Shown here: positions 1-64,000 of the stretch, in pieces | Layout: the number at the start of each line of letters is the position of its first letter | Numbering within the stretch: the first letter of the stretch is position 1 | Virus record (IMG/VR): IMGVR_UViG_3300018012_000099 | Source: a virus | Taxonomy: Duplodnaviria > Caudoviricetes | Length of the DNA: 64,000 bases | Direction: 5' to 3' (one strand) | Position numbers and translations under genes: made by a program | The notes under the pieces: model-generated | Told to the model about the DNA's origin: nothing | Seen by the model: only the letters and a program-made list of their open reading frames with translations | Databases searched by the model: none

Positions 1-551
1 CATGGTTCGAATTGTTTTTCTAAATGCTCTTTTAGTTCTTGAATAGAATAGGGAAGATAATCTAAACAGGAATATCCATTTTTAGATGAATCATTAGACT
101 TCAGATAAAAATTAATATTAGCCGAGACAGATGTCCTGATTCTAAAATTAGGATCATTAATGCGACGTTCTTTAGTATATTCGTTTTGATATTTTCTGAT
201 TTTATCCGCATTTTTAATGCGATATTCTTTATCCTGTTTTAGGATATCTTCTTTGTTTTCTTGGTAATATATTTTGTTATACTCTTGTCTTTCTTCTTTA
301 TGTTCCTGATAATACTCTTTTTGTTTTTCTAATTTTTCTTCTTTATTTTCTTCGTAGTGATCTTTTTTATAGGTTAAAATTTCTTCTTTATTTTCCTGAT
401 AATATGTTGCGTCATACTCTCGTTGATACTTTTTAATCTTGTCTTTGTTTTTCTCACGGTATTGGCGCATATATTCGGTGTTGCACTGCTTACATTTTCC
501 ACTCTTGCCGACATCATCCTTTTCAAGCCCGCACATACTACATTTCTTCAT
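1..551 (-). CDS. HNH-family endonuclease, 3'-truncated by the window edge (paralog of 2152..2742)
   Basis: Not in the ORF track. My translation from ATG at 551 (SD GGAG upstream) gives MKKCSMCGLEK...CKQC, then Lys/Glu/Tyr-rich repeats, then DPNFRIRTSVSANINFYLKSNDSSKNGYSCLDYLPYSIQELKEHLEKQFEPW. This aligns with NPYFKLRGHVSKYIAYYMKLNNSSKNNESCLKYLEYDIKDLKDHLEKQFEAW in 2152..2742. Confidence 0.8.
   Translation of the reverse strand, partial: MKKCSMCGLEKDDVGKSGKCKQCNTEYMRQYREKNKDKIKKYQREYDATYYQENKEEILTYKKDHYEENKEEKLEKQKEYYQEHKEERQEYNKIYYQENKEDILKQDKEYRIKNADKIRKYQNEYTKERRINDPNFRIRTSVSANINFYLKSNDSSKNGYSCLDYLPYSIQELKEHLEKQFEP
246..404 (-). repeat. 45-bp-period imperfect coding repeat, (Y/H)Y(Q/E)E(N/H)KE(E/D) x4, inside the HNH gene
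   Basis: Near-identical 24-mers start at 246, 291, 336 and 381, e.g. ttcttctttattttcctgataata and ttcttctttatgttcctgataata. Confidence 0.8.
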
Positions 552-601
552 GATTTCTCCTACCACGATCTATATCACTACTGGGAGAAGTTGAAATAAA
601 A

Positions 602-970
602 TTATTTAGGTTCTAACGGATTAGCTAAAACTCCTGAAACCGCCTCGGCTTCTATGCAAATGCCTTCTACAATAATCCAGTCGCCAGAAGTAAAGTTTTT
701 GGTTATTTCTTGATCATTAGCTAACCAAGCATTTGGTGCGCGCCCCACTTCAACATTATCTGTTTCAATGACTATCTGTAGGGGCAATTTTTGGGCTGCC
801 GGGTGGACATAGCTGTGTGAAAATAATCCTTCCATTTTTAATCGATCAAACATTATTCTGGACACATCCAACTTATGACCATTATAGGGACCGACGCCAG
901 CATAAGTAATAGATTGAATTTTGCCCACTAAAACATCACCCAGTAAGACTTTTATATTTATATATGTCAT
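602..970 (-). CDS. Divergent, internally deleted paralog of the tail tube protein
   Basis: SRIMFDRLKMEGLFSHSYVHPAAQKLPLQIVI aligns with tube QRVRFDRLRVAEAFSRGFVHVASQAYPFDIVI. VGKIQS matches VGAVQS, NAWL matches NVWI, and DWIIVEGICIEAEAV matches DWVITDTMTWEAETI. The start at ATG 970 is preferred over the track's 979. Confidence 0.75.
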   Translation of the reverse strand: MTYINIKVLLGDVLVGKIQSITYAGVGPYNGHKLDVSRIMFDRLKMEGLFSHSYVHPAAQKLPLQIVIETDNVEVGRAPNAWLANDQEITKNFTSGDWIIVEGICIEAEAVSGVLANPLEPK

Positions 971-1002
971 ATGAAACAATATATCAGAGACCAGCTAACT
1001 TC

Positions 1003-1554
1003 TCAAATACTTCTATCTGATTCAACAGCGCTCCGTGCTTCTTTCTCTCGGGCGCTTTCAATTGGTAAGGTGGTAAAGAGCTTGGTATCTCCCTCATCTC
1101 CGCCCCACAGCACCGCTTCCTGCACCATAAACTGCAAGGGCGTGTCCATCTTATAATCATCATATCCATGGGGAGAATAAGCCAAGGTAATATGGGGCTT
1201 GTATTCTTTGAAGGTCTGCTTAAAATCCACTTTAGCGGCTTGCAAGGCTTTGACCAATTTTTTATGCAATTGGTGCAATTCCTCCGACTTGACGGGGGCG
1301 ATGATGGGAACGGGATGATCGGGGCGAGGAGGAAAATGTGAGACGTGATCTGCTTTGACGGAGAAGGGCTCCGTCTCCGCCATAATTTCATAAGCCGCTT
1401 CGGTGGCTTTCAACATCTTCTTGATGGACCAGTTATCTTCAAACACCAATAAAGTAATATGATACTCCGAAGGTGTTTCTTTTTCACCCGGAACCTCCAA
1501 ATTACGAATTAATCTGCCCACCTCGTGGGGCACGCGAATTCCCAAAAAAGCCAT
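1003..1554 (-). CDS. 2H phosphoesterase (2'-5' RNA ligase / cyclic phosphodiesterase superfamily)
   Basis: Two HxT motifs, YHITLL and PHITLA, about 80 aa apart in a 183-aa protein. Confidence 0.85.
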   Translation of the reverse strand: MAFLGIRVPHEVGRLIRNLEVPGEKETPSEYHITLLVFEDNWSIKKMLKATEAAYEIMAETEPFSVKADHVSHFPPRPDHPVPIIAPVKSEELHQLHKKLVKALQAAKVDFKQTFKEYKPHITLAYSPHGYDDYKMDTPLQFMVQEAVLWGGDEGDTKLFTTLPIESAREKEARSAVESDRSI

Positions 1555-1603
1555 AGCTTAACCTCTATATCATATGGTAATATGACTATTTTCTCATTTC
1601 TAT

Positions 1604-2146
1604 ATGTCTTTCAAGAAACATGAGAAAATCCCACTCTCGGTGGCACGCAAATTACCCTATAAGTCACTGGCTCGCATGATTAAAAAGATGCGCGAGTACT
1701 TGAAGAAGGACCCAGTGGTGCAGGAAATGTTCAAGGACTATGGGGTGGAGATCGAAGAAATTGATTATATTCCTATGATGTTTGGAAATATTGATGTCTC
1801 GGCCAAGACGGATCATGGCGTCATTATCTTTAACTTTAAATTGCTGACCGATGGTGATTTTTTCGAAGATTTTTCCTACGGGGTGCATGAAATGACCCAC
1901 TGGCTGCAACAAACTACGGGTAATAAAGCGACTCGTAGTTCGGATGATGGTAACTATCTTAGAAATCCTTTTGAACAGGAAGGGTTTGCTAATCAGGTAG
2001 AATATATTGCAAATCAATTTGGCGATGGTAAGGCGGAAAAGTACGTGGACGATTTATTAGATCATCATGATGTAGATGGTAAAAAAGAAAAAGATGAATT
2101 AAAAGCTATCTTCCTTGACAAAGTGGCAGGAAAATATTCTTTCTGA
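1604..2146 (+). CDS. Putative zincin-like metallopeptidase
   Basis: GVHEMTHWLQQ (HExxH) with a downstream EQEGF as possible third ligand. Confidence 0.55.
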   Translation: MSFKKHEKIPLSVARKLPYKSLARMIKKMREYLKKDPVVQEMFKDYGVEIEEIDYIPMMFGNIDVSAKTDHGVIIFNFKLLTDGDFFEDFSYGVHEMTHWLQQTTGNKATRSSDDGNYLRNPFEQEGFANQVEYIANQFGDGKAEKYVDDLLDHHDVDGKKEKDELKAIFLDKVAGKYSF

Positions 2147-2151
2147 AAAAT

Positions 2152-2742
2152 TTAATTCTTATTACTATTTATTAGATTTTGTTTGGCGCTCAAAGGGCGG
2201 AGGTTATCAAGAGACCAACATTTCTTGAAGTTATCATCTTCCATGCTTGTGTACGGTAATTTGCTTTGTGGGATAATATGATCGATATTCCATGTCCAAG
2301 TAGATGGATCATTATCGTCCCAAGTTTGAGCACTATATTTGCCATAGTTGTCCCAGGTCATCCATGCTTCAAACTGTTTTTCTAAATGGTCTTTTAAATC
2401 TTTAATATCATATTCTAGATATTTGAGACATGATTCATTATTTTTGGAAGAATTATTAAGTTTCATATAGTATGCTATGTATTTGGATACATGCCCACGT
2501 AATTTGAAATATGGATTATTCCTTTTTTTACTGTGGTAATATCTGGCATTCTTTTCTTTTATTTTGTTTTTATTATTTTGCCTATAAATTTTTCCATCTT
2601 CGGCTAATTTTTCTTTGTTCTTTTGGTTGTATATTTTTCGATAAGTTTTTAGGAAAATTTTTCTGCAATCCTTGCATTGGTTGCGATTTTTTTCAAAGCA
2701 TGTTTCATCTTTGTAATTTTTACACATCGTACATTGTTTCAT
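2152..2742 (-). CDS. Free-standing HNH endonuclease
   Basis: N-terminal CxxC...CxxC (MKQCTMC...CKDC) and C-terminal WNIDHIIP...CWSLDNLRPLSAKQN. The likely start is ATG 2742, not 2823. It lies antisense between + strand genes. Confidence 0.8.
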   Translation of the reverse strand: MKQCTMCKNYKDETCFEKNRNQCKDCRKIFLKTYRKIYNQKNKEKLAEDGKIYRQNNKNKIKEKNARYYHSKKRNNPYFKLRGHVSKYIAYYMKLNNSSKNNESCLKYLEYDIKDLKDHLEKQFEAWMTWDNYGKYSAQTWDDNDPSTWTWNIDHIIPQSKLPYTSMEDDNFKKCWSLDNLRPLSAKQNLINSNKN

Positions 2743-2771
2743 GAATTTTATCGATAAATTGATATTGTGGT

Positions 2772-4760
2772 ATGGTAACTTATGCTGATCCAGTTCGAGT
2801 GGGGCTATCTCGCGTAGCATCAATGGGTGATGGTTACACTATTAATATATCATGGTTTCAGGCTTATTCCACGCTTCCTTCAAACAAAATAGCTTATCAT
2901 ATTTATTATGGTACGGATAACACTAAATTAATTCCAGATTCAGAATATCCAGACATATTTTCTGAAGGTGTCAAGCTGGTGGTGATTGATGGTTCCACCG
3001 AAGTTAATGTGATTGGATTAACTCCAGGTCAGGAATACTGGTTTTGTGTGCGACCGGTAGAGTATGATCCAACCATTTTTAATTTGTCAAATTTACCTAT
3101 TGCTCATGATAACGTGCGTTTTTATCCCAGTAGCTTGCTCCGTCAAAATATGACGGCTACCGATTTGATTGTGCCACTAATGGATGTGGAAGGATTTCCC
3201 AATATGGGAGTCGTGCAAGTAGGTATAGAACTAATTTTATATTTAGCGGTAGATGCGGTCAATAACAATTTGATTGTACCGGGCGGCACCTCTCCAATTA
3301 GTGGACATTTGGTATTACAATCTAACAATCAATACTATTTGCCAAACCCTAATAATACGGGACAGGGATCTTTAGGTTCTTTGACTTTGGTAGGTGGTGA
3401 CACTAATGGCACCTACAGTATTAGGTGCATCTTTGTGCAACGAGATGGTAGTGGTAATCCCATCTCCGGCACTGCTAAATTCGTGGTTATTAGTCCCCCA
3501 CCAGGCGATCCGGTGGATGGTTATGGCAACTACCCAGTTTGGGTGGCTAACGGTCCGATAGTTTCTGATGGTATCTTGAGTTTTGGTATTGTTGAAAATG
3601 ATGGATATACTTTTGTACCGGGCGATTCTTTTACCGTCCAAGTAGCCGGAGCACAACCAGGTCTGTCCAGCGGTCGTGGCTATGATAACACTCCGATTAC
3701 CTCTCACTCGGTTAGTGGTTTCGATGGCTACAATACCTGGAATCCTTTGGTTACTGTCTTTACTTTAACCGAGTCTCGCCTTTATGATCAGATGTATGTT
3801 TGCTTATCTCGTTTTGAATATCCTAACTTTCCTTTCACTATTATTGATGGTTATAGGCAGGTACCCGTCGATTATTTGAGCACAGATTTAGCTGCCGCTG
3901 ACGCGGCTAATGTTACTTTCCCGATATACGACTATGCGGGCTATCACCGTACTGATCCGGTACAATTGCTCAATGGTACTTGCGTAGGCAGTTACATCGG
4001 TGGAGAGATGGGTTGTATCGATGCTTACGGCAACTACAACATCTATCGTGGTTTCTCACTCCAGGATCAAAATACTCAGCGTCAAGACATTTTATTGTCC
4101 GTTACGGGGCAACCAGCTGTTCTAGTACAGAGAGTGCAGACGGGAGACGTATGCAGTTGTTACCTCTCCACTAGCGAATATCCTGACGACCGTTGCCCGT
4201 TCTGCTACGGCACCAAGTTTGTCTTTGGATACACCCAATATTTCAATCCGCGTCAGTCGGACGGACGCATCATGGTGCGTTTGGGACCAACTGCTGAAAA
4301 TCTAAAAATGCATGAAGGTGGTTTGGAATCTGAGTTCCCGCTAGATATTTGGACTCTCACGGTGCCTACCATCAAGACACGTGATTTCTTGATTTTGTTC
4401 GACCAGAACGATAACGAATCCTTCCGCTACGAAGTAGGGGACGTCATTCGTAATCAGACCATTTTAGGTCAAGATGGCGGTCAGCACTTGAAGACCTTCC
4501 GTATCCGTAAGACCGATCCGGCTTATCAAGTTAGGGTGTTCCGTAACACTTCCGATTTTCCAAATACCATCAATACTTCTTTGGGTATGGCTCCTCCTGC
4601 TATTCCGCCTCATAGCCACACCATCGTAGTAAATGAAAAGGTTTTGGCGGTCAGCCAAATTAATCAGACTACCGGTATCTCACAGGGACATAATCACCCA
4701 ATTACGGATGGGGTCGTTCAAACGGTGCTCGGGCATACACATACTATTATTCTCCCCTGA
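2772..4760 (+). CDS. Virion structural protein, probable neck/head-tail connector with N-terminal FN3-like domain
   Basis: FN3-like segment VIGLTPGQEYWFCVRPV, a middle domain shared with the sheath, CSC...RCPFCYGT motif and C-terminal HSH/HNH/HTH motifs. First gene of the structural block. The neck assignment is inferred from position and motif. Confidence 0.5.
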   Translation: MVTYADPVRVGLSRVASMGDGYTINISWFQAYSTLPSNKIAYHIYYGTDNTKLIPDSEYPDIFSEGVKLVVIDGSTEVNVIGLTPGQEYWFCVRPVEYDPTIFNLSNLPIAHDNVRFYPSSLLRQNMTATDLIVPLMDVEGFPNMGVVQVGIELILYLAVDAVNNNLIVPGGTSPISGHLVLQSNNQYYLPNPNNTGQGSLGSLTLVGGDTNGTYSIRCIFVQRDGSGNPISGTAKFVVISPPPGDPVDGYGNYPVWVANGPIVSDGILSFGIVENDGYTFVPGDSFTVQVAGAQPGLSSGRGYDNTPITSHSVSGFDGYNTWNPLVTVFTLTESRLYDQMYVCLSRFEYPNFPFTIIDGYRQVPVDYLSTDLAAADAANVTFPIYDYAGYHRTDPVQLLNGTCVGSYIGGEMGCIDAYGNYNIYRGFSLQDQNTQRQDILLSVTGQPAVLVQRVQTGDVCSCYLSTSEYPDDRCPFCYGTKFVFGYTQYFNPRQSDGRIMVRLGPTAENLKMHEGGLESEFPLDIWTLTVPTIKTRDFLILFDQNDNESFRYEVGDVIRNQTILGQDGGQHLKTFRIRKTDPAYQVRVFRNTSDFPNTINTSLGMAPPAIPPHSHTIVVNEKVLAVSQINQTTGISQGHNHPITDGVVQTVLGHTHTIILP

Positions 4761-4867
4761 TCTATGCATAGCTCTGGAAACCATTTAAGCGACAACTATC
4801 AGACAAATTGGGTTGAAATATAATTCGGTCGTCAAGATTATAAAGACTAATAAAAAGCCATAACATC

Positions 4868-6766
4868 ATGACGGACAACAGACAAAAACCAGCAGTTCCA
4901 AATTATGTGCCAGACGTAGGTCGTTTGGTCACGGATAGATTTGATTTTCAACAGCATGTTAATGGTACTGGTTTCCGTCACGTGGCTAATCAAATCGATA
5001 TGTCCCCATTAATCACTATTAGTGGTGAGCAGCCCACTAATGTGCAAGACGCTATTGCTTTACTGGCTGAAGCAGCATCCCCAGTTTTAAATCCAGCAAC
5101 TACAACTACTTTAGGTATTGTTCAATTATCTGGAGATATTGCTGGAACTGCTACTAATGTTAGGGTAGTCAATATTCAGGGACGACCGATTAGTACCTTA
5201 CCGCCGTCTACGGGTCAAGTATTGACTTGGCAAAGTGGCGGATTCTGGTCCCCACAAAATGTGAATAATGGGGCGGCAGGTGGCGACTTACGAGGCACCT
5301 ATCCTAATCCATTGGTAATAGCTTTGGATGGTTACAAGTTTAAAACTCCTACTAATCCACTCAATGGGCAAGTGCCCACTTGGGTGTCTGCGGATGGTTA
5401 TATCGAATGGAATTATACTGGACAAAATGTGGTCGTCTATCAACCCGGAGGTACCGCGGGAGGTAATGTGTATACCACTTTCGCGGGTGTGTATGCTTTT
5501 GCGCAAACTTTGGGCAGTGCACCAGTCACCATTTACTTGGACTCCACTCATAGTAGCACTTTCACTGTGCCAGCCGGCACCTATACTTGGGGCAATCAGC
5601 TATTGACCATCTTGGGATCCGGGGGTCCCGGACCTCCCATGCTGCAATTGCAAGCTGGCGTGGTGTGGAACGGCATTCTCTCTATGAATGTGGTAGGAGC
5701 CCAACTGACCAATGCTTCTACTAGTAGCACTCCCATCAGTTTCTCGGATGCTCTCAATCATACCGTACAAATTTTCTCTCATAGCTTTCTCAATGTGGAA
5801 GGGGGTTGTCAACCGCTGATGACCATTACCAATACCACTTCCGGACATTTATTTATTGAGTCGGATGGAGGTACCATTGGTGGTTTACCCGGAGGCGGTG
5901 CTCCCGTCATTACTGTCACGGGAGGTGTCAGTACTTTGACGCTAGTAATTGACGCCAACGCCTCTACTATCAGCGCTTCCTGTGTGTCTGCGGCGGTGGC
6001 AGGTAATGCACAAATCGTGTATGATGCCAATTCCAGTATATCTTTGCCACAGACTAATGTCACCTTGATTTTAGATGATATCGCCGCACAGGTCTCCTAT
6101 AATGATGGCTATGTCTCTCCCACTATCGGAGCGGTGACCGTGCAAGCTGCCATTGATTATCTCAAACAACATAGTGGAAGCGGAGGTACTATCGCCGGAG
6201 ATGTCACGGGGACGTTAGGATCCTCCACCGTAGTCAAACTACGAGGAAAAAATCTCTCCACCACTTTGTCTTCTCTTGGGGCTGCCCAAGATGGATATGC
6301 CCTCACCTGGGATAACACGGATGGCTATTGGTTTGCGGAATCACCTCCCGCCTATCAATGGGCGACTAATGCCTCACCCGTTACTTTATCAGATACCGCA
6401 GCACATATCATTACTAGCGTCACTATTGTACCTACCGTGACAGGACGATTGATTGCTTCCGCCACTGGTTATGTTAATAACTTGTCGGAAGCTGATACGG
6501 TGTCTTTGGGGATGTTTTACAGTATTGGTGCAGGCAATACTACTAATATTGCTCCCATTGGACTGTATACTATTCCACCCGCCATTAGTTTTACTTTTGC
6601 CGCTACCGTGGATTTACCTTTCTATATTATTTCTAACTTCCCCATCAATGAACCATGGGTGATCAATATTTGTGCCCAAGCCGGCACTGCTAATGATATT
6701 CAGTTCCCCGCTAGTGGATGTAATCTAGAAGTGGAAGAAAACCTACAGGCTAACTTATTGCCATAA
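4868..6766 (+). CDS. Tail fibre / fibre-like virion protein
   Basis: Three GD[ILV]xGT repeats typical of fibre shafts (GDIAGTATNVRVV, GDLRGTYPNPLVI, GDVTGTLGSSTVV). Gly/Thr/Ser-rich, with 5 DGY. Confidence 0.6.
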   Translation: MTDNRQKPAVPNYVPDVGRLVTDRFDFQQHVNGTGFRHVANQIDMSPLITISGEQPTNVQDAIALLAEAASPVLNPATTTTLGIVQLSGDIAGTATNVRVVNIQGRPISTLPPSTGQVLTWQSGGFWSPQNVNNGAAGGDLRGTYPNPLVIALDGYKFKTPTNPLNGQVPTWVSADGYIEWNYTGQNVVVYQPGGTAGGNVYTTFAGVYAFAQTLGSAPVTIYLDSTHSSTFTVPAGTYTWGNQLLTILGSGGPGPPMLQLQAGVVWNGILSMNVVGAQLTNASTSSTPISFSDALNHTVQIFSHSFLNVEGGCQPLMTITNTTSGHLFIESDGGTIGGLPGGGAPVITVTGGVSTLTLVIDANASTISASCVSAAVAGNAQIVYDANSSISLPQTNVTLILDDIAAQVSYNDGYVSPTIGAVTVQAAIDYLKQHSGSGGTIAGDVTGTLGSSTVVKLRGKNLSTTLSSLGAAQDGYALTWDNTDGYWFAESPPAYQWATNASPVTLSDTAAHIITSVTIVPTVTGRLIASATGYVNNLSEADTVSLGMFYSIGAGNTTNIAPIGLYTIPPAISFTFAATVDLPFYIISNFPINEPWVINICAQAGTANDIQFPASGCNLEVEENLQANLLP

Positions 6767-6772
6767 TAAAAA

Positions 6773-6934
6773 TCTACCAATAACATAAACTAGTGTGCAA
6801 ATCAATTCGCATGCTTCTGAAAAATTGATACTGCTTCTTCTTATGTGATTAATACTAACTTCGCTGAGATTACTTTGATTAGCGATGGCACAAATTGGTT
6901 TGTCTGTGATTCTTATAATGGTACCATAGTTTGA
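6773..6934 (+). pseudogene. Frameshifted remnant of a tail-fibre C-terminal domain
   Basis: One frame gives VQINSHASEK (6795-6824). After a -1 shift in an A5 run the next gives IDTASSYVINTNFAEITLISDGTNWFVCDSYNGTIV* (stop 6932-6934). This resembles the common fibre-tip motif E-x-ID-G-x-SSY-x-I-x-T-x-Y-x-S-x-TLISDG-x-NW. There is no usable start upstream. Confidence 0.55.
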
Positions 6935-7020
6935 TTCTACTCCTAATATTTCGAGAAAAATATATAGGGCATCATAATTCGTAATATATTACTTATTTCG
7001 TATGTCTTGAAGGAGTTATC

Positions 7021-7503
7021 ATGGACCCAATTTTGCAAGTGCTGCTTAGCTGGCAGTTTGTGTTGTTTTCTCTGGCTGTTGCGGCTGTTATGTATGTCTT
7101 TAGAATTATTGGAGAATATATTTTATCTCTTTTTAAGGTTGATCCCAAGAAGCCAACATGGTGGAATGATCTAATTCTTCCTATTTTGCCGGTTTTCATT
7201 GGTGCTTTCGGAGCGCTACATATTAAAACCTTTCCTTATCCGGACGGTTTAACTTCTCATGGTGATAGGCTTATTTTCGGATTAGTGGCTGGCTTACTTT
7301 CTACCCTCTTGTATCGTGTCTTTAAAGCTTTACTGTATCAAAAGATTCAAGGTTTTGTTCAGGCTTTACCTGGTGCTGTTCCGGTTGCTACCACCCCAGC
7401 TGTAGTTGATCCAACAGTTGGTCCCACGATTCCTGTTCCAACCCCAGCCGCTACCACTAATACGGTAGTTACGGCTAATCTACCGTCGCGTGGAAGTTTA
7501 TAA
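7021..7503 (+). CDS. Holin-like membrane protein
   Basis: About three hydrophobic segments (FVLFSLAVAAVMYVF, LILPILPVFIGAFGAL, LIFGLVAGLLSTLLY), a Pro/Thr-rich tail and a strong SD AAGGAG. Confidence 0.5.
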   Translation: MDPILQVLLSWQFVLFSLAVAAVMYVFRIIGEYILSLFKVDPKKPTWWNDLILPILPVFIGAFGALHIKTFPYPDGLTSHGDRLIFGLVAGLLSTLLYRVFKALLYQKIQGFVQALPGAVPVATTPAVVDPTVGPTIPVPTPAATTNTVVTANLPSRGSL

Positions 7504-7571
7504 TTCGGAAGTGCATTATATCGTATATTACGTAGAAATCATGCAACCATACGATATACGAAGAGAGAATA

Positions 7572-10500
7572 ATGAGTAATTTTCCTCAGAACTTTGACGA
7601 TGATACAACTTTACCAGTTGTTAATGATAATCTAACAGAAATTGGTGGCGACGCCATTAATGCTTTGCGAGATGCTGTCTTTAACATCGAGATGAATATT
7701 GGTTTGGGTGCCGCAGGAACTACTCCATCTATCGCAGCCCGTTTGGGTTTGCTTATTAATCCGGATGGAACTCCTAATGCTTCTGCTATTACTAGTTTAG
7801 GTTTGGTAACTTTACCAATTACTCAAGATCAAATTATTGATAACGCCCAAATTCCAGAATCCAAATTGCGTTTGGATTATCGTACCCAGGATCTCTTTAA
7901 TTATATCAGAGATCTGTCTAGGGATGTAAATCTAGCTTTAGGATGGATATCCGTTAGTGGTGTCAAGTTAGAACCTCATCTTATAGGGGCTATTTATCGT
8001 CATGATTTGTCTCAGATCGACGTAGCGGAAAATTCTAGCCAGTTTTTAAACAATGTTTTTAGAACCCAGCGTGATAACGCTAATTCCTATACGCTAATTA
8101 ACGATATGAATAGTGAGTTGTTGGCTCATCAATGGGCGGACGGCTCTCCATTTGGTATATTGCGTAACATTATCACAAATGATGGTTCCATTTATCCTTC
8201 TTATTATGCACATGTGGCTAGTGGTATATTTCTGAATACCAGTAGATTTAATACTATTCCACAAACGGCGCAAGACCTTCAATCGTTTGCCCAGTTTATT
8301 GATGAAGCTAGCATTTTCTTGTTAGGTACTAGAATACAAAACCTATACGCTAATGGTATTTCTAGAACTTCCACTTCTTCTAGCCTTACTACTGATGGTT
8401 ATGGACAACCAATTATCCCTCCAACACCAGCTACTGCCTTCTTAAGATTTCCATCGGGAAATAATAGTGCGCCAGTAGATGACATTGATCATGGAGATGA
8501 TATCATACAATTTTTTCCGGCTGCCGCGGACATAAGTTCTAATTCTTTTGATGAAAAGTTTGCTTTAGTTCAAGTGGGCGATATTATCAGAATAAATTAT
8601 GGAACCGTTGAGGTTCAGTTTGTCATTTTAGAAAAGAAATACACTCACGGAACCTATGCTATAAGAATAGCTGGCAAAAATTTAGCCTATACAACCACCG
8701 CGGTTGCTAGAATTGATAGACCATTATTTAATACGAATAAATATGGTGTATTGGCTTTAGCTGCCGCTAATAGCAGTTTTAATAGCTCCAATATTCCAAC
8801 CAGTTTAATTGTGGGTGCCCCCCGCGGAGCCCAAACTTTGGGTATAGGATTTAATCCAGATCAATTTGATAGTCAACATTATCTGTTGTATTTGGCCTTG
8901 TATCCAACAGGATCTCCACAAGATGGTTATACTATATTACCAGCTATTGATGTGACTGGTAATCAAGGTGCTACACCGGGATTTTACACTTTAGATTCTA
9001 TAGTCCAATCTACCAATCTAGCTTTTAGGCAGCCTGGTTACAATTATAGGTTTATTGCCTTTTCCTACCAGGGTGAATTTGGCATTATGTTAGCTGATTC
9101 TTATAATAACGCCTCTTTCTCTATTATAAGTGGCGTTGTTCTTCCTAACGGAACCGGTTATGACCCTACTGGAACGGGTATTAATTTTCCACACAATGTG
9201 ATAGATGTATTTTCTACCAATCATGATCCATTGGGTTTTGGTGCATTAGGCTCTAACGTCGCCTCTCCGCCATTTACATCTTCTTTTGCTTCGGTTGCAG
9301 CCTCACAATTTGTTACTCGTATTTTAGTACCACTAAGAAGAAATAATTACTATGTAGATGGTGTAGAAAAAGAAAAACTCAACCTACAGATAGGACAAGC
9401 TCTTGATCAATATGGTGACGGCTATTGGGTTGCGTCTATTGATGGATATCAGTCTGTTTCTGGACATGTTCAAACTACATATTTAGTTCCGCTGGATTTA
9501 TCTACTTCTGATCTAAAAATAGGAAAAACGCTAGTTGTTCAATCCTTGGGATCGGGTAGTTTGGTAGATTTTGGTAGATTTGTAATTAGTGGAATTAATT
9601 TCAATTGTTCTACTAGTCCAGCCACTGCTATTACAGTATACGATGCGGTGCATGCGACAGGTACCTTTCCGGCTCCCACCCTAGCTAGTAGTCCAGATGG
9701 CTATGGTAAACCAGTTGCCTTATATTTTAATTCTGATTCCGTGGCTTTTGATCAAGAGTCAGCCACCGATATTACCATACCATCACCTAACGGTCCTTTT
9801 AAGAGATTCTTTGAAATTTATGTGGATGAAAATGGTAACACTTTTACTCACGAACGAGCCAGATTAAACAACAGCGGAAGTGTGATTACGGTTAATCCAA
9901 CTACTGGTAGCTCTGTTCCTTTGTATAATTCCTCTTCTTCATTATCTTTCATCAATATTTATGATATTTCTCCAAAACTTAGAGGATACAATTTTGGCAT
10001 AACCAAAATTAATTTGCGACTCTTTTCATATGATGCTACCACCGGCTTATTTGATGGATACTTATGTCAATTTGACGGTACAACCGTTACTCATGCCGGA
10101 CCCATTATCGTTGGACAAAAAGGATTAATTTCTAGATTTTATGATGCAACAAATGTAGATTACATCGATTTTATCTTTAATCCTGGTGACACTATATCAT
10201 CTTTTACTACTCCACAATCGGTAGATATACAATTATTTCCATCTTTGAGTTTAGATGGTCAAATTATGCAGTTGGGCACTTGTCAATTTAATACTGTAAA
10301 TTATCAAGTATCTTATCTGAATGATAAAAGACAATTTGGAAATATTAGTGAAGAACAGCTATCTACTTCAGCTATTGATTTTATTCAATCGTCTGATAGA
10401 GAGTTATGTGATAATGGAATTATTAGAGGATTTGATGCTTTGGATGCTAATGGAAATCCAACCATTCAAATTAATATTGCAGGAGGCACTATTAATTTTA

Positions 10501-13382
10501 GTGGTGGAGAGGCATTTATCAATGGAAAAATTATACAACTAAATCCACAATCTGTTGATTTGCCGGTAGTATTAGAAGCTGTCAATGGCACGACCACTTC
10601 TACAGTTAATGTTATTACTTGGTTTATTTGTGTGAATGATAAATCCGAAATAGAGTTGGTTGCCTCCACCGATTTTGATCCTTTCGGACCATTCGTTGGA
10701 CAGTATGCTGCATTTTCGCTCAATCATTTGAGAATATTTTATGTGTTAAACCCCAACGATCCTCTACCTACTCCGTATCAGGTTAGGGGTACTTATTTTG
10801 GTGGATTGGTTGTTAATCAAAAGGATGTAACCCCTATTGCGGTGGCAGTTGCTACTGTAACCAACCCAGGTTCAGGATTTGCTGTTACCAATGTAGTGCT
10901 GAACGACGCTAAGAGATTCGTTACCAATGGATATGGTGGACTTATTGATCCGTTAACGTTAGGTACTTTTGCCAGCTTTAGAAATTTTGACTCATTACTT
11001 AATTGGCTTTATCAACTAAATAATTTATTCTCTGCTTCGGTGGGTGAAAGTAATCCAATTTCCAACAGGGTTATTGTTAAAGGGCATGTTAGTATTGTGG
11101 CCCCTATACCTCTAGGATACATCTTCGGAGAAATACATTTCGAGGGAGATAACGGAGTCTTTGATGTTTTCATTCCAACAGGATTTGAATTGCAGAGCAA
11201 CGTTCATTTTGACAATATTATTTTTAACTATCTATATGATCCTGTAGTTTATAATTCTGTGTATGGAGATGTTACCGACGGTTATTTTAGTAGTACTAAT
11301 TTAATCAATACTGGTAGAGGGCTTATTCATGTAGGTACTGGTACCGTACCGGGTAGTAATGCTTTCAACAGAAATATTTCTATCACTAACTGCCATTTTA
11401 TTTGGGTACCACTCATCGGTGGTTTGGGCGGCGTACCACCATTCGTAGCGGTTCCACCTATTACTTCTACTGGTATTAACAGATATTCTTTCATCAACAT
11501 AGAATTAGCACAACCGCCTGTGGGTGCCCCAACCATTTTGCAAAGTTTAGATATTTCCAATAATACTTTTATAGAAAATACTCTAAATTCATTTGCACCC
11601 GCCAACCAAGAAACACAACGTGCGGCTATTTCTATAGTATCTTTAGCAAATTCTATTACGGTGCCCGCCTCTGGTGTCAAACTAATTAATGCTACTATTA
11701 GAAATAATGTATGTGATAAAGATCAAATGATTGCTATAGTGCCAGCTTCTACTGCCACCAGTAATACTGTCAACGCAGCTATAAATGCTACTGGTTGTAT
11801 AATTGAGGCTAATACTTGTGGAGCTATTTCAATTTTTACGCAATATGATATCGCACTTGATGTCAATTTTACAGCTAATTTTATTAGTTTCACGTTGGAT
11901 AAAAATCTGGGTTTAATTATTAAGGACAATACCTGCAAATATATTACTTCTACGGATGCCCGAGGAATAGATTTAGCTAATAATGTAACAACCATTGCCC
12001 CCAATACGGGACCTCTTATTATTAGTGATAATACATGTTGCTGGATTAAACCAGTTCTTAATATTAATTCTGCTGCCCCAGTTGCTGCCCCCTGTGTTAT
12101 TAAAAATAATATCCTTAACGGTTATGATGTTAATTTCCGCAGATCATATTTAATTGGTAGTAACAGTATCACTAATACTGCTATCGAGGTTATTAATATT
12201 GCAAGTAGCACTGCTTTGGAAAGTATAATTATAGATGGCAACTGGATTAGTGCAGGATTATATGCTACGCCACCAACCATATCACAATTTGCTTATGATT
12301 TAGGTATTGTTTCACAACATGACGCCAATATTTGTAACAATATCATTAGTAATCTTCAAACTGTTCTTCTAACTGGTAATCCTCCTATCGGTATTACAGT
12401 GGCTGGAACCAATTCTTGTAATATTCATCACAACAAATTGTTCAGATTAGCCACTATCTGGCAAGCGTATGTTAATGCGGGTGGTGGTCATCACTTAATT
12501 ACTGATAACTTTTTTGATCAAACTACTGTGGACGGTACTCATACTGAACAGCAGGTGATAGGCAGCCTAAATCAACATAGCATTTCCAGAAATGTTAATC
12601 AGATAGTTTACGAAGCCATGTCGCTAGTAGATTATAAGTACTACTATATTGCTACTGGTGCAGGGGCAGCGTCTAATACCGGTCCGGCTCCAACTACAAC
12701 TTTAATTTTCGTTGATCCGGTTAATAATACATTTTTATCTAGATATTCATCGGATGCGGTCACTACTTCTTCTTCAGCATATACTCAATTCGCCGAATTG
12801 GCAGGCTTCCCTAACGCTAGCCCTCCCACTACTGCGGAAAGAGATTTAAGTTTCACTATCCCATTGAGTGATCAACTGCCAAATGGGGTGAGAATCCTTA
12901 GTGTAGAAATGGGCGTATGGCTACAGCTTAATGGAGCTACATTAGATACTACCCAACCTGCTAATAATGCTATCAGTTTAAATTTGGTTTCCCACGCTGA
13001 TAATTTGTTTACTGGTGTTTCTGGAACTGCACGTATTACAGACGTGAGAAATAATATTTTTCCGGCTTCTACTGGTGGTACTGTGGGCGCTGACTTTTCT
13101 GTTCCTACTATATTTTTGTCCGATCCTTTGGTATTTACACTATTGGTGGGATCTGTTGATTCTTCTGGTCCAGGATATAAAGTAGTTACTATAGGTGATT
13201 TAACAGCTAGCACACAATTTTTAACTATAAATACTATTCCGGGAGTCAATTTTACCACTGGCAATAATCATAGAATAAATTTACAAATAGATATGAACTT
13301 TTTGAGGTTAAATGGTACCGGTTCAGGCGGTAATGGTGTTTTCTGGTACTTTTCGCCAATTTTAGTAACATATAGTTGGTAA
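7572..13382 (+). CDS. Giant virion protein (1936 aa) with C-terminal parallel beta-helix (tailspike-like)
   Basis: PbH1-like repeats ISNNTF, IRNNVC, IEANTC, IKDNTC, ISDNTC, IKNNIL, IDGNWI, ICNNII, IHHNKL, ITDNFF. Contains 7 DGY and lies in the tail block. Confidence 0.6.
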   Translation: MSNFPQNFDDDTTLPVVNDNLTEIGGDAINALRDAVFNIEMNIGLGAAGTTPSIAARLGLLINPDGTPNASAITSLGLVTLPITQDQIIDNAQIPESKLRLDYRTQDLFNYIRDLSRDVNLALGWISVSGVKLEPHLIGAIYRHDLSQIDVAENSSQFLNNVFRTQRDNANSYTLINDMNSELLAHQWADGSPFGILRNIITNDGSIYPSYYAHVASGIFLNTSRFNTIPQTAQDLQSFAQFIDEASIFLLGTRIQNLYANGISRTSTSSSLTTDGYGQPIIPPTPATAFLRFPSGNNSAPVDDIDHGDDIIQFFPAAADISSNSFDEKFALVQVGDIIRINYGTVEVQFVILEKKYTHGTYAIRIAGKNLAYTTTAVARIDRPLFNTNKYGVLALAAANSSFNSSNIPTSLIVGAPRGAQTLGIGFNPDQFDSQHYLLYLALYPTGSPQDGYTILPAIDVTGNQGATPGFYTLDSIVQSTNLAFRQPGYNYRFIAFSYQGEFGIMLADSYNNASFSIISGVVLPNGTGYDPTGTGINFPHNVIDVFSTNHDPLGFGALGSNVASPPFTSSFASVAASQFVTRILVPLRRNNYYVDGVEKEKLNLQIGQALDQYGDGYWVASIDGYQSVSGHVQTTYLVPLDLSTSDLKIGKTLVVQSLGSGSLVDFGRFVISGINFNCSTSPATAITVYDAVHATGTFPAPTLASSPDGYGKPVALYFNSDSVAFDQESATDITIPSPNGPFKRFFEIYVDENGNTFTHERARLNNSGSVITVNPTTGSSVPLYNSSSSLSFINIYDISPKLRGYNFGITKINLRLFSYDATTGLFDGYLCQFDGTTVTHAGPIIVGQKGLISRFYDATNVDYIDFIFNPGDTISSFTTPQSVDIQLFPSLSLDGQIMQLGTCQFNTVNYQVSYLNDKRQFGNISEEQLSTSAIDFIQSSDRELCDNGIIRGFDALDANGNPTIQINIAGGTINFSGGEAFINGKIIQLNPQSVDLPVVLEAVNGTTTSTVNVITWFICVNDKSEIELVASTDFDPFGPFVGQYAAFSLNHLRIFYVLNPNDPLPTPYQVRGTYFGGLVVNQKDVTPIAVAVATVTNPGSGFAVTNVVLNDAKRFVTNGYGGLIDPLTLGTFASFRNFDSLLNWLYQLNNLFSASVGESNPISNRVIVKGHVSIVAPIPLGYIFGEIHFEGDNGVFDVFIPTGFELQSNVHFDNIIFNYLYDPVVYNSVYGDVTDGYFSSTNLINTGRGLIHVGTGTVPGSNAFNRNISITNCHFIWVPLIGGLGGVPPFVAVPPITSTGINRYSFINIELAQPPVGAPTILQSLDISNNTFIENTLNSFAPANQETQRAAISIVSLANSITVPASGVKLINATIRNNVCDKDQMIAIVPASTATSNTVNAAINATGCIIEANTCGAISIFTQYDIALDVNFTANFISFTLDKNLGLIIKDNTCKYITSTDARGIDLANNVTTIAPNTGPLIISDNTCCWIKPVLNINSAAPVAAPCVIKNNILNGYDVNFRRSYLIGSNSITNTAIEVINIASSTALESIIIDGNWISAGLYATPPTISQFAYDLGIVSQHDANICNNIISNLQTVLLTGNPPIGITVAGTNSCNIHHNKLFRLATIWQAYVNAGGGHHLITDNFFDQTTVDGTHTEQQVIGSLNQHSISRNVNQIVYEAMSLVDYKYYYIATGAGAASNTGPAPTTTLIFVDPVNNTFLSRYSSDAVTTSSSAYTQFAELAGFPNASPPTTAERDLSFTIPLSDQLPNGVRILSVEMGVWLQLNGATLDTTQPANNAISLNLVSHADNLFTGVSGTARITDVRNNIFPASTGGTVGADFSVPTIFLSDPLVFTLLVGSVDSSGPGYKVVTIGDLTASTQFLTINTIPGVNFTTGNNHRINLQIDMNFLRLNGTGSGGNGVFWYFSPILVTYSW

Positions 13383-13383
13383 T

Positions 13384-14208
13384 ATGTCATCTAATAATTT
13401 TTTTAAGAGCGATCTTTATGGTTTGTATAACATCGTACAAGCCTCTATGCTAGTGTATCCAAAAGAAATGGTTATTAATACATTAAGAAATTTTTTTAAT
13501 CGAGATAGTTATTACCATTATTCCAAAGATCAGTGGGGATTTGCCAACACTACTGATCATACCGATCTGCCACCTGGTGCCGATTTGCCATTTGGTCCAG
13601 GCTCTCATCCTGAACTTAACCCTAATCCAATTCTGTCCACTCGTTTGTTTATTGGTGAAAATTATCGTTATGATAGCATTTACTATCCTGCTTTGTTAGT
13701 TAAGAGCGGCGGATCTCGCTATGTACCAATTTCTATCAATAGGGAGCAGGGTACCGTCTACTTCAGTGAGATGTTGTTTGAAGACGGCTACGGTCACGAA
13801 ACGTTGGTTCGCAGACCACAATCTTTTGTGACTGCGGGAGCGTGGGAAGGATCCATCATCGTGGATGTTTATTCTAGAAGTTTACGTGCTAGGGATGATT
13901 TATGTGAATTAGTAGGTATGTGTTTTGCAGAGGTGAATTTTGATACTTTGCATGAAGTGGGGGTAATCGTTAAACCACCGGTTATTGGGGCACCCAGTGA
14001 AGGTGATGATCGAAATGATAAGCTATTTAGGCAAAGTATCACATTAGATATAAGAACCGAATGGCGAAGGGAAATTCCCATTGGAAACTTAATAGATGCT
14101 ATTCTCTTCACTGTTAATTTCGGTGGCTTCACGCCCAATAGCCCAAATGCGGCTAATCTGACCATTAATACAGAAGTGAGTATAATTGATATGCTACTAA
14201 ATGGGTAA
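13384..14208 (+). CDS. Putative tail completion/terminator protein
   Basis: 274 aa, immediately upstream of the sheath gene (the canonical position), with a beta-rich C-half (SIIVDVYSRS...SITLDIRTEW). Confidence 0.45.
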   Translation: MSSNNFFKSDLYGLYNIVQASMLVYPKEMVINTLRNFFNRDSYYHYSKDQWGFANTTDHTDLPPGADLPFGPGSHPELNPNPILSTRLFIGENYRYDSIYYPALLVKSGGSRYVPISINREQGTVYFSEMLFEDGYGHETLVRRPQSFVTAGAWEGSIIVDVYSRSLRARDDLCELVGMCFAEVNFDTLHEVGVIVKPPVIGAPSEGDDRNDKLFRQSITLDIRTEWRREIPIGNLIDAILFTVNFGGFTPNSPNAANLTINTEVSIIDMLLNG

Positions 14209-14349
14209 ATAGTAGTGGGGACAAATGGGTAAATTAGAAACTTTAAAGACGGGTCGACCAACAAAATGTACTAATATATCACTAGGAATAGGAATATTAT
14301 TACATTTTAGTGTACCAACCCCTATAACCGAGTGAGATAAGGATTTAAC

Positions 14350-17187
14350 ATGGCTGACATACCCGGAGCAACTAATGCATTACCAGGACCGTTTACGCTC
14401 GTCCAGACATCGTCTGCGGCTGTATCTATTCCGGGCGGTTCTCGTGTAACTGCCATGATCGGTCAAGGTCAGACTAATGAGACCGTTGTGGCTCAAGCTC
14501 AAGGTGGCGGAGTTGATGGTTTGAACGCAACCTATACCTCTACTAGCGGTGCAGACGGTAGACATTTTACACTGTTACAAGCTCCAATCATCTCTAACAG
14601 AACTACTCTATTTAAAAACGGTATCCCCCTCGTCGGTATGGAGTCTACTATCACTGCAACTACCACTTTCAGTGATGCTTTTGATTATCTTATCGATGTC
14701 ACTACGGGTCATATCCTATTACAATCTGCCCACTTAGTAGATCAAGGTGGCGCTTTCTATGTTCCTCTTTCTACTAACGTTGGTTTGGGTACTATCAATG
14801 CTCTGACTCTAGTGGATGTTAATGCTCCACCAGAAACTTGGACCGTGCGCTGTATATCCGTTCAAAGAAATTCTATGAATCAACCAATCGGTGGTACTGC
14901 TACATTTATTGCCGTAGGTTCTGTTTCCGGTGCGCAGGTAGATGCTAATGGTAATCCAATCGTTTGGATTGCTGACGGCTATGTTGTTAGCAATGGTATT
15001 TTGAGCTTCAGCATCATTGAAACTCAAGTACTAAGCGTATATGTTTCTCCATTCGTTCCAGGTGACGCTTTCACTATCGAAGTGGCTAGCGGCGTGTTGA
15101 TTAAAAATGATAGTTTAACTGCTACCTATATTCCAGTAGCTAATATTAATAATCCTATTTTAACTCAAGGTCAAAATCAGGTTATTGCTCAATTTGGCAA
15201 TCCGAGCTTAGATAATAGTTTGTCTTTGGGTGGTCAACTGTTCTACGCCAACGGCGCTTCTAGTCTTATCTGTTTACAGGCCGCACCACCGCTACCTCGA
15301 CGAACTTCTTTCATTCTCTCTCATTCGGTTAATTCTGCCTCCACTAATGATGATGATTTCGTTTTCCCGTTACCTGTGGGTGTGGTTCCGGCGTTCAATG
15401 ACGATATCCACTTTTTCATTACTAACAATACTAATCAAGTAGAAACTCAGATTCTACCTAACAAACAGACATATTATACTTTAGGTACAGCGGGTAATCC
15501 AACCTTAGATCAATTTATCAAGGATAACGTACCCGCTCCTGGTGGATTTTCCTACTTCTATACCGTTATTCAAAGTTTCGAAACCTTGGTAACTGGTTTT
15601 GATGGTTATATTGGTAGAACTGGACCACAAACTAATCAGGGAGTTTTCTCGTCTTCTGTTACTTTTGACTCTACCTACATTGGTAAAGAAATTAGAATCA
15701 TTGACGCGCAGAATGTAGCTAACATTAATGCCTCAGCTACTGGCGGAAATGATAATCCAACTTTCACCGTCACTGGTGTTTTTGATGGTCAATTGTACTT
15801 CATGGGCAGCGTACCATTCCCAGATTTAACCAACGTAGCCGGTACCGAAGCTTTTGAGCTGATCGATCCATCTACTGATACAGTGGTTCCAGGCAGCCAA
15901 GCAACCCAAGGAACTGTTGTAGAAAATGTAGGCACTGGAACTGGTACTATTACCGATGCTGTGGTTAATTTTAACAGCATATCTGCTTTCGTAGCAAATC
16001 CAACTCACTATAAAGTACAAATCAACGGAGATATTAATAACCAGGGTTTGTATGATATTACTGGTTATAGTTCTGTAGGCAATGGTGTCATTTCTATTGC
16101 CAAGGCTTTGGTTAACGAACATAATGTACGTTATGAAATTATTGATCCTACTTTGGTGAGTAACTATATCGTTATTAATCATAACGTGGTACCAAATGGT
16201 TTCGGTTTGAGAGTTACTCTCGTTGATAATCGTGATGCTACTTTCTATGATGCTGGGTGGCTTAATGCTCTTGCTGCTTTAGAAACAATAGAATGCGATA
16301 TCTTAGTTCCATTGCCAAATCAAACTATCAGCGTTATCTTCCAGAACTGTGTCAATCACTGCATCGCTATGAGCAACATCGTCAACAAGAAAGAACGTGT
16401 GTTGTTCATCGGAGCTATCAATGGTTTGACCCCAGCTAACGTAACTGGACAACAACTAGCTGCCGTTGAAGACCTAGGACCACTAGAGGGTATTCCGGGT
16501 AGCAACCCAAGCTTGATTCTACAAGCTAACCCACAAGACTTGGCAAACTACTCAGTATCTGCCGCTTACGGATACACTTTCCGTGTTGTCTACTTCTATC
16601 CTGACCAAATTGTGGTCGCTGCTGGAGGTAACAACATTTTGGTGGATGGATTCTATATCGCTGCTGCCGCCGCGGGTTACGAATCTGCTGACGTTATTCT
16701 CCAAAATCCTCTAACTAACAAAACCATTTCTGGGTTCACTATCTTGAATAACAAGAAGTTCTCTACCCTGGTACTAGAACAATTAGCTGCTGCCGGTATT
16801 ACCACCTTGCAGCCAGTTGCCGGAGGTGGGAATGTGGTCTGGGGTATCACCACCAGTCAGTCTGGATTCCCAGAAGAACAAGAAATTTCCATCGTTTTTA
16901 TCAGAGACCGCGTAGCGAAGGTTTTGAGAGCCGGATTCCAAGGTTTCATTGGCACTCCACAGGATGTCAATACTGCCGCTGTACTCAACACCGAAGCAGT
17001 AGTTCTGTTGAACTCTCTAGTAGGTCAAGGTTTGATTACCGCATACAAGGACCTGGCAGTATCACAAGATACCGTAGACCCACGTCAATGGAACATCTCG
17101 GTGAGCGTCAGCCCAGCTTATCCAATTAATTGGATCTTTATCAAGGTTAACATTACCAACCTTAATCTAGGTGGTTCTGGCGGTTAA
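14350..17187 (+). CDS. Contractile tail sheath protein
   Basis: Sheath C-terminal signature EEQEISIVFIRDRVAKVLR...FIG...LITAYKDLAVSQDTVDPRQWNISVSVSPAYPINWIFIKV and N-terminal PGPFTLVQT. Followed by the tube gene. Confidence 0.9.
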   Translation: MADIPGATNALPGPFTLVQTSSAAVSIPGGSRVTAMIGQGQTNETVVAQAQGGGVDGLNATYTSTSGADGRHFTLLQAPIISNRTTLFKNGIPLVGMESTITATTTFSDAFDYLIDVTTGHILLQSAHLVDQGGAFYVPLSTNVGLGTINALTLVDVNAPPETWTVRCISVQRNSMNQPIGGTATFIAVGSVSGAQVDANGNPIVWIADGYVVSNGILSFSIIETQVLSVYVSPFVPGDAFTIEVASGVLIKNDSLTATYIPVANINNPILTQGQNQVIAQFGNPSLDNSLSLGGQLFYANGASSLICLQAAPPLPRRTSFILSHSVNSASTNDDDFVFPLPVGVVPAFNDDIHFFITNNTNQVETQILPNKQTYYTLGTAGNPTLDQFIKDNVPAPGGFSYFYTVIQSFETLVTGFDGYIGRTGPQTNQGVFSSSVTFDSTYIGKEIRIIDAQNVANINASATGGNDNPTFTVTGVFDGQLYFMGSVPFPDLTNVAGTEAFELIDPSTDTVVPGSQATQGTVVENVGTGTGTITDAVVNFNSISAFVANPTHYKVQINGDINNQGLYDITGYSSVGNGVISIAKALVNEHNVRYEIIDPTLVSNYIVINHNVVPNGFGLRVTLVDNRDATFYDAGWLNALAALETIECDILVPLPNQTISVIFQNCVNHCIAMSNIVNKKERVLFIGAINGLTPANVTGQQLAAVEDLGPLEGIPGSNPSLILQANPQDLANYSVSAAYGYTFRVVYFYPDQIVVAAGGNNILVDGFYIAAAAAGYESADVILQNPLTNKTISGFTILNNKKFSTLVLEQLAAAGITTLQPVAGGGNVVWGITTSQSGFPEEQEISIVFIRDRVAKVLRAGFQGFIGTPQDVNTAAVLNTEAVVLLNSLVGQGLITAYKDLAVSQDTVDPRQWNISVSVSPAYPINWIFIKVNITNLNLGGSGG

Positions 17188-17213
17188 CATATACTTAGGG
17201 AGTATAAAATAAT

Positions 17214-17885
17214 ATGGCTCAAGCACCCAATACAAATTCGACACTTTCTTTTCCGGGCGGTCAGAATAAGACCTCCACGGCTATATCTACTAACATTATC
17301 ATTACTGTTAGAAACTCTACGGGAGTAAATATTCCCGTGGGAGCCGTTCAATCTATGGCTATCTCTGAGAAAAGACCTATCAAGATGGTTGATGAAGTTG
17401 GAACCGATGGTCACATCGATTCTGTGCCAAATCAATCTACTAATATTACTGGTTCTTGTCAACGTGTACGTTTCGACCGATTGAGAGTGGCAGAAGCCTT
17501 CAGCCGTGGATTTGTTCACGTAGCTTCTCAAGCTTACCCTTTCGACATCGTAATTTTTGACAAGCAAAAGTTAGCACAAGGTTTACAGATTTCTACCGTT
17601 ATCAAGAACGTGTGGATTTCTGGTATTGATTATACTTATCAAGTTAGCGACTGGGTTATTACCGATACTATGACTTGGGAAGCGGAAACTATCTTCTCTA
17701 TTCTTAACAACGGATCTTCTACTCCAGTTGCTCAAGGTGGCGAACTTGGTATCCCATTCAGCAATATTCCAATCGAACGTCAGACAGACACCGGCACCAA
17801 CGGTCGTCGTGGTTCTTTGGATGCTCCGGGTCTCATAGATCTCGGATCTGCCGCATATACCCCTCCTGGAACTGCAATCTTCTAA
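17214..17885 (+). CDS. Tail tube protein
   Basis: Directly after the sheath. VGAVQSMAISEKRPIKMVDEVG...IKNVWISGIDYTYQ...TWEAE fits the myophage tube fold. SD AGGGAG. Confidence 0.85.
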   Translation: MAQAPNTNSTLSFPGGQNKTSTAISTNIIITVRNSTGVNIPVGAVQSMAISEKRPIKMVDEVGTDGHIDSVPNQSTNITGSCQRVRFDRLRVAEAFSRGFVHVASQAYPFDIVIFDKQKLAQGLQISTVIKNVWISGIDYTYQVSDWVITDTMTWEAETIFSILNNGSSTPVAQGGELGIPFSNIPIERQTDTGTNGRRGSLDAPGLIDLGSAAYTPPGTAIF

Positions 17886-17981
17886 TCTATATAATTAGAT
17901 CAATATACTCCCTAATATTGACTAACGATGTCTCCTATTGTGTTATATACAGTAGGAGATATTGCTTTTGTGGAGAAAATA

Positions 17982-18674
17982 ATGACCGGATATGATAGCC
18001 CCATCGGAAAAAAACAATTTCAAGGACAACCCTTTAAGGAAGTGACCATTCCAGATGAGAGTGTGCAATCACCTCAAAATCAATCGCCGCAAGGTGTGCG
18101 TCCACAACAACCATCACAGTATGCGTTTCAAATGGATGAAGCCGCTTTACGAGATTTCAATGCTCGTTATGGTCCTCCACAAGAACCTATGCCCACCAGA
18201 GAACAAGCTGATTTAGAGCAGCAATTTCGTGAGGCAAGAGAGGCTAAGAAACTAGGTCGTGAAAGGCTTAGCGAAGGCGCTAGACGTCGTATTGAAATGT
18301 TAGTAGGTATGACGAATCATACCCGCTCCTTTGAGGTCGGCAGTAATATTTATGTTTTGCGAACTCTAAGAGACAGGGAATTAAGAGATGCAATCATAGC
18401 TGCTACCGCTTTTGATGGAAGTGTCCAATCACCTTTCGAAATTAGAAAACAATTATTAGCGCGTTCTTTAGTGCAAATTGCGGGCATGGATGCCAATCAA
18501 TTTATGGGATCCTCAGCCGTAGAAGATAAATTAGCCGGCTTAGAAGAATTTGATCATTATCTATTGGGCAGATTATATGATGAATATCTATCGATGGTGA
18601 AAGAAGCCCAGGCTAAATATGCTGTCCAGACACAGGAGCAAGCCCAAGAGGTTGTTGAAGATCTAAAAAAATAA
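17982..18674 (+). CDS. Tail assembly chaperone (lambda gpG-like)
   Basis: Lies between tube and tape measure. ATG 17982 has SD GGAG. The ORF ends in the slippery sequence A AAA AAA TAA. Confidence 0.7.
   Translation: MTGYDSPIGKKQFQGQPFKEVTIPDESVQSPQNQSPQGVRPQQPSQYAFQMDEAALRDFNARYGPPQEPMPTREQADLEQQFREAREAKKLGRERLSEGARRRIEMLVGMTNHTRSFEVGSNIYVLRTLRDRELRDAIIAATAFDGSVQSPFEIRKQLLARSLVQIAGMDANQFMGSSAVEDKLAGLEEFDHYLLGRLYDEYLSMVKEAQAKYAVQTQEQAQEVVEDLKK
18665..18671 (+). promoter_or_regulatory. Programmed -1 ribosomal frameshift site (A AAA AAA)
   Basis: The A7 heptamer precedes the chaperone stop codon. The -1 frame is open (IIHEPEHRFTWYL) straight into ORF 18707..19045. Confidence 0.75.
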
Positions 18675-19045
18675 TACACGAACCGGAACATCGATTCACG
18701 TGGTATTTGTGTAAAGAAATATTTCATACCACACCCGATGATCCACGTATTACTGAGATGGACCCGGTTCAAAAACTTTGGATGTTTCATCAGTGGGTGG
18801 GAGATCAGTTGGATCGAGCAGAACTAGCTAAAAATCAGGCATATCTATTAGCCTCCTTTGATCATCCAGAAGAAGTTAAGAAATTGATGGGTGACGGTGA
18901 CGTTCACATATCTACCGATGAAGAGTTTGAAGAGTCAAGTCGTATGGTTAGGGAAGCTAATCTTCAAGCCCTTAATACAATAAATAACGGGGACAGAAAG
19001 AGTCGCAGAAAGAGACGCCTCACTTTACAACAAACTTCACAGTAA
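18671..19045 (+). CDS. C-terminal part of the frameshifted chaperone (gpT-like)
   Basis: In the -1 frame relative to the chaperone. Its only apparent start is a TTG at 18707 without SD. It ends just before the tape measure gene. Confidence 0.7.
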   Translation: MIHEPEHRFTWYLCKEIFHTTPDDPRITEMDPVQKLWMFHQWVGDQLDRAELAKNQAYLLASFDHPEEVKKLMGDGDVHISTDEEFEESSRMVREANLQALNTINNGDRKSRRKRRLTLQQTSQ

Positions 19046-19056
19046 CGAGATACTAA

Positions 19057-21303
19057 ATGGCTGACCCAACCACCCCTACCACCCCTACCACCCCTACCAC
19101 CCCACCAGATCCGGCTACAACAGCCGCCACTACTGCTGCTATTAATGAGCAAACGACGGCTGTGGGCAATTTGACATCAGCTACCAATACTCAGTCAGCT
19201 GCCTATCGTTCGCTAAATTCTGTTAGTGATTTGGTGCAATCGAGCATGGCTAATATTGAGTCAGTGGCTAATAGCGTAGGTGTTAGTATGGGTAACATAA
19301 CCAGCCTGACTAATGAACAAATAGAAAAGTTTGGATTACTTTCTGCCGCCTTTGTTAATGCTAGAGAAGCTTTTGTTAATTTTTCCAATGTCGATTATAG
19401 TGGTTTAACCACTTTTTCTGCTCAAATTAAACATATCGGAGATGCTCTAAGTAATGTTCCCGCCGAAAAAATGGCAGAATCTCTGGGATCATTGGGAAAC
19501 GTATTACTCAAATCCGGAGTGAGTCAGTCAACATGGACAGCTACCTTGGGTAAAGGCAAAGAAGCGGTTCTGGAACTGGCTACCAATGTCTTCAAGCATG
19601 CTGATAATATGTTGCGCGCTCAAACAGCTTATGTACAAATGGCTGCTAGAACAGGTCAACTGGGTGATGTCACTAAGGCTGCTGGCAAAGACTTTAAAGA
19701 TTTGGGTACTATTTTAGAATCTCAGCAAACTATGTTGAGAAATACCAGAGAAGCTACTGGTTTAACTGCCGATCAAACTGAAAGGTGGTATAATCAATTG
19801 GGGCTTATTCCCGGTGCTCTTAATTCTGTGGTAAATGTTTCCGAAAAAGATGGCAGAACCATGAGCATGTTAACGGCGGTTATTCAAACTGCGGTTGGAT
19901 CAGGTCGTGCTCAAGAAGATGTAATGAGAGATTTGAATATTGCCTTTAAGGATTATGGTTTGGTAGGCGAAAAAGCATTACAGTTTTCTGTGCGTATGAG
20001 TGACGTTTCTACTCGTCTAAAAGCTCCTATTGAGGATGTCACTACTGCTCTACGTGGTTCGGCAGATGCTTTCAAAATGTTTGCCACGGGTCAAGACGCC
20101 GCCTCTAAGGCTTCCGAAGGACTAGCCAATACACTCAATACATATGGTAAAGCCCTAGAATCTACTGGTCTAAGCGCCAGTGCTTCTGTAGAAATTGCTT
20201 CTCAGATGACTAATCAAGTAGGTAGACTTAGTATTGCACAACAAGCTTTCGTCTCTCAGCAAACTGGTGGTCCAGGTGGTTTAATGGGAGGTTACAGGAT
20301 TGAACAAAGGCTACAACAAGGTGATACTGCTGGTGTAGTTCAAGACGTGATGAAAACTTTAGAAAGACAGATGGGTAGATTGGTGTCGGTAGATGAAGCT
20401 GCTCGCAGTGAAGCTGCTGCCAGCCAATTAACTAAGCAAACAGCTATGTTACAAAGTCTATTAGGACCAATAGCCAAAGATAGACAGACGGCAGAGAAGC
20501 TTATTCAAGGAATGATTAACCAACAAAAAGGCGTTCCAGATGCTTTGGCAAACGCTTTAAAACCTACCGGTGTTCAAGACGCCGCCAAACAAGGCTTGGA
20601 TCTACAGCAAAAATCTTATAGCGAATTAACAATGATTAGCAATACCTTGGAACAAATCCGTGATTTAGGAGATACTGCCGCTGGTCGTGTAGTAGGTCGC
20701 ATGACTGCTGGTGGCGTTAATCAACCCACTACTGGGACTTCGGGCGTGTTATCTATGAATCTTGCCGATCGTGCTCGTGCTGCTAGAGAAACTGGCGGAG
20801 CGCAGGTTGCCGCCTTCACTAGAGGGATAGAAACTGGCAAAGTGAAAGAAACGGCTGGTTTGGATTACGGTGCCGCTTTACATACCACGCTTACTGGTAT
20901 TAAGGATATGCCAGTCGCATTGCGCTCTACTTTTGATACTATCAAGAGTGCCTTCTCTAGAGGTGACAAAGAGAGCGCGGACAAGCAAGAACAGATGTTA
21001 GCGGAGTTTGTGGCTGCCCGTAAAACGTTAGATACTGCTAAAAATATAGCTGGACCGGCATCTGGGACCGTTCTTCCGTCAGAACAAGTGGGCGCCGCGG
21101 CGCGCGCCTCAATTGCTGCTCGTCCTCCTGGTGCTACTACACCAGCTGGAACCACTACCAGTCAGGGACCGGGAGCTAATATCGCGGGCGTCCCACAAAC
21201 TATCAATATTGTAGGTAAATTTACTATCGATTGTCCTACTTGCGGTAGACCACATGATGTTACTGATAATGCAATGGTTACCCCAGCCCAATTCAACCGT
21301 TAA
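19057..21303 (+). CDS. Tail tape measure protein
   Basis: Ala/Gln/Thr-rich helical 748-aa protein after the chaperone pair, with a typical QTGGPGGLMGG segment. Confidence 0.8.
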   Translation: MADPTTPTTPTTPTTPPDPATTAATTAAINEQTTAVGNLTSATNTQSAAYRSLNSVSDLVQSSMANIESVANSVGVSMGNITSLTNEQIEKFGLLSAAFVNAREAFVNFSNVDYSGLTTFSAQIKHIGDALSNVPAEKMAESLGSLGNVLLKSGVSQSTWTATLGKGKEAVLELATNVFKHADNMLRAQTAYVQMAARTGQLGDVTKAAGKDFKDLGTILESQQTMLRNTREATGLTADQTERWYNQLGLIPGALNSVVNVSEKDGRTMSMLTAVIQTAVGSGRAQEDVMRDLNIAFKDYGLVGEKALQFSVRMSDVSTRLKAPIEDVTTALRGSADAFKMFATGQDAASKASEGLANTLNTYGKALESTGLSASASVEIASQMTNQVGRLSIAQQAFVSQQTGGPGGLMGGYRIEQRLQQGDTAGVVQDVMKTLERQMGRLVSVDEAARSEAAASQLTKQTAMLQSLLGPIAKDRQTAEKLIQGMINQQKGVPDALANALKPTGVQDAAKQGLDLQQKSYSELTMISNTLEQIRDLGDTAAGRVVGRMTAGGVNQPTTGTSGVLSMNLADRARAARETGGAQVAAFTRGIETGKVKETAGLDYGAALHTTLTGIKDMPVALRSTFDTIKSAFSRGDKESADKQEQMLAEFVAARKTLDTAKNIAGPASGTVLPSEQVGAAARASIAARPPGATTPAGTTTSQGPGANIAGVPQTINIVGKFTIDCPTCGRPHDVTDNAMVTPAQFNR
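19069..19104 (+). repeat. 9-bp tandem repeat (ACCACCCCT x3 + ACCACCCCA) encoding (TTP)4
   Basis: Read directly from the sequence at the tape measure 5' end. Confidence 0.9.
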
Positions 21304-21315
21304 TAGAGAGTAGTT

Positions 21316-22215
21316 ATGGCTTTTTCCTTAGACAATATCATTTCTAGTATCAATAGTGCACAAAATACACTTAATCAAGCTACTAATCCGCTCAACGGCA
21401 GCTTATCTAATTCTCCAGGTTTTAACGCACCTCAGTTACCCGAAGCCAACGGTAATGGCTTACCTTATAGTAGGATTGCGAGTGGTAGTGACGGCGTTAT
21501 TCGTCGTAATATTATTTCTTGGTTTGTTCCTCAATTTGGCGTAGCCCAAATGTTCATTAACCCACAGAATATTAGCTACTCCAACAAAAAACTAATCACC
21601 AAAGAAAGAACCAAGGGTGGATTTACGCTGCAATACTGGGGAGAAGATTTAACTACTATTAATATTAATGGAACTACAGGTAGTTCTGGTATCGAAGGCA
21701 TTAATATGCTATATGAAATCTATCGTGCAGAACAATACGCTTTTGATGCGGTAGGTTTGACTTTGGCTGCCAATAATGCCTCAGCTGACGTAGCAACCAA
21801 TTTAGTTAATTCTTTAGGAGGAAACTTAGGTCAATTTACCAATAGTTTGTTGCCAACTAATGTGCAGGTAGGACCACAGACCGCGGCTGCCGAGGGGGCA
21901 GGACTACTGGGCGGTATATTGGGATTGGACTCACCTAATAATACATTATCGGCCAAAAATATTCCATCTTTGGCTCAGTTGGCCTTTACAGTGGAAATGT
22001 ATTACAACGGGTGGGTTTTTCGTGGATATTTTGATAGTATGACTTTTACCGAACGTGCCGACAACTTTTTAATTGACTATCAAATGGTTTTTATGGCTAC
22101 TCAAAGGAGAGGTTACCGTACCAATTATTTTCCATGGTCTCATGCTGCCAATACTGGCTACAGCACTTACAACACGCCCACTTCTTTCAATGGAAATATT
22201 ACTGGAGTCAGATGA
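21316..22215 (+). CDS. Putative tail tube initiator / baseplate hub-proximal protein
   Basis: FINPQNISYSNKKLITKERTKGG...ININGTTG and YNGWVFRGYFDSMTFTE resemble tube-fold initiators. Position follows the tape measure. Confidence 0.55.
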   Translation: MAFSLDNIISSINSAQNTLNQATNPLNGSLSNSPGFNAPQLPEANGNGLPYSRIASGSDGVIRRNIISWFVPQFGVAQMFINPQNISYSNKKLITKERTKGGFTLQYWGEDLTTININGTTGSSGIEGINMLYEIYRAEQYAFDAVGLTLAANNASADVATNLVNSLGGNLGQFTNSLLPTNVQVGPQTAAAEGAGLLGGILGLDSPNNTLSAKNIPSLAQLAFTVEMYYNGWVFRGYFDSMTFTERADNFLIDYQMVFMATQRRGYRTNYFPWSHAANTGYSTYNTPTSFNGNITGVR

Positions 22216-22256
22216 AAGTACATTTGAAATGTATTGGATAAGGATAGGAAAAAGTA

Positions 22257-25200
22257 ATGTCTTTTCTCGGGCAGCTTGCGGATCAAATTAGTAGCCAGTT
22301 TTCACTTGGTGAAAATAGTACACACACACTGGATGGTGTGATAGATGGAAGCAACACCAAGTATGGATCTCTTGGAGATTTTGCTAAAAACATAGATAAA
22401 TCGGCAGAAAGGCGCTATGTAGAAGAGGGATATCTCCGTCGAGATCCTTACAACACAGATCCGAAACAATTTGAAATTTTGATGCAAGAACCTAATGCCA
22501 CAGTGCTGGTTAAAAAGAGAATGTTCTCTTCCGTAGGTGATAATTTTCGTCCAGATTTTATGAATAATGACGAGAAACTGTATTATAAAGCAACTCGTAT
22601 TCTCTTTCAAAATAAATGCAATCAAATTGCTGCCCTGGAAAAATTATCCAAGATATCTCAAGTGACTAATGCTGTCGGAAGTGTTAGTGATCAACTTATT
22701 CCTATTATTGTCACACTAACCGATCAACTTAATTATGGTGGTCCTTTAACTAATGTACCATTTAGTTCTGGTTTGTTTGGCTCCCTCCCAGATTCCAATC
22801 CTTTTCAAACCAATCAAATAAGTCAATTCACTCAGGTTATCGATAAGTTGCGAAAAGTGTATGCTTTTAATGGCAGTGCTCAATATACTAGCTGGATTAC
22901 TGACCATATGGATTTATTTCAATCTACTCTAGGACAAGGAACTGGAGTTATTGAAATTACTAATTTCAGCAATTTGAGCACCACTACCACTCTTGAACTA
23001 GAATCAGGTGGTAGTTTTAGTCTAACTATTTCTGATCCGTATGAATCCATGTTGATTACTGATTATGACATTGAGATAGCTTTGAGTGATGCTACCAATA
23101 TGTTCTATAATCACAAGATTTTTCAATTCGGTACCCAAGCCGCTAATAATGTTATCCAAACTACTCAAGCCCAACTTAATGCGGCACGACAGGCCAGAAA
23201 CGCCAGCCCTCTTACTATAAAAGTAGATCCAAATACCTTACTTTATAAACGTGTACAGGTTATTGTCGATCGATTGGGAGAAGAGTTAATATTTGACTAT
23301 GATTCCACCAATTCTGGATTAGGTTTCAGTTTTCCAGGTCTTGGAGGTTCGGGTGATAGTGTGGCTGTGGCTCCCGAATACCTACAGGGCGGTGTTGTTC
23401 TAGGCTACGATGGTTTGTCTGTTTCAGCTCAAGGTAATCTGCCCGGTACTAATGTCAGGGCTTTAGTTCCGCAGTCGGAACTCTCTTTGTTTAAGGTATT
23501 GATTGCCGCTATCTATAATCAGTTGCAGATGAATGCCAATTCGCAAAATGCTTTTCAAACCGGTAACGCTGCCACTAACTACGCTAGAAGAAAGATGAGA
23601 TTTAACTATAGCGGTCAGTTGATTGTCCAGCCTATGGACGTCGTACATATCTATCTTTCTTCTAAGAGTAGATATGACAATAAGATTTTATCTGGGTTGA
23701 ATAACATGTTGTCGGGTGTGGGCATCCTACAAAATGTCAATAATACTTTAACTGATTTTACCAATGCTTTTTCTACTATCTTTCAGACTTCTGGTAATAT
23801 TCCGTTACAGTTGGAGAAGTCCACTTATGTAGGTCCTGATTTTCCTAATTTTTTGTGGAGCATGCTACGCACTCAATTTGTAACGGAGAAAGAGGGCTGC
23901 CACGTCTTCGCTGGTTTGGTGGATAATGCTACTGATAATTGGTCAGATGGTCATTTCACTATTGATGTTAGAGGTCGCGATCAATCTTTGTATTTTGAAC
24001 AAGGCAAGGTTAATTTTAAACCAGGAGCTGATGTATTTAATGGTGCTTGGTTTGATCCTATGACTCCATTCAAAAGTTCTTTCGACCAGATTTCGGCTGA
24101 TTATAAGATTAATACTCCGGAACTATTGGATGAGAATAAGGCTTTATTAGCGGACAACACAGCCAGAGTAACTATTAAAAAGAAGTTAGGTCCTTTCGCC
24201 GGAAGTATCACTACTGATTCTAATTTCATTGATGATAGAAGTGTAGATCCACTTACTGGATTGGTAACTAAAACCTTTTATGCTCCTGATGGTCTGGTTT
24301 ATATTTGGAGAGAGGGTATTGGAGTATTTACTCAAGCCGGATTATCCAGCAGTATTAATGATCCTAATAGAATAGGTAAGCCTAATATTTTCAAAGAACC
24401 TTTCGCTGGTCAAGATGTTATGAATGTTTTATCTCTTTTAATTACCGGCACACCATATAATTTTACTACGTTCTACCAAGGTGTATTAGGTGATGGTAAA
24501 TATGGTATCGATCCTCACAGTAATCAAAATGCTGCTTTTGCTTTTATTAATTCTTTGACCAACCAACTCACTAAAAATAATACACTTTGGGGTAATTTTA
24601 TTCCTTTCAAAAGCTTAACGATGGATGAACAAACCTATGCCAAAGCCCAATTTAATCAATTTAATATTACTCAACAGAATCAGATATTAGATCAACAAAT
24701 TAAACAATTACAAACGTTACAACAGCAAAGCCTGCTATTTAATGCTATCAAAGATTATGCTCCTAATCTAGCTACTACTGATCCTAATTTTATTGACGTT
24801 TCTACTCAAATTAGTGTTTTGACAGAAAATATTAACAATACAATTACCAGAATTAATAGCCAACAGAGTCAATTTTATCAACAGGCTGGTAATGATCCAT
24901 CATTCAATACCGGTAGTTTCATTAGTAATACGGACACTAATCAAGTAGCTGATCCACAACTTAGAAAACAGTTAAGGCGCCAAATAAACTATCTAACTAG
25001 ACGCATGTCATATGATGTTCGTGCTAATGAAGATAGGAACCTTTTTATTGTGGATGATTACTATGATAAAGATTACGATATTTTGGCTTTTGAACAATCC
25101 ATTAACAACAATCTAAAAATTTGGAATAACGAATTTACCTCTGTTAAAGAGAAGATTATCGCTGTTGCTAAATTACTTAATCTAGAAGTATTTTGTGATA

Positions 25201-27263
25201 CTCAAGGGCATATTCGAGTTCGCCCACCTCAGTATAATAGAATGCCAAGTTCTGTTTTCTATCGTATGATGTATTTAAAGCAGACTCTGAATATCCAAAT
25301 TTTTCCAGAATATCTTAACGAGTTATTCACCGATCAGTTGGATGGTTTGAGAACTCAGATTGAAGTGCTCGAAGATGAAATCAGATTAGATTGTGATATT
25401 CTAACCATTAGTTACGGTCTAGGTGGTTTGGAAAGCGATTCACTAGCCCTTAGCTTTATTAATGATGGGGCTACCAGTGGTACTGGTGCATCTTTTAATT
25501 TTCTTTCTGACAGAGTTAGTGGTAAAATAACCGATATTACTTCTTTAGTTCAACAAGCCAATCCAGATGTAGTAAGTAGTTTGTTACCCAACGGAATATC
25601 TGACTATCAATCAGTTAAGCAACAGGCTGGTCTGAAGAGTGTCTTTAGTAACTCTCAAAGATTTACCGTGATTGACAAAGCTGTTAAAGCTCAACAATTA
25701 TCACAAAGTGGATATAGTGGAACCAATAATACTATTACCGGTAATACGGATGTTAATCTACTAATAAACAGGATTCAAAGCAAATCCGGAGAACAAATTT
25801 CATTAAATGATTATGTTCAAACCAATAATGTTAATATTAAATTTGTTCAATTACCACCTAATCAGACAGTGGATGTTTTTAAAACCACTAATGATTTACA
25901 AGATAAAATTTCTAAGAGGCAACGCGTTGTTAAGTTATTCTACAGCACTATTAAAAATGCTGCCGAATTAAAGTCTCTAGACTCTAGTTCTACTATTTCT
26001 AACCAGCTGATTACTCCTGGTGGATATGGTAATTCTAATATACCTGAGGTATTTGAGCATATGATTGAAGATGAGACTTATGACGACTATGGTGTTGGAT
26101 CGTCTCAAAGGTACATTATTAAACGTTCTCAAATCAAAAATATCAATATTTCAGCTAATTCACCGCCCTACACTACAGTAGAAGTGCAGGGTATTTTGGA
26201 TCCTTTCTTAGCTGATCCTAGCAATTTGCCACAAGACCTTAATTTTTTTCCGTCTAGTGGTAACGGCATGGTCACTGCTATGGCTATCGATTATGATATG
26301 TGGAGAACCTATGGATTTAAGGGACAATCTACCGTTCAAGTACCTTTTCTCAGTGACCCTATCAAACAATGTGGTCCTTATGCTGCTATGCTATTAAGTG
26401 TAGCTCGTAAGAACATCTTTCGTGGCTCGATAACTTTAATGGGTAATGAATATTATCAGCCTGGCGAAGTAGTGTTTTTAGAAGACCGTGGTATGTTATT
26501 TTATGTTACCTCTGTAAGGCACAATCTAACTCTGGCTACGGGATTTACTACAACTCTAGAATTAACATACGGTCATACCCCGGGAGAATATATTCCTACC
26601 ACTATGGATTTTATTGGCAAGCTTATTTACAAAAATAAAAATGATGGCACTATTGTCGTACAGAGACAAGATAATTCCGGTAACGAACAAAACTTAGGAG
26701 CTTTTACATTACCACCTAATTATTTATCTAATAATAACGGTGTTATTGATGCCGTTAATACAGGAGCTACTAATCAAACTCCAAATCCTACTTCTAATTT
26801 TAATAGTCAAATTATGAGCAATATTATGTATATGGCTGCTTATACCATTAACTCTAATTCTACTAGTGGTAATAATATAACTACTTCTATTGAAATACGC
26901 GTATATTATAACGACGATAATCCGCAAAATGAAAATCTAATTAACTTTGCCGAAGAGCTACTCAATCAAATTACTGCATTTGCTACCGGTCCAAAAGACT
27001 TCCCATCAGCCACTGCTAACGCTCCTAATGCACCAATTTCTAGTAATGCAGTTAATATTGTGCCAGTTAATTTGTCGGATACTACCAATCGACTTTCACC
27101 ATCCCAAAAAGCTTGGGATTTAGCCAGAAATCAAGTATCTAATTCTACCACGGGAGCATCCGATCCTACTAGTGGGCGGGCGGCTCAGCAAGCTTTGTTT
27201 AGTTATATAGTAGATATCTGGTTAGTTAATAATCCAGTTGCTCCAACCACCAGTGGTCAATAA
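22257..27263 (+). CDS. Baseplate hub protein (T4 gp27 / P2 gpD-like) with large insertions
   Basis: TIDVRGRD, LEVFCDTQGHIRVRPP and GSITLMGNEYYQPGEVVFL...FYVTSVRHNL...FTTTLELTYG. Confidence 0.7.
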   Translation: MSFLGQLADQISSQFSLGENSTHTLDGVIDGSNTKYGSLGDFAKNIDKSAERRYVEEGYLRRDPYNTDPKQFEILMQEPNATVLVKKRMFSSVGDNFRPDFMNNDEKLYYKATRILFQNKCNQIAALEKLSKISQVTNAVGSVSDQLIPIIVTLTDQLNYGGPLTNVPFSSGLFGSLPDSNPFQTNQISQFTQVIDKLRKVYAFNGSAQYTSWITDHMDLFQSTLGQGTGVIEITNFSNLSTTTTLELESGGSFSLTISDPYESMLITDYDIEIALSDATNMFYNHKIFQFGTQAANNVIQTTQAQLNAARQARNASPLTIKVDPNTLLYKRVQVIVDRLGEELIFDYDSTNSGLGFSFPGLGGSGDSVAVAPEYLQGGVVLGYDGLSVSAQGNLPGTNVRALVPQSELSLFKVLIAAIYNQLQMNANSQNAFQTGNAATNYARRKMRFNYSGQLIVQPMDVVHIYLSSKSRYDNKILSGLNNMLSGVGILQNVNNTLTDFTNAFSTIFQTSGNIPLQLEKSTYVGPDFPNFLWSMLRTQFVTEKEGCHVFAGLVDNATDNWSDGHFTIDVRGRDQSLYFEQGKVNFKPGADVFNGAWFDPMTPFKSSFDQISADYKINTPELLDENKALLADNTARVTIKKKLGPFAGSITTDSNFIDDRSVDPLTGLVTKTFYAPDGLVYIWREGIGVFTQAGLSSSINDPNRIGKPNIFKEPFAGQDVMNVLSLLITGTPYNFTTFYQGVLGDGKYGIDPHSNQNAAFAFINSLTNQLTKNNTLWGNFIPFKSLTMDEQTYAKAQFNQFNITQQNQILDQQIKQLQTLQQQSLLFNAIKDYAPNLATTDPNFIDVSTQISVLTENINNTITRINSQQSQFYQQAGNDPSFNTGSFISNTDTNQVADPQLRKQLRRQINYLTRRMSYDVRANEDRNLFIVDDYYDKDYDILAFEQSINNNLKIWNNEFTSVKEKIIAVAKLLNLEVFCDTQGHIRVRPPQYNRMPSSVFYRMMYLKQTLNIQIFPEYLNELFTDQLDGLRTQIEVLEDEIRLDCDILTISYGLGGLESDSLALSFINDGATSGTGASFNFLSDRVSGKITDITSLVQQANPDVVSSLLPNGISDYQSVKQQAGLKSVFSNSQRFTVIDKAVKAQQLSQSGYSGTNNTITGNTDVNLLINRIQSKSGEQISLNDYVQTNNVNIKFVQLPPNQTVDVFKTTNDLQDKISKRQRVVKLFYSTIKNAAELKSLDSSSTISNQLITPGGYGNSNIPEVFEHMIEDETYDDYGVGSSQRYIIKRSQIKNINISANSPPYTTVEVQGILDPFLADPSNLPQDLNFFPSSGNGMVTAMAIDYDMWRTYGFKGQSTVQVPFLSDPIKQCGPYAAMLLSVARKNIFRGSITLMGNEYYQPGEVVFLEDRGMLFYVTSVRHNLTLATGFTTTLELTYGHTPGEYIPTTMDFIGKLIYKNKNDGTIVVQRQDNSGNEQNLGAFTLPPNYLSNNNGVIDAVNTGATNQTPNPTSNFNSQIMSNIMYMAAYTINSNSTSGNNITTSIEIRVYYNDDNPQNENLINFAEELLNQITAFATGPKDFPSATANAPNAPISSNAVNIVPVNLSDTTNRLSPSQKAWDLARNQVSNSTTGASDPTSGRAAQQALFSYIVDIWLVNNPVAPTTSGQ

Positions 27264-27265
27264 AT

Positions 27266-29308
27266 ATGAATCCAACTAGTAAATTTGATCCGCCAGTTGG
27301 CCTGCTCCAGAGGGGAAGTATCAAAGGATATGATCCTACTCGTGGCACTATGCAGGTTCAACTAAATACTGCAGCAGCAGTTAAAGGACAAGACCGTCTA
27401 GTGGTAGATGTGCCGGCACCTCACGCCATGTTCTACAATAATGGTTTGTTTATTGGAACATTACCATCCATAGGAACTCCAGTAGTAGTGGGGCAAGCTT
27501 TAGGTGGAGGATATCACTTTGTGTCCTTTTTGGCAGAAAATTTGCCTGTGGTACCTATCTTAGTTCAAGATGAATTGTTACTACAATCTAACGATGCTAC
27601 TTACATAACGTTAGATACTGGTAATAATATTAGTATCGGATCAGATAATAATCAAATTCATATCAACACTGGAAATAAGAATTTTCCTAAGACTAATCTT
27701 ATCTCTATCAATTTTCAAAACGAGAATCACTTCACTCAAGCTTACCGTGAAGTAGGAGGTTTAGTTAAGAGAGATTTACGTCCTAACATATATTTTGATC
27801 CTAACAGTAAATTAGAAGATGACTCTTATGATAAGAAGTATAAAATTATAGGAATTGATCCAACAGTTACTGCCAATGATTTATTGTCTGGTTCAGCCAA
27901 AAATCCTCCGTTTGCAGAACACCGAGAAATGGTGTATGAGTTTCAATATATGTCAGATACTCAGGATGACGTAATTGAAGCCGCCAGATATGGAAGCGGC
28001 AAACAGACGCCACCCACGTATACGCGCCCCAATCGACGTAAAAGTCGCGCTGATACTTTAAGTCTCAGTCTAGTAGCGCCAAATTATTTGATGGAACAAG
28101 TAAAAGGTACGGTGGTCGATATCTTTGGTAATATTCTAGATATCAATCGTGTACCAATTCAAGTAGGACAGGGACAAAATACTCTAAAACCTAACAACAG
28201 TTTGGATAAATCTACAGCTTTCACCAATATTAGGGCACTAGAGCGTAACAGCGTGGCCTATCATTTTGAGATTAATGCCCGTAAAGATCTTTCTATGCAG
28301 ACAGGAGATAGCGAAGTTACTCTACTGGGTATCAATCAGGATAATTACAATGCTAAATTACTGCGTAGTCGTTTCTTTATGGATATCAATAAAGAAGGGC
28401 AATTCAAATTAAATGTGCCATCGTCCAGCGAGACGGGCAGCGTGCCAATCTTAGCTCGTTACGAGAACTACTCTACTTATGGACCTGAAGATAGCGGAAA
28501 TCCTAACAAGTTGTGGTTCCGCAACGACAACCTGGATATTTTCTTGGATGGATTAGCAGCCTACAAAGCTACTCCATCTAACGATGGCGGTTTTACCTAT
28601 TCTACCGCACATGGCTCTATTACTATCAAAGACGGTAGCAGTATAGCCACTCCAATTGATCGTATTACTAATGCACACTTGATGCATGGTACAGTTTTTC
28701 ACGATATTCTGCAAACCTGTTATGTGCACCAAAACAATAACTTTCTCAATTATCAAGCGGGTGAAAACCCACTACCTATCGATTTGAGCTATATTGTTCC
28801 GCTTAGTAATGTAGTAAGTGACACTATCTATGTGGGTGGTACTCAAGCCAATTCTGGCGGACGTAGTGCTTCCGTTAGTTTGGATGGTTCTTTGGAATTA
28901 AATATTGGTGCCAATACGGTTGATCGACAGTCGTTGTGGTTGGATACGGCTGGCGGCGTGGTAGCCAATATTGGTCGTGATCGCAACTCTCGTAGCGCTG
29001 TTGTCTCTATGAATGGAGACTTTTATATGCAAATAGGCGGTTTTGGCGTATCGGGGGACACTCGTTTCGCGCAATTAAACAATGGCAACTACGGTGCCGT
29101 GCTAGATCTGAGAGTGTCCAGTGGCGGTGGATATGTTACCATGTTTAGGGTGGATCAGCACGGTGTTACCGTTCTTACTCCGGGCAATTTCGCTTGTCAT
29201 GCTAAAGGTAATATGACACTCACGGCTGATGGAAATATGACTATCGATGCTGCTTCTCTAACTATACAGCAAAGATTTGTACTGAAAGATTCGGGAGGAT
29301 CTATATGA
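27266..29308 (+). CDS. Baseplate central spike (gp5/gpV-like)
   Basis: N-terminal OB-like RGSIKGYDPTRGTMQVQL...LPSIGTPVVVG and C-terminal beta-repeats (SVSLDGSLELNIGAN...GNMTLTADGNMTIDA). Follows the hub. Confidence 0.65.
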   Translation: MNPTSKFDPPVGLLQRGSIKGYDPTRGTMQVQLNTAAAVKGQDRLVVDVPAPHAMFYNNGLFIGTLPSIGTPVVVGQALGGGYHFVSFLAENLPVVPILVQDELLLQSNDATYITLDTGNNISIGSDNNQIHINTGNKNFPKTNLISINFQNENHFTQAYREVGGLVKRDLRPNIYFDPNSKLEDDSYDKKYKIIGIDPTVTANDLLSGSAKNPPFAEHREMVYEFQYMSDTQDDVIEAARYGSGKQTPPTYTRPNRRKSRADTLSLSLVAPNYLMEQVKGTVVDIFGNILDINRVPIQVGQGQNTLKPNNSLDKSTAFTNIRALERNSVAYHFEINARKDLSMQTGDSEVTLLGINQDNYNAKLLRSRFFMDINKEGQFKLNVPSSSETGSVPILARYENYSTYGPEDSGNPNKLWFRNDNLDIFLDGLAAYKATPSNDGGFTYSTAHGSITIKDGSSIATPIDRITNAHLMHGTVFHDILQTCYVHQNNNFLNYQAGENPLPIDLSYIVPLSNVVSDTIYVGGTQANSGGRSASVSLDGSLELNIGANTVDRQSLWLDTAGGVVANIGRDRNSRSAVVSMNGDFYMQIGGFGVSGDTRFAQLNNGNYGAVLDLRVSSGGGYVTMFRVDQHGVTVLTPGNFACHAKGNMTLTADGNMTIDAASLTIQQRFVLKDSGGSI

Positions 29309-29661
29309 AGAAATTAAATACGGTAATTTATCACAAGCTACTTTTACAATCTCACGAAGCAAAAGCTCAAGGTATGGTTAAACTAGCCGACGGCATCATT
29401 AATGCTTTGGGCCCCATGACTGAAGATGAAAAGGTTGAGTATAATTATGCACAATTGCGTGACGAAGTGTATGATGGAATGTGGAAAATAGCTACACACG
29501 TTATTAAGTACTACGATGTTAAAAGTGCTGATGCTGGTAAGATCCATGAACGATTGGAAGCATTAGCTGACAGATTTTTGGGAGAGTTGGAACAATCATT
29601 AGATGTAGAAGGGGTGGTTGCTGGCCCATTAGAGAGTCTACTTCCTGGTGAATCTAAATAA
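29305..29661 (+). CDS. Hypothetical helical protein
   Basis: 118-aa ORF overlapping the spike stop codon; no motif recognised. Confidence 0.6.
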   Translation: MKKLNTVIYHKLLLQSHEAKAQGMVKLADGIINALGPMTEDEKVEYNYAQLRDEVYDGMWKIATHVIKYYDVKSADAGKIHERLEALADRFLGELEQSLDVEGVVAGPLESLLPGESK

Positions 29662-29680
29662 GCCGATATATAGATAGTTA

Positions 29681-31840
29681 ATGTCACCGTGTAGTCCTAC
29701 AGATGTCTCTTTTCCATCACCCACTGTTCCAAGTGGTCCTCCCATTCCGGGGGTAGGAATACCATTTGCTTTAAAACTTCCGAATATCTCACCATTTCCC
29801 CAAGGTTTCCCAGAAGATTTATTAGAGCTATTTGATAAATTACAGTTAGTTATACCTCCGGGCATATTAAAACCAACTTTATTTCCCAATTTTTCCAAAG
29901 ATGTGTTTGATGGCATATTGAGCATGTTAGATCAATTTATGCCATTCTTAACTCTATATAAATTCTTTTTGCCGGTGCTTAATCTCATCATTTGTATTAT
30001 CGAGGTTTTGTGCGCCCTGATGAACCCTTTTGCGTTGATTTCAGCTATCAATAGATTATTTAGTCAGTGCATTCCAGAATTCTTGAACCTATTTCCCATT
30101 TTTGCTTTGATTATTATGATAATTTCATTACTATTACTTTTGTTAGCCCTAATTGAATACATCATCGCCCAAATATTAAAACTTATTAATGACATTTTAC
30201 GTAATCTCAATGCCCTAATAAAATCATTCCAAGATGCTGACGCTAATGCTGTTTTAGCTATTGCTAACAAGTTAGGTGCTCTACTATGTGTGTTCCAAAA
30301 CCTTTTTGTTCTGCTCTCTATTTTCAATATCATTATTGAAATCATTAGAGATATGCTGAGATTAGCCTTCGCTATTCCTCCATGTGAGGGGTCCTCTAGT
30401 AGTGATATTAATAGTTGTTGTTCTCCACTAACTTGCCCAACTATTGTACAAGGAAATTATACTAGAACAACTGGTACTCTACAATATTTACCAGAAGTGG
30501 GTTTACAAACCAGTATTAATTCTTTTTTTGGACCCACTACTACTGATTTGAGACATGAAACATGGCAATTATATGATCCCTCTCAAACTCAATCACAAGC
30601 CTTTTCTAATATTTACAATGCTTCTGATATCACCAACACAACTAACAAGCCAGTATTTTTTCCTACAGATGCTAATTATACTGCTACTACTAATCCAAAT
30701 CAAGCAGCATATACAGTAAATTTAAGAGTATTTTATAATCCTATTAATTGGGGTCGTACCGGTATTGCGCGTTTCATTCGTTTTAATAATTGTATTATGT
30801 TAGCAGTTCCAACTCCTAATTTGGTTAATTATAATAATTTAAATATCACAGAAAATACTGGCGTTGTTTATCTGGCTGGAGGAGCGGGTTTTGAAGATGA
30901 TGACATAACTGTGCTGACTGGATTTTCTTCTGATGGTATTACCCCCGTTTCTAGTCAAGCTACACTTAATAATTTTCTTCATAGACCACAAACCGTTATT
31001 ATAGTGCCCACCTCTAATGTTTTACCGAATGATGGTTATACATTTTCTAATATTACCTATACTTTCCAACCTAATATGCAAGTTTTATTTAACAAGCAGT
31101 TAGTTACATTAGGGTGTGAACCCAGTGTAGCTCTTAATAGGGCTTTCGTTAATACTGTTATGTTTGGTAATGTGGGGACCCAAACTGTGGCTCTCAATAA
31201 TCTTATCAATAACATTAATGGTCAGGTGTTTCCAGATCCGAATGCCGCTCAACAATGTTTGACTGCTGCCCTTTCTGCTCTGAGAAGCAATCTTTCAGTA
31301 GAGGGTGTCGCAGCTTTTCAAGCTACCGCCACTACTTGTTTGAATAATTTAGCCAATGATACCAGCTCTGCGTTAACTAGTATGGTAGGTATTGGGTTTA
31401 ATGCTTGTCAAAGTACTTTATCACGTGAGCCTACTATCCAGTTTACCTCCGAAACTATTACGGTGACGGTTAATCTTAATGAGAATAATGGATTACCATT
31501 GACACAAGGTATGCCAATTAGTGTGGGTAATGAAATTGCGACTCATATTACTTCGCATATCACTTTTGGCAATATATCTAATTTTACTTATGACGGATAT
31601 CAAGCATTTACCGCTCAGATTTCTAGTCCAACACCGGGTAACGGTCAGATTATGGTAGCATTTGATAATCAAATTTTGTGTACCAACACCCTTTCGACGG
31701 ACCCAACTGTGCCACCAGTCCATACATTACAGACTTTAGACTATCAATTTGTTTATACTCCTTTGGGATCTGTGGGTGGTGATGGTCAGCCACGCAGAGA
31801 TGCGGGCGATGTTAGCAGAAGCGGTAAGGATAATATCTAA
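29681..31840 (+). CDS. Hypothetical virion protein with long hydrophobic helices
   Basis: IFALIIMIISLLLLLLALIEYIIAQIL and other apolar helices, Cys clusters and 2 DGY. Lies within the baseplate block. Confidence 0.55.
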   Translation: MSPCSPTDVSFPSPTVPSGPPIPGVGIPFALKLPNISPFPQGFPEDLLELFDKLQLVIPPGILKPTLFPNFSKDVFDGILSMLDQFMPFLTLYKFFLPVLNLIICIIEVLCALMNPFALISAINRLFSQCIPEFLNLFPIFALIIMIISLLLLLLALIEYIIAQILKLINDILRNLNALIKSFQDADANAVLAIANKLGALLCVFQNLFVLLSIFNIIIEIIRDMLRLAFAIPPCEGSSSSDINSCCSPLTCPTIVQGNYTRTTGTLQYLPEVGLQTSINSFFGPTTTDLRHETWQLYDPSQTQSQAFSNIYNASDITNTTNKPVFFPTDANYTATTNPNQAAYTVNLRVFYNPINWGRTGIARFIRFNNCIMLAVPTPNLVNYNNLNITENTGVVYLAGGAGFEDDDITVLTGFSSDGITPVSSQATLNNFLHRPQTVIIVPTSNVLPNDGYTFSNITYTFQPNMQVLFNKQLVTLGCEPSVALNRAFVNTVMFGNVGTQTVALNNLINNINGQVFPDPNAAQQCLTAALSALRSNLSVEGVAAFQATATTCLNNLANDTSSALTSMVGIGFNACQSTLSREPTIQFTSETITVTVNLNENNGLPLTQGMPISVGNEIATHITSHITFGNISNFTYDGYQAFTAQISSPTPGNGQIMVAFDNQILCTNTLSTDPTVPPVHTLQTLDYQFVYTPLGSVGGDGQPRRDAGDVSRSGKDNI

Positions 31841-33537
31841 TGCCGGCAGATAATACTAATCAGTCTAGTTCAGAAGACAATCAGATTTTTGAAATTGATA
31901 TTGATAAAATATATCATGATTATATTCAGCAGATAGATAGTGTACGTAGTTATGTTAATATAATCGGGCAAAAAACTAACCAACTATTAGACGCTGTGGG
32001 TGGTGATATCAACGCCGCCACTTCTAATAATTTAGTGCCAGCTAAAACGGTTCAAGAGAGCAGATGTCACGCTTTCTTTCGTTTGATTGGTTTTCCAGTT
32101 GTTAATAGCAATCAAAGTAAAATCTATAATCCCGGTCATGATATTATTTACGGTAGCCGTAGCATTTATTTAAAACAGAAAATATATATAGCCACTGATC
32201 CTATTGCAGGTTTTGAGGCGCTGTCTGATTTTCGAGAGCAATATTTTCTAAACAACCTAAAGATTTTTTCTAATCCTACCACAGTAGATGCTGGGGCATT
32301 ATCTTTGTCTGGTGGAGCTAATCCTGCCGGTAAGAGAACTTTTCATTCTCCATTTCTAAATAATACACAACCATTTGACGTTACTATTAAAAATCAAAGT
32401 TATCCAGCTATTTACAATAGTATCGTGGGTGGCGGTAATCCAGGTGATGGTGGTAGCGGAGAGGTTCAACTTTCCGAATATCAGGATGCAGCCGGTAATA
32501 CACCCGCTAATGCTACTTTGCCCCCTACCAAATATCATATCATTACTCCATTTATTGTAGATCCGCGTATTGACTTTACTTGTTCACCTTCTACCAATAG
32601 AATTGGCGTTCCCTTCGTTCCTAATAGATCTTTTCTGCAAGTTTCTAGTAATGTATTTACAGTTCCTCCTTTGGTAGAAACTGTTATTAGAAATAGAATC
32701 AGTGTAACTGATCAATTACAGAATACGGGGGACTATACCCAACAGTTTGCTAGTTTTGTTAAAAACATTAGTAATAATCCTAATCAATCTATTTTAGGAC
32801 AAATCAATCAAAATGATATTCAACAGCTTTCTACTAATGCTCAGTTCTTGCAGTTTATTAATATTGTTCAGGCTATGTGTATCAAATTAGTGGAAGCCCA
32901 GAAAATTATTAATAACGCGCAGGGTCAATATTATTGGTTGCCTATTCCATCTACCACTGGACCGGAAGGTGGAAGTACTGTACAAGGTGTATTTCTACCA
33001 GATAGAATTGCGTCTCAACTAGTAACTGTGGCAGATGGTCAGATTTTGATCAGTCTAGCTCAATCTTTGTTTAGCCAGACCAAACAAAATCCGCAAGCCT
33101 CTACTGCCAACGCTGTTCCAGATCCTGGCGGTTTAGCGGTGGTAGTACAAAATTCCTTAACGCCCAATTCCTCTTCTTCTTTCGTCAATAATGGCGTGGC
33201 TACCCTAGATATGCTGACCGCTAAAAGAAATGGTACCCTAACTCAAGCCGGAGACGCTCTGAGAATTGTAGAAATTATTATGGGAGAGTTCAGTGGGCTA
33301 GGGCTGTGTGACATTATTGCCGTTCTGGGGGCATTGTACACTATGCCCCCAGCCAATTTGCTCGGTTTCTTAGATACTGATGCTCTTAGTAGAATGAATG
33401 TACAGTTCAACCATACTTTCACTAGCCCAGGAATTCAAGTGGCCATGGGCTCTTTTATTGCAACTGTTAATCAATTCTATCAATTAATGGACGCCATTTA
33501 CAATAACGTTTTGACTACCCAGGGTATTTCGGTGTAA
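31840..33537 (+). CDS. Hypothetical virion/baseplate protein
   Basis: 565-aa ORF translationally coupled (TAATG) to the upstream gene and directly before the gp25-like gene. Confidence 0.55.
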   Translation: MPADNTNQSSSEDNQIFEIDIDKIYHDYIQQIDSVRSYVNIIGQKTNQLLDAVGGDINAATSNNLVPAKTVQESRCHAFFRLIGFPVVNSNQSKIYNPGHDIIYGSRSIYLKQKIYIATDPIAGFEALSDFREQYFLNNLKIFSNPTTVDAGALSLSGGANPAGKRTFHSPFLNNTQPFDVTIKNQSYPAIYNSIVGGGNPGDGGSGEVQLSEYQDAAGNTPANATLPPTKYHIITPFIVDPRIDFTCSPSTNRIGVPFVPNRSFLQVSSNVFTVPPLVETVIRNRISVTDQLQNTGDYTQQFASFVKNISNNPNQSILGQINQNDIQQLSTNAQFLQFINIVQAMCIKLVEAQKIINNAQGQYYWLPIPSTTGPEGGSTVQGVFLPDRIASQLVTVADGQILISLAQSLFSQTKQNPQASTANAVPDPGGLAVVVQNSLTPNSSSSFVNNGVATLDMLTAKRNGTLTQAGDALRIVEIIMGEFSGLGLCDIIAVLGALYTMPPANLLGFLDTDALSRMNVQFNHTFTSPGIQVAMGSFIATVNQFYQLMDAIYNNVLTTQGISV

Positions 33538-33572
33538 CCCTAATATTCCGACATTATGGTGTGGAGAACTAG

Positions 33573-34004
33573 ATGTCATTTGATTTACGAATAATTAATG
33601 GAGATTTGGTTATTCAAAACGGTGACTTACGCACCGTGACAGACTCAGAAAAATTAATACAAGATATTCTGAAGATTTGTTTGACCAATGTTGGAGCTAA
33701 TCCCCTCAACCCTGGATACGGTTCTTTCTTATCAAGAACTATTATTGGTAATCCAATGTATACTTCTACCATTGTATCAATAGCCAAAACACAACTCACT
33801 ACTTGTTTAAATAATTTACAAACACTCCAACAAGCTCAAATAAAATCTAGACAAAGAATGACAGCAGATGAACAACTTGCAGCCATATCAGATATATCTG
33901 TAGTTAGAAGTACACTTGATCCTAGATTGTTCAATGTAACTATTAAGGGTATGACAAAAGGCTTTAAACCGATCACAACTGCTTTTCAAGTTTCTACTAT
34001 CTAA
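33573..34004 (+). CDS. Baseplate wedge / sheath initiator (T4 gp25, P2 gpW-like)
   Basis: MSFDLRIINGDLVI...EKLIQDILKICLTNVG...NPGYGS...ISVVRSTLDPRLFNVTI. SD GGAG. Confidence 0.8.
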   Translation: MSFDLRIINGDLVIQNGDLRTVTDSEKLIQDILKICLTNVGANPLNPGYGSFLSRTIIGNPMYTSTIVSIAKTQLTTCLNNLQTLQQAQIKSRQRMTADEQLAAISDISVVRSTLDPRLFNVTIKGMTKGFKPITTAFQVSTI

Positions 34005-34024
34005 AATCTAACCGGGAATGATTA

Positions 34025-37000
34025 ATGGTAACAATCAGAAGCGCCAATGAAATTATCTTAAGCTTGCTAGACTTTTTTAGATTAGCACAGCCCGATCTGG
34101 ACACTAAGCCCGGTACGGTAGCAAGGGATTTGTTCGTTGACGCACCCGCCAGTCAACTTTCCATTCTTTATGACCAGCTTTCTGGTGTGTCAGACAAGCA
34201 ATCATTTCGTTTGGTAACTGGTTCAGATTTGGATAAGCTAGCTAAAAACTTCGGTTTGACTCGAAAACAATCTACACCGTCTGCAGGTGTAGCTCTGATG
34301 ACTTTTGCCTCTATTCCCGCTACCATCAATATCAATAAAGGCGATATCGTTACCTCTAACAGTGGGTTGTCCTTTACAGTCACCGTAGGTGTGTCTGTTA
34401 CTCCTAACGCCCTTAATTTTTATCGCTCTGTAGCCACTAAGTTTGCTAATCAGTTAGCCTTCGTCGGTATTGTCGATCAGTATGCTGTCGAAGTGACTGT
34501 TACCGCTACTTCTCCTGGTTCACAGGGCAATATTGGTCCCTATGCCTTAAACAAAGCAACCACGACTGGCGTTTCTAATGTCACCAATATTTTGTCATTT
34601 CAGGGCGGTACTGATCAAGAAACTGACTCCGCCTTTAGAAACCGTGTTCTGTCTGCTTTTAGTGGCGCTTCAGTTGGTACTACCTTAGGTTATTTGAACA
34701 CTGCCCTAGCGACCACGGGCACTTTAGATGCCGTGGTAATTGGACCAGGCAGCCCACTGATGACACGTGATGGAACGGTGACTACCACTGCTCCAGACGG
34801 AACTATTACTATTGTATCAGAAGGTTCGGGAGGTAAGGTAGATATTTATGTGTTAGGCAACGTTTTGGTACAAAATTCCGACAGTTTTATCTATCAAGAT
34901 AAAAGTAATAACAACGATCCAGCTAGTCCAGCTAATAATTTTGTTTTGGGTCAGATTCCGGGGCAAAGTAATTTTACCGTTACTCAAAAACGTGTTACTG
35001 ATATTGCTGCGGGCACTCTACCCTCTCAACCAGTCTCTTCTCTTCTTTCTGTCAATGGTTCTCAGAGTGGATCTAACTTCGTCCTGCAGACTACTGACGG
35101 TTATGGTCTAACTTCTGGTAACTATAAGCTGATCAAGGATACAGGCGCCTATGCTGGAAGTCCTTTTGGTTTTGATACTTTTGCTTGGACTGACGATAGA
35201 ATTAGAAACTTTCAAGATGGTTTGGTTAAGGGGCAGCCAAACGGTCAAGATGCGGCTACTTTTACCGGATTAACCGAAATCCACGATGTTCAACAAAATC
35301 TTTCTATTACCAACGAGAATAGTACTGTCACCAACGATCGTACCATTATTCAGTTAATACACACTCCAGCTTCCAACGTTACTAGGGTGTTTAACGTCAA
35401 TACAGGTGAACGATACATCATTACCAATCAGAATTTGGATAATACCTCACCATTTAACAATACAGGCAGAATTCAGATTTCAGGTAACACCCTTCCGTCT
35501 CCCAGCGATGTCTTGCAAGTAGATTATACTTGGATAGTAGATTTCGATCAATACTCCGATTTCGATGGATTAGTGGATACACAAAATATTCGTCCAGTCA
35601 CTGATAGTGTGGACTGGGGCTATTCTTCTGAGGTAAAGAATGAATTGGTTACTTTTACTACCACAGCTGGTGGCAACTCTTTTATTGGTATTACTAGTGA
35701 GCCCATAGCTGTTATTGTATCGGCTAGCACTTTTTTGCAAGTAGATGGATATATTCAGAGGGTTACTACAGGTATTTTTATTAATCGCCTGTCAGTAGCG
35801 GTTAATAATTTAGCTATTCCAACCGCTTCCGTTGATTCTATTACTTGGAAAAACTCTAATGCTGAATTGTACAATACAGCCCAAAATAATGGAGTGTTTT
35901 CTAATACAATTTCAGTAGTGGGTATTAGTATTTTATACGATACTACTATCATCCTTCCATCTGATACAGTGGCATCAGTGGGAGATAGGGTTACTGTCTA
36001 TATAAATACTACTAATGTATTTCAGTCTGGATCTGTCCAAGGTAGCTCTAGTGGTACACAGGTGACTATACCTGCTTCGTTAATTAATACTACTGCTACT
36101 GCTATCAATCTTAAAGTTTCCTATATTACCAACATCTCAGATTTATTCTCTTCGGCTATGACTACGTTACCAGCTAGCAGAATTGGTAATGGATATATTT
36201 TAAATGATAACAATGGTTTTAATAATTTTAGTGTAGTAAATGTTTCTAGAAGAGAAAATCAGTTAGTTCAACAGAATCTAAGCAATCAGTTCTTCGTTGA
36301 ATTGAATTTACCAACCAACGCTTATAATTTAGTTCCGAGCGATATCTTAACTGTCTTAAAACTTAAAGATGGTTTAGAATTATGGAATCCAGACCATCAA
36401 GGTACTGTAACCAATGGTCAAGACGGTAATTATCAACTAATTTTAGACGGTTACAATACACCGGTTATAAGTGATAGAGTACTGGTTATTTATTATGCTT
36501 TAGATCAAAATAGATTTCAACCATTTACTTTCGATAATGAGATTATTAAGACACATATTGATAATTTGACCTTCGATACTGTATCTCAAGCTTTCACAAT
36601 ACCTCTAGTTGAATTTACTGCTCAAGCCGGCGAGCTTAATTTTACAGTAATAGATATTAACGACAATGTTACTTTTTTTGACATTACGGATGGTTATTTG
36701 CTTCTTAATGGTCCAGATCAAGCTATTATTAGCAGTCCTACCGTTAACTTCAGTAATATGCCAGATCTTCTTAATAAAAGAGTTAAGATTACTGGAGCCG
36801 CTACCGTTAATAATAATGGCTACTATGATATTATAGGATATAATCCAAATACTAACGATATCGTTATTACTAATGTATTAAGCAAAATAACTAAAGATCA
36901 AGTTTGTGTGGTTCGTGTATTGGACGGACAAGAGTTGTGGAATTATTCTGGTACTATTGATTTGGCTAATAATATATTGATTATTCCTAATACACCGAAC

Positions 37001-38128
37001 GCTGCGGCAGGTGATTTAGTCTATGTTATGTTCTTCAATTTCCAGAATATTCGACACTCTCCGACTAAACTTATCTCCACTACTCAAGATCAAACAATCA
37101 ATACTGGTACTCTAGCTATTAATGGTGCTACAATAGGTATTGTTAAGGATGTAGTTTTAATTTCTACCAGTACTGGTTTGAGAGTTAACTTACAAGAAGC
37201 TCTACAAAAATCATTAGGTTTAAACTCAAGCAATACTATTCCTACCAACATACAAATCATTAAATTAATTAAGATGTCTAAAGTAATCACGGTTAGTCCA
37301 ACCAATGATGAAGTATTAGAAACTATATCTACCTATGATATAAAAAATACCACGATTGCCAATAATTTATTTTTTACTGATCAAATGTTACAAGATACTA
37401 CGTTAGCTAACTTAGAATGTGTATTACCCAATACTACTACTAATAATAGCATGACTGGTGCTACTAACAATTTACCTACTTTAGGAGACTCTCTACAGGT
37501 AACGTTTTACTATATTACTAATGGGAATACAGAAAATTTATCTTATACTAGAAATGGATCGTTATATACTAACAACAGGTTTATTCTAATCAATAGAATA
37601 TATGCTTCTAGTGGATTTACCGCCTCACAAGCTACTAAGTTAACTACAACCTCCTACACACAACCAACACTAGGTGCTAAGTATAATGCTTTTTATGATT
37701 ATTTAGCGCCCAAACAAAACGAAAGAATAGTAATTTCCTACGATTTTAACCAATTGGTAGGTAATGTTACGTTTAGTGTAGAAAATGCTAGACCAATTAA
37801 TGCTGATGTGCTAGTTAAGCAGGCTCCGTTGGTATTATTGGATTTGACCATGAATGTAGTTATTTCTAGTAATTTTCTCACTTCTAGCACCACGGTTCTG
37901 CAAAATCTGCGAAACGCATTATTAGCCGCTCTAACTACTACACAATTAGGGCAGACTATTGATCAGATTACACTAATCAATGTGGCTCAAGGAATTCAGG
38001 GCATAGCCAGAGCTAGAATACTTTATTTCAACAAGACTGGCGCTATCGGTCAAGTTCTCAGTATCACGGCTCAGAAAAATCAATACTTTAATCCAAACAA
38101 CCTTCTCATAAACACTGAATCGATATGA
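34025..38128 (+). CDS. Baseplate J-like wedge protein (T4 gp6-like), extended
   Basis: DLDTKPGTVARDLFVD, DLDKLAKNFGLTRK, GGTDQETDSAFRNRVL and C-terminal INVAQGIQGI. Contains 4 DGY. Confidence 0.85.
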   Translation: MVTIRSANEIILSLLDFFRLAQPDLDTKPGTVARDLFVDAPASQLSILYDQLSGVSDKQSFRLVTGSDLDKLAKNFGLTRKQSTPSAGVALMTFASIPATININKGDIVTSNSGLSFTVTVGVSVTPNALNFYRSVATKFANQLAFVGIVDQYAVEVTVTATSPGSQGNIGPYALNKATTTGVSNVTNILSFQGGTDQETDSAFRNRVLSAFSGASVGTTLGYLNTALATTGTLDAVVIGPGSPLMTRDGTVTTTAPDGTITIVSEGSGGKVDIYVLGNVLVQNSDSFIYQDKSNNNDPASPANNFVLGQIPGQSNFTVTQKRVTDIAAGTLPSQPVSSLLSVNGSQSGSNFVLQTTDGYGLTSGNYKLIKDTGAYAGSPFGFDTFAWTDDRIRNFQDGLVKGQPNGQDAATFTGLTEIHDVQQNLSITNENSTVTNDRTIIQLIHTPASNVTRVFNVNTGERYIITNQNLDNTSPFNNTGRIQISGNTLPSPSDVLQVDYTWIVDFDQYSDFDGLVDTQNIRPVTDSVDWGYSSEVKNELVTFTTTAGGNSFIGITSEPIAVIVSASTFLQVDGYIQRVTTGIFINRLSVAVNNLAIPTASVDSITWKNSNAELYNTAQNNGVFSNTISVVGISILYDTTIILPSDTVASVGDRVTVYINTTNVFQSGSVQGSSSGTQVTIPASLINTTATAINLKVSYITNISDLFSSAMTTLPASRIGNGYILNDNNGFNNFSVVNVSRRENQLVQQNLSNQFFVELNLPTNAYNLVPSDILTVLKLKDGLELWNPDHQGTVTNGQDGNYQLILDGYNTPVISDRVLVIYYALDQNRFQPFTFDNEIIKTHIDNLTFDTVSQAFTIPLVEFTAQAGELNFTVIDINDNVTFFDITDGYLLLNGPDQAIISSPTVNFSNMPDLLNKRVKITGAATVNNNGYYDIIGYNPNTNDIVITNVLSKITKDQVCVVRVLDGQELWNYSGTIDLANNILIIPNTPNAAAGDLVYVMFFNFQNIRHSPTKLISTTQDQTINTGTLAINGATIGIVKDVVLISTSTGLRVNLQEALQKSLGLNSSNTIPTNIQIIKLIKMSKVITVSPTNDEVLETISTYDIKNTTIANNLFFTDQMLQDTTLANLECVLPNTTTNNSMTGATNNLPTLGDSLQVTFYYITNGNTENLSYTRNGSLYTNNRFILINRIYASSGFTASQATKLTTTSYTQPTLGAKYNAFYDYLAPKQNERIVISYDFNQLVGNVTFSVENARPINADVLVKQAPLVLLDLTMNVVISSNFLTSSTTVLQNLRNALLAALTTTQLGQTIDQITLINVAQGIQGIARARILYFNKTGAIGQVLSITAQKNQYFNPNNLLINTESI

Positions 38129-41100
38129 CGACCACCAATCTTCGAATCGTTAATGTACAGGTTATTAGCAGCACAGAGATTCAAGCTACTTTCACCGAAA
38201 ATCTGACACCTAATCTCACCACAGCTAACGTTTCCATTATCTCTACCACCAATGATATACCTAATTCAGAGGTGTTATCTGTCAGTGTATCCGCTGCTAT
38301 CCTTACTGTTTCTTGTCAGCCGTTGACCCCATTTGCTACTTATTATATCAAATTTGTCTCTACACCACAACATCTTTTCGAATCAATCAATGGTGATGCG
38401 GTAATTTTGCAGGATGGTGTTTCTAATCAATTTTTGATTACCGGACCTATTGATCCAGATAATCCAGTAAAAGATTATCTGGTTAATTTTTTCAATGGCA
38501 ATATCTACGATACTGATGTTGAAACTTCTGTTATTTCACAGTATATTAATTCTCTTGCTATTAATTTGGCTCGTGCTTTACACGATATTCGACAAATACA
38601 AAATGAGAATTATCTCTCTTTCACCGTAGTGGACGAACAGCAATTTAGAAGCGAGGGACCGTACGATAGATTGTATGAAGAAGGTGCTTATGAAGTATTA
38701 CGTGTTGGATTAGGACCAACCGATGCTCAAGCTACTATTACTCTGACTTTCGATGATTTTCCGAGTTTTCCAGTTACCCTACAGCAGCAAGAGAATGTAG
38801 AAACACCCACCGTTTCTTCTAGTAATCAGGCTGGAACTTTTAATATTGATACTTTGACATTTAACTTGAATAACTCGCCTGTTACTCAGGTAACTAATAT
38901 TGTATTCACTTTAGGAACTGCTAATCCCATTTACACTTACAATATTGAGTTACTAGGATATCAGATCAACAACTCTAGATACGACCAGAATTTCGCTTCT
39001 AGCTATGCTACTTTAAGTACTAATCAGGTTAGATTAAATACTCAGATTCTGAATGATCCATTGTTTGATATTAATCAAATCATCCACATTCAAATTAACT
39101 ACCAAAGCAAAGATTTAGGTCGTGTCATTAGTGCTAGTAATATTGATATTTTTACGACACTCACTTCTATTAGGGAAGTATTGCCGCCAATTGAAAATGT
39201 TTTTACTCTTCAACATGCTCCGATTACTGATAGCAGTAACAACATCCCGCTACTTGGCGGTGTGCTTTTCTTAGATCCCAACTCTAATACTGGGTCTCTG
39301 CATCCTGCCTTTCTAGTAGAAATTCCATTTCGTCTTAGTGCGCTTCCATATGCTCCAGGGCAATACTCTATTGATTATACTACTGGCACCGTTTACGTCT
39401 ATGGCGCTACTTTGGAAAATGATGGTACCGGACCTTCGCCACCGCTGGCAACTTACGATTATCGTTTTACTTATGTTTCCGAAACGGATTATGTCTACGA
39501 TGTAGACCTGTTGGATTTAGTAGCTTTGCCATTGGGCAATCTAATCAAAAATGCTGGTGTAATTACTTTACTATATGAAGAAGTATTAATTCCGGATACT
39601 GACTATGTCGCTGATACCCATATTGAGTCCTTGACGGAGCGCGTACAAAACCGTTTAGTAGCTTTGAATTCGGTGACGACACTCAACTCTCCTATCACTA
39701 ACGTTTTCCAAATTTTCAATGAAACTTCCGGCGAAATCTATACACTAGATCGTTGGACTCGTAATAACCAAATATATTTTCAGTACACCACTCCTCCACG
39801 CGTTCTGCAACAAGTAGGAGAAAGGGCTACTTTCCAAACAGTCTCTAATGAATTGTTGTTTATTAATAGTATTTCTACCAATACTAATTCGGTTAGAGTA
39901 TTCACTATCTTCCTAGCTAATAACACCATTGTAGATGGTACAGAAGATGGTACTGGTTCCTCAATCAACTCCAGTATGAGTTTCAGTAATGGCAATATTT
40001 TTGTGGTCGAGAGATGGTATAATCAAGAGTTTAATGCCACTTTCAACTTTAATAGATTATCTAATCCAGGTGAATACACGGTGGATTATGTTAACGGCAT
40101 AATATATCTGGCTGTTTCCGCTACACAAAGCAATAACGTGGGTGCAGTTACTTATAAGATGGATGTCATTGATCCAAATTTTCCACACGTTTTAAGTGTA
40201 GATGATATTTACTACCGCGTAAGCCCACTAGCTCCTAAGAACAAGCAGTTTGCTTATCTCAGCTTTGGTGATAGTCACATCATTCCAGACAAGCCGGATC
40301 CTTCTGATGAGGCTTTCCTTAATGGTTTCGTGGGTGCACCTTATCAGCTATTCAATAATCAAGTAGGAACTTTTGTCAGCAGCAGTTTCTTACCTGGCGT
40401 GACCAATCAAGTTAAGTTTGTTAGGGGCGTGTTTGAATACCAAGACTTATTGAATAATACTAATCCGATCAATTTTGCTTCTGCTAGTGTTGGTGGCAAT
40501 TTTAATATTACTGTCAATAGTCTAATGGGTCAAGCGTTCGATTCGGTCCAATTTGACGGCACACATTACTATGTTTTGTTCAATCAAAATATTCCATACC
40601 TATCTACAGATATTTTATTTGACTTTACTATCACTAGAGTGTCTGATGGCTATTCTCTGTGGGACGCTACACATGTCGGCACTATCGTTTCTGGTGATCC
40701 AGTTAAACTTGTACTGACTGGTTTTAATTCCCCACATACGGGAGATTTAGTTAGTGTCACTTACTCTTTCACTATTCTGCCACTATCTCGCGTGATTGTC
40801 GATTACAATAAGGGAGATTACTTTGTCGACTATACTTACTTGGCTGATGAATTAATTATTAGTTATGAGTATGGTGACAACGTAATCGATTTCCGTCAAA
40901 GTAACAAAGTAAGCCCTGGTACACCATATTATGTCACTTATCGTGCCGGTGCTCTCAGGGACGCTTTAGTCAAGAACTTCGGTTCTTTAGTTAACTTGCC
41001 AGAATTAGCTTCTCTGGACGTTAATTTCCCACGTGAAAGATATCGCGATGCCCTGATGGCAGCCCTCTCCTCCTTCTTACAAGGACCTACGGTTGCAGCC

Positions 41101-44100
41101 ATCAAAAACATTGGTCAGATTATTTCTCACACGGAGCCACAAGTCATCGAATCTGCTTTTCAAACCTGGTCTTTGGGTCAAGGTTTGTTATTCCCACAAT
41201 CTATTGATACTACTGGAGCCTTCCAGCTCTTACCGGCCCACTTTGGTAACGGTGTGTTGGTAAATCAACCTAATCAAACTATTACTATGCCGGCTAACTC
41301 TAATATCAGGTTGGAAGAGGGCACTTTCGAACAATGGATTGTTCCACAATGGGATGGTTTGGATAATGATGCTGCTCTAACTTTTAATATTACTAGAGAT
41401 GGATATCCTATTAATCCTTATCGTGTTTTCATTGGGGCTTCAGAATATCATCCAATCATTACCAACAGCACTTTTATTCTAACTAAAGAATCTAACGTTA
41501 CCGGTCTACCTAACACCAACAAGGACGGTGTCTTTATTTGGTATGGTAAAGATATTTCTGGAAATTTCAATCGATGGTATCTAGAAATTATTGACGGGTA
41601 CGTTCAACCAGTAGCTCCGGTTTACAAAATCAAGATTACCTCGACAGGTAAATTCTACGACGCTAAAGCATTCAACCTACCATCCCCGTCCAATGCCGTT
41701 ATCTTTACTGGATTAAGCGCCTTGAACGTGACCATCACGACAAATGGCACTCCTATTGAAGAGGGTGTTACCTTTCTGTCTGATGTGGAACATTACTTTC
41801 TAGACGTAGGACGTAAGAAAGATCGTAGTCGTTTGTCTGTTTTCAAGGATGCCAGTGGATATATGAATTTCCGAACCTGGGATAACACAGGTATTATGTA
41901 CTCCATCAGTGCTGATGTGTCTTCTTGGAAAGCTGGGCAAGTTCACCAGATAGCTGCTTCTTGGAAACTAAGCACCCGCAATGAAAGAGATGAAATGCAT
42001 CTCTTCTTGGATGGATTAGAAGTTCCAAATATCATCAAGTATAGTCAAAAACTACAGCCATATTTACATGAGAAGTTTAGAACTATCAATCCAGAAGAAA
42101 TTGCAGGATTATCTAATAGGGATATCGTTGGATCGGATGATTTGACCACGATTGCCGGCACTAATAGCGTTAGCTCTAGCATTAACTTTAGCCAATTCAA
42201 TATTTTCTTAGGTGATACCATTATTATCAATGAAATAGGTTTCTCCTCTATTGGTTATCAAATTGCTAGTATCAATGGTCAAACGCTTACCCTTAATGGA
42301 ATCATGCCACTATCATTGAAGGGAGACGGTAGATTCTCGATTAATGAGACTTCTTTCTTAATCACCTCCGATATCAATGTAGCCCCCAACACTACTGTTA
42401 GTACCATTCACACCTTCGTGACCGGTAATGATCTGATTACTACCATGAATTCTAACGTAGTTACTTCACCAGGCACTAATTTCACTACTAAAGGAGTACA
42501 GCCTGGTTATCTTTTAAGGATAGATAGTAACTCTCCAGTATTGGTTTATAGTATAGTACAAGTTTCTGGTCATTCGTTGACTATTACCGATCCTTTTCCT
42601 GTCAACCAAACTAATATCAATTTCCAAGTTTACTCTAATACCGAAAATGAGCTACCAGGCGTTCGTGCCCTTCACCCAGATTATGCCATCAGCGAAAATA
42701 GTAGTTTCCAGAATGTACTAACTATCTTTAATGGTATTTTTGCTAATGATTTGATTTTAGTTAGAACTCTAGGTCTCAATCATCGAGATATTAAGAAGCA
42801 GTACTATATTTGGAGCACTCAAAAAGAAAATATCATTATGACTCAGCTTCCCCCTCCTATTTCTTTGGATGAGGCCGATGTCACTAAGATCATTACTCCA
42901 GTCACAGCTATCGGTCCCAACAACTCTACTTTAGTGGGAGGAGTTTTCCACTCCAACTTAATACCTACTGCTCATCCAACTAACGCTCAGGTTGGAAGAA
43001 CCATTCAGGTTACTATCGCCGGTACTAACACTGATTTCTCTACTCCAGTTCAAGTGCTGCTAAATGGTGTGGTCGGAATCAATATTGTCACTGAAACCGT
43101 CACTTTTACTAACTATGGTACTTTAGATTTTGCCAACGGTTTTACCTCCTTGAATTGGGTAATGGTAATAGCTAAACCAATTAATTCCGCTAAAGCCGCT
43201 CTAACCGTAGAGTTAAGAGAAAAGTATCCAATGACCCATAGTGAGTTTAGTGGTTTAGCCCCAGTAATTAGGTATAGCTATCACATCACTGGAGGCTATA
43301 CTCTGTACGCCGACGGATATGACCAATGGGTAACAGACGGCTATAATCTATTTAGCGATTTAGATATCGGTAACTACTTGGTCATCCACTCTCCTGCGGT
43401 AGTGGATGGATATTCTGTTGCAGGATTCTATATCATTACTGGTCTATCAGTCGATAGACACTCTATTAGTATTAGACCAACCTATGCTTCTGGTCCCGTT
43501 CCTCTCCCTCCATTTACCGGAGGTGTTTATGAGGTGCTAGACACCACCCAATATCGTAGTGGTTTGCAGAATGGATTCTTTACCTTCGAAGTTGGGTTGT
43601 TGCCAGGCGAAGCTTTCTTCCTTAGTACGGGCTTCTATGAATTTGATTACTCCACCTATGCCAGAATCAAATTTGATCCACTCAATGTACCAATCTATTT
43701 TGGTAGCGATATGTTTGGTGGCAATCAAGCTAATTCTATCTTAGATCAAACCATTTTATATTCAGTTATGTTAACTGATACGAGAGTTGGTGAAGTGGTA
43801 GCTGCCAATCAGCGTTCTATTACCAAGGATTATAACTCTCTCATTCCAATTACTTCAAACCAACAGACCTTGGTACTAATTACTTTCGATAACTTTCCAT
43901 TCACTAACAGTGCTCTAGTATATGTCAATACCGATACCGATAGAATTCATTTTCAGTCCAACTGGGCAGTCAATGATAATTTCAATCAAAGTATAGTTAT
44001 TTTAGATAAGCCTATTTTGGTTCCTAATACAGGTATCTTGGATACTCGTAAGCAAGGAACTGTCGAATTCTGGATCAGTCCTCTATTCGACACGGCTAAT

Positions 44101-45300
44101 GATCCTAATCCACGTTTTTACTTTGATGCTTACGGGGCGGTGGTAGAACAAGCGGTTAGTAATACGGATGTTACGGTCAAGATCGCTGCGCCTGCCAGCC
44201 AAATCTTAAGCGTCAAGTTAGCAGCCGGTGACCCTAACGTAGATTACTTCGCTGGTGGAAAATTAGAAATTGATACTCAACATGCTATCCAAGAAGGAGG
44301 TATCAGCATCGGTACCTCTTCAGTCAAAACTTCTGAGCCCATTTTACAAGTTATAACTGTAAAAATTGTGGATGATTTTACTGGTACCGATTACTTTGCT
44401 AATGGTTCTATTGGCACTGATGGTCAAACTATTTATTTAGGGAAAACTCTACCACTTCCAAATGTTTCAGTTATTATTACTTATCAACCAGCTATTAATG
44501 GTCGTGTTGCTCTCAATACTCAGATAATCAGACTCAATCGTCGACTACCAAATCAAAACTCTCACGTTATTGTCAATTACATTCCACAGGGACTGCAAGG
44601 AGACCGCATCTCCATCTACAAGGATACGTCCGGCTATATCAATTTTAGTATTACTGCCTCGGGTACTAACTTTGTAGTGCGTGCTCCTACTTATTGGGCT
44701 AAGAACACCTGGCATCGTGTTAAGGCTAGTTACAAGATTAATGGTGGTTTCGGACAGGACGAAATGCGTCTATTCTTAGATGGCTATCAATATACTAATG
44801 TGCTCTTTGGTCAAGGATTAGTCTTTGGTAAATTTCCAATGGTGATGGGTTCCGTTTCTGTGGGAGATGGTTATAGTTTGACTGGTAATATCATTTTTAA
44901 GGATCCGATTAATGATTTATTTATCGGTAGCCAGTATGACCAGCGATTTCCTGCCTTTTCTTTGTTGGATAATTTTAGAATTAGCAACATTTCCAGACCA
45001 GTTTTTGCACCATATGGAGAGCCAATTGATGTCAATTGGAGTAGTAACCTAAATACCGTCATCCCAGTTACCCCAGACCTATACACTACCTATTTATTGA
45101 ATTATGATGATATGGTTGTGAAAGGGTCGAATTTTGCAGTTCTTACCGATAGAACAGTAGGATCTTTTGATTTTACAGTTAATATTTTTGATTCATTTGG
45201 TATAGTTAGTAGTAGTGCGAAAGTAAAACAAACTTTGGAAGCTTTAATCAATACTTTAAAGCCCGCTAATACTGTGGCATTTATCCAGTATTATACTTGA
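38125..45300 (+). CDS. Giant baseplate wedge protein (gp7/gpI-like) with Ig-like and LamG/concanavalin-like domains
   Basis: ERYRDALMAALSSFLQGPTVAAIK. LamG-like EGTFEQWIVP...HQIAASW...MHLFLDG and QGTVEFWISP...WHRVKASY...MRLFLDG...LDNFRIS. C-terminal LINTLKPANT. Contains 8 DGY. Confidence 0.65.
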   Translation: MTTTNLRIVNVQVISSTEIQATFTENLTPNLTTANVSIISTTNDIPNSEVLSVSVSAAILTVSCQPLTPFATYYIKFVSTPQHLFESINGDAVILQDGVSNQFLITGPIDPDNPVKDYLVNFFNGNIYDTDVETSVISQYINSLAINLARALHDIRQIQNENYLSFTVVDEQQFRSEGPYDRLYEEGAYEVLRVGLGPTDAQATITLTFDDFPSFPVTLQQQENVETPTVSSSNQAGTFNIDTLTFNLNNSPVTQVTNIVFTLGTANPIYTYNIELLGYQINNSRYDQNFASSYATLSTNQVRLNTQILNDPLFDINQIIHIQINYQSKDLGRVISASNIDIFTTLTSIREVLPPIENVFTLQHAPITDSSNNIPLLGGVLFLDPNSNTGSLHPAFLVEIPFRLSALPYAPGQYSIDYTTGTVYVYGATLENDGTGPSPPLATYDYRFTYVSETDYVYDVDLLDLVALPLGNLIKNAGVITLLYEEVLIPDTDYVADTHIESLTERVQNRLVALNSVTTLNSPITNVFQIFNETSGEIYTLDRWTRNNQIYFQYTTPPRVLQQVGERATFQTVSNELLFINSISTNTNSVRVFTIFLANNTIVDGTEDGTGSSINSSMSFSNGNIFVVERWYNQEFNATFNFNRLSNPGEYTVDYVNGIIYLAVSATQSNNVGAVTYKMDVIDPNFPHVLSVDDIYYRVSPLAPKNKQFAYLSFGDSHIIPDKPDPSDEAFLNGFVGAPYQLFNNQVGTFVSSSFLPGVTNQVKFVRGVFEYQDLLNNTNPINFASASVGGNFNITVNSLMGQAFDSVQFDGTHYYVLFNQNIPYLSTDILFDFTITRVSDGYSLWDATHVGTIVSGDPVKLVLTGFNSPHTGDLVSVTYSFTILPLSRVIVDYNKGDYFVDYTYLADELIISYEYGDNVIDFRQSNKVSPGTPYYVTYRAGALRDALVKNFGSLVNLPELASLDVNFPRERYRDALMAALSSFLQGPTVAAIKNIGQIISHTEPQVIESAFQTWSLGQGLLFPQSIDTTGAFQLLPAHFGNGVLVNQPNQTITMPANSNIRLEEGTFEQWIVPQWDGLDNDAALTFNITRDGYPINPYRVFIGASEYHPIITNSTFILTKESNVTGLPNTNKDGVFIWYGKDISGNFNRWYLEIIDGYVQPVAPVYKIKITSTGKFYDAKAFNLPSPSNAVIFTGLSALNVTITTNGTPIEEGVTFLSDVEHYFLDVGRKKDRSRLSVFKDASGYMNFRTWDNTGIMYSISADVSSWKAGQVHQIAASWKLSTRNERDEMHLFLDGLEVPNIIKYSQKLQPYLHEKFRTINPEEIAGLSNRDIVGSDDLTTIAGTNSVSSSINFSQFNIFLGDTIIINEIGFSSIGYQIASINGQTLTLNGIMPLSLKGDGRFSINETSFLITSDINVAPNTTVSTIHTFVTGNDLITTMNSNVVTSPGTNFTTKGVQPGYLLRIDSNSPVLVYSIVQVSGHSLTITDPFPVNQTNINFQVYSNTENELPGVRALHPDYAISENSSFQNVLTIFNGIFANDLILVRTLGLNHRDIKKQYYIWSTQKENIIMTQLPPPISLDEADVTKIITPVTAIGPNNSTLVGGVFHSNLIPTAHPTNAQVGRTIQVTIAGTNTDFSTPVQVLLNGVVGINIVTETVTFTNYGTLDFANGFTSLNWVMVIAKPINSAKAALTVELREKYPMTHSEFSGLAPVIRYSYHITGGYTLYADGYDQWVTDGYNLFSDLDIGNYLVIHSPAVVDGYSVAGFYIITGLSVDRHSISIRPTYASGPVPLPPFTGGVYEVLDTTQYRSGLQNGFFTFEVGLLPGEAFFLSTGFYEFDYSTYARIKFDPLNVPIYFGSDMFGGNQANSILDQTILYSVMLTDTRVGEVVAANQRSITKDYNSLIPITSNQQTLVLITFDNFPFTNSALVYVNTDTDRIHFQSNWAVNDNFNQSIVILDKPILVPNTGILDTRKQGTVEFWISPLFDTANDPNPRFYFDAYGAVVEQAVSNTDVTVKIAAPASQILSVKLAAGDPNVDYFAGGKLEIDTQHAIQEGGISIGTSSVKTSEPILQVITVKIVDDFTGTDYFANGSIGTDGQTIYLGKTLPLPNVSVIITYQPAINGRVALNTQIIRLNRRLPNQNSHVIVNYIPQGLQGDRISIYKDTSGYINFSITASGTNFVVRAPTYWAKNTWHRVKASYKINGGFGQDEMRLFLDGYQYTNVLFGQGLVFGKFPMVMGSVSVGDGYSLTGNIIFKDPINDLFIGSQYDQRFPAFSLLDNFRISNISRPVFAPYGEPIDVNWSSNLNTVIPVTPDLYTTYLLNYDDMVVKGSNFAVLTDRTVGSFDFTVNIFDSFGIVSSSAKVKQTLEALINTLKPANTVAFIQYYT

Positions 45301-45308
45301 GAGAAATT

Positions 45309-48300
45309 ATGACTAAACGCAGCCCGGTATCCGCCCCAAAACCCATATGGTACGATAGTCAACAGGTTGATGAGACCGATCTAACCACACAACAGATAGC
45401 TGACGCTACTGTGGAATCATCTATTCTCAATAATCATATAGGGACAGGGGTTTTGCCAGAAACCCTGATTCCGCATGTCTTATTCGATTCCAATCTAGTT
45501 GCCGGATTTTTGGATGGATTGGCTATTCAATCTCAGTCTCAACCTAGTGACAATAATTTAGGTAATCAACTTTCACTCTCTTTGACTAAATCTGACGCAT
45601 CTGTTTATCGCAATGTTAAGGTGGGTATTATTGGTTTAGATTTTCAGAGCAATTTACAATACGAAACTTTCGTTTTCAAAACCAACGAAGTGCAAGTAAG
45701 TCAACATCATTTTACTAAGATTTTGGTGTTATTGTTCAATGATTTGAAGGGAGATCCCACGCGCTCCTTCAACTTGGGTGGGGATTTAGTAATTTCAGAG
45801 GCTCGTCCCATGCAACTCTCTAGAGAGTCTATTATGATCTCTCAGGCTGTGGAGCCTAATCTATTTTTTAGGGATTTTTTTATTGATCCTTCTTTAGGTC
45901 CTATCTCACTACAAGCTATGTTGCAAGCAGCCTTGCCGTTCTACAATGTTAGTAGTTTAAATATTAAGACTCAGCCACTAGATAACCTAGTTATTTCTAG
46001 TGGAGATGTCACCACTCAAATTGGTCAAAAGTTTCAAGCTTCTACTAATAATATTCAAAAAATTACTCTATTACTTTCAGTTAGAAATTTAGTTGCAGGA
46101 CAACAGAATAATTTAATATGGAATGGTGATTTAATTGTTAGTATTTTTCCACTACAAACTACTATTAACTGTGCTACCGATTTAGCCCCAGGTTTACCAA
46201 TTAATTTCTCACCATCTAGTATTCCGGTTGCTCAAATCAGTTTCAACTACGGAAGTTTACAGGCTTCTGGTGTAATTTTAGATTCCATTCCACAACCAGT
46301 AGATTTTATTTTTAGTAACACACCAGCCGCCGTAGGTAATCTTATTCAATCGGGTAATTATTATTGCATAGCCGTTAAACGTGCTGGTAATGCCAATCAA
46401 TGTGATATTCTGATCGCTATCGGAGGAGATGATATTTCTAATTCTAATGCTGCTACTTTTACTGGAGATCTATGGGTTGATTTACCAGGTGAGGATTTAT
46501 GGTTCCGTATTTGGACCGACGCCTCCAAAGTGGCTGATGGTCAGGCTTATGATACTGGTAATGGTGTAACTATTCCAAAAACTATTACCGATCCATCTAG
46601 TCAAGCCACCATAGATTATACTTTTGGACCACAACCATTCGTGGGTAATGATACTTTCAGGGCTGTTTTGGCTGCCATTAATGTAGAAAGTGATCCGGTA
46701 CCTGATGCCAGGACAGGCGAACCAGTAGAGTCTAGACAACAGCTAGAACCACAAGTAACTTTAATGGGCACAGTAGATATTACTAACCTAGAATCTACTA
46801 CTGAGCCTTTAATTTTGGGAACTATTTCTGATAAAAATATCAAGACTTTTCAAACCAGCAACATAGTTATTAATTCAAAGCTGTATACTGCTACTATGGC
46901 TAACAATACTATGTTAATTAGAATAGTAGATGATCCAACTGATGTAGTTAGATTTGATACTTCAGTTTCAGCTCTAGCTACAGAATTACTTAATGGTAAT
47001 TTAGTTGGAGCCAGCATCGCCCCAGATGGAAATAATCCATCTATTACTTATCGTGTTGCTACTGCTAGACTGTGCTCTATGTTAGTAGGAGATGTAGATG
47101 GTAATGGAATTATTGATGAGAATGATTTAAATCTTCTTAATAGCTATCTCGGCTATAATATGAACATTGCGCCACCTCAACAAACTATCATTAATACTAC
47201 CGGTATGTCGTTGGGTAGCACCACTACATTTATCAATGGTTACGAAACCCTTATTCAACCATTTGCTAATTTATTTTCTGTACAATTCCAGTTGGTAGAT
47301 CCTAACACTAATTTGGTAGTGGCGGATGGATATGATGGCGTTTTGATTGCTAATCCAGCTAATCCAAGACTAGCACAATTTACCAGTGCCAGTGTAGCTT
47401 TTAATACTATAGTCGGTTTAACCTCTTACAAACTGGTCATTCTAACCAACACTAATCAAGCTGATCATGGTGGTTTTAATATTATCTCTCTGGATTCTAC
47501 TGCCGATGTTTTGACTATTCAGAAGGTTTTCCTTACTGAAGATAATCTTGGTCAATTACTCAGAGCAGATATTGATGGCGACTTTGTTATTACTTTTATT
47601 GATGGCTACTTATTAGAAAGTTATATTCAACGTTTGCCATTATCGCACTCTCCGGTTAGTACTTATCCCGCCCCCAGCACTAATCCATATACTAAAATTG
47701 GCACTAGATTTAATGTCATTGAATTAGAATTAGAACAATTCATTGATCGTACGGATGATTATACTGCCAATCCAGCTACTCGATCAAGCAGCGTCCACCC
47801 ATTACCAGATATCTTTTTGGATGATGGATACTTTGCGGGCCACGATTTCTATCATTTTCCGGTTCCAATTATTTTTATAGAGCAACTTACTTGGGATGAT
47901 TCTCTAATTATCACTGATTCTATGCCTAAATTAGTGCCTAGCGTCTTCACTTCTCTCACTGGTTTTAATGTTTCATCCTGTCTCATCAATGGCATTCAGT
48001 GCAATGTGTATCCAGTAACACAGCCTTTTGATCCTGGTACCATTGATTATTTTGTTCCTAATAATCTTATCATCGGAACTGGTGATCTACAACGTCCAGA
48101 TGGGGAATTCTATAAAGTGGACTTTGAAATTGGAACCATCGTTTTGGAAATTCCAGATGGTCTCTTTGGCTCTGAACGTACTATTGATATTTTCAATGAT
48201 TTTATGGTAGACGTAACGGGTAACGGTGCCACTAAGCTTGGCTTTCCATCTATGAGGTTCGCTGACTGTTCTTTCGTAGGTCCTAATGCTCTGGCAAATG

Positions 48301-49346
48301 ATCAGGTTCGATTCTCAGTAGCTGTACAGTCATTCTCTCCTAATGTAGATGGTTATAGCGATGATGGTTACTATGGAGCTATTGTAGATGGTAAGATGGG
48401 TGTCAGCATCGATTATACTACTGGTTTGCTCACTTTAAATTTTAGCAATCTATATCAAGATCCAGTACTACAAACTCTTAGCACTAAGATTCAAATTAAT
48501 GTCTTCTTAAAGAAAGGTGGATTTAACAACCAAACTTTGTTTGTGGATTCCACAAAAGTCCAGAATATGCTAGGTATGATTAGTGTTTTCAGTGGGGCTA
48601 ATGATGGTGGTCCATCCGCTCTAGTAGATTTGGGTTTCGATGTTACGGGTATCCTACCTATCTTGCATGGTGGCACCGGGCTCAATGCAGTTGGTGCGGT
48701 CGGCACAGTGTTGACTAGTACTGGTAGTGGTTTAAGTTATCAATTTATTGCGGACTTGGCTGGATTCATTCCGTTCTCCGTAGGTATGGCTAGTGCGGAT
48801 CAAGTACCAAAGACAGATGGTTATGGATTCTTGGATCCAAGTTTTTATTACAAGAACCCAGTGTACATATACGGGGTAGCTGGTACTTTTTCTAATGACA
48901 GTAGTACTCCTGTTACAATTGGAGCGTTGACTTTTAGATTTGATACTTTTATTCTAGAAGGTTGGTCTACATTTGAGTTAGAGGTAATTCTAGAAACTAC
49001 TAATGCATCTGATACGGCTAGAGTGCAATTATACAATGTTAATACGCACACTTATTTGAATTTAGCTACGGGTCCAAGTCAATACTTAACTACTACTAAT
49101 ACATTTGCTACTTTGGTAAGATCGATAGATTTGAGTTCTCAGCTATCTAGTGGTCAAACAGACTTCGTATACGAAGTTCATCTTAGTTTAAGTCCAACCA
49201 GCGGTACTGATGTAGCTATCTGCAAGATGGCTCGACTGGTTATCACTTATAATAATTTGACTTTGAACGGTTCGGCGCAGATTGCTCCTCCAGTTTCTCA
49301 TAGCTATAATTTCGTACCGTTCTTGCCTACCCCTACTCCAGCCTAA
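45309..49346 (+). CDS. Large tail/baseplate-attached fibre-like protein with EF-hand/dockerin-like loops
   Basis: N-terminal IWYDSQQVDETDL, loops GDVDGNGIIDENDL and ADIDGDFVITFID, fibre motif ILPILHGGTG and 6 DGY. ATG 45309 is preferred as start. Confidence 0.55.
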   Translation: MTKRSPVSAPKPIWYDSQQVDETDLTTQQIADATVESSILNNHIGTGVLPETLIPHVLFDSNLVAGFLDGLAIQSQSQPSDNNLGNQLSLSLTKSDASVYRNVKVGIIGLDFQSNLQYETFVFKTNEVQVSQHHFTKILVLLFNDLKGDPTRSFNLGGDLVISEARPMQLSRESIMISQAVEPNLFFRDFFIDPSLGPISLQAMLQAALPFYNVSSLNIKTQPLDNLVISSGDVTTQIGQKFQASTNNIQKITLLLSVRNLVAGQQNNLIWNGDLIVSIFPLQTTINCATDLAPGLPINFSPSSIPVAQISFNYGSLQASGVILDSIPQPVDFIFSNTPAAVGNLIQSGNYYCIAVKRAGNANQCDILIAIGGDDISNSNAATFTGDLWVDLPGEDLWFRIWTDASKVADGQAYDTGNGVTIPKTITDPSSQATIDYTFGPQPFVGNDTFRAVLAAINVESDPVPDARTGEPVESRQQLEPQVTLMGTVDITNLESTTEPLILGTISDKNIKTFQTSNIVINSKLYTATMANNTMLIRIVDDPTDVVRFDTSVSALATELLNGNLVGASIAPDGNNPSITYRVATARLCSMLVGDVDGNGIIDENDLNLLNSYLGYNMNIAPPQQTIINTTGMSLGSTTTFINGYETLIQPFANLFSVQFQLVDPNTNLVVADGYDGVLIANPANPRLAQFTSASVAFNTIVGLTSYKLVILTNTNQADHGGFNIISLDSTADVLTIQKVFLTEDNLGQLLRADIDGDFVITFIDGYLLESYIQRLPLSHSPVSTYPAPSTNPYTKIGTRFNVIELELEQFIDRTDDYTANPATRSSSVHPLPDIFLDDGYFAGHDFYHFPVPIIFIEQLTWDDSLIITDSMPKLVPSVFTSLTGFNVSSCLINGIQCNVYPVTQPFDPGTIDYFVPNNLIIGTGDLQRPDGEFYKVDFEIGTIVLEIPDGLFGSERTIDIFNDFMVDVTGNGATKLGFPSMRFADCSFVGPNALANDQVRFSVAVQSFSPNVDGYSDDGYYGAIVDGKMGVSIDYTTGLLTLNFSNLYQDPVLQTLSTKIQINVFLKKGGFNNQTLFVDSTKVQNMLGMISVFSGANDGGPSALVDLGFDVTGILPILHGGTGLNAVGAVGTVLTSTGSGLSYQFIADLAGFIPFSVGMASADQVPKTDGYGFLDPSFYYKNPVYIYGVAGTFSNDSSTPVTIGALTFRFDTFILEGWSTFELEVILETTNASDTARVQLYNVNTHTYLNLATGPSQYLTTTNTFATLVRSIDLSSQLSSGQTDFVYEVHLSLSPTSGTDVAICKMARLVITYNNLTLNGSAQIAPPVSHSYNFVPFLPTPTPA

Positions 49347-49367
49347 GGTTTGGTTATATAGGCAAGT

Positions 49368-50495
49368 ATGAAGGTTTTGATCCGCCAATTTTTGGGTAAA
49401 AATCACAGTTGGTCCGTAGTGGGTTGGGGCATTGCTAATGCTCTAATTAAGCAAGGACACGAGGTTCACCTCTTCTCTACCGATGGTGTCCAACATTTGC
49501 CCAATAATTTGCGTAGTCATATCGTAGGTTTTACAGAAGAAAATCAACCTAAAGTTTTTGGTAGACTGCCTGATAAAGAGTATGATTGTCAGGTTAGCTA
49601 TACAGCTATGAAAAACTTTCCGATATTCTTGGGTAATGGAAATCAAAATAGATTTGGTATTTGGTGCTATGAATGGTTTGGTAATAATATTTTACCGATG
49701 GGATTTGCTAAGCACTACAAATTTTGCGATTGGTTATGTTCTCCCTCTAACTTTGTAAAGAATGAAATATTCATCAAAAATGGTATTCCGGAAAGTGCTA
49801 TCCAGGTTATTCCGCATGGTATTAATACGGATCAATATCAACAAGATACCAAAATAATTCTTCCTACCAAAAAGAAATTCAAATTACTTGCTAATATTGC
49901 TCAAAACCATATTAGAAAAAACATTCCTGGCTTATTAGACGCTTATGGTAAAGCCTTTACTAATAATGATGATGTGTGTCTTATTCTAAAAGCCAAAGAT
50001 AAACCAGTAGTTGCGCCATTTGAAGTATCTCTTAATGACTGTCTCAAGACTTTTAATCAGAAATATCCAAAACATGCTGAAGTGAAAATATTCTCGGAAT
50101 TCTTGCCGGACATTTCTGCCCTGTATCGTAGTGTAGATGCCATCTACACCATGAGTTATGGTGAAGGATTTTATTTTCCTGGCTTGGAAGGATTAGCTGC
50201 TGGTAAACTATCCATCGCTCCTGACCATGGCGGTCATGTGGATTTTCTTAACAATCAAAATGCCCTATTAGTCAAGAGCGTCCCCGAGCGTGCTAATCCT
50301 AAAAGTATGTACTGGGAGCCTAAACCTGACGCTATGTGGTATAAGCCGGATATAGATAGCGCAGTCAGTCAGCTTCGTCATGCATTTCAGAATTATGAAA
50401 GCATTAATCAAGTAGTGGAGAGCCAAAGGGAGTATATTTTTGATACTTATAATTGGACTACTATCACCTCACAAATTACAAATTTATGCCGATGA
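49368..50495 (+). CDS. Glycosyltransferase family 4 (GT-B)
   Basis: IPHGIN, RKNIPGLL and EGFYFPGLEGLAAG (E-x7-E). Confidence 0.9.
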   Translation: MKVLIRQFLGKNHSWSVVGWGIANALIKQGHEVHLFSTDGVQHLPNNLRSHIVGFTEENQPKVFGRLPDKEYDCQVSYTAMKNFPIFLGNGNQNRFGIWCYEWFGNNILPMGFAKHYKFCDWLCSPSNFVKNEIFIKNGIPESAIQVIPHGINTDQYQQDTKIILPTKKKFKLLANIAQNHIRKNIPGLLDAYGKAFTNNDDVCLILKAKDKPVVAPFEVSLNDCLKTFNQKYPKHAEVKIFSEFLPDISALYRSVDAIYTMSYGEGFYFPGLEGLAAGKLSIAPDHGGHVDFLNNQNALLVKSVPERANPKSMYWEPKPDAMWYKPDIDSAVSQLRHAFQNYESINQVVESQREYIFDTYNWTTITSQITNLCR

Positions 50496-50510
50496 TTAAG
50501 AAGAATAATT

Positions 50511-51227
50511 ATGTCTAAATACGATTTCGCCCTAGATATGAAAACAGATAACTCTCTTTCTGTTATTCTCAGAAATATGAAACTAAACTCTACCGTATTA
50601 GAGGTGGGTCCTGCCCATGGTCGTATGACCAAGTATATGAAGGAGACCCTCAATTGTAATGTAGATATTGTGGAAATTGATGAAGAAGCCGGCAATGTGG
50701 CAAAACAATGGGCAAGGAATGCTTATTTAGGGCCGCGACTCGGCGACATCGAACGAGAAATTGAACTACATCCAATTGGAAAGGGTAGTATATTTAATTT
50801 AATTGCAAATCACGGCACTTTTGACTATATAATTTTTGCCGATGTATTAGAGCACTTAGTAAATCCAGATAAAGTGTTGTCCAATTCAAAACAAGTATTA
50901 AATAAAGATGGTTCTGTTTGGATCTCTATCCCTAACATAGCTTATAATGGCGTTATCCTGGAATTGATGAACGATCAATTTACCTATCGAGAAACTGGTC
51001 TGCTAGATAATACTCACCTTCGTTTTTTCACTATGAACTCTCTAGATAAAATGGTTAAGAAGTGTGGATTCAGGATTAATTTTGAACATAATTTGCAGAA
51101 TAAGGTTAATTTTTCCGAGTTTAAAGATGCTTATACTAAGGTTCCACCGGCAATAGCGTCTTTCCTTAAATTTAGACCTGGCGGAGAAGTTTACCAAATG
51201 ATATGGGAGCTAAAGGTTAATGAATAA
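50511..51227 (+). CDS. Class I SAM-dependent methyltransferase (glycan-cluster type)
   Basis: VLEVGPAHG, FDYIIFADVLEHLVNP, ISIPN and GLLDNTHLRFFT. Confidence 0.9.
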   Translation: MSKYDFALDMKTDNSLSVILRNMKLNSTVLEVGPAHGRMTKYMKETLNCNVDIVEIDEEAGNVAKQWARNAYLGPRLGDIEREIELHPIGKGSIFNLIANHGTFDYIIFADVLEHLVNPDKVLSNSKQVLNKDGSVWISIPNIAYNGVILELMNDQFTYRETGLLDNTHLRFFTMNSLDKMVKKCGFRINFEHNLQNKVNFSEFKDAYTKVPPAIASFLKFRPGGEVYQMIWELKVNE

Positions 51228-51942
51228 AGTACTCAGCATTATCATTCCGGTTTTCAACAAATACAATTTCACTAAAGCCTGTCTACAAGACCTTGCCAAA
51301 CTGCCCGAGGATCATCAAATTATCGTAGTGGATAACGGAAGTAGCGACGAGACCCAACGCGAGCTAGAGAAAAATAAAAAAATTACCTATCATCGTGAGT
51401 CGGTCAATTTAGGATTTGCCAAGGCGTGCAACGAAGGTTATAGTATAGCAGTCGCGCCGAACATTCTATTTTTAAACAACGACATTCGCGTGAAAACCAA
51501 CCATGAAGGTTGGACTCAAGAACTGATCAAATGGTGCTCGCAGGGCTTAGTAGGACCCACCATGGGGCAATTAGATAACGAGTTGAACTTCGTACAAGAA
51601 GCCAATCGATCCCTCCCAGGTAAATCTTACATGTCAGGTTGGTGCCTTGCATCTTCCAAAGAAATTTGGGACAAACTGGAAATTAGACGAGATACCACGA
51701 TCCTCTACGATCGAACTCCAGCCCCTCAAATATTCTCGGAAGAATTTGGTTTAGCATATTTTGAGGATACGGATCTCTCATTTAGAGCTAGGAAGTTGGG
51801 AATTGCTATGCAGGTCATAGACATGCCAGTGGTTCATTTTGGCAAGCAAACCAGTCGTCAATTAAATACACATCAGTTGTATAAACAAGCAAGACAAATC
51901 TTTGTCAAGAAGTGGAGTAAGGATAATGCCAGAGGGTCCTGA
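51220..51942 (+). CDS. Glycosyltransferase family 2 (GT-A)
   Basis: SIIIPVFN, VVDNGSSD, NLGFAKACNEG, LFLNND and YFEDTDL. Confidence 0.9.
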   Translation: MNKVLSIIIPVFNKYNFTKACLQDLAKLPEDHQIIVVDNGSSDETQRELEKNKKITYHRESVNLGFAKACNEGYSIAVAPNILFLNNDIRVKTNHEGWTQELIKWCSQGLVGPTMGQLDNELNFVQEANRSLPGKSYMSGWCLASSKEIWDKLEIRRDTTILYDRTPAPQIFSEEFGLAYFEDTDLSFRARKLGIAMQVIDMPVVHFGKQTSRQLNTHQLYKQARQIFVKKWSKDNARGS

Positions 51943-52726
51943 GGTGCGTCTAAGTGTGGAATTAATTCGTCCATTAGTTGTGGGAAAAACTACTGCTGTC
52001 TTTTCTATGCATGGCAGATATCAAAAGACTAATCCAGAAGGACTGGATGCGTTCAAAAACAAATCACCAGTTCTTGATGTAAAAACCAAAGGTAAATTCA
52101 TGTATTGGGTTTTCGAGGATGAATGGTATATGTTTTGCACCTTTGGAATGAGTGGTCAGTGGAGCCCTAAAAGAGGCAAACACCCAGCTCTCGGTATTGA
52201 GTTTACTGATGGAAGTAAAGTGTACTTTAATGATCCGCGCCATTTTGGAACCATTAAATTCGTTCACGGTGAAGCTAACCTCAAAAAGAAACTAGCAGAA
52301 TTAGGTTGGGACCCTTTCGATGGTGCTACAGATTTTAATATTCTGTGGGTTGAATCTAAGATCAAATCTTCTAATAAAACAATTGGCGAAATATTGATGA
52401 ACCAATCTATATTTGCAGGTGTGGGTAATTATATTCGTGCTGAAGCATTATATATATCCAAAATATCTCCTTGGCGTACTGCTAATAGTTTATTGGATGA
52501 AGAGATTTATTCTCTTTGTGATAATATCGTAATTATTATGCAAGAATCATACAAACATCAGGGCGCCACTATCCATACTTATGCTACGCCATATGGTGAA
52601 GAAGGTAAGTATTCTAGTTGTTTTAAAGTTTATGGTCAAAAACAAGATCCATTAGGTAATCCGATTAAGAAAGAAACTACACCAGAAGGCAGAGCTATCC
52701 ATTGGTGTCCAGCAGTACAAAGTTAA
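51926..52726 (+). CDS. nei: Fpg/Nei DNA glycosylase/AP lyase (Nei1-type, zincless finger)
   Basis: N-terminal MPEGPEV (catalytic Pro2/Glu3), KGKFMY, FNDPRHFG, H2TH LMNQSIFAGVGNYIRAEALY and C-terminal GRAIHWCPAVQ. Confidence 0.92.
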   Translation: MPEGPEVRLSVELIRPLVVGKTTAVFSMHGRYQKTNPEGLDAFKNKSPVLDVKTKGKFMYWVFEDEWYMFCTFGMSGQWSPKRGKHPALGIEFTDGSKVYFNDPRHFGTIKFVHGEANLKKKLAELGWDPFDGATDFNILWVESKIKSSNKTIGEILMNQSIFAGVGNYIRAEALYISKISPWRTANSLLDEEIYSLCDNIVIIMQESYKHQGATIHTYATPYGEEGKYSSCFKVYGQKQDPLGNPIKKETTPEGRAIHWCPAVQS

Positions 52727-52734
52727 GGTGTAAG

Positions 52735-53742
52735 ATGAATACAACATTAGGAAAGATTTTAGTCATAGTGGGATTATTTCTCACGTTAGGGGCGTTGGGA
52801 TTTGTGATTTACAATCAGCATCAAATCTCTGTGCAGCAAACAGCCATCCAAACGGAACAGGTAGTGCAGCGCCAACTGATTGATGGTATTGTACGCAGCC
52901 AAACTAGCTGGGCAACACAACAAGATGTTGCTAATTTGCTGGCAGCTAATGGTGTCAATGCGGATGCTCTCAAAGCCATTCAGAACGATTTGAATACTCT
53001 TAATGCCTCAGTGACCACTGCCAATGTAGTTACTGTCAACAGTCAGGGGCAAAGTGTGACGGGGCAGCCAAGCACTGGTAAGGGCACGACAAATCCTAAT
53101 CCTCCTGGACCGCCCCCTGCCGGTTGTCCCTCTACTGATCCTTTCGGATTTATGCAAGCTCAGCAAACTTATCAGTTGAATGAAGATTTTGGTAATGTTA
53201 AAGTTCCCTTCGGAACAGTAGGTTTCTCCGCCTTTCAGGCTCAACCCTGGAGTGCCACTATTCCGTCGCGCACCTATACCGTGGATAATGTTATCGGTAC
53301 GGATGAAAATCAGAGAAACTATGTATATAGTCAAGTCAACATTCAAACAAATGGCAAGACTTATACGGTGCCCATTGCCTCTTCTACCACTAAACAAGTG
53401 TATCCAACCGCTAAGTTTAGCTTCTGGAACCCAAGGCTCTTATTGGGTGCGGATGGTGGTATCAACCTCAATCATGTCAGGGGTGAGTTTACTCCAAGCA
53501 TTAACGTAGGTATCATGAGCTATGGACAGTATAAAACAACTCCCGATTGGTCCATTCTAGAGGTGGGTGCTGGTTGGCAAGCCGTTAATGGAAAACCATC
53601 TTTGGTAGTTACTCCAGTGGCTTACAACGTGGGTCGTAATGTCTTCTCGCCGCTAATGAATAATACCTATGTAGCTCCCTCTGTTTCGGTCGCTTCTGAT
53701 GCCACGTGGACCGTTAGTGGCGGTCTTAGGGTAGGTTTCTAA
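52735..53742 (+). CDS. Membrane protein: N-terminal TM anchor, coiled coil, C-terminal beta-strands ending in Phe (spanin-like candidate)
   Basis: ILVIVGLFLTLGALGFVIY TM segment, helical Gln/Ala segment and amphipathic strands ending VSGGLRVGF*. ATG 52735 is preferred. Confidence 0.5.
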   Translation: MNTTLGKILVIVGLFLTLGALGFVIYNQHQISVQQTAIQTEQVVQRQLIDGIVRSQTSWATQQDVANLLAANGVNADALKAIQNDLNTLNASVTTANVVTVNSQGQSVTGQPSTGKGTTNPNPPGPPPAGCPSTDPFGFMQAQQTYQLNEDFGNVKVPFGTVGFSAFQAQPWSATIPSRTYTVDNVIGTDENQRNYVYSQVNIQTNGKTYTVPIASSTTKQVYPTAKFSFWNPRLLLGADGGINLNHVRGEFTPSINVGIMSYGQYKTTPDWSILEVGAGWQAVNGKPSLVVTPVAYNVGRNVFSPLMNNTYVAPSVSVASDATWTVSGGLRVGF

Positions 53743-54569
53743 TGTTACATATCCTCACTCTCACTTGGAACGGTGTAGATAAATTAACTAAATTGCATCA
53801 GTCCTTAATTCCAGCTCTAGGAAACTCTTCTTATACCTGGCATATCAAAGATAATGGATCTACAGACAATACAGTGGAAATAGTTAAGTCCTGGGAAAGT
53901 AATATTAGAGTTCTTCCTTATAAGGATAATAGACAAAACTTTGCAGAAGGTATGAACTATCTTTTTCATGACGTTTCGCCGCCCGATAATGATTTAATAA
54001 TGTTGCTCAATAATGATGTGATTTTTAATGACACTACCTCTATTGGTAACATGATGAATATCATTCAGAAAGATTCTACTGTTGGGGCTGTGGGCGCCAG
54101 ATTACTCTATACTAATACCGATAAGCTCCAGCATGCGGGTGTTGTCTTTGACAAACAGTACAAAACCCCCATGCACTTTCGTAGAGGGCAAGTTTCAGAT
54201 GAAATAGCGGAGAAGAATAGATTATTTCAGGTAGTTACAGGTGCCGTTTTGATTACCCGCCCTAGTGCCTATCGTGAAGTATGCAAAACCAACAAGTCAG
54301 GTTTGCCAGGTATGGATGAGAAATTTCATTGGGCATTTGATGATGTAGATTTATGTCTCTCTATCAACTACAAGCAGAAGAAAAAAATTGTCTACTGTGG
54401 CGACACTAATATTTTTCATGAAGAAAGTGCTACCCTTAAAAAACATCCAGCTAACAAACTTTTCCTTAATCACAATCTTTTGTATCTTTTTGAAAAGTGG
54501 CAAAAGACGTACACAATAGATGGGGATATATATGCTCACGACACTAGACACAATTTGTATCGTGGGTGA
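53742..54569 (+). CDS. Glycosyltransferase family 2 (GT-A)
   Basis: IKDNGSTD, NFAEGMN, LLNNDV, VGARLLY...LQHAG, VTGAVL and AFDDVDLCL. Confidence 0.9.
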   Translation: MLHILTLTWNGVDKLTKLHQSLIPALGNSSYTWHIKDNGSTDNTVEIVKSWESNIRVLPYKDNRQNFAEGMNYLFHDVSPPDNDLIMLLNNDVIFNDTTSIGNMMNIIQKDSTVGAVGARLLYTNTDKLQHAGVVFDKQYKTPMHFRRGQVSDEIAEKNRLFQVVTGAVLITRPSAYREVCKTNKSGLPGMDEKFHWAFDDVDLCLSINYKQKKKIVYCGDTNIFHEESATLKKHPANKLFLNHNLLYLFEKWQKTYTIDGDIYAHDTRHNLYRG

Positions 54570-54571
54570 GT

Positions 54572-55540
54572 ATGAGCAAGAAGATTCTCGTTACGGGTTC
54601 TTGTGGATTTATTTTAGGAAATTACGTTCGCAAAGCCATCTACAGTCAAAAGAAAGAAGCTGATAGGGATACCTTCATCAGTATCGATAGAGTTACAGCT
54701 AACAACTTGAACTCTATGTATTGGAACCAGAACCACAAGTTCTATCCAGCTGATATTCGTGATAATCATGTCATGGATATCATCTTTCAGCGCGAGCAAC
54801 CCGAGATTGTTATTCATGGTGCTGCCGAAACCTTTGTCGATACATCGCTTAGTGATCCGAATTCTTTTGTTACCTCTAATGTATTGGGAACTCAAGTAGT
54901 TATTAATTGCTGTCTTAAACATAATGTTAAGAAATTGGTTTACATCTCTACGGATGAGGTATATGGGCAACTGACCAGCGAGAAAGATATTGCCTGGACC
55001 GAGGAGGCGCCGTTAGACCCTAGGAACCCCTATTCAGCTTCTAAAGCGGCTGGGGAGATGCTGGTCAAAGCAGCCAACGCCAGCCATGGGTTAATTTATA
55101 ACATTACTAGAAGCTCCAACAACTATGGACCCCGCCAGCTCCCCGAGAAGCTGATTCCCAAGGCGATAAAGTGCATCCTGACTGGTCAAAAAATTCCTAT
55201 TTATGGAGAAGGTAAACAGATTCGAGATTGGACCTACGTAGATGACAATTGTAGCGCCATTTCTACGATAGTGGAGAAGGGCGCTTCCAATGAAACTTAT
55301 AACATTTCTGCCCATCAGGAGTTCACTAATATTGAAGTCATCCAGGCAGTATGTAATGCTATGAATGAAGGGTATCAACTTATCTCCTTTATCCCAGATC
55401 CCCGTCCTGGTCACGATTTTCGCTACGCAGTAGATACTTCTAAGCTACAAGCTTTGGGGTGGAAACCTTCCTATAAGCTTAAGGGCGGGCTGGAGGAGAC
55501 GGTGAATTGGTATAAGTTGAACCAGTGGTTTTTGAAGTGA
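54572..55540 (+). CDS. rmlB: dTDP-glucose 4,6-dehydratase-like NAD-dependent epimerase/dehydratase
   Basis: LVTGSCGFI, HGAAETFVD, STDEVYG, YSASK, NNYGPRQLPEKLIP, RDWTYV and RPGHDFRYA. Confidence 0.88.
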   Translation: MSKKILVTGSCGFILGNYVRKAIYSQKKEADRDTFISIDRVTANNLNSMYWNQNHKFYPADIRDNHVMDIIFQREQPEIVIHGAAETFVDTSLSDPNSFVTSNVLGTQVVINCCLKHNVKKLVYISTDEVYGQLTSEKDIAWTEEAPLDPRNPYSASKAAGEMLVKAANASHGLIYNITRSSNNYGPRQLPEKLIPKAIKCILTGQKIPIYGEGKQIRDWTYVDDNCSAISTIVEKGASNETYNISAHQEFTNIEVIQAVCNAMNEGYQLISFIPDPRPGHDFRYAVDTSKLQALGWKPSYKLKGGLEETVNWYKLNQWFLK

Positions 55541-55546
55541 TATAAT
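55517..55546 (+). promoter_or_regulatory. Sigma70-type promoter upstream of the tubulin gene
   Basis: TTGAAC (55517-22), 18-nt spacer, TATAAT (55541-46) with extended -10 TG. SD AAGGAG follows at about 55555. Confidence 0.65.
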
Positions 55547-55566
55547 AGGACGCAAGGAGAAAGAGA

Positions 55567-56928
55567 ATGCCAGCAACATCAGTAACGGAACAGGGAAAAC
55601 CAGAAGAAATAGTAGATAACATGCCTAATACAGAAGTTAAAACAGAAGATAAAATGGATGCTAGCAAGTTGGCGGCGCTAAAAGCCAAAAGTGAAACCAA
55701 ACAACAGGAGAGTAAGATGGCAGCTAAGATCGTATCAAGAAAAGAAAGAAGTATTGCTTTAGGTGTAGTAGGATCGGGTCAAGCCGGCTCTAGATTAGCT
55801 GAAGCTTTTTATCAGCTAGGCTACGATACAGTAGCTATCAATACTGCCATGCAAGATTTAAAATTTATTAACATTCCAGATGCCAACAAACTATTGTTAG
55901 AGCACGGTTTGGGTGGAGCGGCTAAAGAAATTGAAATTGGTCGTGCGGCAGCCGAATCGCATCGTGGCGAAATTCTTCAAATGCTGAACGATAAGTTAGC
56001 TGGTTCCCAGATTAATTTACTCTGCCTTTCTTTAGGGGGCGGTTCGGGAGCAGGTTCTTGTGAAACTTTGGTTGACGTTCTGTCTGGCACAGGTAAGCCA
56101 CTAGTAGTAATTACTGTGCTCCCGATGGATAATGAAGATGCTCAAACTAAGACTAACGCGTTAGAAACTCTTTCTAAGTTAGCTAGAATGGCTCAAAATA
56201 AAAAGATTAATAACCTAATTGTAGTTGATAACGCTAAACTAGAAGTTATCTACCATAACGTTAGTCAAATGGAATTCTTCGGTGTTGCTAACAAGGCAAT
56301 TGTAGAGCCTATCGATATTTTTAATACGCTCTCTTCCATGCCATCCTCCGTCAAAGGACTTGATCCTATGGAGTGGGGCAAGCTATTCACTGATGGTGAA
56401 GGTTTGACGGTTTATGGGGAATTGACTGTGGATAACTTTTCTGAAGACACCGCTATTGCCGAAGCAGTGGTTAACAATTTGAATGGTAATTTGTTAGCTG
56501 GTGGTTTTGATCTTAAACAATCGAGATATGTGGGCGTAATTATTGCTGCCAACAAAGAGGTTTGGGCAAAGATTCCAAGCTCTAGTATCACTTATGCTAT
56601 GGCTATGATCAATGATCAATGTGGTACTCCTAAGGGAGTTTTCAAAGGTATTTACACCGTAGAAACTCCTGACCCTGTTGTCAAAGTATACAGTATGTTC
56701 AGCGGTCTCGGTTTGCCAGAGTCCCGCGTCACTCAGCTCAAGAAGGAAGCTCACGAGCACACCACCGCTGTCAAGAACAAGGATGAAGCTCGTAACCTCA
56801 ATCTACAATTGGAAACGGGCACTAACGAAACGGTTTCTGCGGCACAAAAGATCAAAGATAAGATGGCTGCCAAATCTTCTGCTTTTGGTAAACTGGTTGG
56901 AGGGGTGGTAGATAGGCGCAAACAATGA
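55567..56928 (+). CDS. Tubulin/FtsZ-family GTPase (PhuZ/TubZ-like)
   Basis: GVVGSGQAGSRLA, AINTAMQD, signature loop LGGGSGAG, VVDNAKL and T7-like GLDPME. Confidence 0.9.
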   Translation: MPATSVTEQGKPEEIVDNMPNTEVKTEDKMDASKLAALKAKSETKQQESKMAAKIVSRKERSIALGVVGSGQAGSRLAEAFYQLGYDTVAINTAMQDLKFINIPDANKLLLEHGLGGAAKEIEIGRAAAESHRGEILQMLNDKLAGSQINLLCLSLGGGSGAGSCETLVDVLSGTGKPLVVITVLPMDNEDAQTKTNALETLSKLARMAQNKKINNLIVVDNAKLEVIYHNVSQMEFFGVANKAIVEPIDIFNTLSSMPSSVKGLDPMEWGKLFTDGEGLTVYGELTVDNFSEDTAIAEAVVNNLNGNLLAGGFDLKQSRYVGVIIAANKEVWAKIPSSSITYAMAMINDQCGTPKGVFKGIYTVETPDPVVKVYSMFSGLGLPESRVTQLKKEAHEHTTAVKNKDEARNLNLQLETGTNETVSAAQKIKDKMAAKSSAFGKLVGGVVDRRKQ

Positions 56929-56988
56929 GTAGTCTATACTGGATTTATTGTCTAGAGAATAAAATCGATGAAAAATATAGGAAAAGTA

Positions 56989-57267
56989 ATGAATCAGGAC
57001 AATAAACATAGAATGGTATCCCTTTTAGGTAGTTGCCTAAATAAACTAGTAACCGTTTATACAGATGCGGGAACCAACTATACTGGTGTGTTGAAAGAGA
57101 TTAAACCAGAAATTATTGATAACTACATAATATTAAGCACCTGGGATTCTTCTTCTCAAAAAGTAGATGGTTCTAAAATAGTCTCTTTTTACTGTGGCGA
57201 AGATGGGCTTAACCTGGAAGTAAGAGAGCTTATTGGAAAGTTTTATGAGAATAGGAGAAAGTCATAA
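56989..57267 (+). CDS. Small Sm/Hfq-like fold protein A
   Basis: VTVYTDAGTNYTGVLKEI...NYIILST...VDGSKIVSF resembles the Sm1/Sm2 pattern. Paralog of 57870..58094. Confidence 0.55.
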   Translation: MNQDNKHRMVSLLGSCLNKLVTVYTDAGTNYTGVLKEIKPEIIDNYIILSTWDSSSQKVDGSKIVSFYCGEDGLNLEVRELIGKFYENRRKS

Positions 57268-57551
57268 TGGAAATTTTAGAATCGGACAAATTCTATGATG
57301 TATTGGCTAAATTAGATGGTACGGAAGTTACCGTATACACTACCCACGGGAAAAATTTTAGTGGTCTTTTGCATTTTTCACGCAACAGTTTTGTGGTGGA
57401 ACTTATTCCGACCGATAAATGGGAATTAAAGCGATATGGCTCTTCTTTTGTTCCAATTGGTGTTGTCTTTGCTGCACGCGAATTAAAACCGTGCAGTTCT
57501 GATGAATCTAAAGATGATGGTTGTGATGACTGCGATGAAAGCAAAGGTTAA
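57267..57551 (+). CDS. Small Sm/Hfq-like fold protein B
   Basis: VTVYTTHGKNFSGLL...VVELIP...YGSSFVPIGVVFAARE. Translationally coupled (TAATG). Confidence 0.5.
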   Translation: MEILESDKFYDVLAKLDGTEVTVYTTHGKNFSGLLHFSRNSFVVELIPTDKWELKRYGSSFVPIGVVFAARELKPCSSDESKDDGCDDCDESKG

Positions 57552-57553
57552 AG

Positions 57554-57862
57554 ATGGAATCGGATATTCTTAAGAATTTTATCAAACAAGACGTGGAAAT
57601 ATTGGTGGGAGGCGTGTGGATCGAAGGTTATTTGCTCCCTATCGTCAAAAACATCGTGACATTAGTTCCAATTGGATTAGCTAAAGAACATTATGGACCT
57701 ACCGCTTGCAAAATGGAAGTTATCCAGGCTATTAGGCAGGTGAGAAGACCAGCGCAGACCAATTCCGCCGTTCCCAACGATCCGTCCCCTCCGGCATCAG
57801 TTCGTTCCGGTTTTGAAGCAGCTCAACAAGGTCACCCCGGTAACCGATTTGTCCATAAATAA
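57554..57862 (+). CDS. Small Sm/Hfq-like fold protein C
   Basis: VEILVGGVWIEGYLL...IVTLVP...YGPTACKMEVIQAIRQ, similar to protein B. Confidence 0.5.
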   Translation: MESDILKNFIKQDVEILVGGVWIEGYLLPIVKNIVTLVPIGLAKEHYGPTACKMEVIQAIRQVRRPAQTNSAVPNDPSPPASVRSGFEAAQQGHPGNRFVHK

Positions 57863-57869
57863 GGAGAAA

Positions 57870-58094
57870 ATGATGAGACAGAATGAACATAGGATGGTAT
57901 CTCTAATTGGTAACTATTTAAGTAAAAATGTCAGCATAAATATAAGCGGTGGCACCGTGCTTTATGGCAAATTACTGGAAATAAAACCAGAAAAAATTGA
58001 TAATTATTTAATTCTTGAAACAAGCTTTGGAACAAGATATGTGGATGCATCACGCATAGAATCTTTTGCAATTGATGAACACAAGCCGGAATAA
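57870..58094 (+). CDS. Small Sm/Hfq-like fold protein D
   Basis: HRMVSLIG...VSINISGGTVLYGKLLEIKPEKIDNYLILET...VDASRIESF. SD AAGGAG before ATG 57870. Confidence 0.55.
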   Translation: MMRQNEHRMVSLIGNYLSKNVSINISGGTVLYGKLLEIKPEKIDNYLILETSFGTRYVDASRIESFAIDEHKPE

Positions 58095-58108
58095 TTACAC
58101 ATTATTGT

Positions 58109-58681
58109 ATGTCTCAATGCACAATTTATCTACTTAAAAATACCATTAATTCTAAAGTTTACGTAGGTCAAACTTGGTATACTTTGCCAGAACGATGGAA
58201 AGGCGGTGCTGGTTACGTGCACTGTGCATATTTACATAATGCAATCAATAAATATGGTGCTGATAAATTTTGCTACGAAATTTTAGCTACCACCTCTAAT
58301 CAAGAAAATGCCGATTATCTCGAAGATTATTACATCAATTATTTTGACAGTCGTAACAAGGATAAAGGATATAATATTAGAGAAGGTGGCAGTCGTGGCA
58401 AAAATTCTGATGAAACTATAATTAAAATGTCCAAGGCGCAAATGGGTGAGAAAAATGCTATGTTTGGCAAACGTCACTCACCAGATACTAAAAAATTGAT
58501 GTCGGAAAATAGAGAAGATAGTAGCGGTGAGAAAAATCCTAGAGCGGTTCTCACTGAAAAATTAGTAGAAGAAATTAGAATTGATACCAGATCTGAAAGA
58601 GTTATAGCAAAAGAATATGGCGTATCTCGATCTACCATTAACAGTATCAAACGTGGTATAAATTGGAGAAACAATGGCTAA
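58109..58681 (+). CDS. GIY-YIG homing endonuclease with NUMOD3-like and HTH segments
   Basis: TIYLLKNTINSKVYVGQT, GYNIREGG, NAMFGKRHSPDTKKLMSE and IAKEYGVSRSTINSI. Confidence 0.88.
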   Translation: MSQCTIYLLKNTINSKVYVGQTWYTLPERWKGGAGYVHCAYLHNAINKYGADKFCYEILATTSNQENADYLEDYYINYFDSRNKDKGYNIREGGSRGKNSDETIIKMSKAQMGEKNAMFGKRHSPDTKKLMSENREDSSGEKNPRAVLTEKLVEEIRIDTRSERVIAKEYGVSRSTINSIKRGINWRNNG

Positions 58682-59528
58682 TTTAATTAAAGGGATAGAT
58701 GTCAGTATTATTCAGGGCAATATTGATTGGCAGGCTGTGGTTGCATCTGGTATACAATTTTGTATAATGAGATGTGGGGTCGGCAACGGTGGAATAGATT
58801 CTAATTATGCTAAAAATGTTGCTGGGGCTAAGGCAGCAGGAATTAAAGTGGCATGTTATCATTTTATTTATCCTTTACCTACCATACCTTCACAGCCTTT
58901 ACGCGATCCTATTAAACAGGCTCAATATCATTTTAACGCTTCTTTGGGCGAATTAACTTGTGTGGATTGTGAATGGCCCGCACCACAAGATTGGAGTAAA
59001 TGGGGCTGTAATTCTGCGCAGCTCAACCAGTGGATGTTAACCTATTTACAAGAATACGAGCGCCTTAGTGGTCGTAAGCCGCTTATTTATACTTATCCAA
59101 ATTGGGCTGATAATGTTGGTTTTCAAGCAGCATTTTCCCAGTATCCCTTGTGGATTGCCAGTTATCAAGCCAATCCGGACATTCCGCACCCATGGTCCGA
59201 TTGGGTGCTATGGCAGAACACAGGTGGAGGCGGACATTTACCAACCACAGGTGCACCCGTAGATACTGATTTAGCTAAAGATCTTTCATTATGGGATACA
59301 ACAGCAGCACCCACTAATGAGCCTATACCAGATCACCAACCTGATCCTCCTATCAATTCAAACCCAGTTCCAGCACCCATCACGCCACCCCCGGCTGTAA
59401 CGCCAACTTCACCGCCTGTTATTATGGTGCCACCTACTACCAACACCGTGAGTAAGGATTTTAATATTGTGATGGGATTATTTCGTGCCTTATTGAATTT
59501 ATTTAAAGAAGAGTTGCCCAAGCTATAA
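58674..59528 (+). CDS. GH25 muramidase (endolysin)
   Basis: KGIDVSIIQGNIDW, GIKVACYHF, VDCEW (DxE), PLIYT, YPLWIASY, WVLWQ and VDTD, followed by a Pro-rich linker and an amphipathic tail. Confidence 0.9.
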   Translation: MANLIKGIDVSIIQGNIDWQAVVASGIQFCIMRCGVGNGGIDSNYAKNVAGAKAAGIKVACYHFIYPLPTIPSQPLRDPIKQAQYHFNASLGELTCVDCEWPAPQDWSKWGCNSAQLNQWMLTYLQEYERLSGRKPLIYTYPNWADNVGFQAAFSQYPLWIASYQANPDIPHPWSDWVLWQNTGGGGHLPTTGAPVDTDLAKDLSLWDTTAAPTNEPIPDHQPDPPINSNPVPAPITPPPAVTPTSPPVIMVPPTTNTVSKDFNIVMGLFRALLNLFKEELPKL

Positions 59529-59574
59529 ACTATTAGAATGTCGAGAAAAAGGTGCCGGTTATATATGAATCAGC

Positions 59575-61098
59575 ATGGCTAAACTCGTCATCAAGGGCAA
59601 CACCTCACAGATTATGGAAGAGGCGGATGTGGGGCATATTCTTGCTCTAGATAAACATTTGTCTTTTTTCGTTCAGGGCGCGGAGCACACTGCGGCTTAT
59701 CGCGGTTTCATCAACCGCGATGGTGATTATGTCAAGTGGGATGGTTTTAAGAAATTACTTACACCCACCTTACAGTTAGCTACAGGTTTGGTAGATAGGG
59801 TCAAAGATTTCTATCAGGTGGCTGGTAAGCCATTGGAAATTGTGGATCGACGTCCCGCTAAATCAGTAGGAAAAGAGCGACATATTCTGTTTAATTTGCA
59901 AAAGATTAACAAACTTCCTTACCCTTACCAATTAGAAATTTTAGATGTCATTGACAAATATGATCGAGGAATTATAAAGGTAGCTACGGGTGGTGGCAAA
60001 TCTTTGATCGCCGCTCTTATTGCTGCAAAATTAGGTAAAAAGACTATTATTTATGTTATTGGTAAAGATTTATTATACCAGTTTCACGCGTTTTTTTCAC
60101 AGGTATTCGACGAACCTATCGGTATCATTGGTGATGGTCAGTGCGAGATACATGACATCAATATCGCTAGTATTTGGACAGTGGGTCAAGCCATTGGTAT
60201 GAAGAAGAATGAGATTCTGTTAGATTCTGACGATGAGGAGGAGACTCTCAGTAAGAACAAATATGCTAATATTGAACGGATGATGAAGGATGCTAAAGTC
60301 CATATCATTGACGAATGTCATATGTCAGCCTGCGAAACCGTTCAACAGATTTTCAAGCACTCTAAACCAGAACACCTATACGGCTTGAGTGGTAGTCCGT
60401 GGCGTGATGATGGCGCCGATCTATTAATTGAATCAGTGCTGGGTAAATATATTGTCAATATTCCAGCTTCTCGTTTGATTAGGGAGGGATATTTAGCCAA
60501 AGCTATTATTCGATTTCGTGTTGTTCCTCCCTACCCATATGATATTGAAAAATCGTATCCTTCTATCTATAAGAAGTATGTGGTAGAAAATGAAGTTCGC
60601 AACGGTTTAATTTTGGATGCTGCCAAAACGCTGGTAGGTAAAGGCTATCAAACATTAATCTTGTTCAGTAGTCTTAAACATGGCAGGATTCTATACGATC
60701 TGTTTAAGCAACACATGAAGTGTGCTATTCTGGATGGTAGTAACGATAAAGATGAGCGACAGCAAGTTAAAAAGGATTTAGAAGATCGTAAGATCGATTG
60801 TATTCTAGCTTCCAAGATTTTTGATATCGGAGTAGATATTCCTAGTTTAGCAGGATTGGTTATCGCTTGTGGTGGCAAATCTACTGTCAAGGCGTTACAA
60901 AGGGTAGGGAGGGTCATCCGTAAATATCCTGGTAAAACATTTGCGGTAGTAATAGATTTCTGTGATCAAATAACCTATCTAGATAATCATTCGCGCATTC
61001 GACACAAGATTTATACCTCAGAGGACGGTTTCGACGTCAATTGGCCCATCGAAGAAAAGAAAAAGAGAAAGTCAAAGAAACATGATAAAGAAGAGTGA
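59575..61098 (+). CDS. uvsW: SF2 helicase, UvsW-like
   Basis: YPYQ, ATGGGKS, IIDECH, GLSGSPWRDDG, IFDIGVDIP and LQRVGRVIR. Confidence 0.88.
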   Translation: MAKLVIKGNTSQIMEEADVGHILALDKHLSFFVQGAEHTAAYRGFINRDGDYVKWDGFKKLLTPTLQLATGLVDRVKDFYQVAGKPLEIVDRRPAKSVGKERHILFNLQKINKLPYPYQLEILDVIDKYDRGIIKVATGGGKSLIAALIAAKLGKKTIIYVIGKDLLYQFHAFFSQVFDEPIGIIGDGQCEIHDINIASIWTVGQAIGMKKNEILLDSDDEEETLSKNKYANIERMMKDAKVHIIDECHMSACETVQQIFKHSKPEHLYGLSGSPWRDDGADLLIESVLGKYIVNIPASRLIREGYLAKAIIRFRVVPPYPYDIEKSYPSIYKKYVVENEVRNGLILDAAKTLVGKGYQTLILFSSLKHGRILYDLFKQHMKCAILDGSNDKDERQQVKKDLEDRKIDCILASKIFDIGVDIPSLAGLVIACGGKSTVKALQRVGRVIRKYPGKTFAVVIDFCDQITYLDNHSRIRHKIYTSEDGFDVNWPIEEKKKRKSKKHDKEE

Positions 61099-61675
61099 AG
61101 GGGAGCTTAATTCCATCCCTAACGAAAAATACGAGAAGTTCTTTGCTAAATTCGACGAGATCGAAACATTAGAGGTGTCACGATGGAAAATTGCTCACCT
61201 CCTCGGCTATTTTTGTCAAAAATGGAAAGCTATCTATGGTAATGATTATCATTGGAAATTCAATAACCAAAACCCTAACAAGTGTTTCGAGGTGTGGCAG
61301 ATGAACACGCTGGTGGCTAAACTATCAGCCAACCCACAAATCCTTAAAGATTATATTGATTGGGTTTTCGTCAATATCGTTCCCAAGAAGAGCAAACTGC
61401 GTTCTATTTCTTTTATGACCAATGATGATGTAGTCATTCCGTACAAGATGAACGTGTTATTAGGGGGTAAGAAGAATCTCAACGTGGATCGTTCTACTCT
61501 TTTGCCCTTTGAATATCGTCATATTTTAGGTCATTGTGGATTATTATCTCTCGTTAGCTACGGAGATTTAGCTTTTGCTTATCAAATGGATCCCCGTCCA
61601 GATAATCTTTCAGATGCCATTAATCAAATGGTCGAGGCTGGGTTCGATCCAGAAATTCTTAAAAGGATCGTATGA
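61082..61675 (+). CDS. Hypothetical protein in the replication cluster
   Basis: 197-aa ORF overlapping both neighbours; no motif recognised. Confidence 0.6.
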   Translation: MIKKSEGELNSIPNEKYEKFFAKFDEIETLEVSRWKIAHLLGYFCQKWKAIYGNDYHWKFNNQNPNKCFEVWQMNTLVAKLSANPQILKDYIDWVFVNIVPKKSKLRSISFMTNDDVVIPYKMNVLLGGKKNLNVDRSTLLPFEYRHILGHCGLLSLVSYGDLAFAYQMDPRPDNLSDAINQMVEAGFDPEILKRIV

Positions 61676-62103
61676 TACCACAACCCGGACAACATATTAA
61701 ATGTTTTTTGCGCAGCGGCAATATAGTAGAGGGTATCGTAGAAGAGTGGACCCAAGAGCAAGCTGTATTGAAAACTTTAGATCACCAAAGTTTAATGATT
61801 ATTCACAGTCCAGCCCAGGATATACTACTAACCAAAGTATTGCTCCACACGGGAATCGCCACTCACTCGAGAGCGCAAGAAATAGCCGACAAAATTAGAG
61901 AAAAGGCAGCAGAGGAAGGTCAGCCTGAACCTGACGAACAATCTTTGGATGCAATGACCAAAGCACAATTACATATCGAGTTAGCTGAACAAGAACGTCG
62001 TGTGGTTGCCGAGAAGATGAAGGATCACTATCCTGATTCACAGGCACCTAGAAAGAAAACCTATGGATACCCCGGATTTTTCAAAAAGCCAAGCACTTCG
62101 TAA
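61672..62103 (+). CDS. Hypothetical protein with possible N-terminal Sm-like domain
   Basis: IKCFLRSGNIVEGIVEEWTQEQAVLKT followed by a helical C-terminus. Confidence 0.5.
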   Translation: MIPQPGQHIKCFLRSGNIVEGIVEEWTQEQAVLKTLDHQSLMIIHSPAQDILLTKVLLHTGIATHSRAQEIADKIREKAAEEGQPEPDEQSLDAMTKAQLHIELAEQERRVVAEKMKDHYPDSQAPRKKTYGYPGFFKKPSTS

Positions 62104-62767
62104 TATTCCTAGCAAGAAGCTATCTGAAGCTATCACGGCTATTGAGAATAGTCAGGATACAGCCGATAACAAGTTTGTTAAGTTGACAGCAATTAATCGT
62201 TATGCGGAAAGCAACATTCCTATTGAATATTGGGGTCTCAAAATGGAGCGAGATTTCATAGGAGATCCTCGCCTTAAAATTAAATACGAAGAGTACATAC
62301 AGGATCTAAAAGTTAGTTATAATAATGGTGTATCTATCCTCTTTGCTGGGGGACATGGTTTGGGTAAGACTATGACATCTACCTGTATTCTCAAGAAGGC
62401 TTGTCAAAAAGGATACACTTGTTTGTATACCAATTTGAGTGATATTGTGTCGGTACTAACCTCCGGTAGTGGAGAAGACAAATTCCTAGCTCGTCGCGAG
62501 TTAGTGTTGGTAGATTTCTTAGTGATCGATGAGTTTGACCCCCGCTTCATGCCTTCTGAGAACGCTGCCGATCTGTATGCTAGAAGTTTGGAAAGTGTCT
62601 TCAGAGCCCGTAGTCAAAACAAACTACCTACTTTGATGTGTACCAACAGTCCTAATGTTCTAGAGAGCTTCAAAGGTTCGTTGAGAGATAGTATTGGCAG
62701 CCTGGTTAAAGGTTATTTGAAGATATTTGTAGTATCTCCTGGTGTTGATATGAGAGGACGGGAATAA
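62063..62767 (+). CDS. DnaC/IstB-like AAA+ ATPase (helicase loader)
   Basis: Walker A GGHGLGKT, Walker B LVIDEF, RSQNKLPTLMCTN. Directly upstream of DnaB. Confidence 0.85.
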   Translation: MDTPDFSKSQALRNIPSKKLSEAITAIENSQDTADNKFVKLTAINRYAESNIPIEYWGLKMERDFIGDPRLKIKYEEYIQDLKVSYNNGVSILFAGGHGLGKTMTSTCILKKACQKGYTCLYTNLSDIVSVLTSGSGEDKFLARRELVLVDFLVIDEFDPRFMPSENAADLYARSLESVFRARSQNKLPTLMCTNSPNVLESFKGSLRDSIGSLVKGYLKIFVVSPGVDMRGRE

Positions 62768-64000
62768 TGAGTTACAACGAACTAGACCTAGCGGTTCTCA
62801 AAAGTATCATTACCAACAAGAAACACGGCTTAGATTTTGCCAATGAGCACGATCCTAAAATCTTTTCTAATGATGTATGGAACTTTGCCAATTTAGTAGT
62901 GGGATATATTCGTACTTACAAAGAGCTTCCCACACTGCGTGTCATTACGGAAAAATTGTCCAAGGGCAATAATGACAAACTAATTGAAACCGTCAAGAAT
63001 GTCTGGTCTCAGCTAGAAAAAACTCAAGTCAATGATAAAGAATACAAGCATGATTTAGAAAAGATCAAGAAAAGATTTGCTGAAAAGCAATTGTTAGATA
63101 CTAAAACCCTTATGTCCAAGCTGGAAGTGGGTAGTATTGATGTTAATAAAGTGGTCATCGAAATGCAGAAGACCGTCCAAAACATCAAAGCTCTGGATCA
63201 GGTCCGTACTTTCGAACGCAAAACACTTAAAGAAGCAGTACCTATCTTTCGCGAGGAATACAATGCTAAACTAGAGGATCCTAATTTTGATTCTGGTATT
63301 AAATGTAACTACTCTTATCTAGATCACGTAACAGATGGATTACGTCCTGGAGAACTTTTGCTTATCGGTGGTGAATCGGGCGCTGGCAAATCTATGTTGC
63401 TCATGAACATGGCAATTCAGATTTGGCTTAACAATAATAATATTGAAACCGTAGATAATTTTACTCCTGGACACAATGTGCTGTATTTTTCTTTAGAAAT
63501 GCCCTTTAAGCCATGCCTTAATCGTGTCTTGGGCAGGTTGTCTAACAATCCCACTAAATTGATTCGCAGCGCTAAGCTCAATCCAATGGAAGCTGATAAA
63601 TTAAAGAAATCCCTTCGTTTCATTAATAAATATCCTTACCAATTCGAAATCGTGGATATTCCTCGCGGCGCTACTATGGAAAGCCTAGAGCTGTTATATG
63701 AGGAAGCTAAGGTTTTGTACGATCCCAAGATTGTTGTCATCGATTATCTGGGTTTGATGGACTATGACAACGGAGAGATGGAAGACTGGCTTAAGTTGGG
63801 CAAGATCGCCGAGAAGATTCATGAGTTTGCCCGCGTGCATAACTGTACGGTGCTAAGCGCGGTACAGCTTAATCGTACTAAGGGCGCTAAGGAAGAGGAT
63901 AAGATTGGTTTGCATCGCATCGGTCGTTCGGCTCTCATTATGCAGAATGCCAATATTGCTCTTCAGATTGAATCTCGTCCTAATGAAAAGAATCATCCTG
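62767..64000 (+). CDS. dnaB: DnaB-like replicative helicase, 3'-truncated by the window edge
   Basis: Not in the ORF track. ATG 62767 overlaps the upstream TAA. In frame I read GELLLIGGESGAGKS, VLYFSLEM, IVVIDYLGLM, SAVQLNR and IGRSALIMQNA. Confidence 0.9.
   Translation, partial: MSYNELDLAVLKSIITNKKHGLDFANEHDPKIFSNDVWNFANLVVGYIRTYKELPTLRVITEKLSKGNNDKLIETVKNVWSQLEKTQVNDKEYKHDLEKIKKRFAEKQLLDTKTLMSKLEVGSIDVNKVVIEMQKTVQNIKALDQVRTFERKTLKEAVPIFREEYNAKLEDPNFDSGIKCNYSYLDHVTDGLRPGELLLIGGESGAGKSMLLMNMAIQIWLNNNNIETVDNFTPGHNVLYFSLEMPFKPCLNRVLGRLSNNPTKLIRSAKLNPMEADKLKKSLRFINKYPYQFEIVDIPRGATMESLELLYEEAKVLYDPKIVVIDYLGLMDYDNGEMEDWLKLGKIAEKIHEFARVHNCTVLSAVQLNRTKGAKEEDKIGLHRIGRSALIMQNANIALQIESRPNEKNHP

Follow-up and report, generated by a model that had tools for sequence, protein, structure and literature searches.

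A truncated tail tube paralog in an antisense accessory slot of a giant-phage lineage

Background

Proteins with the tail tube fold are already known as parts of phage tails, as parts of type VI secretion systems (T6SS) and as triggers of bacterial immunity. The hairpin of the tube protein forms the interface between stacked rings, and the same hairpin triggers Avs16 (PMC13581612); the bacterial DSR2 is triggered by the monomeric core domain of the tube (PMC10981675). Proteins acting against the tails of other phages have been described as well, namely the Tai (tail assembly inhibition) systems found in prophages, PICIs and P4-like satellites (PMC11364771). In the portion of that source used here, taiEcA of phi80 lies antisense in the structural array and encodes a small accessory protein that blocks the tail assembly of other phages; TaiEcA targets the central tail fibre protein. 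Some Tai systems have a known counter-defence partner, and the same portion contains nothing on a Tai protein that copies a part of the tail.

Here we describe a short gene that may bring these two subjects together. It lies near one end of a stretch of 64,000 nucleotides (hereafter, the window) from the IMG/VR virus record IMGVR_UViG_3300018012_000099. The features needed for the argument are the following:

3..566, minus strand: zinc-ribbon/HNH-like gene downstream of P0001, cut by the window edge (ORF list)
602..970, minus strand: truncated tail tube paralog P0001, 122 aa, of the bare-core "type A" (ORF, hhalign with the tube family, AF2 model)
978..1006, minus strand: promoter-like element, TTGAGA (1006-1001), a 17-nt spacer and a TG-extended TATATT ending at 978 (sigma-70-like match)
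1003..1554, minus strand: 2H (LigT-type) phosphoesterase, 183 aa, upstream of P0001 (Pfam 2_5_RNA_ligase2, E 1.6e-15)
1604..2146, plus strand: HExxH-motif protein, 180 aa, right border of the slot (69-82% identical across related phages)
2152..2823, minus strand: second antisense zinc-ribbon/HNH-like gene, 196 aa from an ATG at 2742 (ORF list, locus L001)
14350..17187, plus strand: tail sheath protein, 945 aa (a weak Phage_sheath_1C match, E 6.4e-4, residues 848-936)
17214..17885, plus strand: tail tube protein P0002, 223 aa, full-length paralog of P0001 (Foldseek match to the phage 812 tube)

Results

Kinship with the tail tube

The frame of P0001 runs from an ATG at 970 to a stop codon at 602-604 (122 codons); a TTG three codons upstream of the ATG is a possible alternative start, and the starts of relatives align with the ATG. 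The protein occurs, letter for letter, on 22 metagenome contigs, the longest of 245 kb, and the DNA of the gene is identical in all ten contigs compared, leaving no within-population signal; the runs listed for this stretch are wetland DNA metagenomes, with no RNA run among them.

P0002 is the tail tube of a giant-phage lineage, because its gene lies directly 3' of the 945-aa sheath gene, because its model matches solved tubes, and because more than 1,250 homologs of 210-240 aa are found, on contigs of up to 491 kb. The AF2 model of P0002 (pLDDT 70) matches the phage 812 tube in Foldseek (E 1.8e-8, TM 0.75 by target) and then the monocin, PVC and AFP tubes, and some members of its family are precomputed as Pfam PF26461 (Phi812_tail_tube).

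BLASTP aligns P0001 with P0002 at 31% identity over 87 aa (E 8e-12). When the alignments of the short family and of the tube family are compared by hhalign, the probability is 100 and the E-value 5.5e-41, residues 3-119 of P0001 being paired with residues 25-169 of the tube; the original prediction, that the short protein aligns with the tube along its length, thus stands. The A1 profile of the short family matches the tubes of related phages at E about 1e-30, and the motifs GAIQS, RxRFD, FxRGxxH, QxxPxxI, NxW and EAE are common to the P0001 family and the tube. Judged from these homologies, P0001 is a true paralog of the tail tube of its own phage, and we have little doubt that it is to be identified as an optional truncated tube paralog.

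The AF2 model of P0001, built with 50 relatives as input, has the tube/Hcp beta-barrel fold (pLDDT 91, pTM 0.83), so that the tube fold is indeed present. In VIA the matches comprise the SPR, Milano and diffocin tubes at Z 6.4-6.8, the SPR tube in the DSR2 complex being at the top (Z 6.8), and against the tail tube clusters of the ESM Atlas, those of T4 gp19 type and Phi812 type included, TM is 0.63-0.64. The best Foldseek matches are the Hcp chains 8gra and 7yw0 (E 4e-3 to 9e-3, TM 0.45-0.47) and the T6SS_HCP cluster of the Atlas gives TM 0.49; these Hcp matches are weaker than those to phage tubes. The fold matches further include Hcp, AFP/PVC cap and terminator entries and parts of the Mu baseplate, and split-barrel flavin reductases also match the fold at Z 5-6. 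Taken alone, these fold scores are middling, and it is by sequence homology that we regard the kinship with the tube as settled.

Among viral structures in BFVD the best match to P0001 is Gp179 of Bacillus phage G (E 1.1e-4), and the fourth-best is Gp180; these two (G3MBP5 and G3MBP6, of 242 and 188 aa) are adjacent tube-fold proteins. This fits a phage-G-like lineage, in which duplication of the tube gene may be common.

Searches of other kinds gave little. P0001 has nothing significant in Pfam, PHROGs, NCBIfam and PADLOC (PADLOC-DB 2023); neither a Pfam T6SS_HCP match nor a T6SS gene neighbourhood was found for it, the adjoining genes being phage genes. The ESM Atlas entry of its sequence is a poor model (pLDDT 0.46), and the feature search gave no match. 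Among GenBank phages, tblastn with P0001 and with P0002 found no match; megablast with window positions 1-5000 found none either.

What has been trimmed from the tube and what is retained

By hhalign, P0001 differs from the tube by a single internal deletion of ~19 residues, which falls inside the long hairpin (about residues 45 to 86 in the tube model). The spacing between the IQS and RxRFD motifs is 36 residues in the tube, 17 in P0001 and about 20 as the median of the short family, and E61, G63, D65 and P72, invariant residues of the hairpin tip in the tube family, lie within the deleted part. The hairpin is thus not intact, and the proposal that a hairpin segment had been exchanged for a much shorter one (17 residues against 36 between these motifs) is correct. 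To say that the beta-hairpin is lacking goes further than the model does: the hairpin is shortened by about half and not lost, since strands 13-26 and 32-42 remain paired, and as modelled its proximal half is kept and its distal half is gone. The terminal arms are both missing, as had been claimed, residues 1-24 (the 24-residue N arm) and 170-223 (the 54-residue C tail) of the tube having no counterpart in P0001.

The beta-barrel core is retained in P0001, along with most polar and aromatic residues that tubes conserve. The residues kept are G16/G43, Q19/Q46, R38/R84, D42/D88, F50/F96, H56/H102, Q60/Q106, P63/P109, I66/I112, N80/N132, W82/W134 and E109/E158 (short protein/tube), together with tube R86, and in the joint alignment those kept in the short family are near-invariant in tubes. 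There is one systematic switch: the aspartate D111, present in 100% of tubes, is glutamine in 66% of the short forms. From the sequence we infer that P0001 is polymerisation-incompetent. Its small size alone proves nothing in this respect, because tube proteins of 115-130 aa exist (the Mu tube, of 117 aa, and clusters of tail tube proteins of 126-129 aa).

A diverse family of short relatives

An exhaustive profile-free search with P0001 found 60 cluster representatives at E<=1e-3, 12 of them at E<=1e-10; a word-index search had matched P0001 itself alone. The term "orphan", which the original prediction had used, is therefore right within the phage's own genome and wrong beyond it, the gene being conserved among 60 relatives that retain most of the core residues. 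Most of the short relatives are 110-145 aa long and most align over their full length. In a tree of 52 short and 44 tube sequences, a single branch (SH-aLRT 84) divides short forms from tubes; the latter cluster in a tight clade, and the branches of the short forms are far longer (typical ends 0.4-1.0 against 0.02-0.3), with the P0001 copy and those of phages G006 and G007 in different subclades.

The short forms are of several kinds. About 35 representatives are bare acidic cores like P0001, and about 25 carry a basic amphipathic N-terminal helix (of the type MTIRNLFNKLxxFFKPKP) followed by a proline-rich linker, with a pI of about 9. P0129 begins with a twin-arginine (Tat) signal (TRRNFISGLL... 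AEA), P0142 and P0161 have a hydrophobic N-terminal signal of Sec type followed by two cores in tandem, and a few members are fused to other N- or C-terminal segments. In a different group of large phages, the helix- and signal-bearing forms are encoded upstream of a phage EF-Ts gene. These EF-Ts-linked loci, with helix-bearing or signal-bearing tandem forms, are L051 (6279-7120), L052, L053, L092 and L094-L096, and in such phages a conserved ORF of 134-137 aa comes after the helix-bearing form. Altogether, the short proteins form an accessory family of phage-G-like giant phages that is rare, diverse and quick to evolve. We found no description of truncated tube paralogs like P0001 in the open-access papers searched.

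The antisense slot

The gene for P0001 lies where the original prediction had placed it, outside the tail operon and on the opposite strand, 602..970 (-) against 17214..17885 (+), 16 kb from the tube gene. The slot that contains it is bordered by two genes on the plus strand: that of a 298-aa protein (p298), just outside the window and seen in L001, and that of the 180-aa HExxH protein, which opens a plus-strand run continuing with proteins of 662 aa, 632 aa (fibre-like), 160 aa and 1936 aa, the sheath and the tube. Within the slot, the 2H phosphoesterase, P0001 and a zinc-ribbon/HNH-like gene are all on the minus strand; the cassette thus occupies an antisense accessory position in a late structural array, with p298 and the HExxH and 662-aa genes on the plus strand. 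Placement of the tube type, directly after the sheath gene and in every relative, is not that of the P0001 gene.

Several of these neighbours merit a remark of their own. The 180-aa protein (1604-2146) has the motif HEMTH and no match in Pfam or NCBIfam; possibly it is metallopeptidase-like, a small protein belonging to the virion module. The 662-aa protein (2772-4760) and the sheath (14350-17187) have a domain of ~127 aa in common, and homologs of the former in related phages are 34-45% identical to the window sheath over such a ~127-aa stretch. The zinc-ribbon/HNH-like gene at 3..566 encodes 257 aa in full (L001) and is a paralog of the gene at 2152..2823. With their lysine-rich repeats, the two bracket the cassette and the HExxH gene, and they were matched only in L072 and L088 among the slots compared; the pair may be homing endonucleases that move the neighbouring genes between co-infecting phages.

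The bare-core type occupies this same slot in nine of nine phages: the window phage and those of G006, G007, L012, L088, L089/L090, L091, L148 and L149. The gene next to it raises the question of a partnership. The 2H phosphoesterase, for which matches to Acb1 and TIGR02258 both fall below cutoff, could, from its sequence, serve in RNA repair or cleave cyclic-nucleotide signals, and, being found antisense in 22 of 30 related slots, it is a common accessory gene of the lineage. In type VI secretion, Hcp rings are known to carry effectors. One might then imagine P0001 as an Hcp-like carrier or partner of the 2H enzyme, for example stabilising it or loading it for ejection, given that six of the nine phages have the short gene 3' of the 2H gene and on its strand (L148 with a 96-aa ORF in between, the other five directly). 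However, about 20 of the 30 slots contain the 2H gene and no short gene, the remaining three phages (L012, L089 and L149) have the short gene and no 2H gene, and a promoter-like motif of its own precedes the short gene. Since the slot table shows the two genes to occur independently, we abandoned the idea of a tie between the short protein and the 2H phosphoesterase, and we consider a carrier role very improbable.

The element before the start codon

The promoter-like element ends 7 nt before the ATG of P0001 and, with its TG, is the best sigma-70-like match in window positions 1..3000 (10/12). The original prediction had noted an upstream element of this gene's own. The element is there, TGATATATT at 978-986, and its position is kept: eight of the nine divergent family loci compared have GATATAT(T/A) at a distance of 7-8 nt from the ATG, and the ninth (L051) has a one-base variant, AGTTATATT; its number in the window is not above chance, with four occurrences of TGATATATT against 1.6 expected and 14 of 100 shuffles reaching four. 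It is because of this fixed position before the ATG, and not because of the count in the window, that we find the motif credible. A Shine-Dalgarno sequence is absent at all nine family loci compared, that of P0001 included, and a leaderless mRNA is possible, since the spacing would put the start of the transcript at or beside the ATG.

Other genes, in the window and in L088, also have GATATAT(A/T) at 3-8 nt from their ATG and no Shine-Dalgarno sequence; examples are the 719-aa gene at 29681 (motif region 29665-29683) and the genes for 261 aa and 651 aa in L088 (8710-8717 and 10620-10627). This suggests a type of phage promoter that gives leaderless or near-leaderless mRNAs. As GATATA-type motifs precede structural genes too, the motif marks a separate start point and not a temporal class.

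Rate of change

Where the tubes of two phages are 67-73% identical, identity between their short paralogs is only 30-38%; in the same comparisons it is 69-76% for the HExxH proteins, 66-69% for the 662-aa proteins and 47-55% for the 2H enzymes. For G006 against G007, dN is 0.33 for the short gene and 0.18 for the tube, and for the window against G007 it is 0.64 and 0.19. The short protein changes 2-3 times faster than the tube. Synonymous sites are saturated, which makes dN/dS unreliable, and we have used only relative dN and the comparison of pN with pS, in which pN of the short gene is below pS. By these measures the short gene is constrained and yet the fastest-changing of its neighbourhood. 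Alternatively, different old alleles may have been swapped into the slot, the window copy and the G006/G007 copies being in different subclades.

One could object that a copy with 31% identity to the tube, with segments lost and rarely present, is simply a decaying duplicate without function. We think that this is most improbable. A dead duplicate should not have open frames in at least 60 diverged relatives, a confident predicted fold with conserved core residues, pN below pS and a conserved upstream motif, nor should its DNA be identical in the ten contigs compared and its protein on 22 contigs.

Distribution among relatives

The relatives counted here were fetched through the tube and the HExxH neighbour, from IMG/VR and metagenome collections that overlap. 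In 30 IMG/VR slots fetched through the HExxH gene, the 2H gene is present in 22 and the short gene in two. In 51 metagenome loci the short gene is firm in one (the contig of G006), with one further weak and truncated match. In related giant-phage IMG/VR records, 2/15 have the short gene and 13/15 the tube only. Five records of 92-100% completeness are without the short gene, one of them showing a weak fragment with stop codons.

A weak match to the short profile (E 6.5e-4) with two internal stop codons is found at G012:C1:358890-359039, in the record behind L071 and far from the tube; this could represent a decayed copy, in a genome that is complete at 447 kb. The records behind L036, L037, L070 and L071 (210-481 kb) are labelled "provirus" in IMG/VR, and three of the four, of 433-481 kb, are estimated to be 97-100% complete. 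Should these labels hold, part of this giant-phage lineage may be temperate, a point that would bear on any role in exclusion.

The distribution bears directly on whether P0001 serves the tail of its own phage. The original prediction had offered a tail cap or a chaperone for the tube among its possibilities, and this fits poorly with a gene that is absent from five near-complete relatives and from most slots. An essential tail role is unlikely, because most relatives, near-complete genomes included, keep the tail genes without the short gene. A milder version would make P0001 an optional part of the virion or of its assembly, either as a single non-stacking ring (an adaptor, plug or terminator-like ring) or as a helper that holds subunits until the baseplate is ready. 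It is true that non-polymerising tube-fold rings are normal parts of tails, that tube terminators, caps and baseplate hub domains are among the structural matches, that the gene lies within the structural region and keeps core residues common to the tube, and that its upstream motif resembles those before structural genes such as the 719-aa gene at 29681. Against this, five near-complete relatives and most of the sampled slots lack the short gene although the tail genes are conserved; the gene runs opposite to the structural genes; none of its structural neighbours changes nearly as fast; and relatives of it carry export signals. We consider this version unlikely.

Discussion

What, then, would such a protein do? 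We tentatively favour, with real doubts, the reading that P0001 is a non-stacking mimic of the tube that blocks the tubes of other phages. P0001 would not be a building block of the tail; it would dock on a tube subunit or ring through the core surface that it has retained and could then not carry the next ring, so that, as a cap or as a subunit, it would be a dead end for the tubes of phages that compete or superinfect. The outcome would be tail interference or exclusion, similar to the Tai systems in logic and gene layout, and variants that carry a Tat or Sec signal or a helix of membrane type might play the same part in the envelope, at the point where tails come in. We favour this mimic because the core residues of the tube type are kept and exactly the stacking parts are lost, and because of the taiEcA-like antisense layout and the sister forms with export or membrane features. 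Interference with other phages is plausible on what the genomes tell us, and it gains indirect support from the antisense position in the structural array, the fast evolution and the relatives with export signals. P0001 itself has no export signal, and could therefore act only in the cytoplasm.

There are arguments against such a mimic. The phage's own conserved tube would be exposed to the poison, unless timing or specificity protects it; rapid change is odd for a protein that has to fit a slowly changing tube; and tubes of similar size (that of Mu, 117 aa, and the 126-129-aa clusters) polymerise normally. A complex prediction of the tube with the short paralog gave a score of 0.01, in a run without controls, and tells in neither direction on binding.

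The known immune sensors of tube proteins suggest another use for a soluble core that does not assemble: it could occupy or mislead host sensors of the tube, or mask the tube monomer until assembly, as an anti-defence decoy or shield. This has its attractions, as DSR2 reads the monomeric tube core (PMC10981675) and Avs16 the tube hairpin (PMC13581612), as the best structural matches of P0001 include the SPR tube bound to DSR2 (Z 6.8), and as P0001 is predicted to be cytoplasmic, is rare and fast-evolving, and sits in a variable slot often shared with a 2H phosphoesterase of faint Acb1 similarity. However, the match to the DSR2 complex reflects the shared fold only, and one would expect a sensor to be triggered by any mimic bound to it, unless the mimic lacks the activating part; the hairpin read by Avs16 is the very part deleted in P0001. 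Exported relatives make no sense against cytoplasmic sensors, no defence-related family was matched (PADLOC-DB 2023), and the 2H gene and the short gene occur independently. We therefore regard a decoy as improbable for P0001.

Returning to the non-stacking mimic, it can be placed within a wider proposal for the whole family, to which we give slightly less than an even chance: that giant phages use trimmed copies of the tube as weapons or shields, in the cytoplasm, the membrane or the periplasm, to cap or jam the tubes of rivals or to blind host sensors. If tail interference or an immune decoy is true, this would be a simple case in which a virus has turned a structural protein into a competitive tool, and would point to a class of conflict proteins made by trimming a structural protein of the virion. 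If the optional virion ring is true instead, tail architecture would vary within one phage lineage. P0001 would in addition be a ready-made probe for ring stacking, with the stacking parts removed by nature.

Comparison with known systems

The closest relative is the tube of giant phages itself (the P0002 family, the phage 812 tube, Gp179/Gp180 of phage G), which P0001 resembles in core homology, fold and motifs. In contrast to the P0002-family tube, P0001 is without the distal hairpin tip, the N arm and the C tail, and D111 is mostly glutamine in the short forms; the short gene lies apart from the sheath gene and in antisense orientation, it is an optional and rare gene, and the rate of change of its protein is 2-3 times higher.

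Non-polymerising rings of the tube fold (terminators, caps, hub domains and Hcp) have the same beta-barrel and, with 115-150 aa, are of a size like that of P0001. They are, however, conserved core parts encoded in the tail or T6SS cluster, whereas the short gene is optional and outside the tail operon, and some of its relatives have export signals. Among the triggers of tube-sensing immunity (the SPR tube for DSR2, the hairpin for Avs16), P0001 is like the SPR tube in fold only, and the hairpin that Avs16 reads (PMC13581612) is deleted in it.

The likeness to Tai systems is of another kind, as the comparison is one of layout and logic: a small and variable accessory gene, in reverse orientation, inside a late structural array. 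In the portion of PMC11364771 used here, Tai systems act on the formation of the tails of other phages, which P0001 would do by analogy. Set beside tail parts, T6SS parts and immunity triggers, an optional and fast-changing trimmed copy of the tube, in a swap-prone antisense slot and with sister forms bearing export signals, is something else.

Follow-up and report, generated by a model that had tools for sequence, protein, structure and literature searches.

Protein glycosylation is directed by short linear sequons in several systems, such as N-X-S/T, D/E-X-N-X-S/T in Campylobacter and D-S/T-A/I/L/V/M/T in Bacteroidota, the last of which begins with Asp, as does the motif described here. According to the summary of Freeman 2023 in PMC12619734, capsid and tail-tube proteins of mycobacteriophages are glycosylated by phage-encoded glycosyltransferases (GTs), with glycans reported at the C termini of the capsid and tail-tube subunits. 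In S-layer glycoproteins, for example, Paenibacillus alvei SpaA and those of Thermoanaerobacter, Tyr is O-glycosylated through a stable beta-Glc/Gal-to-Tyr linkage, with rhamnose adaptors and 2-O- or 3-O-methyl caps (PMC2943079). Here we analyzed a stretch of 64,000 nucleotides from a wetland huge phage (the window), in which the tripeptide Asp-Gly-Tyr (DGY) occurs at about 20 times chance in outward-facing tail, baseplate and fibre proteins. We found no paper describing DGY enrichment.

The window encodes 40 DGY in nine outer virion proteins (10,275 aa), which are interspersed with inner tail and baseplate proteins as follows:

2772..4760, + strand, neck/adaptor-like protein of 662 aa with an N-terminal FN3-like part; 5 DGY (residues 20, 249, 277, 318 and 359)
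4868..6766, + strand, tail-fibre-like protein of 632 aa with a weak match to the DUF5907 fibre repeat; 5 DGY among 6 DG, including the pair DGYALTWDNTDGY
7572..13382, + strand, large beta-helix-type virion protein of 1936 aa; 7 DGY among 15 DG
13384..14208, + strand, tail completion/terminator-like protein of 274 aa; 1 DGY
14350..17187, + strand, tail sheath of 945 aa with the Pfam sheath C-terminal domain; 2 DGY (residues 209 and 418)
17214..29661, + strand, inner tail proteins (tube, chaperones, tape measure, a 299-aa protein, a 1668-aa hub, a 680-aa spike and a 118-aa protein); no DGY
29681..31840, + strand, baseplate protein of 719 aa; 2 DGY
31840..34004, + strand, baseplate protein of 565 aa and gp25-like protein of 143 aa; no DGY in either
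34025..38128, + strand, Baseplate J-like protein of 1367 aa (Pfam Baseplate_J, E 3e-19); 4 DGY
38125..45300, + strand, giant baseplate wedge protein of 2391 aa; 8 DGY among 18 DG
45297..49346, + strand, distal fibre-like protein of 1349 aa, the final structural gene ahead of the sugar genes; 6 DGY among 16 DG

Tyr follows 40 of the 89 DG dipeptides in the nine outer proteins (45%), but none of the remaining 44 in the window, which comprise 23 in inner tail and baseplate proteins and 21 elsewhere (Fisher 1e-5). At the rate of the outer proteins, the two inner sets (4804 aa in total) would contain 18.7 DGY (P about 8e-9). Composition-matched shuffling of each outer protein gave 1.77 +/- 1.33 DGY, with a maximum of 7 in 3000 shuffles. 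For the whole window, 3.2 DGY are expected from composition and 8.4 under a dipeptide Markov model, and DGY is the sole outlier among all 8000 tripeptides (Poisson p 1e-29 and 3e-15, respectively); DPR ranks second (p 3e-5). All three positions are strict. DG is followed by Tyr 40 times, Phe 3 times and Trp never, GY is preceded by Asp 40 times, Asn 6 times and Glu 5 times, and the middle residue of D-x-Y is Gly 40 times and any other residue at most 4 times. The lack of any rise in NGY or DGF/DGW speaks against simple turn propensity or packing of the aromatic ring, and suggests that a carboxylate and a phenolic hydroxyl are both required. The nucleotide pattern GAYGGNTAY occurs 40 times in frame, whereas the remaining frames and strand give counts of 1, 1 and 1; codons at the sites follow the general usage of the same genes. 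The sites are often closely paired (gaps of 5, 8, 8 and 10 residues), and the three-residue epitope recurs in hundreds of structural contexts without a shared flanking consensus. Selection thus acts at the protein level, as the initial annotation had argued, and on the tripeptide as a whole; neither a DNA repeat nor a repeated domain accounts for the pattern. Its manual per-gene counts and their total were reproduced exactly, its share of about 45% of outer-protein DG followed by Tyr held, and the enrichment over its rough expectation of about 2 DGY survived the shuffling.

The DGY sites occupy loops or hairpin turns, with hydrophobic strand residues on either side. In an AF2 model of the neck-like protein (pLDDT 81), all five sites are predicted in inter-strand loops; Foldseek matched this model to FN3 domains and to neck proteins of phages 812, lambda, Chi and FCWL1. 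A model of the sheath aligned with the phage 812 sheath (Z 31), with a common core of only about 320 residues. Sheath site 209 is a loop position and a lineage-specific gain. Site 418 lies inside a strand and is DGY in 119 of 120 aligned homologues; it is also kept in the lineage otherwise poor in DGY, which indicates that some DGY have a purely structural role. The neck-like protein and the sheath share a domain (46% identity over 106 aa) in which DGY occupies non-equivalent positions (VDGYGN vs VDANGN; VANGPIV vs IADGYVV), as the initial annotation had noted. Its suggestion that sites arise independently is likewise borne out by alignments. Among the 120 sheath homologues, LGS or LGT became DGY in 25, and NGQ to DGY also occurs; in the wedge protein of the relative G042, DGY replaces DPL, PGE, NQV or NST; and of 21 Baseplate J orthologues, 18 have DGY at one site, with the other sites varying between DGK, DGL and DGY or changing from TGF to DGY. 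Gains often involve double substitutions, with few intermediates. These comparisons thus show individual DGY sites appearing and disappearing independently, at positions that are not homologous.

Relatives carry 277 DGY versus 25.5 expected (10.9-fold); enrichment is 24-fold in the G042 clade and 2.5- to 5-fold in a group here termed clade-b, and distant neck homologues are at chance (24 versus 23.3 expected, 1.0-fold). In the same eight orthologous proteins, we counted 35 DGY in the window (1.7 expected), 35 in its relative G002 (1.7), 40 in G042 (1.7), 13 in the clade-b genome G007 (2.5) and 3 in the P0143 lineage (2.1). The corresponding fractions of DG are 11/18 in G002 and 0/7 in the P0143 lineage for the beta-helix protein, 15/29 in G042, 6/38 in G007 and 1/5 in the P0143 lineage for the wedge protein, and 0/9 for the 1726-aa distal fibre orthologue of the P0143 lineage. 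G042 is divided in the same way as the window (69 DGY versus 5.6 expected), with none in its tube, tape measure protein, hub or spike, nor in 31 kb of replication genes; the proposed confinement to outward-facing virion proteins applies to both the window and G042. The trait belongs to a lineage and not to the window genome alone. A phylogeny built from seven tail proteins (5866 columns) joins the P0143 lineage and the window clade as sisters (support 100/100), with G042 falling on the opposite side, indicating that the ancestor was rich in DGY and that the P0143 lineage lost the motif. At DGY sites common to all other clades this lineage has NGY, DNL or TAF, and its losses include sites older than its split, with sheath site 418 retained.

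A sugar cassette follows directly after the last DGY-rich gene, as initially described, starting 22 nt downstream, with no terminator-like site in the gap. It has the order GT4-MTase-GT2-(Fpg)-unknown-GT2-RmlB, with an Fpg/Nei gene inserted, and comprises, with the gene that follows:

49368..50495, + strand, GT4-family glycosyltransferase (GT-B, retaining-type; Pfam Glyco_transf_4 and Glycos_transf_1, PHROG glycosyltransferase)
50511..51227, + strand, SAM-dependent methyltransferase (Pfam Methyltransf_23/11)
51220..51942, + strand, GT2 glycosyltransferase (GT2a) with weak similarity to rhamnosyltransferases
52702..53742, + strand, protein of 346 aa (unk346), whose N-terminal membrane helix is followed by a Pro-rich linker and a C-terminal domain rich in beta structure
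53742..54569, + strand, second GT2 glycosyltransferase (GT2b; Pfam match)
54566..55540, + strand, RmlB-like dTDP-glucose 4,6-dehydratase (Pfam; NCBIfam TIGR01181, 346 bits against a cut-off of 365)
55567..56928, + strand, TubZ/PhuZ-like tubulin (Pfam Tubulin and TubZ-like_C)

GT4 is probably co-transcribed with the late tail operon. It is a generic GT-B enzyme of 375 aa in which we found no feature marking a protein acceptor. For unk346 there was no match in Pfam, PHROG, NCBIfam or PDB, and the Atlas returned viral hypothetical proteins only. The Fpg/Nei gene set aside, unk346 alone among the six cassette proteins has a membrane helix, and we detected no flippase, ligase, carrier-priming enzyme, transporter, oligosaccharyltransferase or toxin-type GT domain in the window cassette; one membrane protein and no flippase or ligase would fit a cytoplasmic target.

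In all of the enriched clades GT4 is encoded next to and downstream of the fibre gene (identity 41-66% in the window clade, 31-35% in clade-b and 31% in G042). It is absent from 16 of 16 distant records and is the only sugar gene common to all DGY-enriched clades. In the P0143 lineage, the syntenic locus keeps the order fibre-unk346-RmlB-helicase but lacks GT4, the methyltransferase, GT2a and GT2b, as well as the GH25 lysozyme, GIY-YIG and tubulin genes. We detected no GT in the part of the 170-kb P0143 contig that was read (77 kb), so GT genes could lie elsewhere in that genome. Both unk346 and the second GT2 occur in 9/9 window-clade genomes and 0/15 others; GT2b is missing between unk346 and RmlB in the P0143 lineage, whereas unk346 is retained there and does not track DGY. 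Among the sugar genes it is therefore the fibre-adjacent GT4, and not the whole cassette named in the initial annotation, that tracks DGY; unk346 and RmlB persist where DGY is scarce, and the sister lineage whose syntenic locus lacks the GT genes is not equally enriched. A methylated deoxysugar glycan, which had been suggested as the product, does not hold in general and would be at most a local version, since the sugar genes of G042 are GT4, two GNAT acetyltransferases and an SDR epimerase, without GT2 or methyltransferase; we found no methyltransferase homologue in G007, G010, G042 or the P0143 locus. Three observations complicate the association: tubulin shares the presence and absence pattern of GT4, GT4 of G002 is split by a frameshift, yet DGY is abundant there, and clade-b has GT4 and several paralogues, but only modest enrichment. 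The independent events behind the association are very few, with one clear loss (P0143), one weakening (clade-b, GT4 kept) and one uninformative absence (very distant phages).

The joint presence and absence of the tag and of phage GT genes beside the tail genes suggests that DGY is most likely an attachment signal for a sugar coat on tyrosine. From the observed motif statistics, outer-protein restriction, site turnover, lineage distribution and gene synteny, we infer that GT4 is the reader, Tyr the acceptor and a glycan of some kind the mark. Selection would place, and keep replacing, DGY on loops and turns of outward-facing virion proteins (neck, sheath insertion domains, outer baseplate, fibres), where it would be read in trans by a factor kept by some huge-phage lineages and lost by others. 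GT4, most likely the initiating enzyme, would act in the cytoplasm, recognising the Asp-Gly-Tyr turn on tail proteins that are folded or still folding and adding the first sugar to the Tyr hydroxyl. Lineage-specific downstream genes would then extend and tailor the glycan, namely two GT2, the methyltransferase and RmlB in the window, the GNATs and epimerase in G042, and extra GT4 enzymes with nonulosonic-acid or Kdo-type genes in clade-b, resulting in a glycan coat over the tail exterior. We assign this reading, a Tyr-O-glycosylation sequon initiated by GT4, a probability of about 0.4. If correct, it would represent an undescribed sugar coat on tyrosine of huge-phage tails. The GTs could alternatively act on phage DNA, to which the Fpg/Nei gene in the cassette draws attention, on the host envelope, as the membrane protein unk346 would suggest, or on collagen-like fibres, a plausible target in G002, which encodes such fibre proteins and a GT2-MT-GT4 fusion.

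It is possible, though unlikely, that DGY instead serves for non-covalent docking, its turn exposing Asp and Tyr to a factor that binds in trans. The partner could be a decoration or cement protein, a glycan made by the phage, a polymer of the host surface bound by multivalent weak adhesion, or the TubZ/PhuZ-like tubulin, positioning tails during assembly. Gain and loss by lineage, the strict motif and the restriction to outer proteins fit docking as well as they fit a sequon, the close site pairs are as multivalent binding predicts, and tubulin matches GT4 exactly in its distribution, down to its absence from the P0143 locus. Kelch-like proteins in which every DG is DGY (5/5 in G002, 6/6 in G001) could be partners or additional carriers. 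However, three residues without flanking consensus make a poor protein-binding site, stacking on a sugar should allow Trp or Phe in place of Tyr, and no candidate decoration protein tracks DGY. To our knowledge, tubulin systems offer no precedent for cargo signals spread over 40 surface loops of a protein set.

Somewhat less probable is another covalent mark, such as phosphorylation, sulfation, nucleotidylation, ADP-ribosylation or oxidation to DOPA at Tyr, or a modification of Asp, made by an unrecognised phage or host enzyme while the GT cassette serves another target. The GTs are not tied chemically to proteins, most of the 137 genes that G002 shares with G001 but not with clade-b are without annotation, and, should the hosts of the lineages differ, a host enzyme would produce such a distribution just as well. 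Nevertheless, 20 larger clade-specific proteins that we scanned contained no kinase, sulfotransferase, Fic or ART domain, their only modification-type enzymes being one more glycosyltransferase and one methyltransferase, and the lineage that lost DGY also lost the GT genes at the otherwise conserved P0143 locus.

We consider it improbable that DGY is an intrinsic structural element, an Asp-Gly turn followed by a strand-initiating Tyr and favoured in beta-rich domains of the outer tail, with no reader and with lineage differences reflecting drift or different stability demands. DG is a common turn dipeptide, the modeled positions between hydrophobic strand residues would suit this role, and sheath site 418 behaves accordingly. 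By contrast, Asn-Gly, the better turn former, is not enriched before Tyr, and Phe and Trp do not substitute; homologous domains of the same fold carry DGY at different positions; orthologues of the same fold range from 35-40 sites in some lineages to 3 in another; gains require two simultaneous changes; and homologous tail proteins of distant phages are exactly at chance. Least credible is that DGY exploits spontaneous Asp-Gly chemistry, with succinimide or isoaspartate formation tuned by Tyr as an ageing clock or conformational trigger: Asp-Gly is the sequence most prone to isomerisation and the cassette has a SAM methyltransferase, but this enzyme is of a generic type and not of the isoaspartyl (PCMT) family, DGY-rich G042 lacks it, the link to the GT genes is left unexplained, and we know of no reason for Tyr, and Tyr only, after Asp-Gly.

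Returning to the proposed Tyr sequon, DGY resembles N-X-S/T-type sequons as a three-residue linear substrate mark that is enriched on exposed proteins, turns over in position at a kept density and decays when the enzyme is absent. The known short sequons are used outside the cytoplasm, with Asn, Ser or Thr as the acceptor, whereas DGY would be a cytoplasmic Tyr sequon; we know of none described with a fixed Gly. Glycogenin, Photorhabdus PaTox and Yersinia Afp18 are cytoplasmic glycosyltransferases acting on a protein Tyr hydroxyl, as proposed here for GT4. Unlike these enzymes, which have GT8 or toxin-type GT-A folds and one defined Tyr each, our candidate is a GT-B enzyme of family GT4 with hundreds of acceptor sites. 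Similar to the S-layer Tyr glycans, the window cassette has RmlB, a rhamnosyltransferase-like GT2 and a methyltransferase, and the GT2-MT-GT4 fusion of G002 is reminiscent of trifunctional WsaE. The S-layer pathway, however, assembles its glycans on a lipid carrier, exports them and uses a membrane oligosaccharyltransferase for the transfer, functions missing from the window cassette, and no DGY consensus has been described for S-layer Tyr sites. As in mycobacteriophages, phage GT genes adjoin structural genes, and the virion glycan coat proposed here would form in the cytoplasm before assembly. It would differ from that of mycobacteriophages in that the window tail tube has no DGY and the candidate sites are internal turns on the neck, sheath insertions, baseplate and fibres, with Tyr as the acceptor.

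The tripeptide Asp-Gly-Tyr (DGY) is very strongly enriched in the outer virion proteins of the window, whose module comprises the genes for the tail, baseplate and fibres of an uncultured huge phage recovered from wetland metagenomes. Nine outer proteins hold 40 DGY sites in 10,275 amino acids, with Tyr following 40 of their 89 Asp-Gly (DG) dipeptides and none of the remaining 44 in the window. The counts per gene reproduce exactly those of the initial annotation.

DGY sites in outer-protein genes of the window, named by ORF start.
2772 (neck/adaptor-like protein): 5
4868: 5
7572: 7
13384: 1
14350 (sheath): 2
29681: 2
34025: 4
38125: 8
45297: 6

Composition-preserving shuffles of the outer proteins gave 1.77 +/- 1.33 DGY and never more than 7 in 3000 shuffles, and the excess thus survives this control (40 versus 1.8). 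DGY is the sole outlier of all tripeptides (40 versus 3.2, p 1e-29) and stands out under a dipeptide model as well (40 versus 8.4, p 3e-15); when all ORFs of the window are counted, the runner-up is DPR, far below it (10 versus 1.9, p 3e-5). Each position of the motif is specific: DG is followed by Tyr 40 times, by Phe 3 times and never by Trp, GY is preceded by Asp 40 times, by Asn 6 times and by Glu 5 times, and Gly stands between Asp and Tyr in 40 cases. At the DNA level, GAYGGNTAY occurs 40 times in frame and 1, 1 and 1 times in three other frame/strand combinations, and codons at the sites follow the general usage of their genes. This frame bias, together with the ordinary synonymous codons, rules out a DNA motif or repeat and bears out the earlier claim that selection acts on the protein. 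A single repeated domain with a conserved DGY is likewise excluded, since the flanks carry a strand-like hydrophobic bias but no extended consensus, homologous domains differ in the position of the motif, and most sites are specific to one lineage.

The proteins that carry DGY are the neck/adaptor-like protein, the sheath, the completion protein, baseplate J, a giant wedge protein and three fibre/beta-helix proteins. None of the 23 DG dipeptides in the inner proteins (tube, chaperones, tape measure, hub, spike and inner baseplate; 4804 amino acids) is a DGY, where the rate of the outer proteins would predict 18.7 (P about 8e-9), and neither is any of the 21 in the non-structural proteins of the window. 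By fold, the neck/adaptor-like protein matches the phage 812 neck, the lambda neck and FN3. The sheath model has the conserved core fold of contractile-tail sheaths (Z 31.6 over 324 residues against the phage 812 sheath, Z 28.8 against pyocin R2); about 320 of its 945 residues form this core, and the other 600 or so are additions that bear variable DGY sites. In AF2 models of the neck and sheath, six of the seven DGY sites are predicted to lie in loops or hairpin turns, and the seventh, sheath site 418, within a long strand. The two proteins have a domain of about 106 amino acids in common (window 3270-3770 and 14770-15200; 46% identity, E 2e-27). It is an outer decoration domain that has been exchanged or duplicated between them, and the positions of DGY within it differ, as the initial annotation had said.

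We compared the window with related IMG/VR contigs of up to 480 kb, 26 found via baseplate J and one via the sheath. Across these 27 relatives DGY occurs 277 times versus 25.5 expected (10.9x), and 28% of all DG dipeptides are DGY. The whole genomes of two members of the window clade have 72 versus 14.9 (G002) and 82 versus 20.8 (G001), with the excess in the tail module, extra fibre clusters and Kelch-like proteins. The Kelch-like beta-propeller proteins, encoded far from the tail module, have DGY at 5 of 5 DG dipeptides in G002 (L050:14267-15484, -) and 6 of 6 in G001 (98306-99553). A second, deeply separated clade, with necks about 30% identical (P0197, L223-L231 and G042), is even richer: 19 of 27 DG dipeptides are DGY at one of its loci (L074), and the 97-kb G042 contig has 69 versus 5.6 expected, with the same split as the window, its inner tail and replication genes lacking the motif. 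Enrichment is weak in a further clade, clade-b (G006-G010 and others; 77 versus 30.7, 2.5x, p 2e-12), where each tail module has 13 versus 3.4 and a search for a strong alternative tripeptide gave only marginal FSG and SGT. In 37 loci with more distant neck homologues DGY is at chance (24 versus 23.3). A comparison of the same eight orthologous outer-tail proteins identifies DGY richness as a property of the lineage.

DGY in eight orthologous outer-tail proteins, observed versus expected.
Window: 35 versus 1.7
G002 (window clade): 35 versus 1.7
G042 (second clade): 40 versus 1.7
G007 (clade-b): 13 versus 2.5
P0143 lineage: 3 versus 2.1

Some sites are old. Sheath site 418 reads DGY in 119 of 120 sequences, and neck column 665 and fibre columns 869, 1132 and 1138 are common to several clades. 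Most sites are lineage-specific, and relatives read LGS, LGT, NGQ, TGF, DPL, PGE, NQV or NST at these positions; such gains amount to two or three changes, with few intermediates seen. A tree built from the concatenated sequences of seven tail proteins (5866 ungapped columns) groups the window, G001 and G002 together, with the P0143 lineage as their sister (100/100 support) and G042 and clade-b on the other side. It overturns, along with the sheath identities, the placement of P0143 inside the window clade in a neck-domain tree. Since DGY-rich states are found on both sides of this tree, the scarcity of the motif in the P0143 lineage is a secondary loss; the ancestral shared sites there read NGY, DNL, TAF or a gap. 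One fibre-like protein of this lineage (1117 amino acids, L239:13386-16739) has DGY at 4 of 9 DG dipeptides in a genome otherwise nearly devoid of the motif, and its gene may have been acquired recently from a DGY-rich phage. The tail module of the lineage is also rearranged (L057/L237/L238; JGI contig 95-125 kb), with the hub-spike and J-wedge-fibre blocks inverted relative to the neck-sheath-tape-measure block.

This pattern is characteristic of a motif that some factor reads in trans, because all three residues are strict, NGY, DGF and DGW share no excess, gains occur by double substitution, only outward-facing proteins are affected, and one whole lineage has erased the motif.

Candidate readers are encoded directly behind the last DGY-rich gene, a fibre gene that ends 22 nt upstream of a GT4 glycosyltransferase gene. 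The order is GT4, SAM methyltransferase, GT2, Fpg/Nei, a 346-amino-acid protein (unk346), a second GT2 (GT2b), RmlB and tubulin, and the cassette ORFs abut or overlap. A terminator scan found no terminator-like site in the 22-nt gap; such sites are no more frequent than in shuffles (9 versus 8.6). Tubulin, helicases and a GH25 lysozyme lie downstream of the tail module.

Features in and beyond the cassette.
49368-50495, + strand: GT4 glycosyltransferase
51902-52726, + strand: Fpg/Nei-type DNA glycosylase, complete with H2TH, N- and C-terminal domains; overlaps its neighbours in the cassette
52702-53742, + strand: unk346
55567-56928, + strand: TubZ/PhuZ-like tubulin, directly after the cassette; 40-81% identical in the window clade, clade-b and G042
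58109-58681, + strand: GIY-YIG/NUMOD3 homing endonuclease between tubulin and GH25 lysozyme; no counterpart at this position in G002

The linkage of glycosyltransferase genes to the structural module (GT4, GT2 and GT2 in the window) extends by synteny to G001-G004, clade-b and G042. GT4 keeps its position throughout (41-66% identity in the window clade, 31-35% in clade-b, 31% in G042), and its sequence marks it as a generic GT-B enzyme: both domains score above the cut-offs (Glyco_transf_4 N-terminal PF13439, 37 bits; Glycos_transf_1 C-terminal PF00534, 26.5 bits), and a PDB sequence search returns glycogen-synthase-type GT-B domains. What follows GT4 varies. Clade-b has a larger glycan cassette behind the fibre gene (L169:2255-14303; G007 82-94 kb), where GT4 is joined by three or four further enzymes of its type, NeuB, a CMP-sugar cytidylyltransferase, a KdsA-like synthase, a DegT aminotransferase and an inserted LAGLIDADG endonuclease. 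G042 has two GNATs, two unknown proteins and an SDR epimerase, and lacks the GT2s and the methyltransferase; the common denominator is GT4 and not, as initially proposed, a cassette for a methylated deoxysugar. G002, G007, G010 and the P0143 locus all lack the Fpg/Nei gene, which therefore looks like a recent insertion.

The pair unk346 and GT2b is present in all 9 window-clade genomes and in none of 15 others. We dropped it as a DGY-specific pair: G042 is DGY-rich with neither gene, so neither is needed for the DGY-rich state, and the DGY-poor P0143 lineage keeps unk346. The unk346 protein is bitopic, with an N-terminal membrane helix, the only one among the cassette proteins, then a segment rich in Gln, a linker rich in Pro and, at the C-terminus, a beta-rich domain; searches found no family or fold match. 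Its gene adjoins RmlB even at the P0143-lineage locus that lacks glycosyltransferases.

Two further observations concern G002. Its GT4 orthologue (L040; G002 165166-166292, -) consists of two overlapping ORFs (291 and 94 amino acids), a split that may reflect a frameshift or an error in assembly; even so, this genome is rich in DGY. Near its head/neck genes it also encodes a 1141-amino-acid GT2-methyltransferase-GT4 fusion (L043:14363-17788, -; G002 234363-237788), beside a second RmlB-like gene and near collagen-like fibre proteins rich in G-x-T triplets; GPQ, TGP and xTG triplets are strongly over-represented throughout the genome.

The P0143 lineage provides a comparison of motif and enzyme. 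In the 77 kb read of its 170-kb contig (JGI Ga0486075_000049, 76 to 153 kb), the orthologous locus has a fibre protein like that of ORF 45297 (1726 amino acids; DGY at 0 of 9 DG dipeptides), unk346-like and RmlB-like genes and a helicase. This locus lacks GT4, the methyltransferase, both GT2 genes and tubulin, as well as the GH25 and GIY-YIG genes, and tblastn found no glycosyltransferase within the 77 kb; IMG/VR yielded only fragments when searched for larger contigs of the P0143 and P0175 lineages. The lineage that erased DGY is thus also without glycosyltransferases at an otherwise conserved locus. DGY stands at 3 versus 2.1 expected here and at 35-40 where GT4 is present, a contrast that reflects a single loss, covers 77 kb and is matched by tubulin. 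Of the cassette whose co-occurrence with DGY the initial annotation proposed to test, GT4 is found in every enriched clade and the full set is not; unk346 and RmlB persist in the DGY-poor P0143 lineage. Overall, tubulin is distributed across lineages in the same way as GT4, and neither the P0143 locus nor any of 16 distant records has it; we discount the absence of GT4 from those 16 genomes, since the shared absence of tubulin indicates phages too different to inform. Clade-b has GT4 and weak enrichment. It is conceivable that the glycosyltransferases of these phages have other targets, such as collagen-like fibres, the host envelope, to which the bitopic membrane protein unk346 points, or DNA, whose glycosylation is known in phages (PMC12619734).

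The best candidate for the reader is, tentatively and at somewhat less than even odds, the fibre-adjacent GT4, with Tyr as acceptor and a glycan extended by lineage-specific enzymes. The strictness of Tyr after DG (Phe 3, Trp 0) is consistent with a Tyr acceptor, and reading of DGY as a sequon is plausible from the comparison of lineages. GT4 would act in the cytoplasm, recognising Asp-Gly-Tyr where it lies in a surface turn of a tail, baseplate, neck or fibre protein and starting a Tyr-O-linked glycan there; interchangeable downstream gene sets would diversify this glycan, and the number and position of sites would evolve fast, with sequons decaying once the enzyme is lost. We give a probability of roughly 0.35 to this reading as a whole, a cytoplasmic glycosylation system of huge phages with GT4, a strict DGY sequon, a Tyr-O-glycan, swappable extenders and decay where the enzyme is missing.

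Of the alternatives, a non-covalent docking motif, which would also be recognised in trans, fares best but is unlikely. Another modification of DGY is slightly less likely again: a scan of 20 larger G002 proteins that only the DGY-rich clade has found no kinase, sulfotransferase, Fic or ART domain and no Tyr-directed enzyme family, and the modification-type enzymes among them are one more glycosyltransferase and one methyltransferase. A purely structural motif would suit the predicted turns, but fold requirements hardly explain the pattern and we consider it improbable. IsoAsp chemistry at DG is very improbable.

Neither a DGY sequon nor a cytoplasmic Tyr sequon is known to have been described, and a search of the literature found nothing on a DGY motif in phages. 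If true, the GT4 reading would make DGY the first sequon defined in phage virion glycosylation, and also the first Tyr sequon used in the cytoplasm. From sequence alone one could then predict, in thousands of uncultured huge-phage genomes, which virion proteins are glycosylated and which faces of unknown structural proteins are exposed, and three residues with a 375-amino-acid glycosyltransferase would make a compact tag-enzyme pair of possible use in glycoengineering. A glycan coat on the tail bears on how the phage adsorbs, how stable it is in sediments and how defence systems or grazers recognise it. Should the reader prove not to be a glycosyltransferase, a tripeptide that is enriched 20-40 fold, arises by double substitution and has been wiped out in one sister lineage is still an unusually clean natural signal of recognition in trans.

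Glycosylation of phage virions has precedent (PMC12619734), and S-layers carry stable Tyr-O-linked glycans that contain rhamnose and are capped by O-methyl groups (PMC2943079). S-layer-type Tyr O-glycosylation uses lipid-carrier assembly and a membrane O-oligosaccharyltransferase of the WsaB/WsfB type, whereas none of the cassette proteins gave a Pfam or NCBIfam match to a priming transferase, transporter or oligosaccharyltransferase. PaTox/Afp18 and glycogenin (GT8) are toxin-type GT-A/GT8 enzymes, unlike the cassette glycosyltransferases, which match only the GT4 (GT-B) and GT2 families and show no GT44/toxin-type or GT8 homology. The G002 fusion recalls, by analogy, the trifunctional WsaE of S-layer glycan synthesis. 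Sequon-directed glycosylation is marked by a short motif that is enriched in substrates over non-substrates, and DGY in the window, at none of the 44 DG dipeptides elsewhere and at 40 versus 1.8 expected in the outer proteins, behaves in this way.
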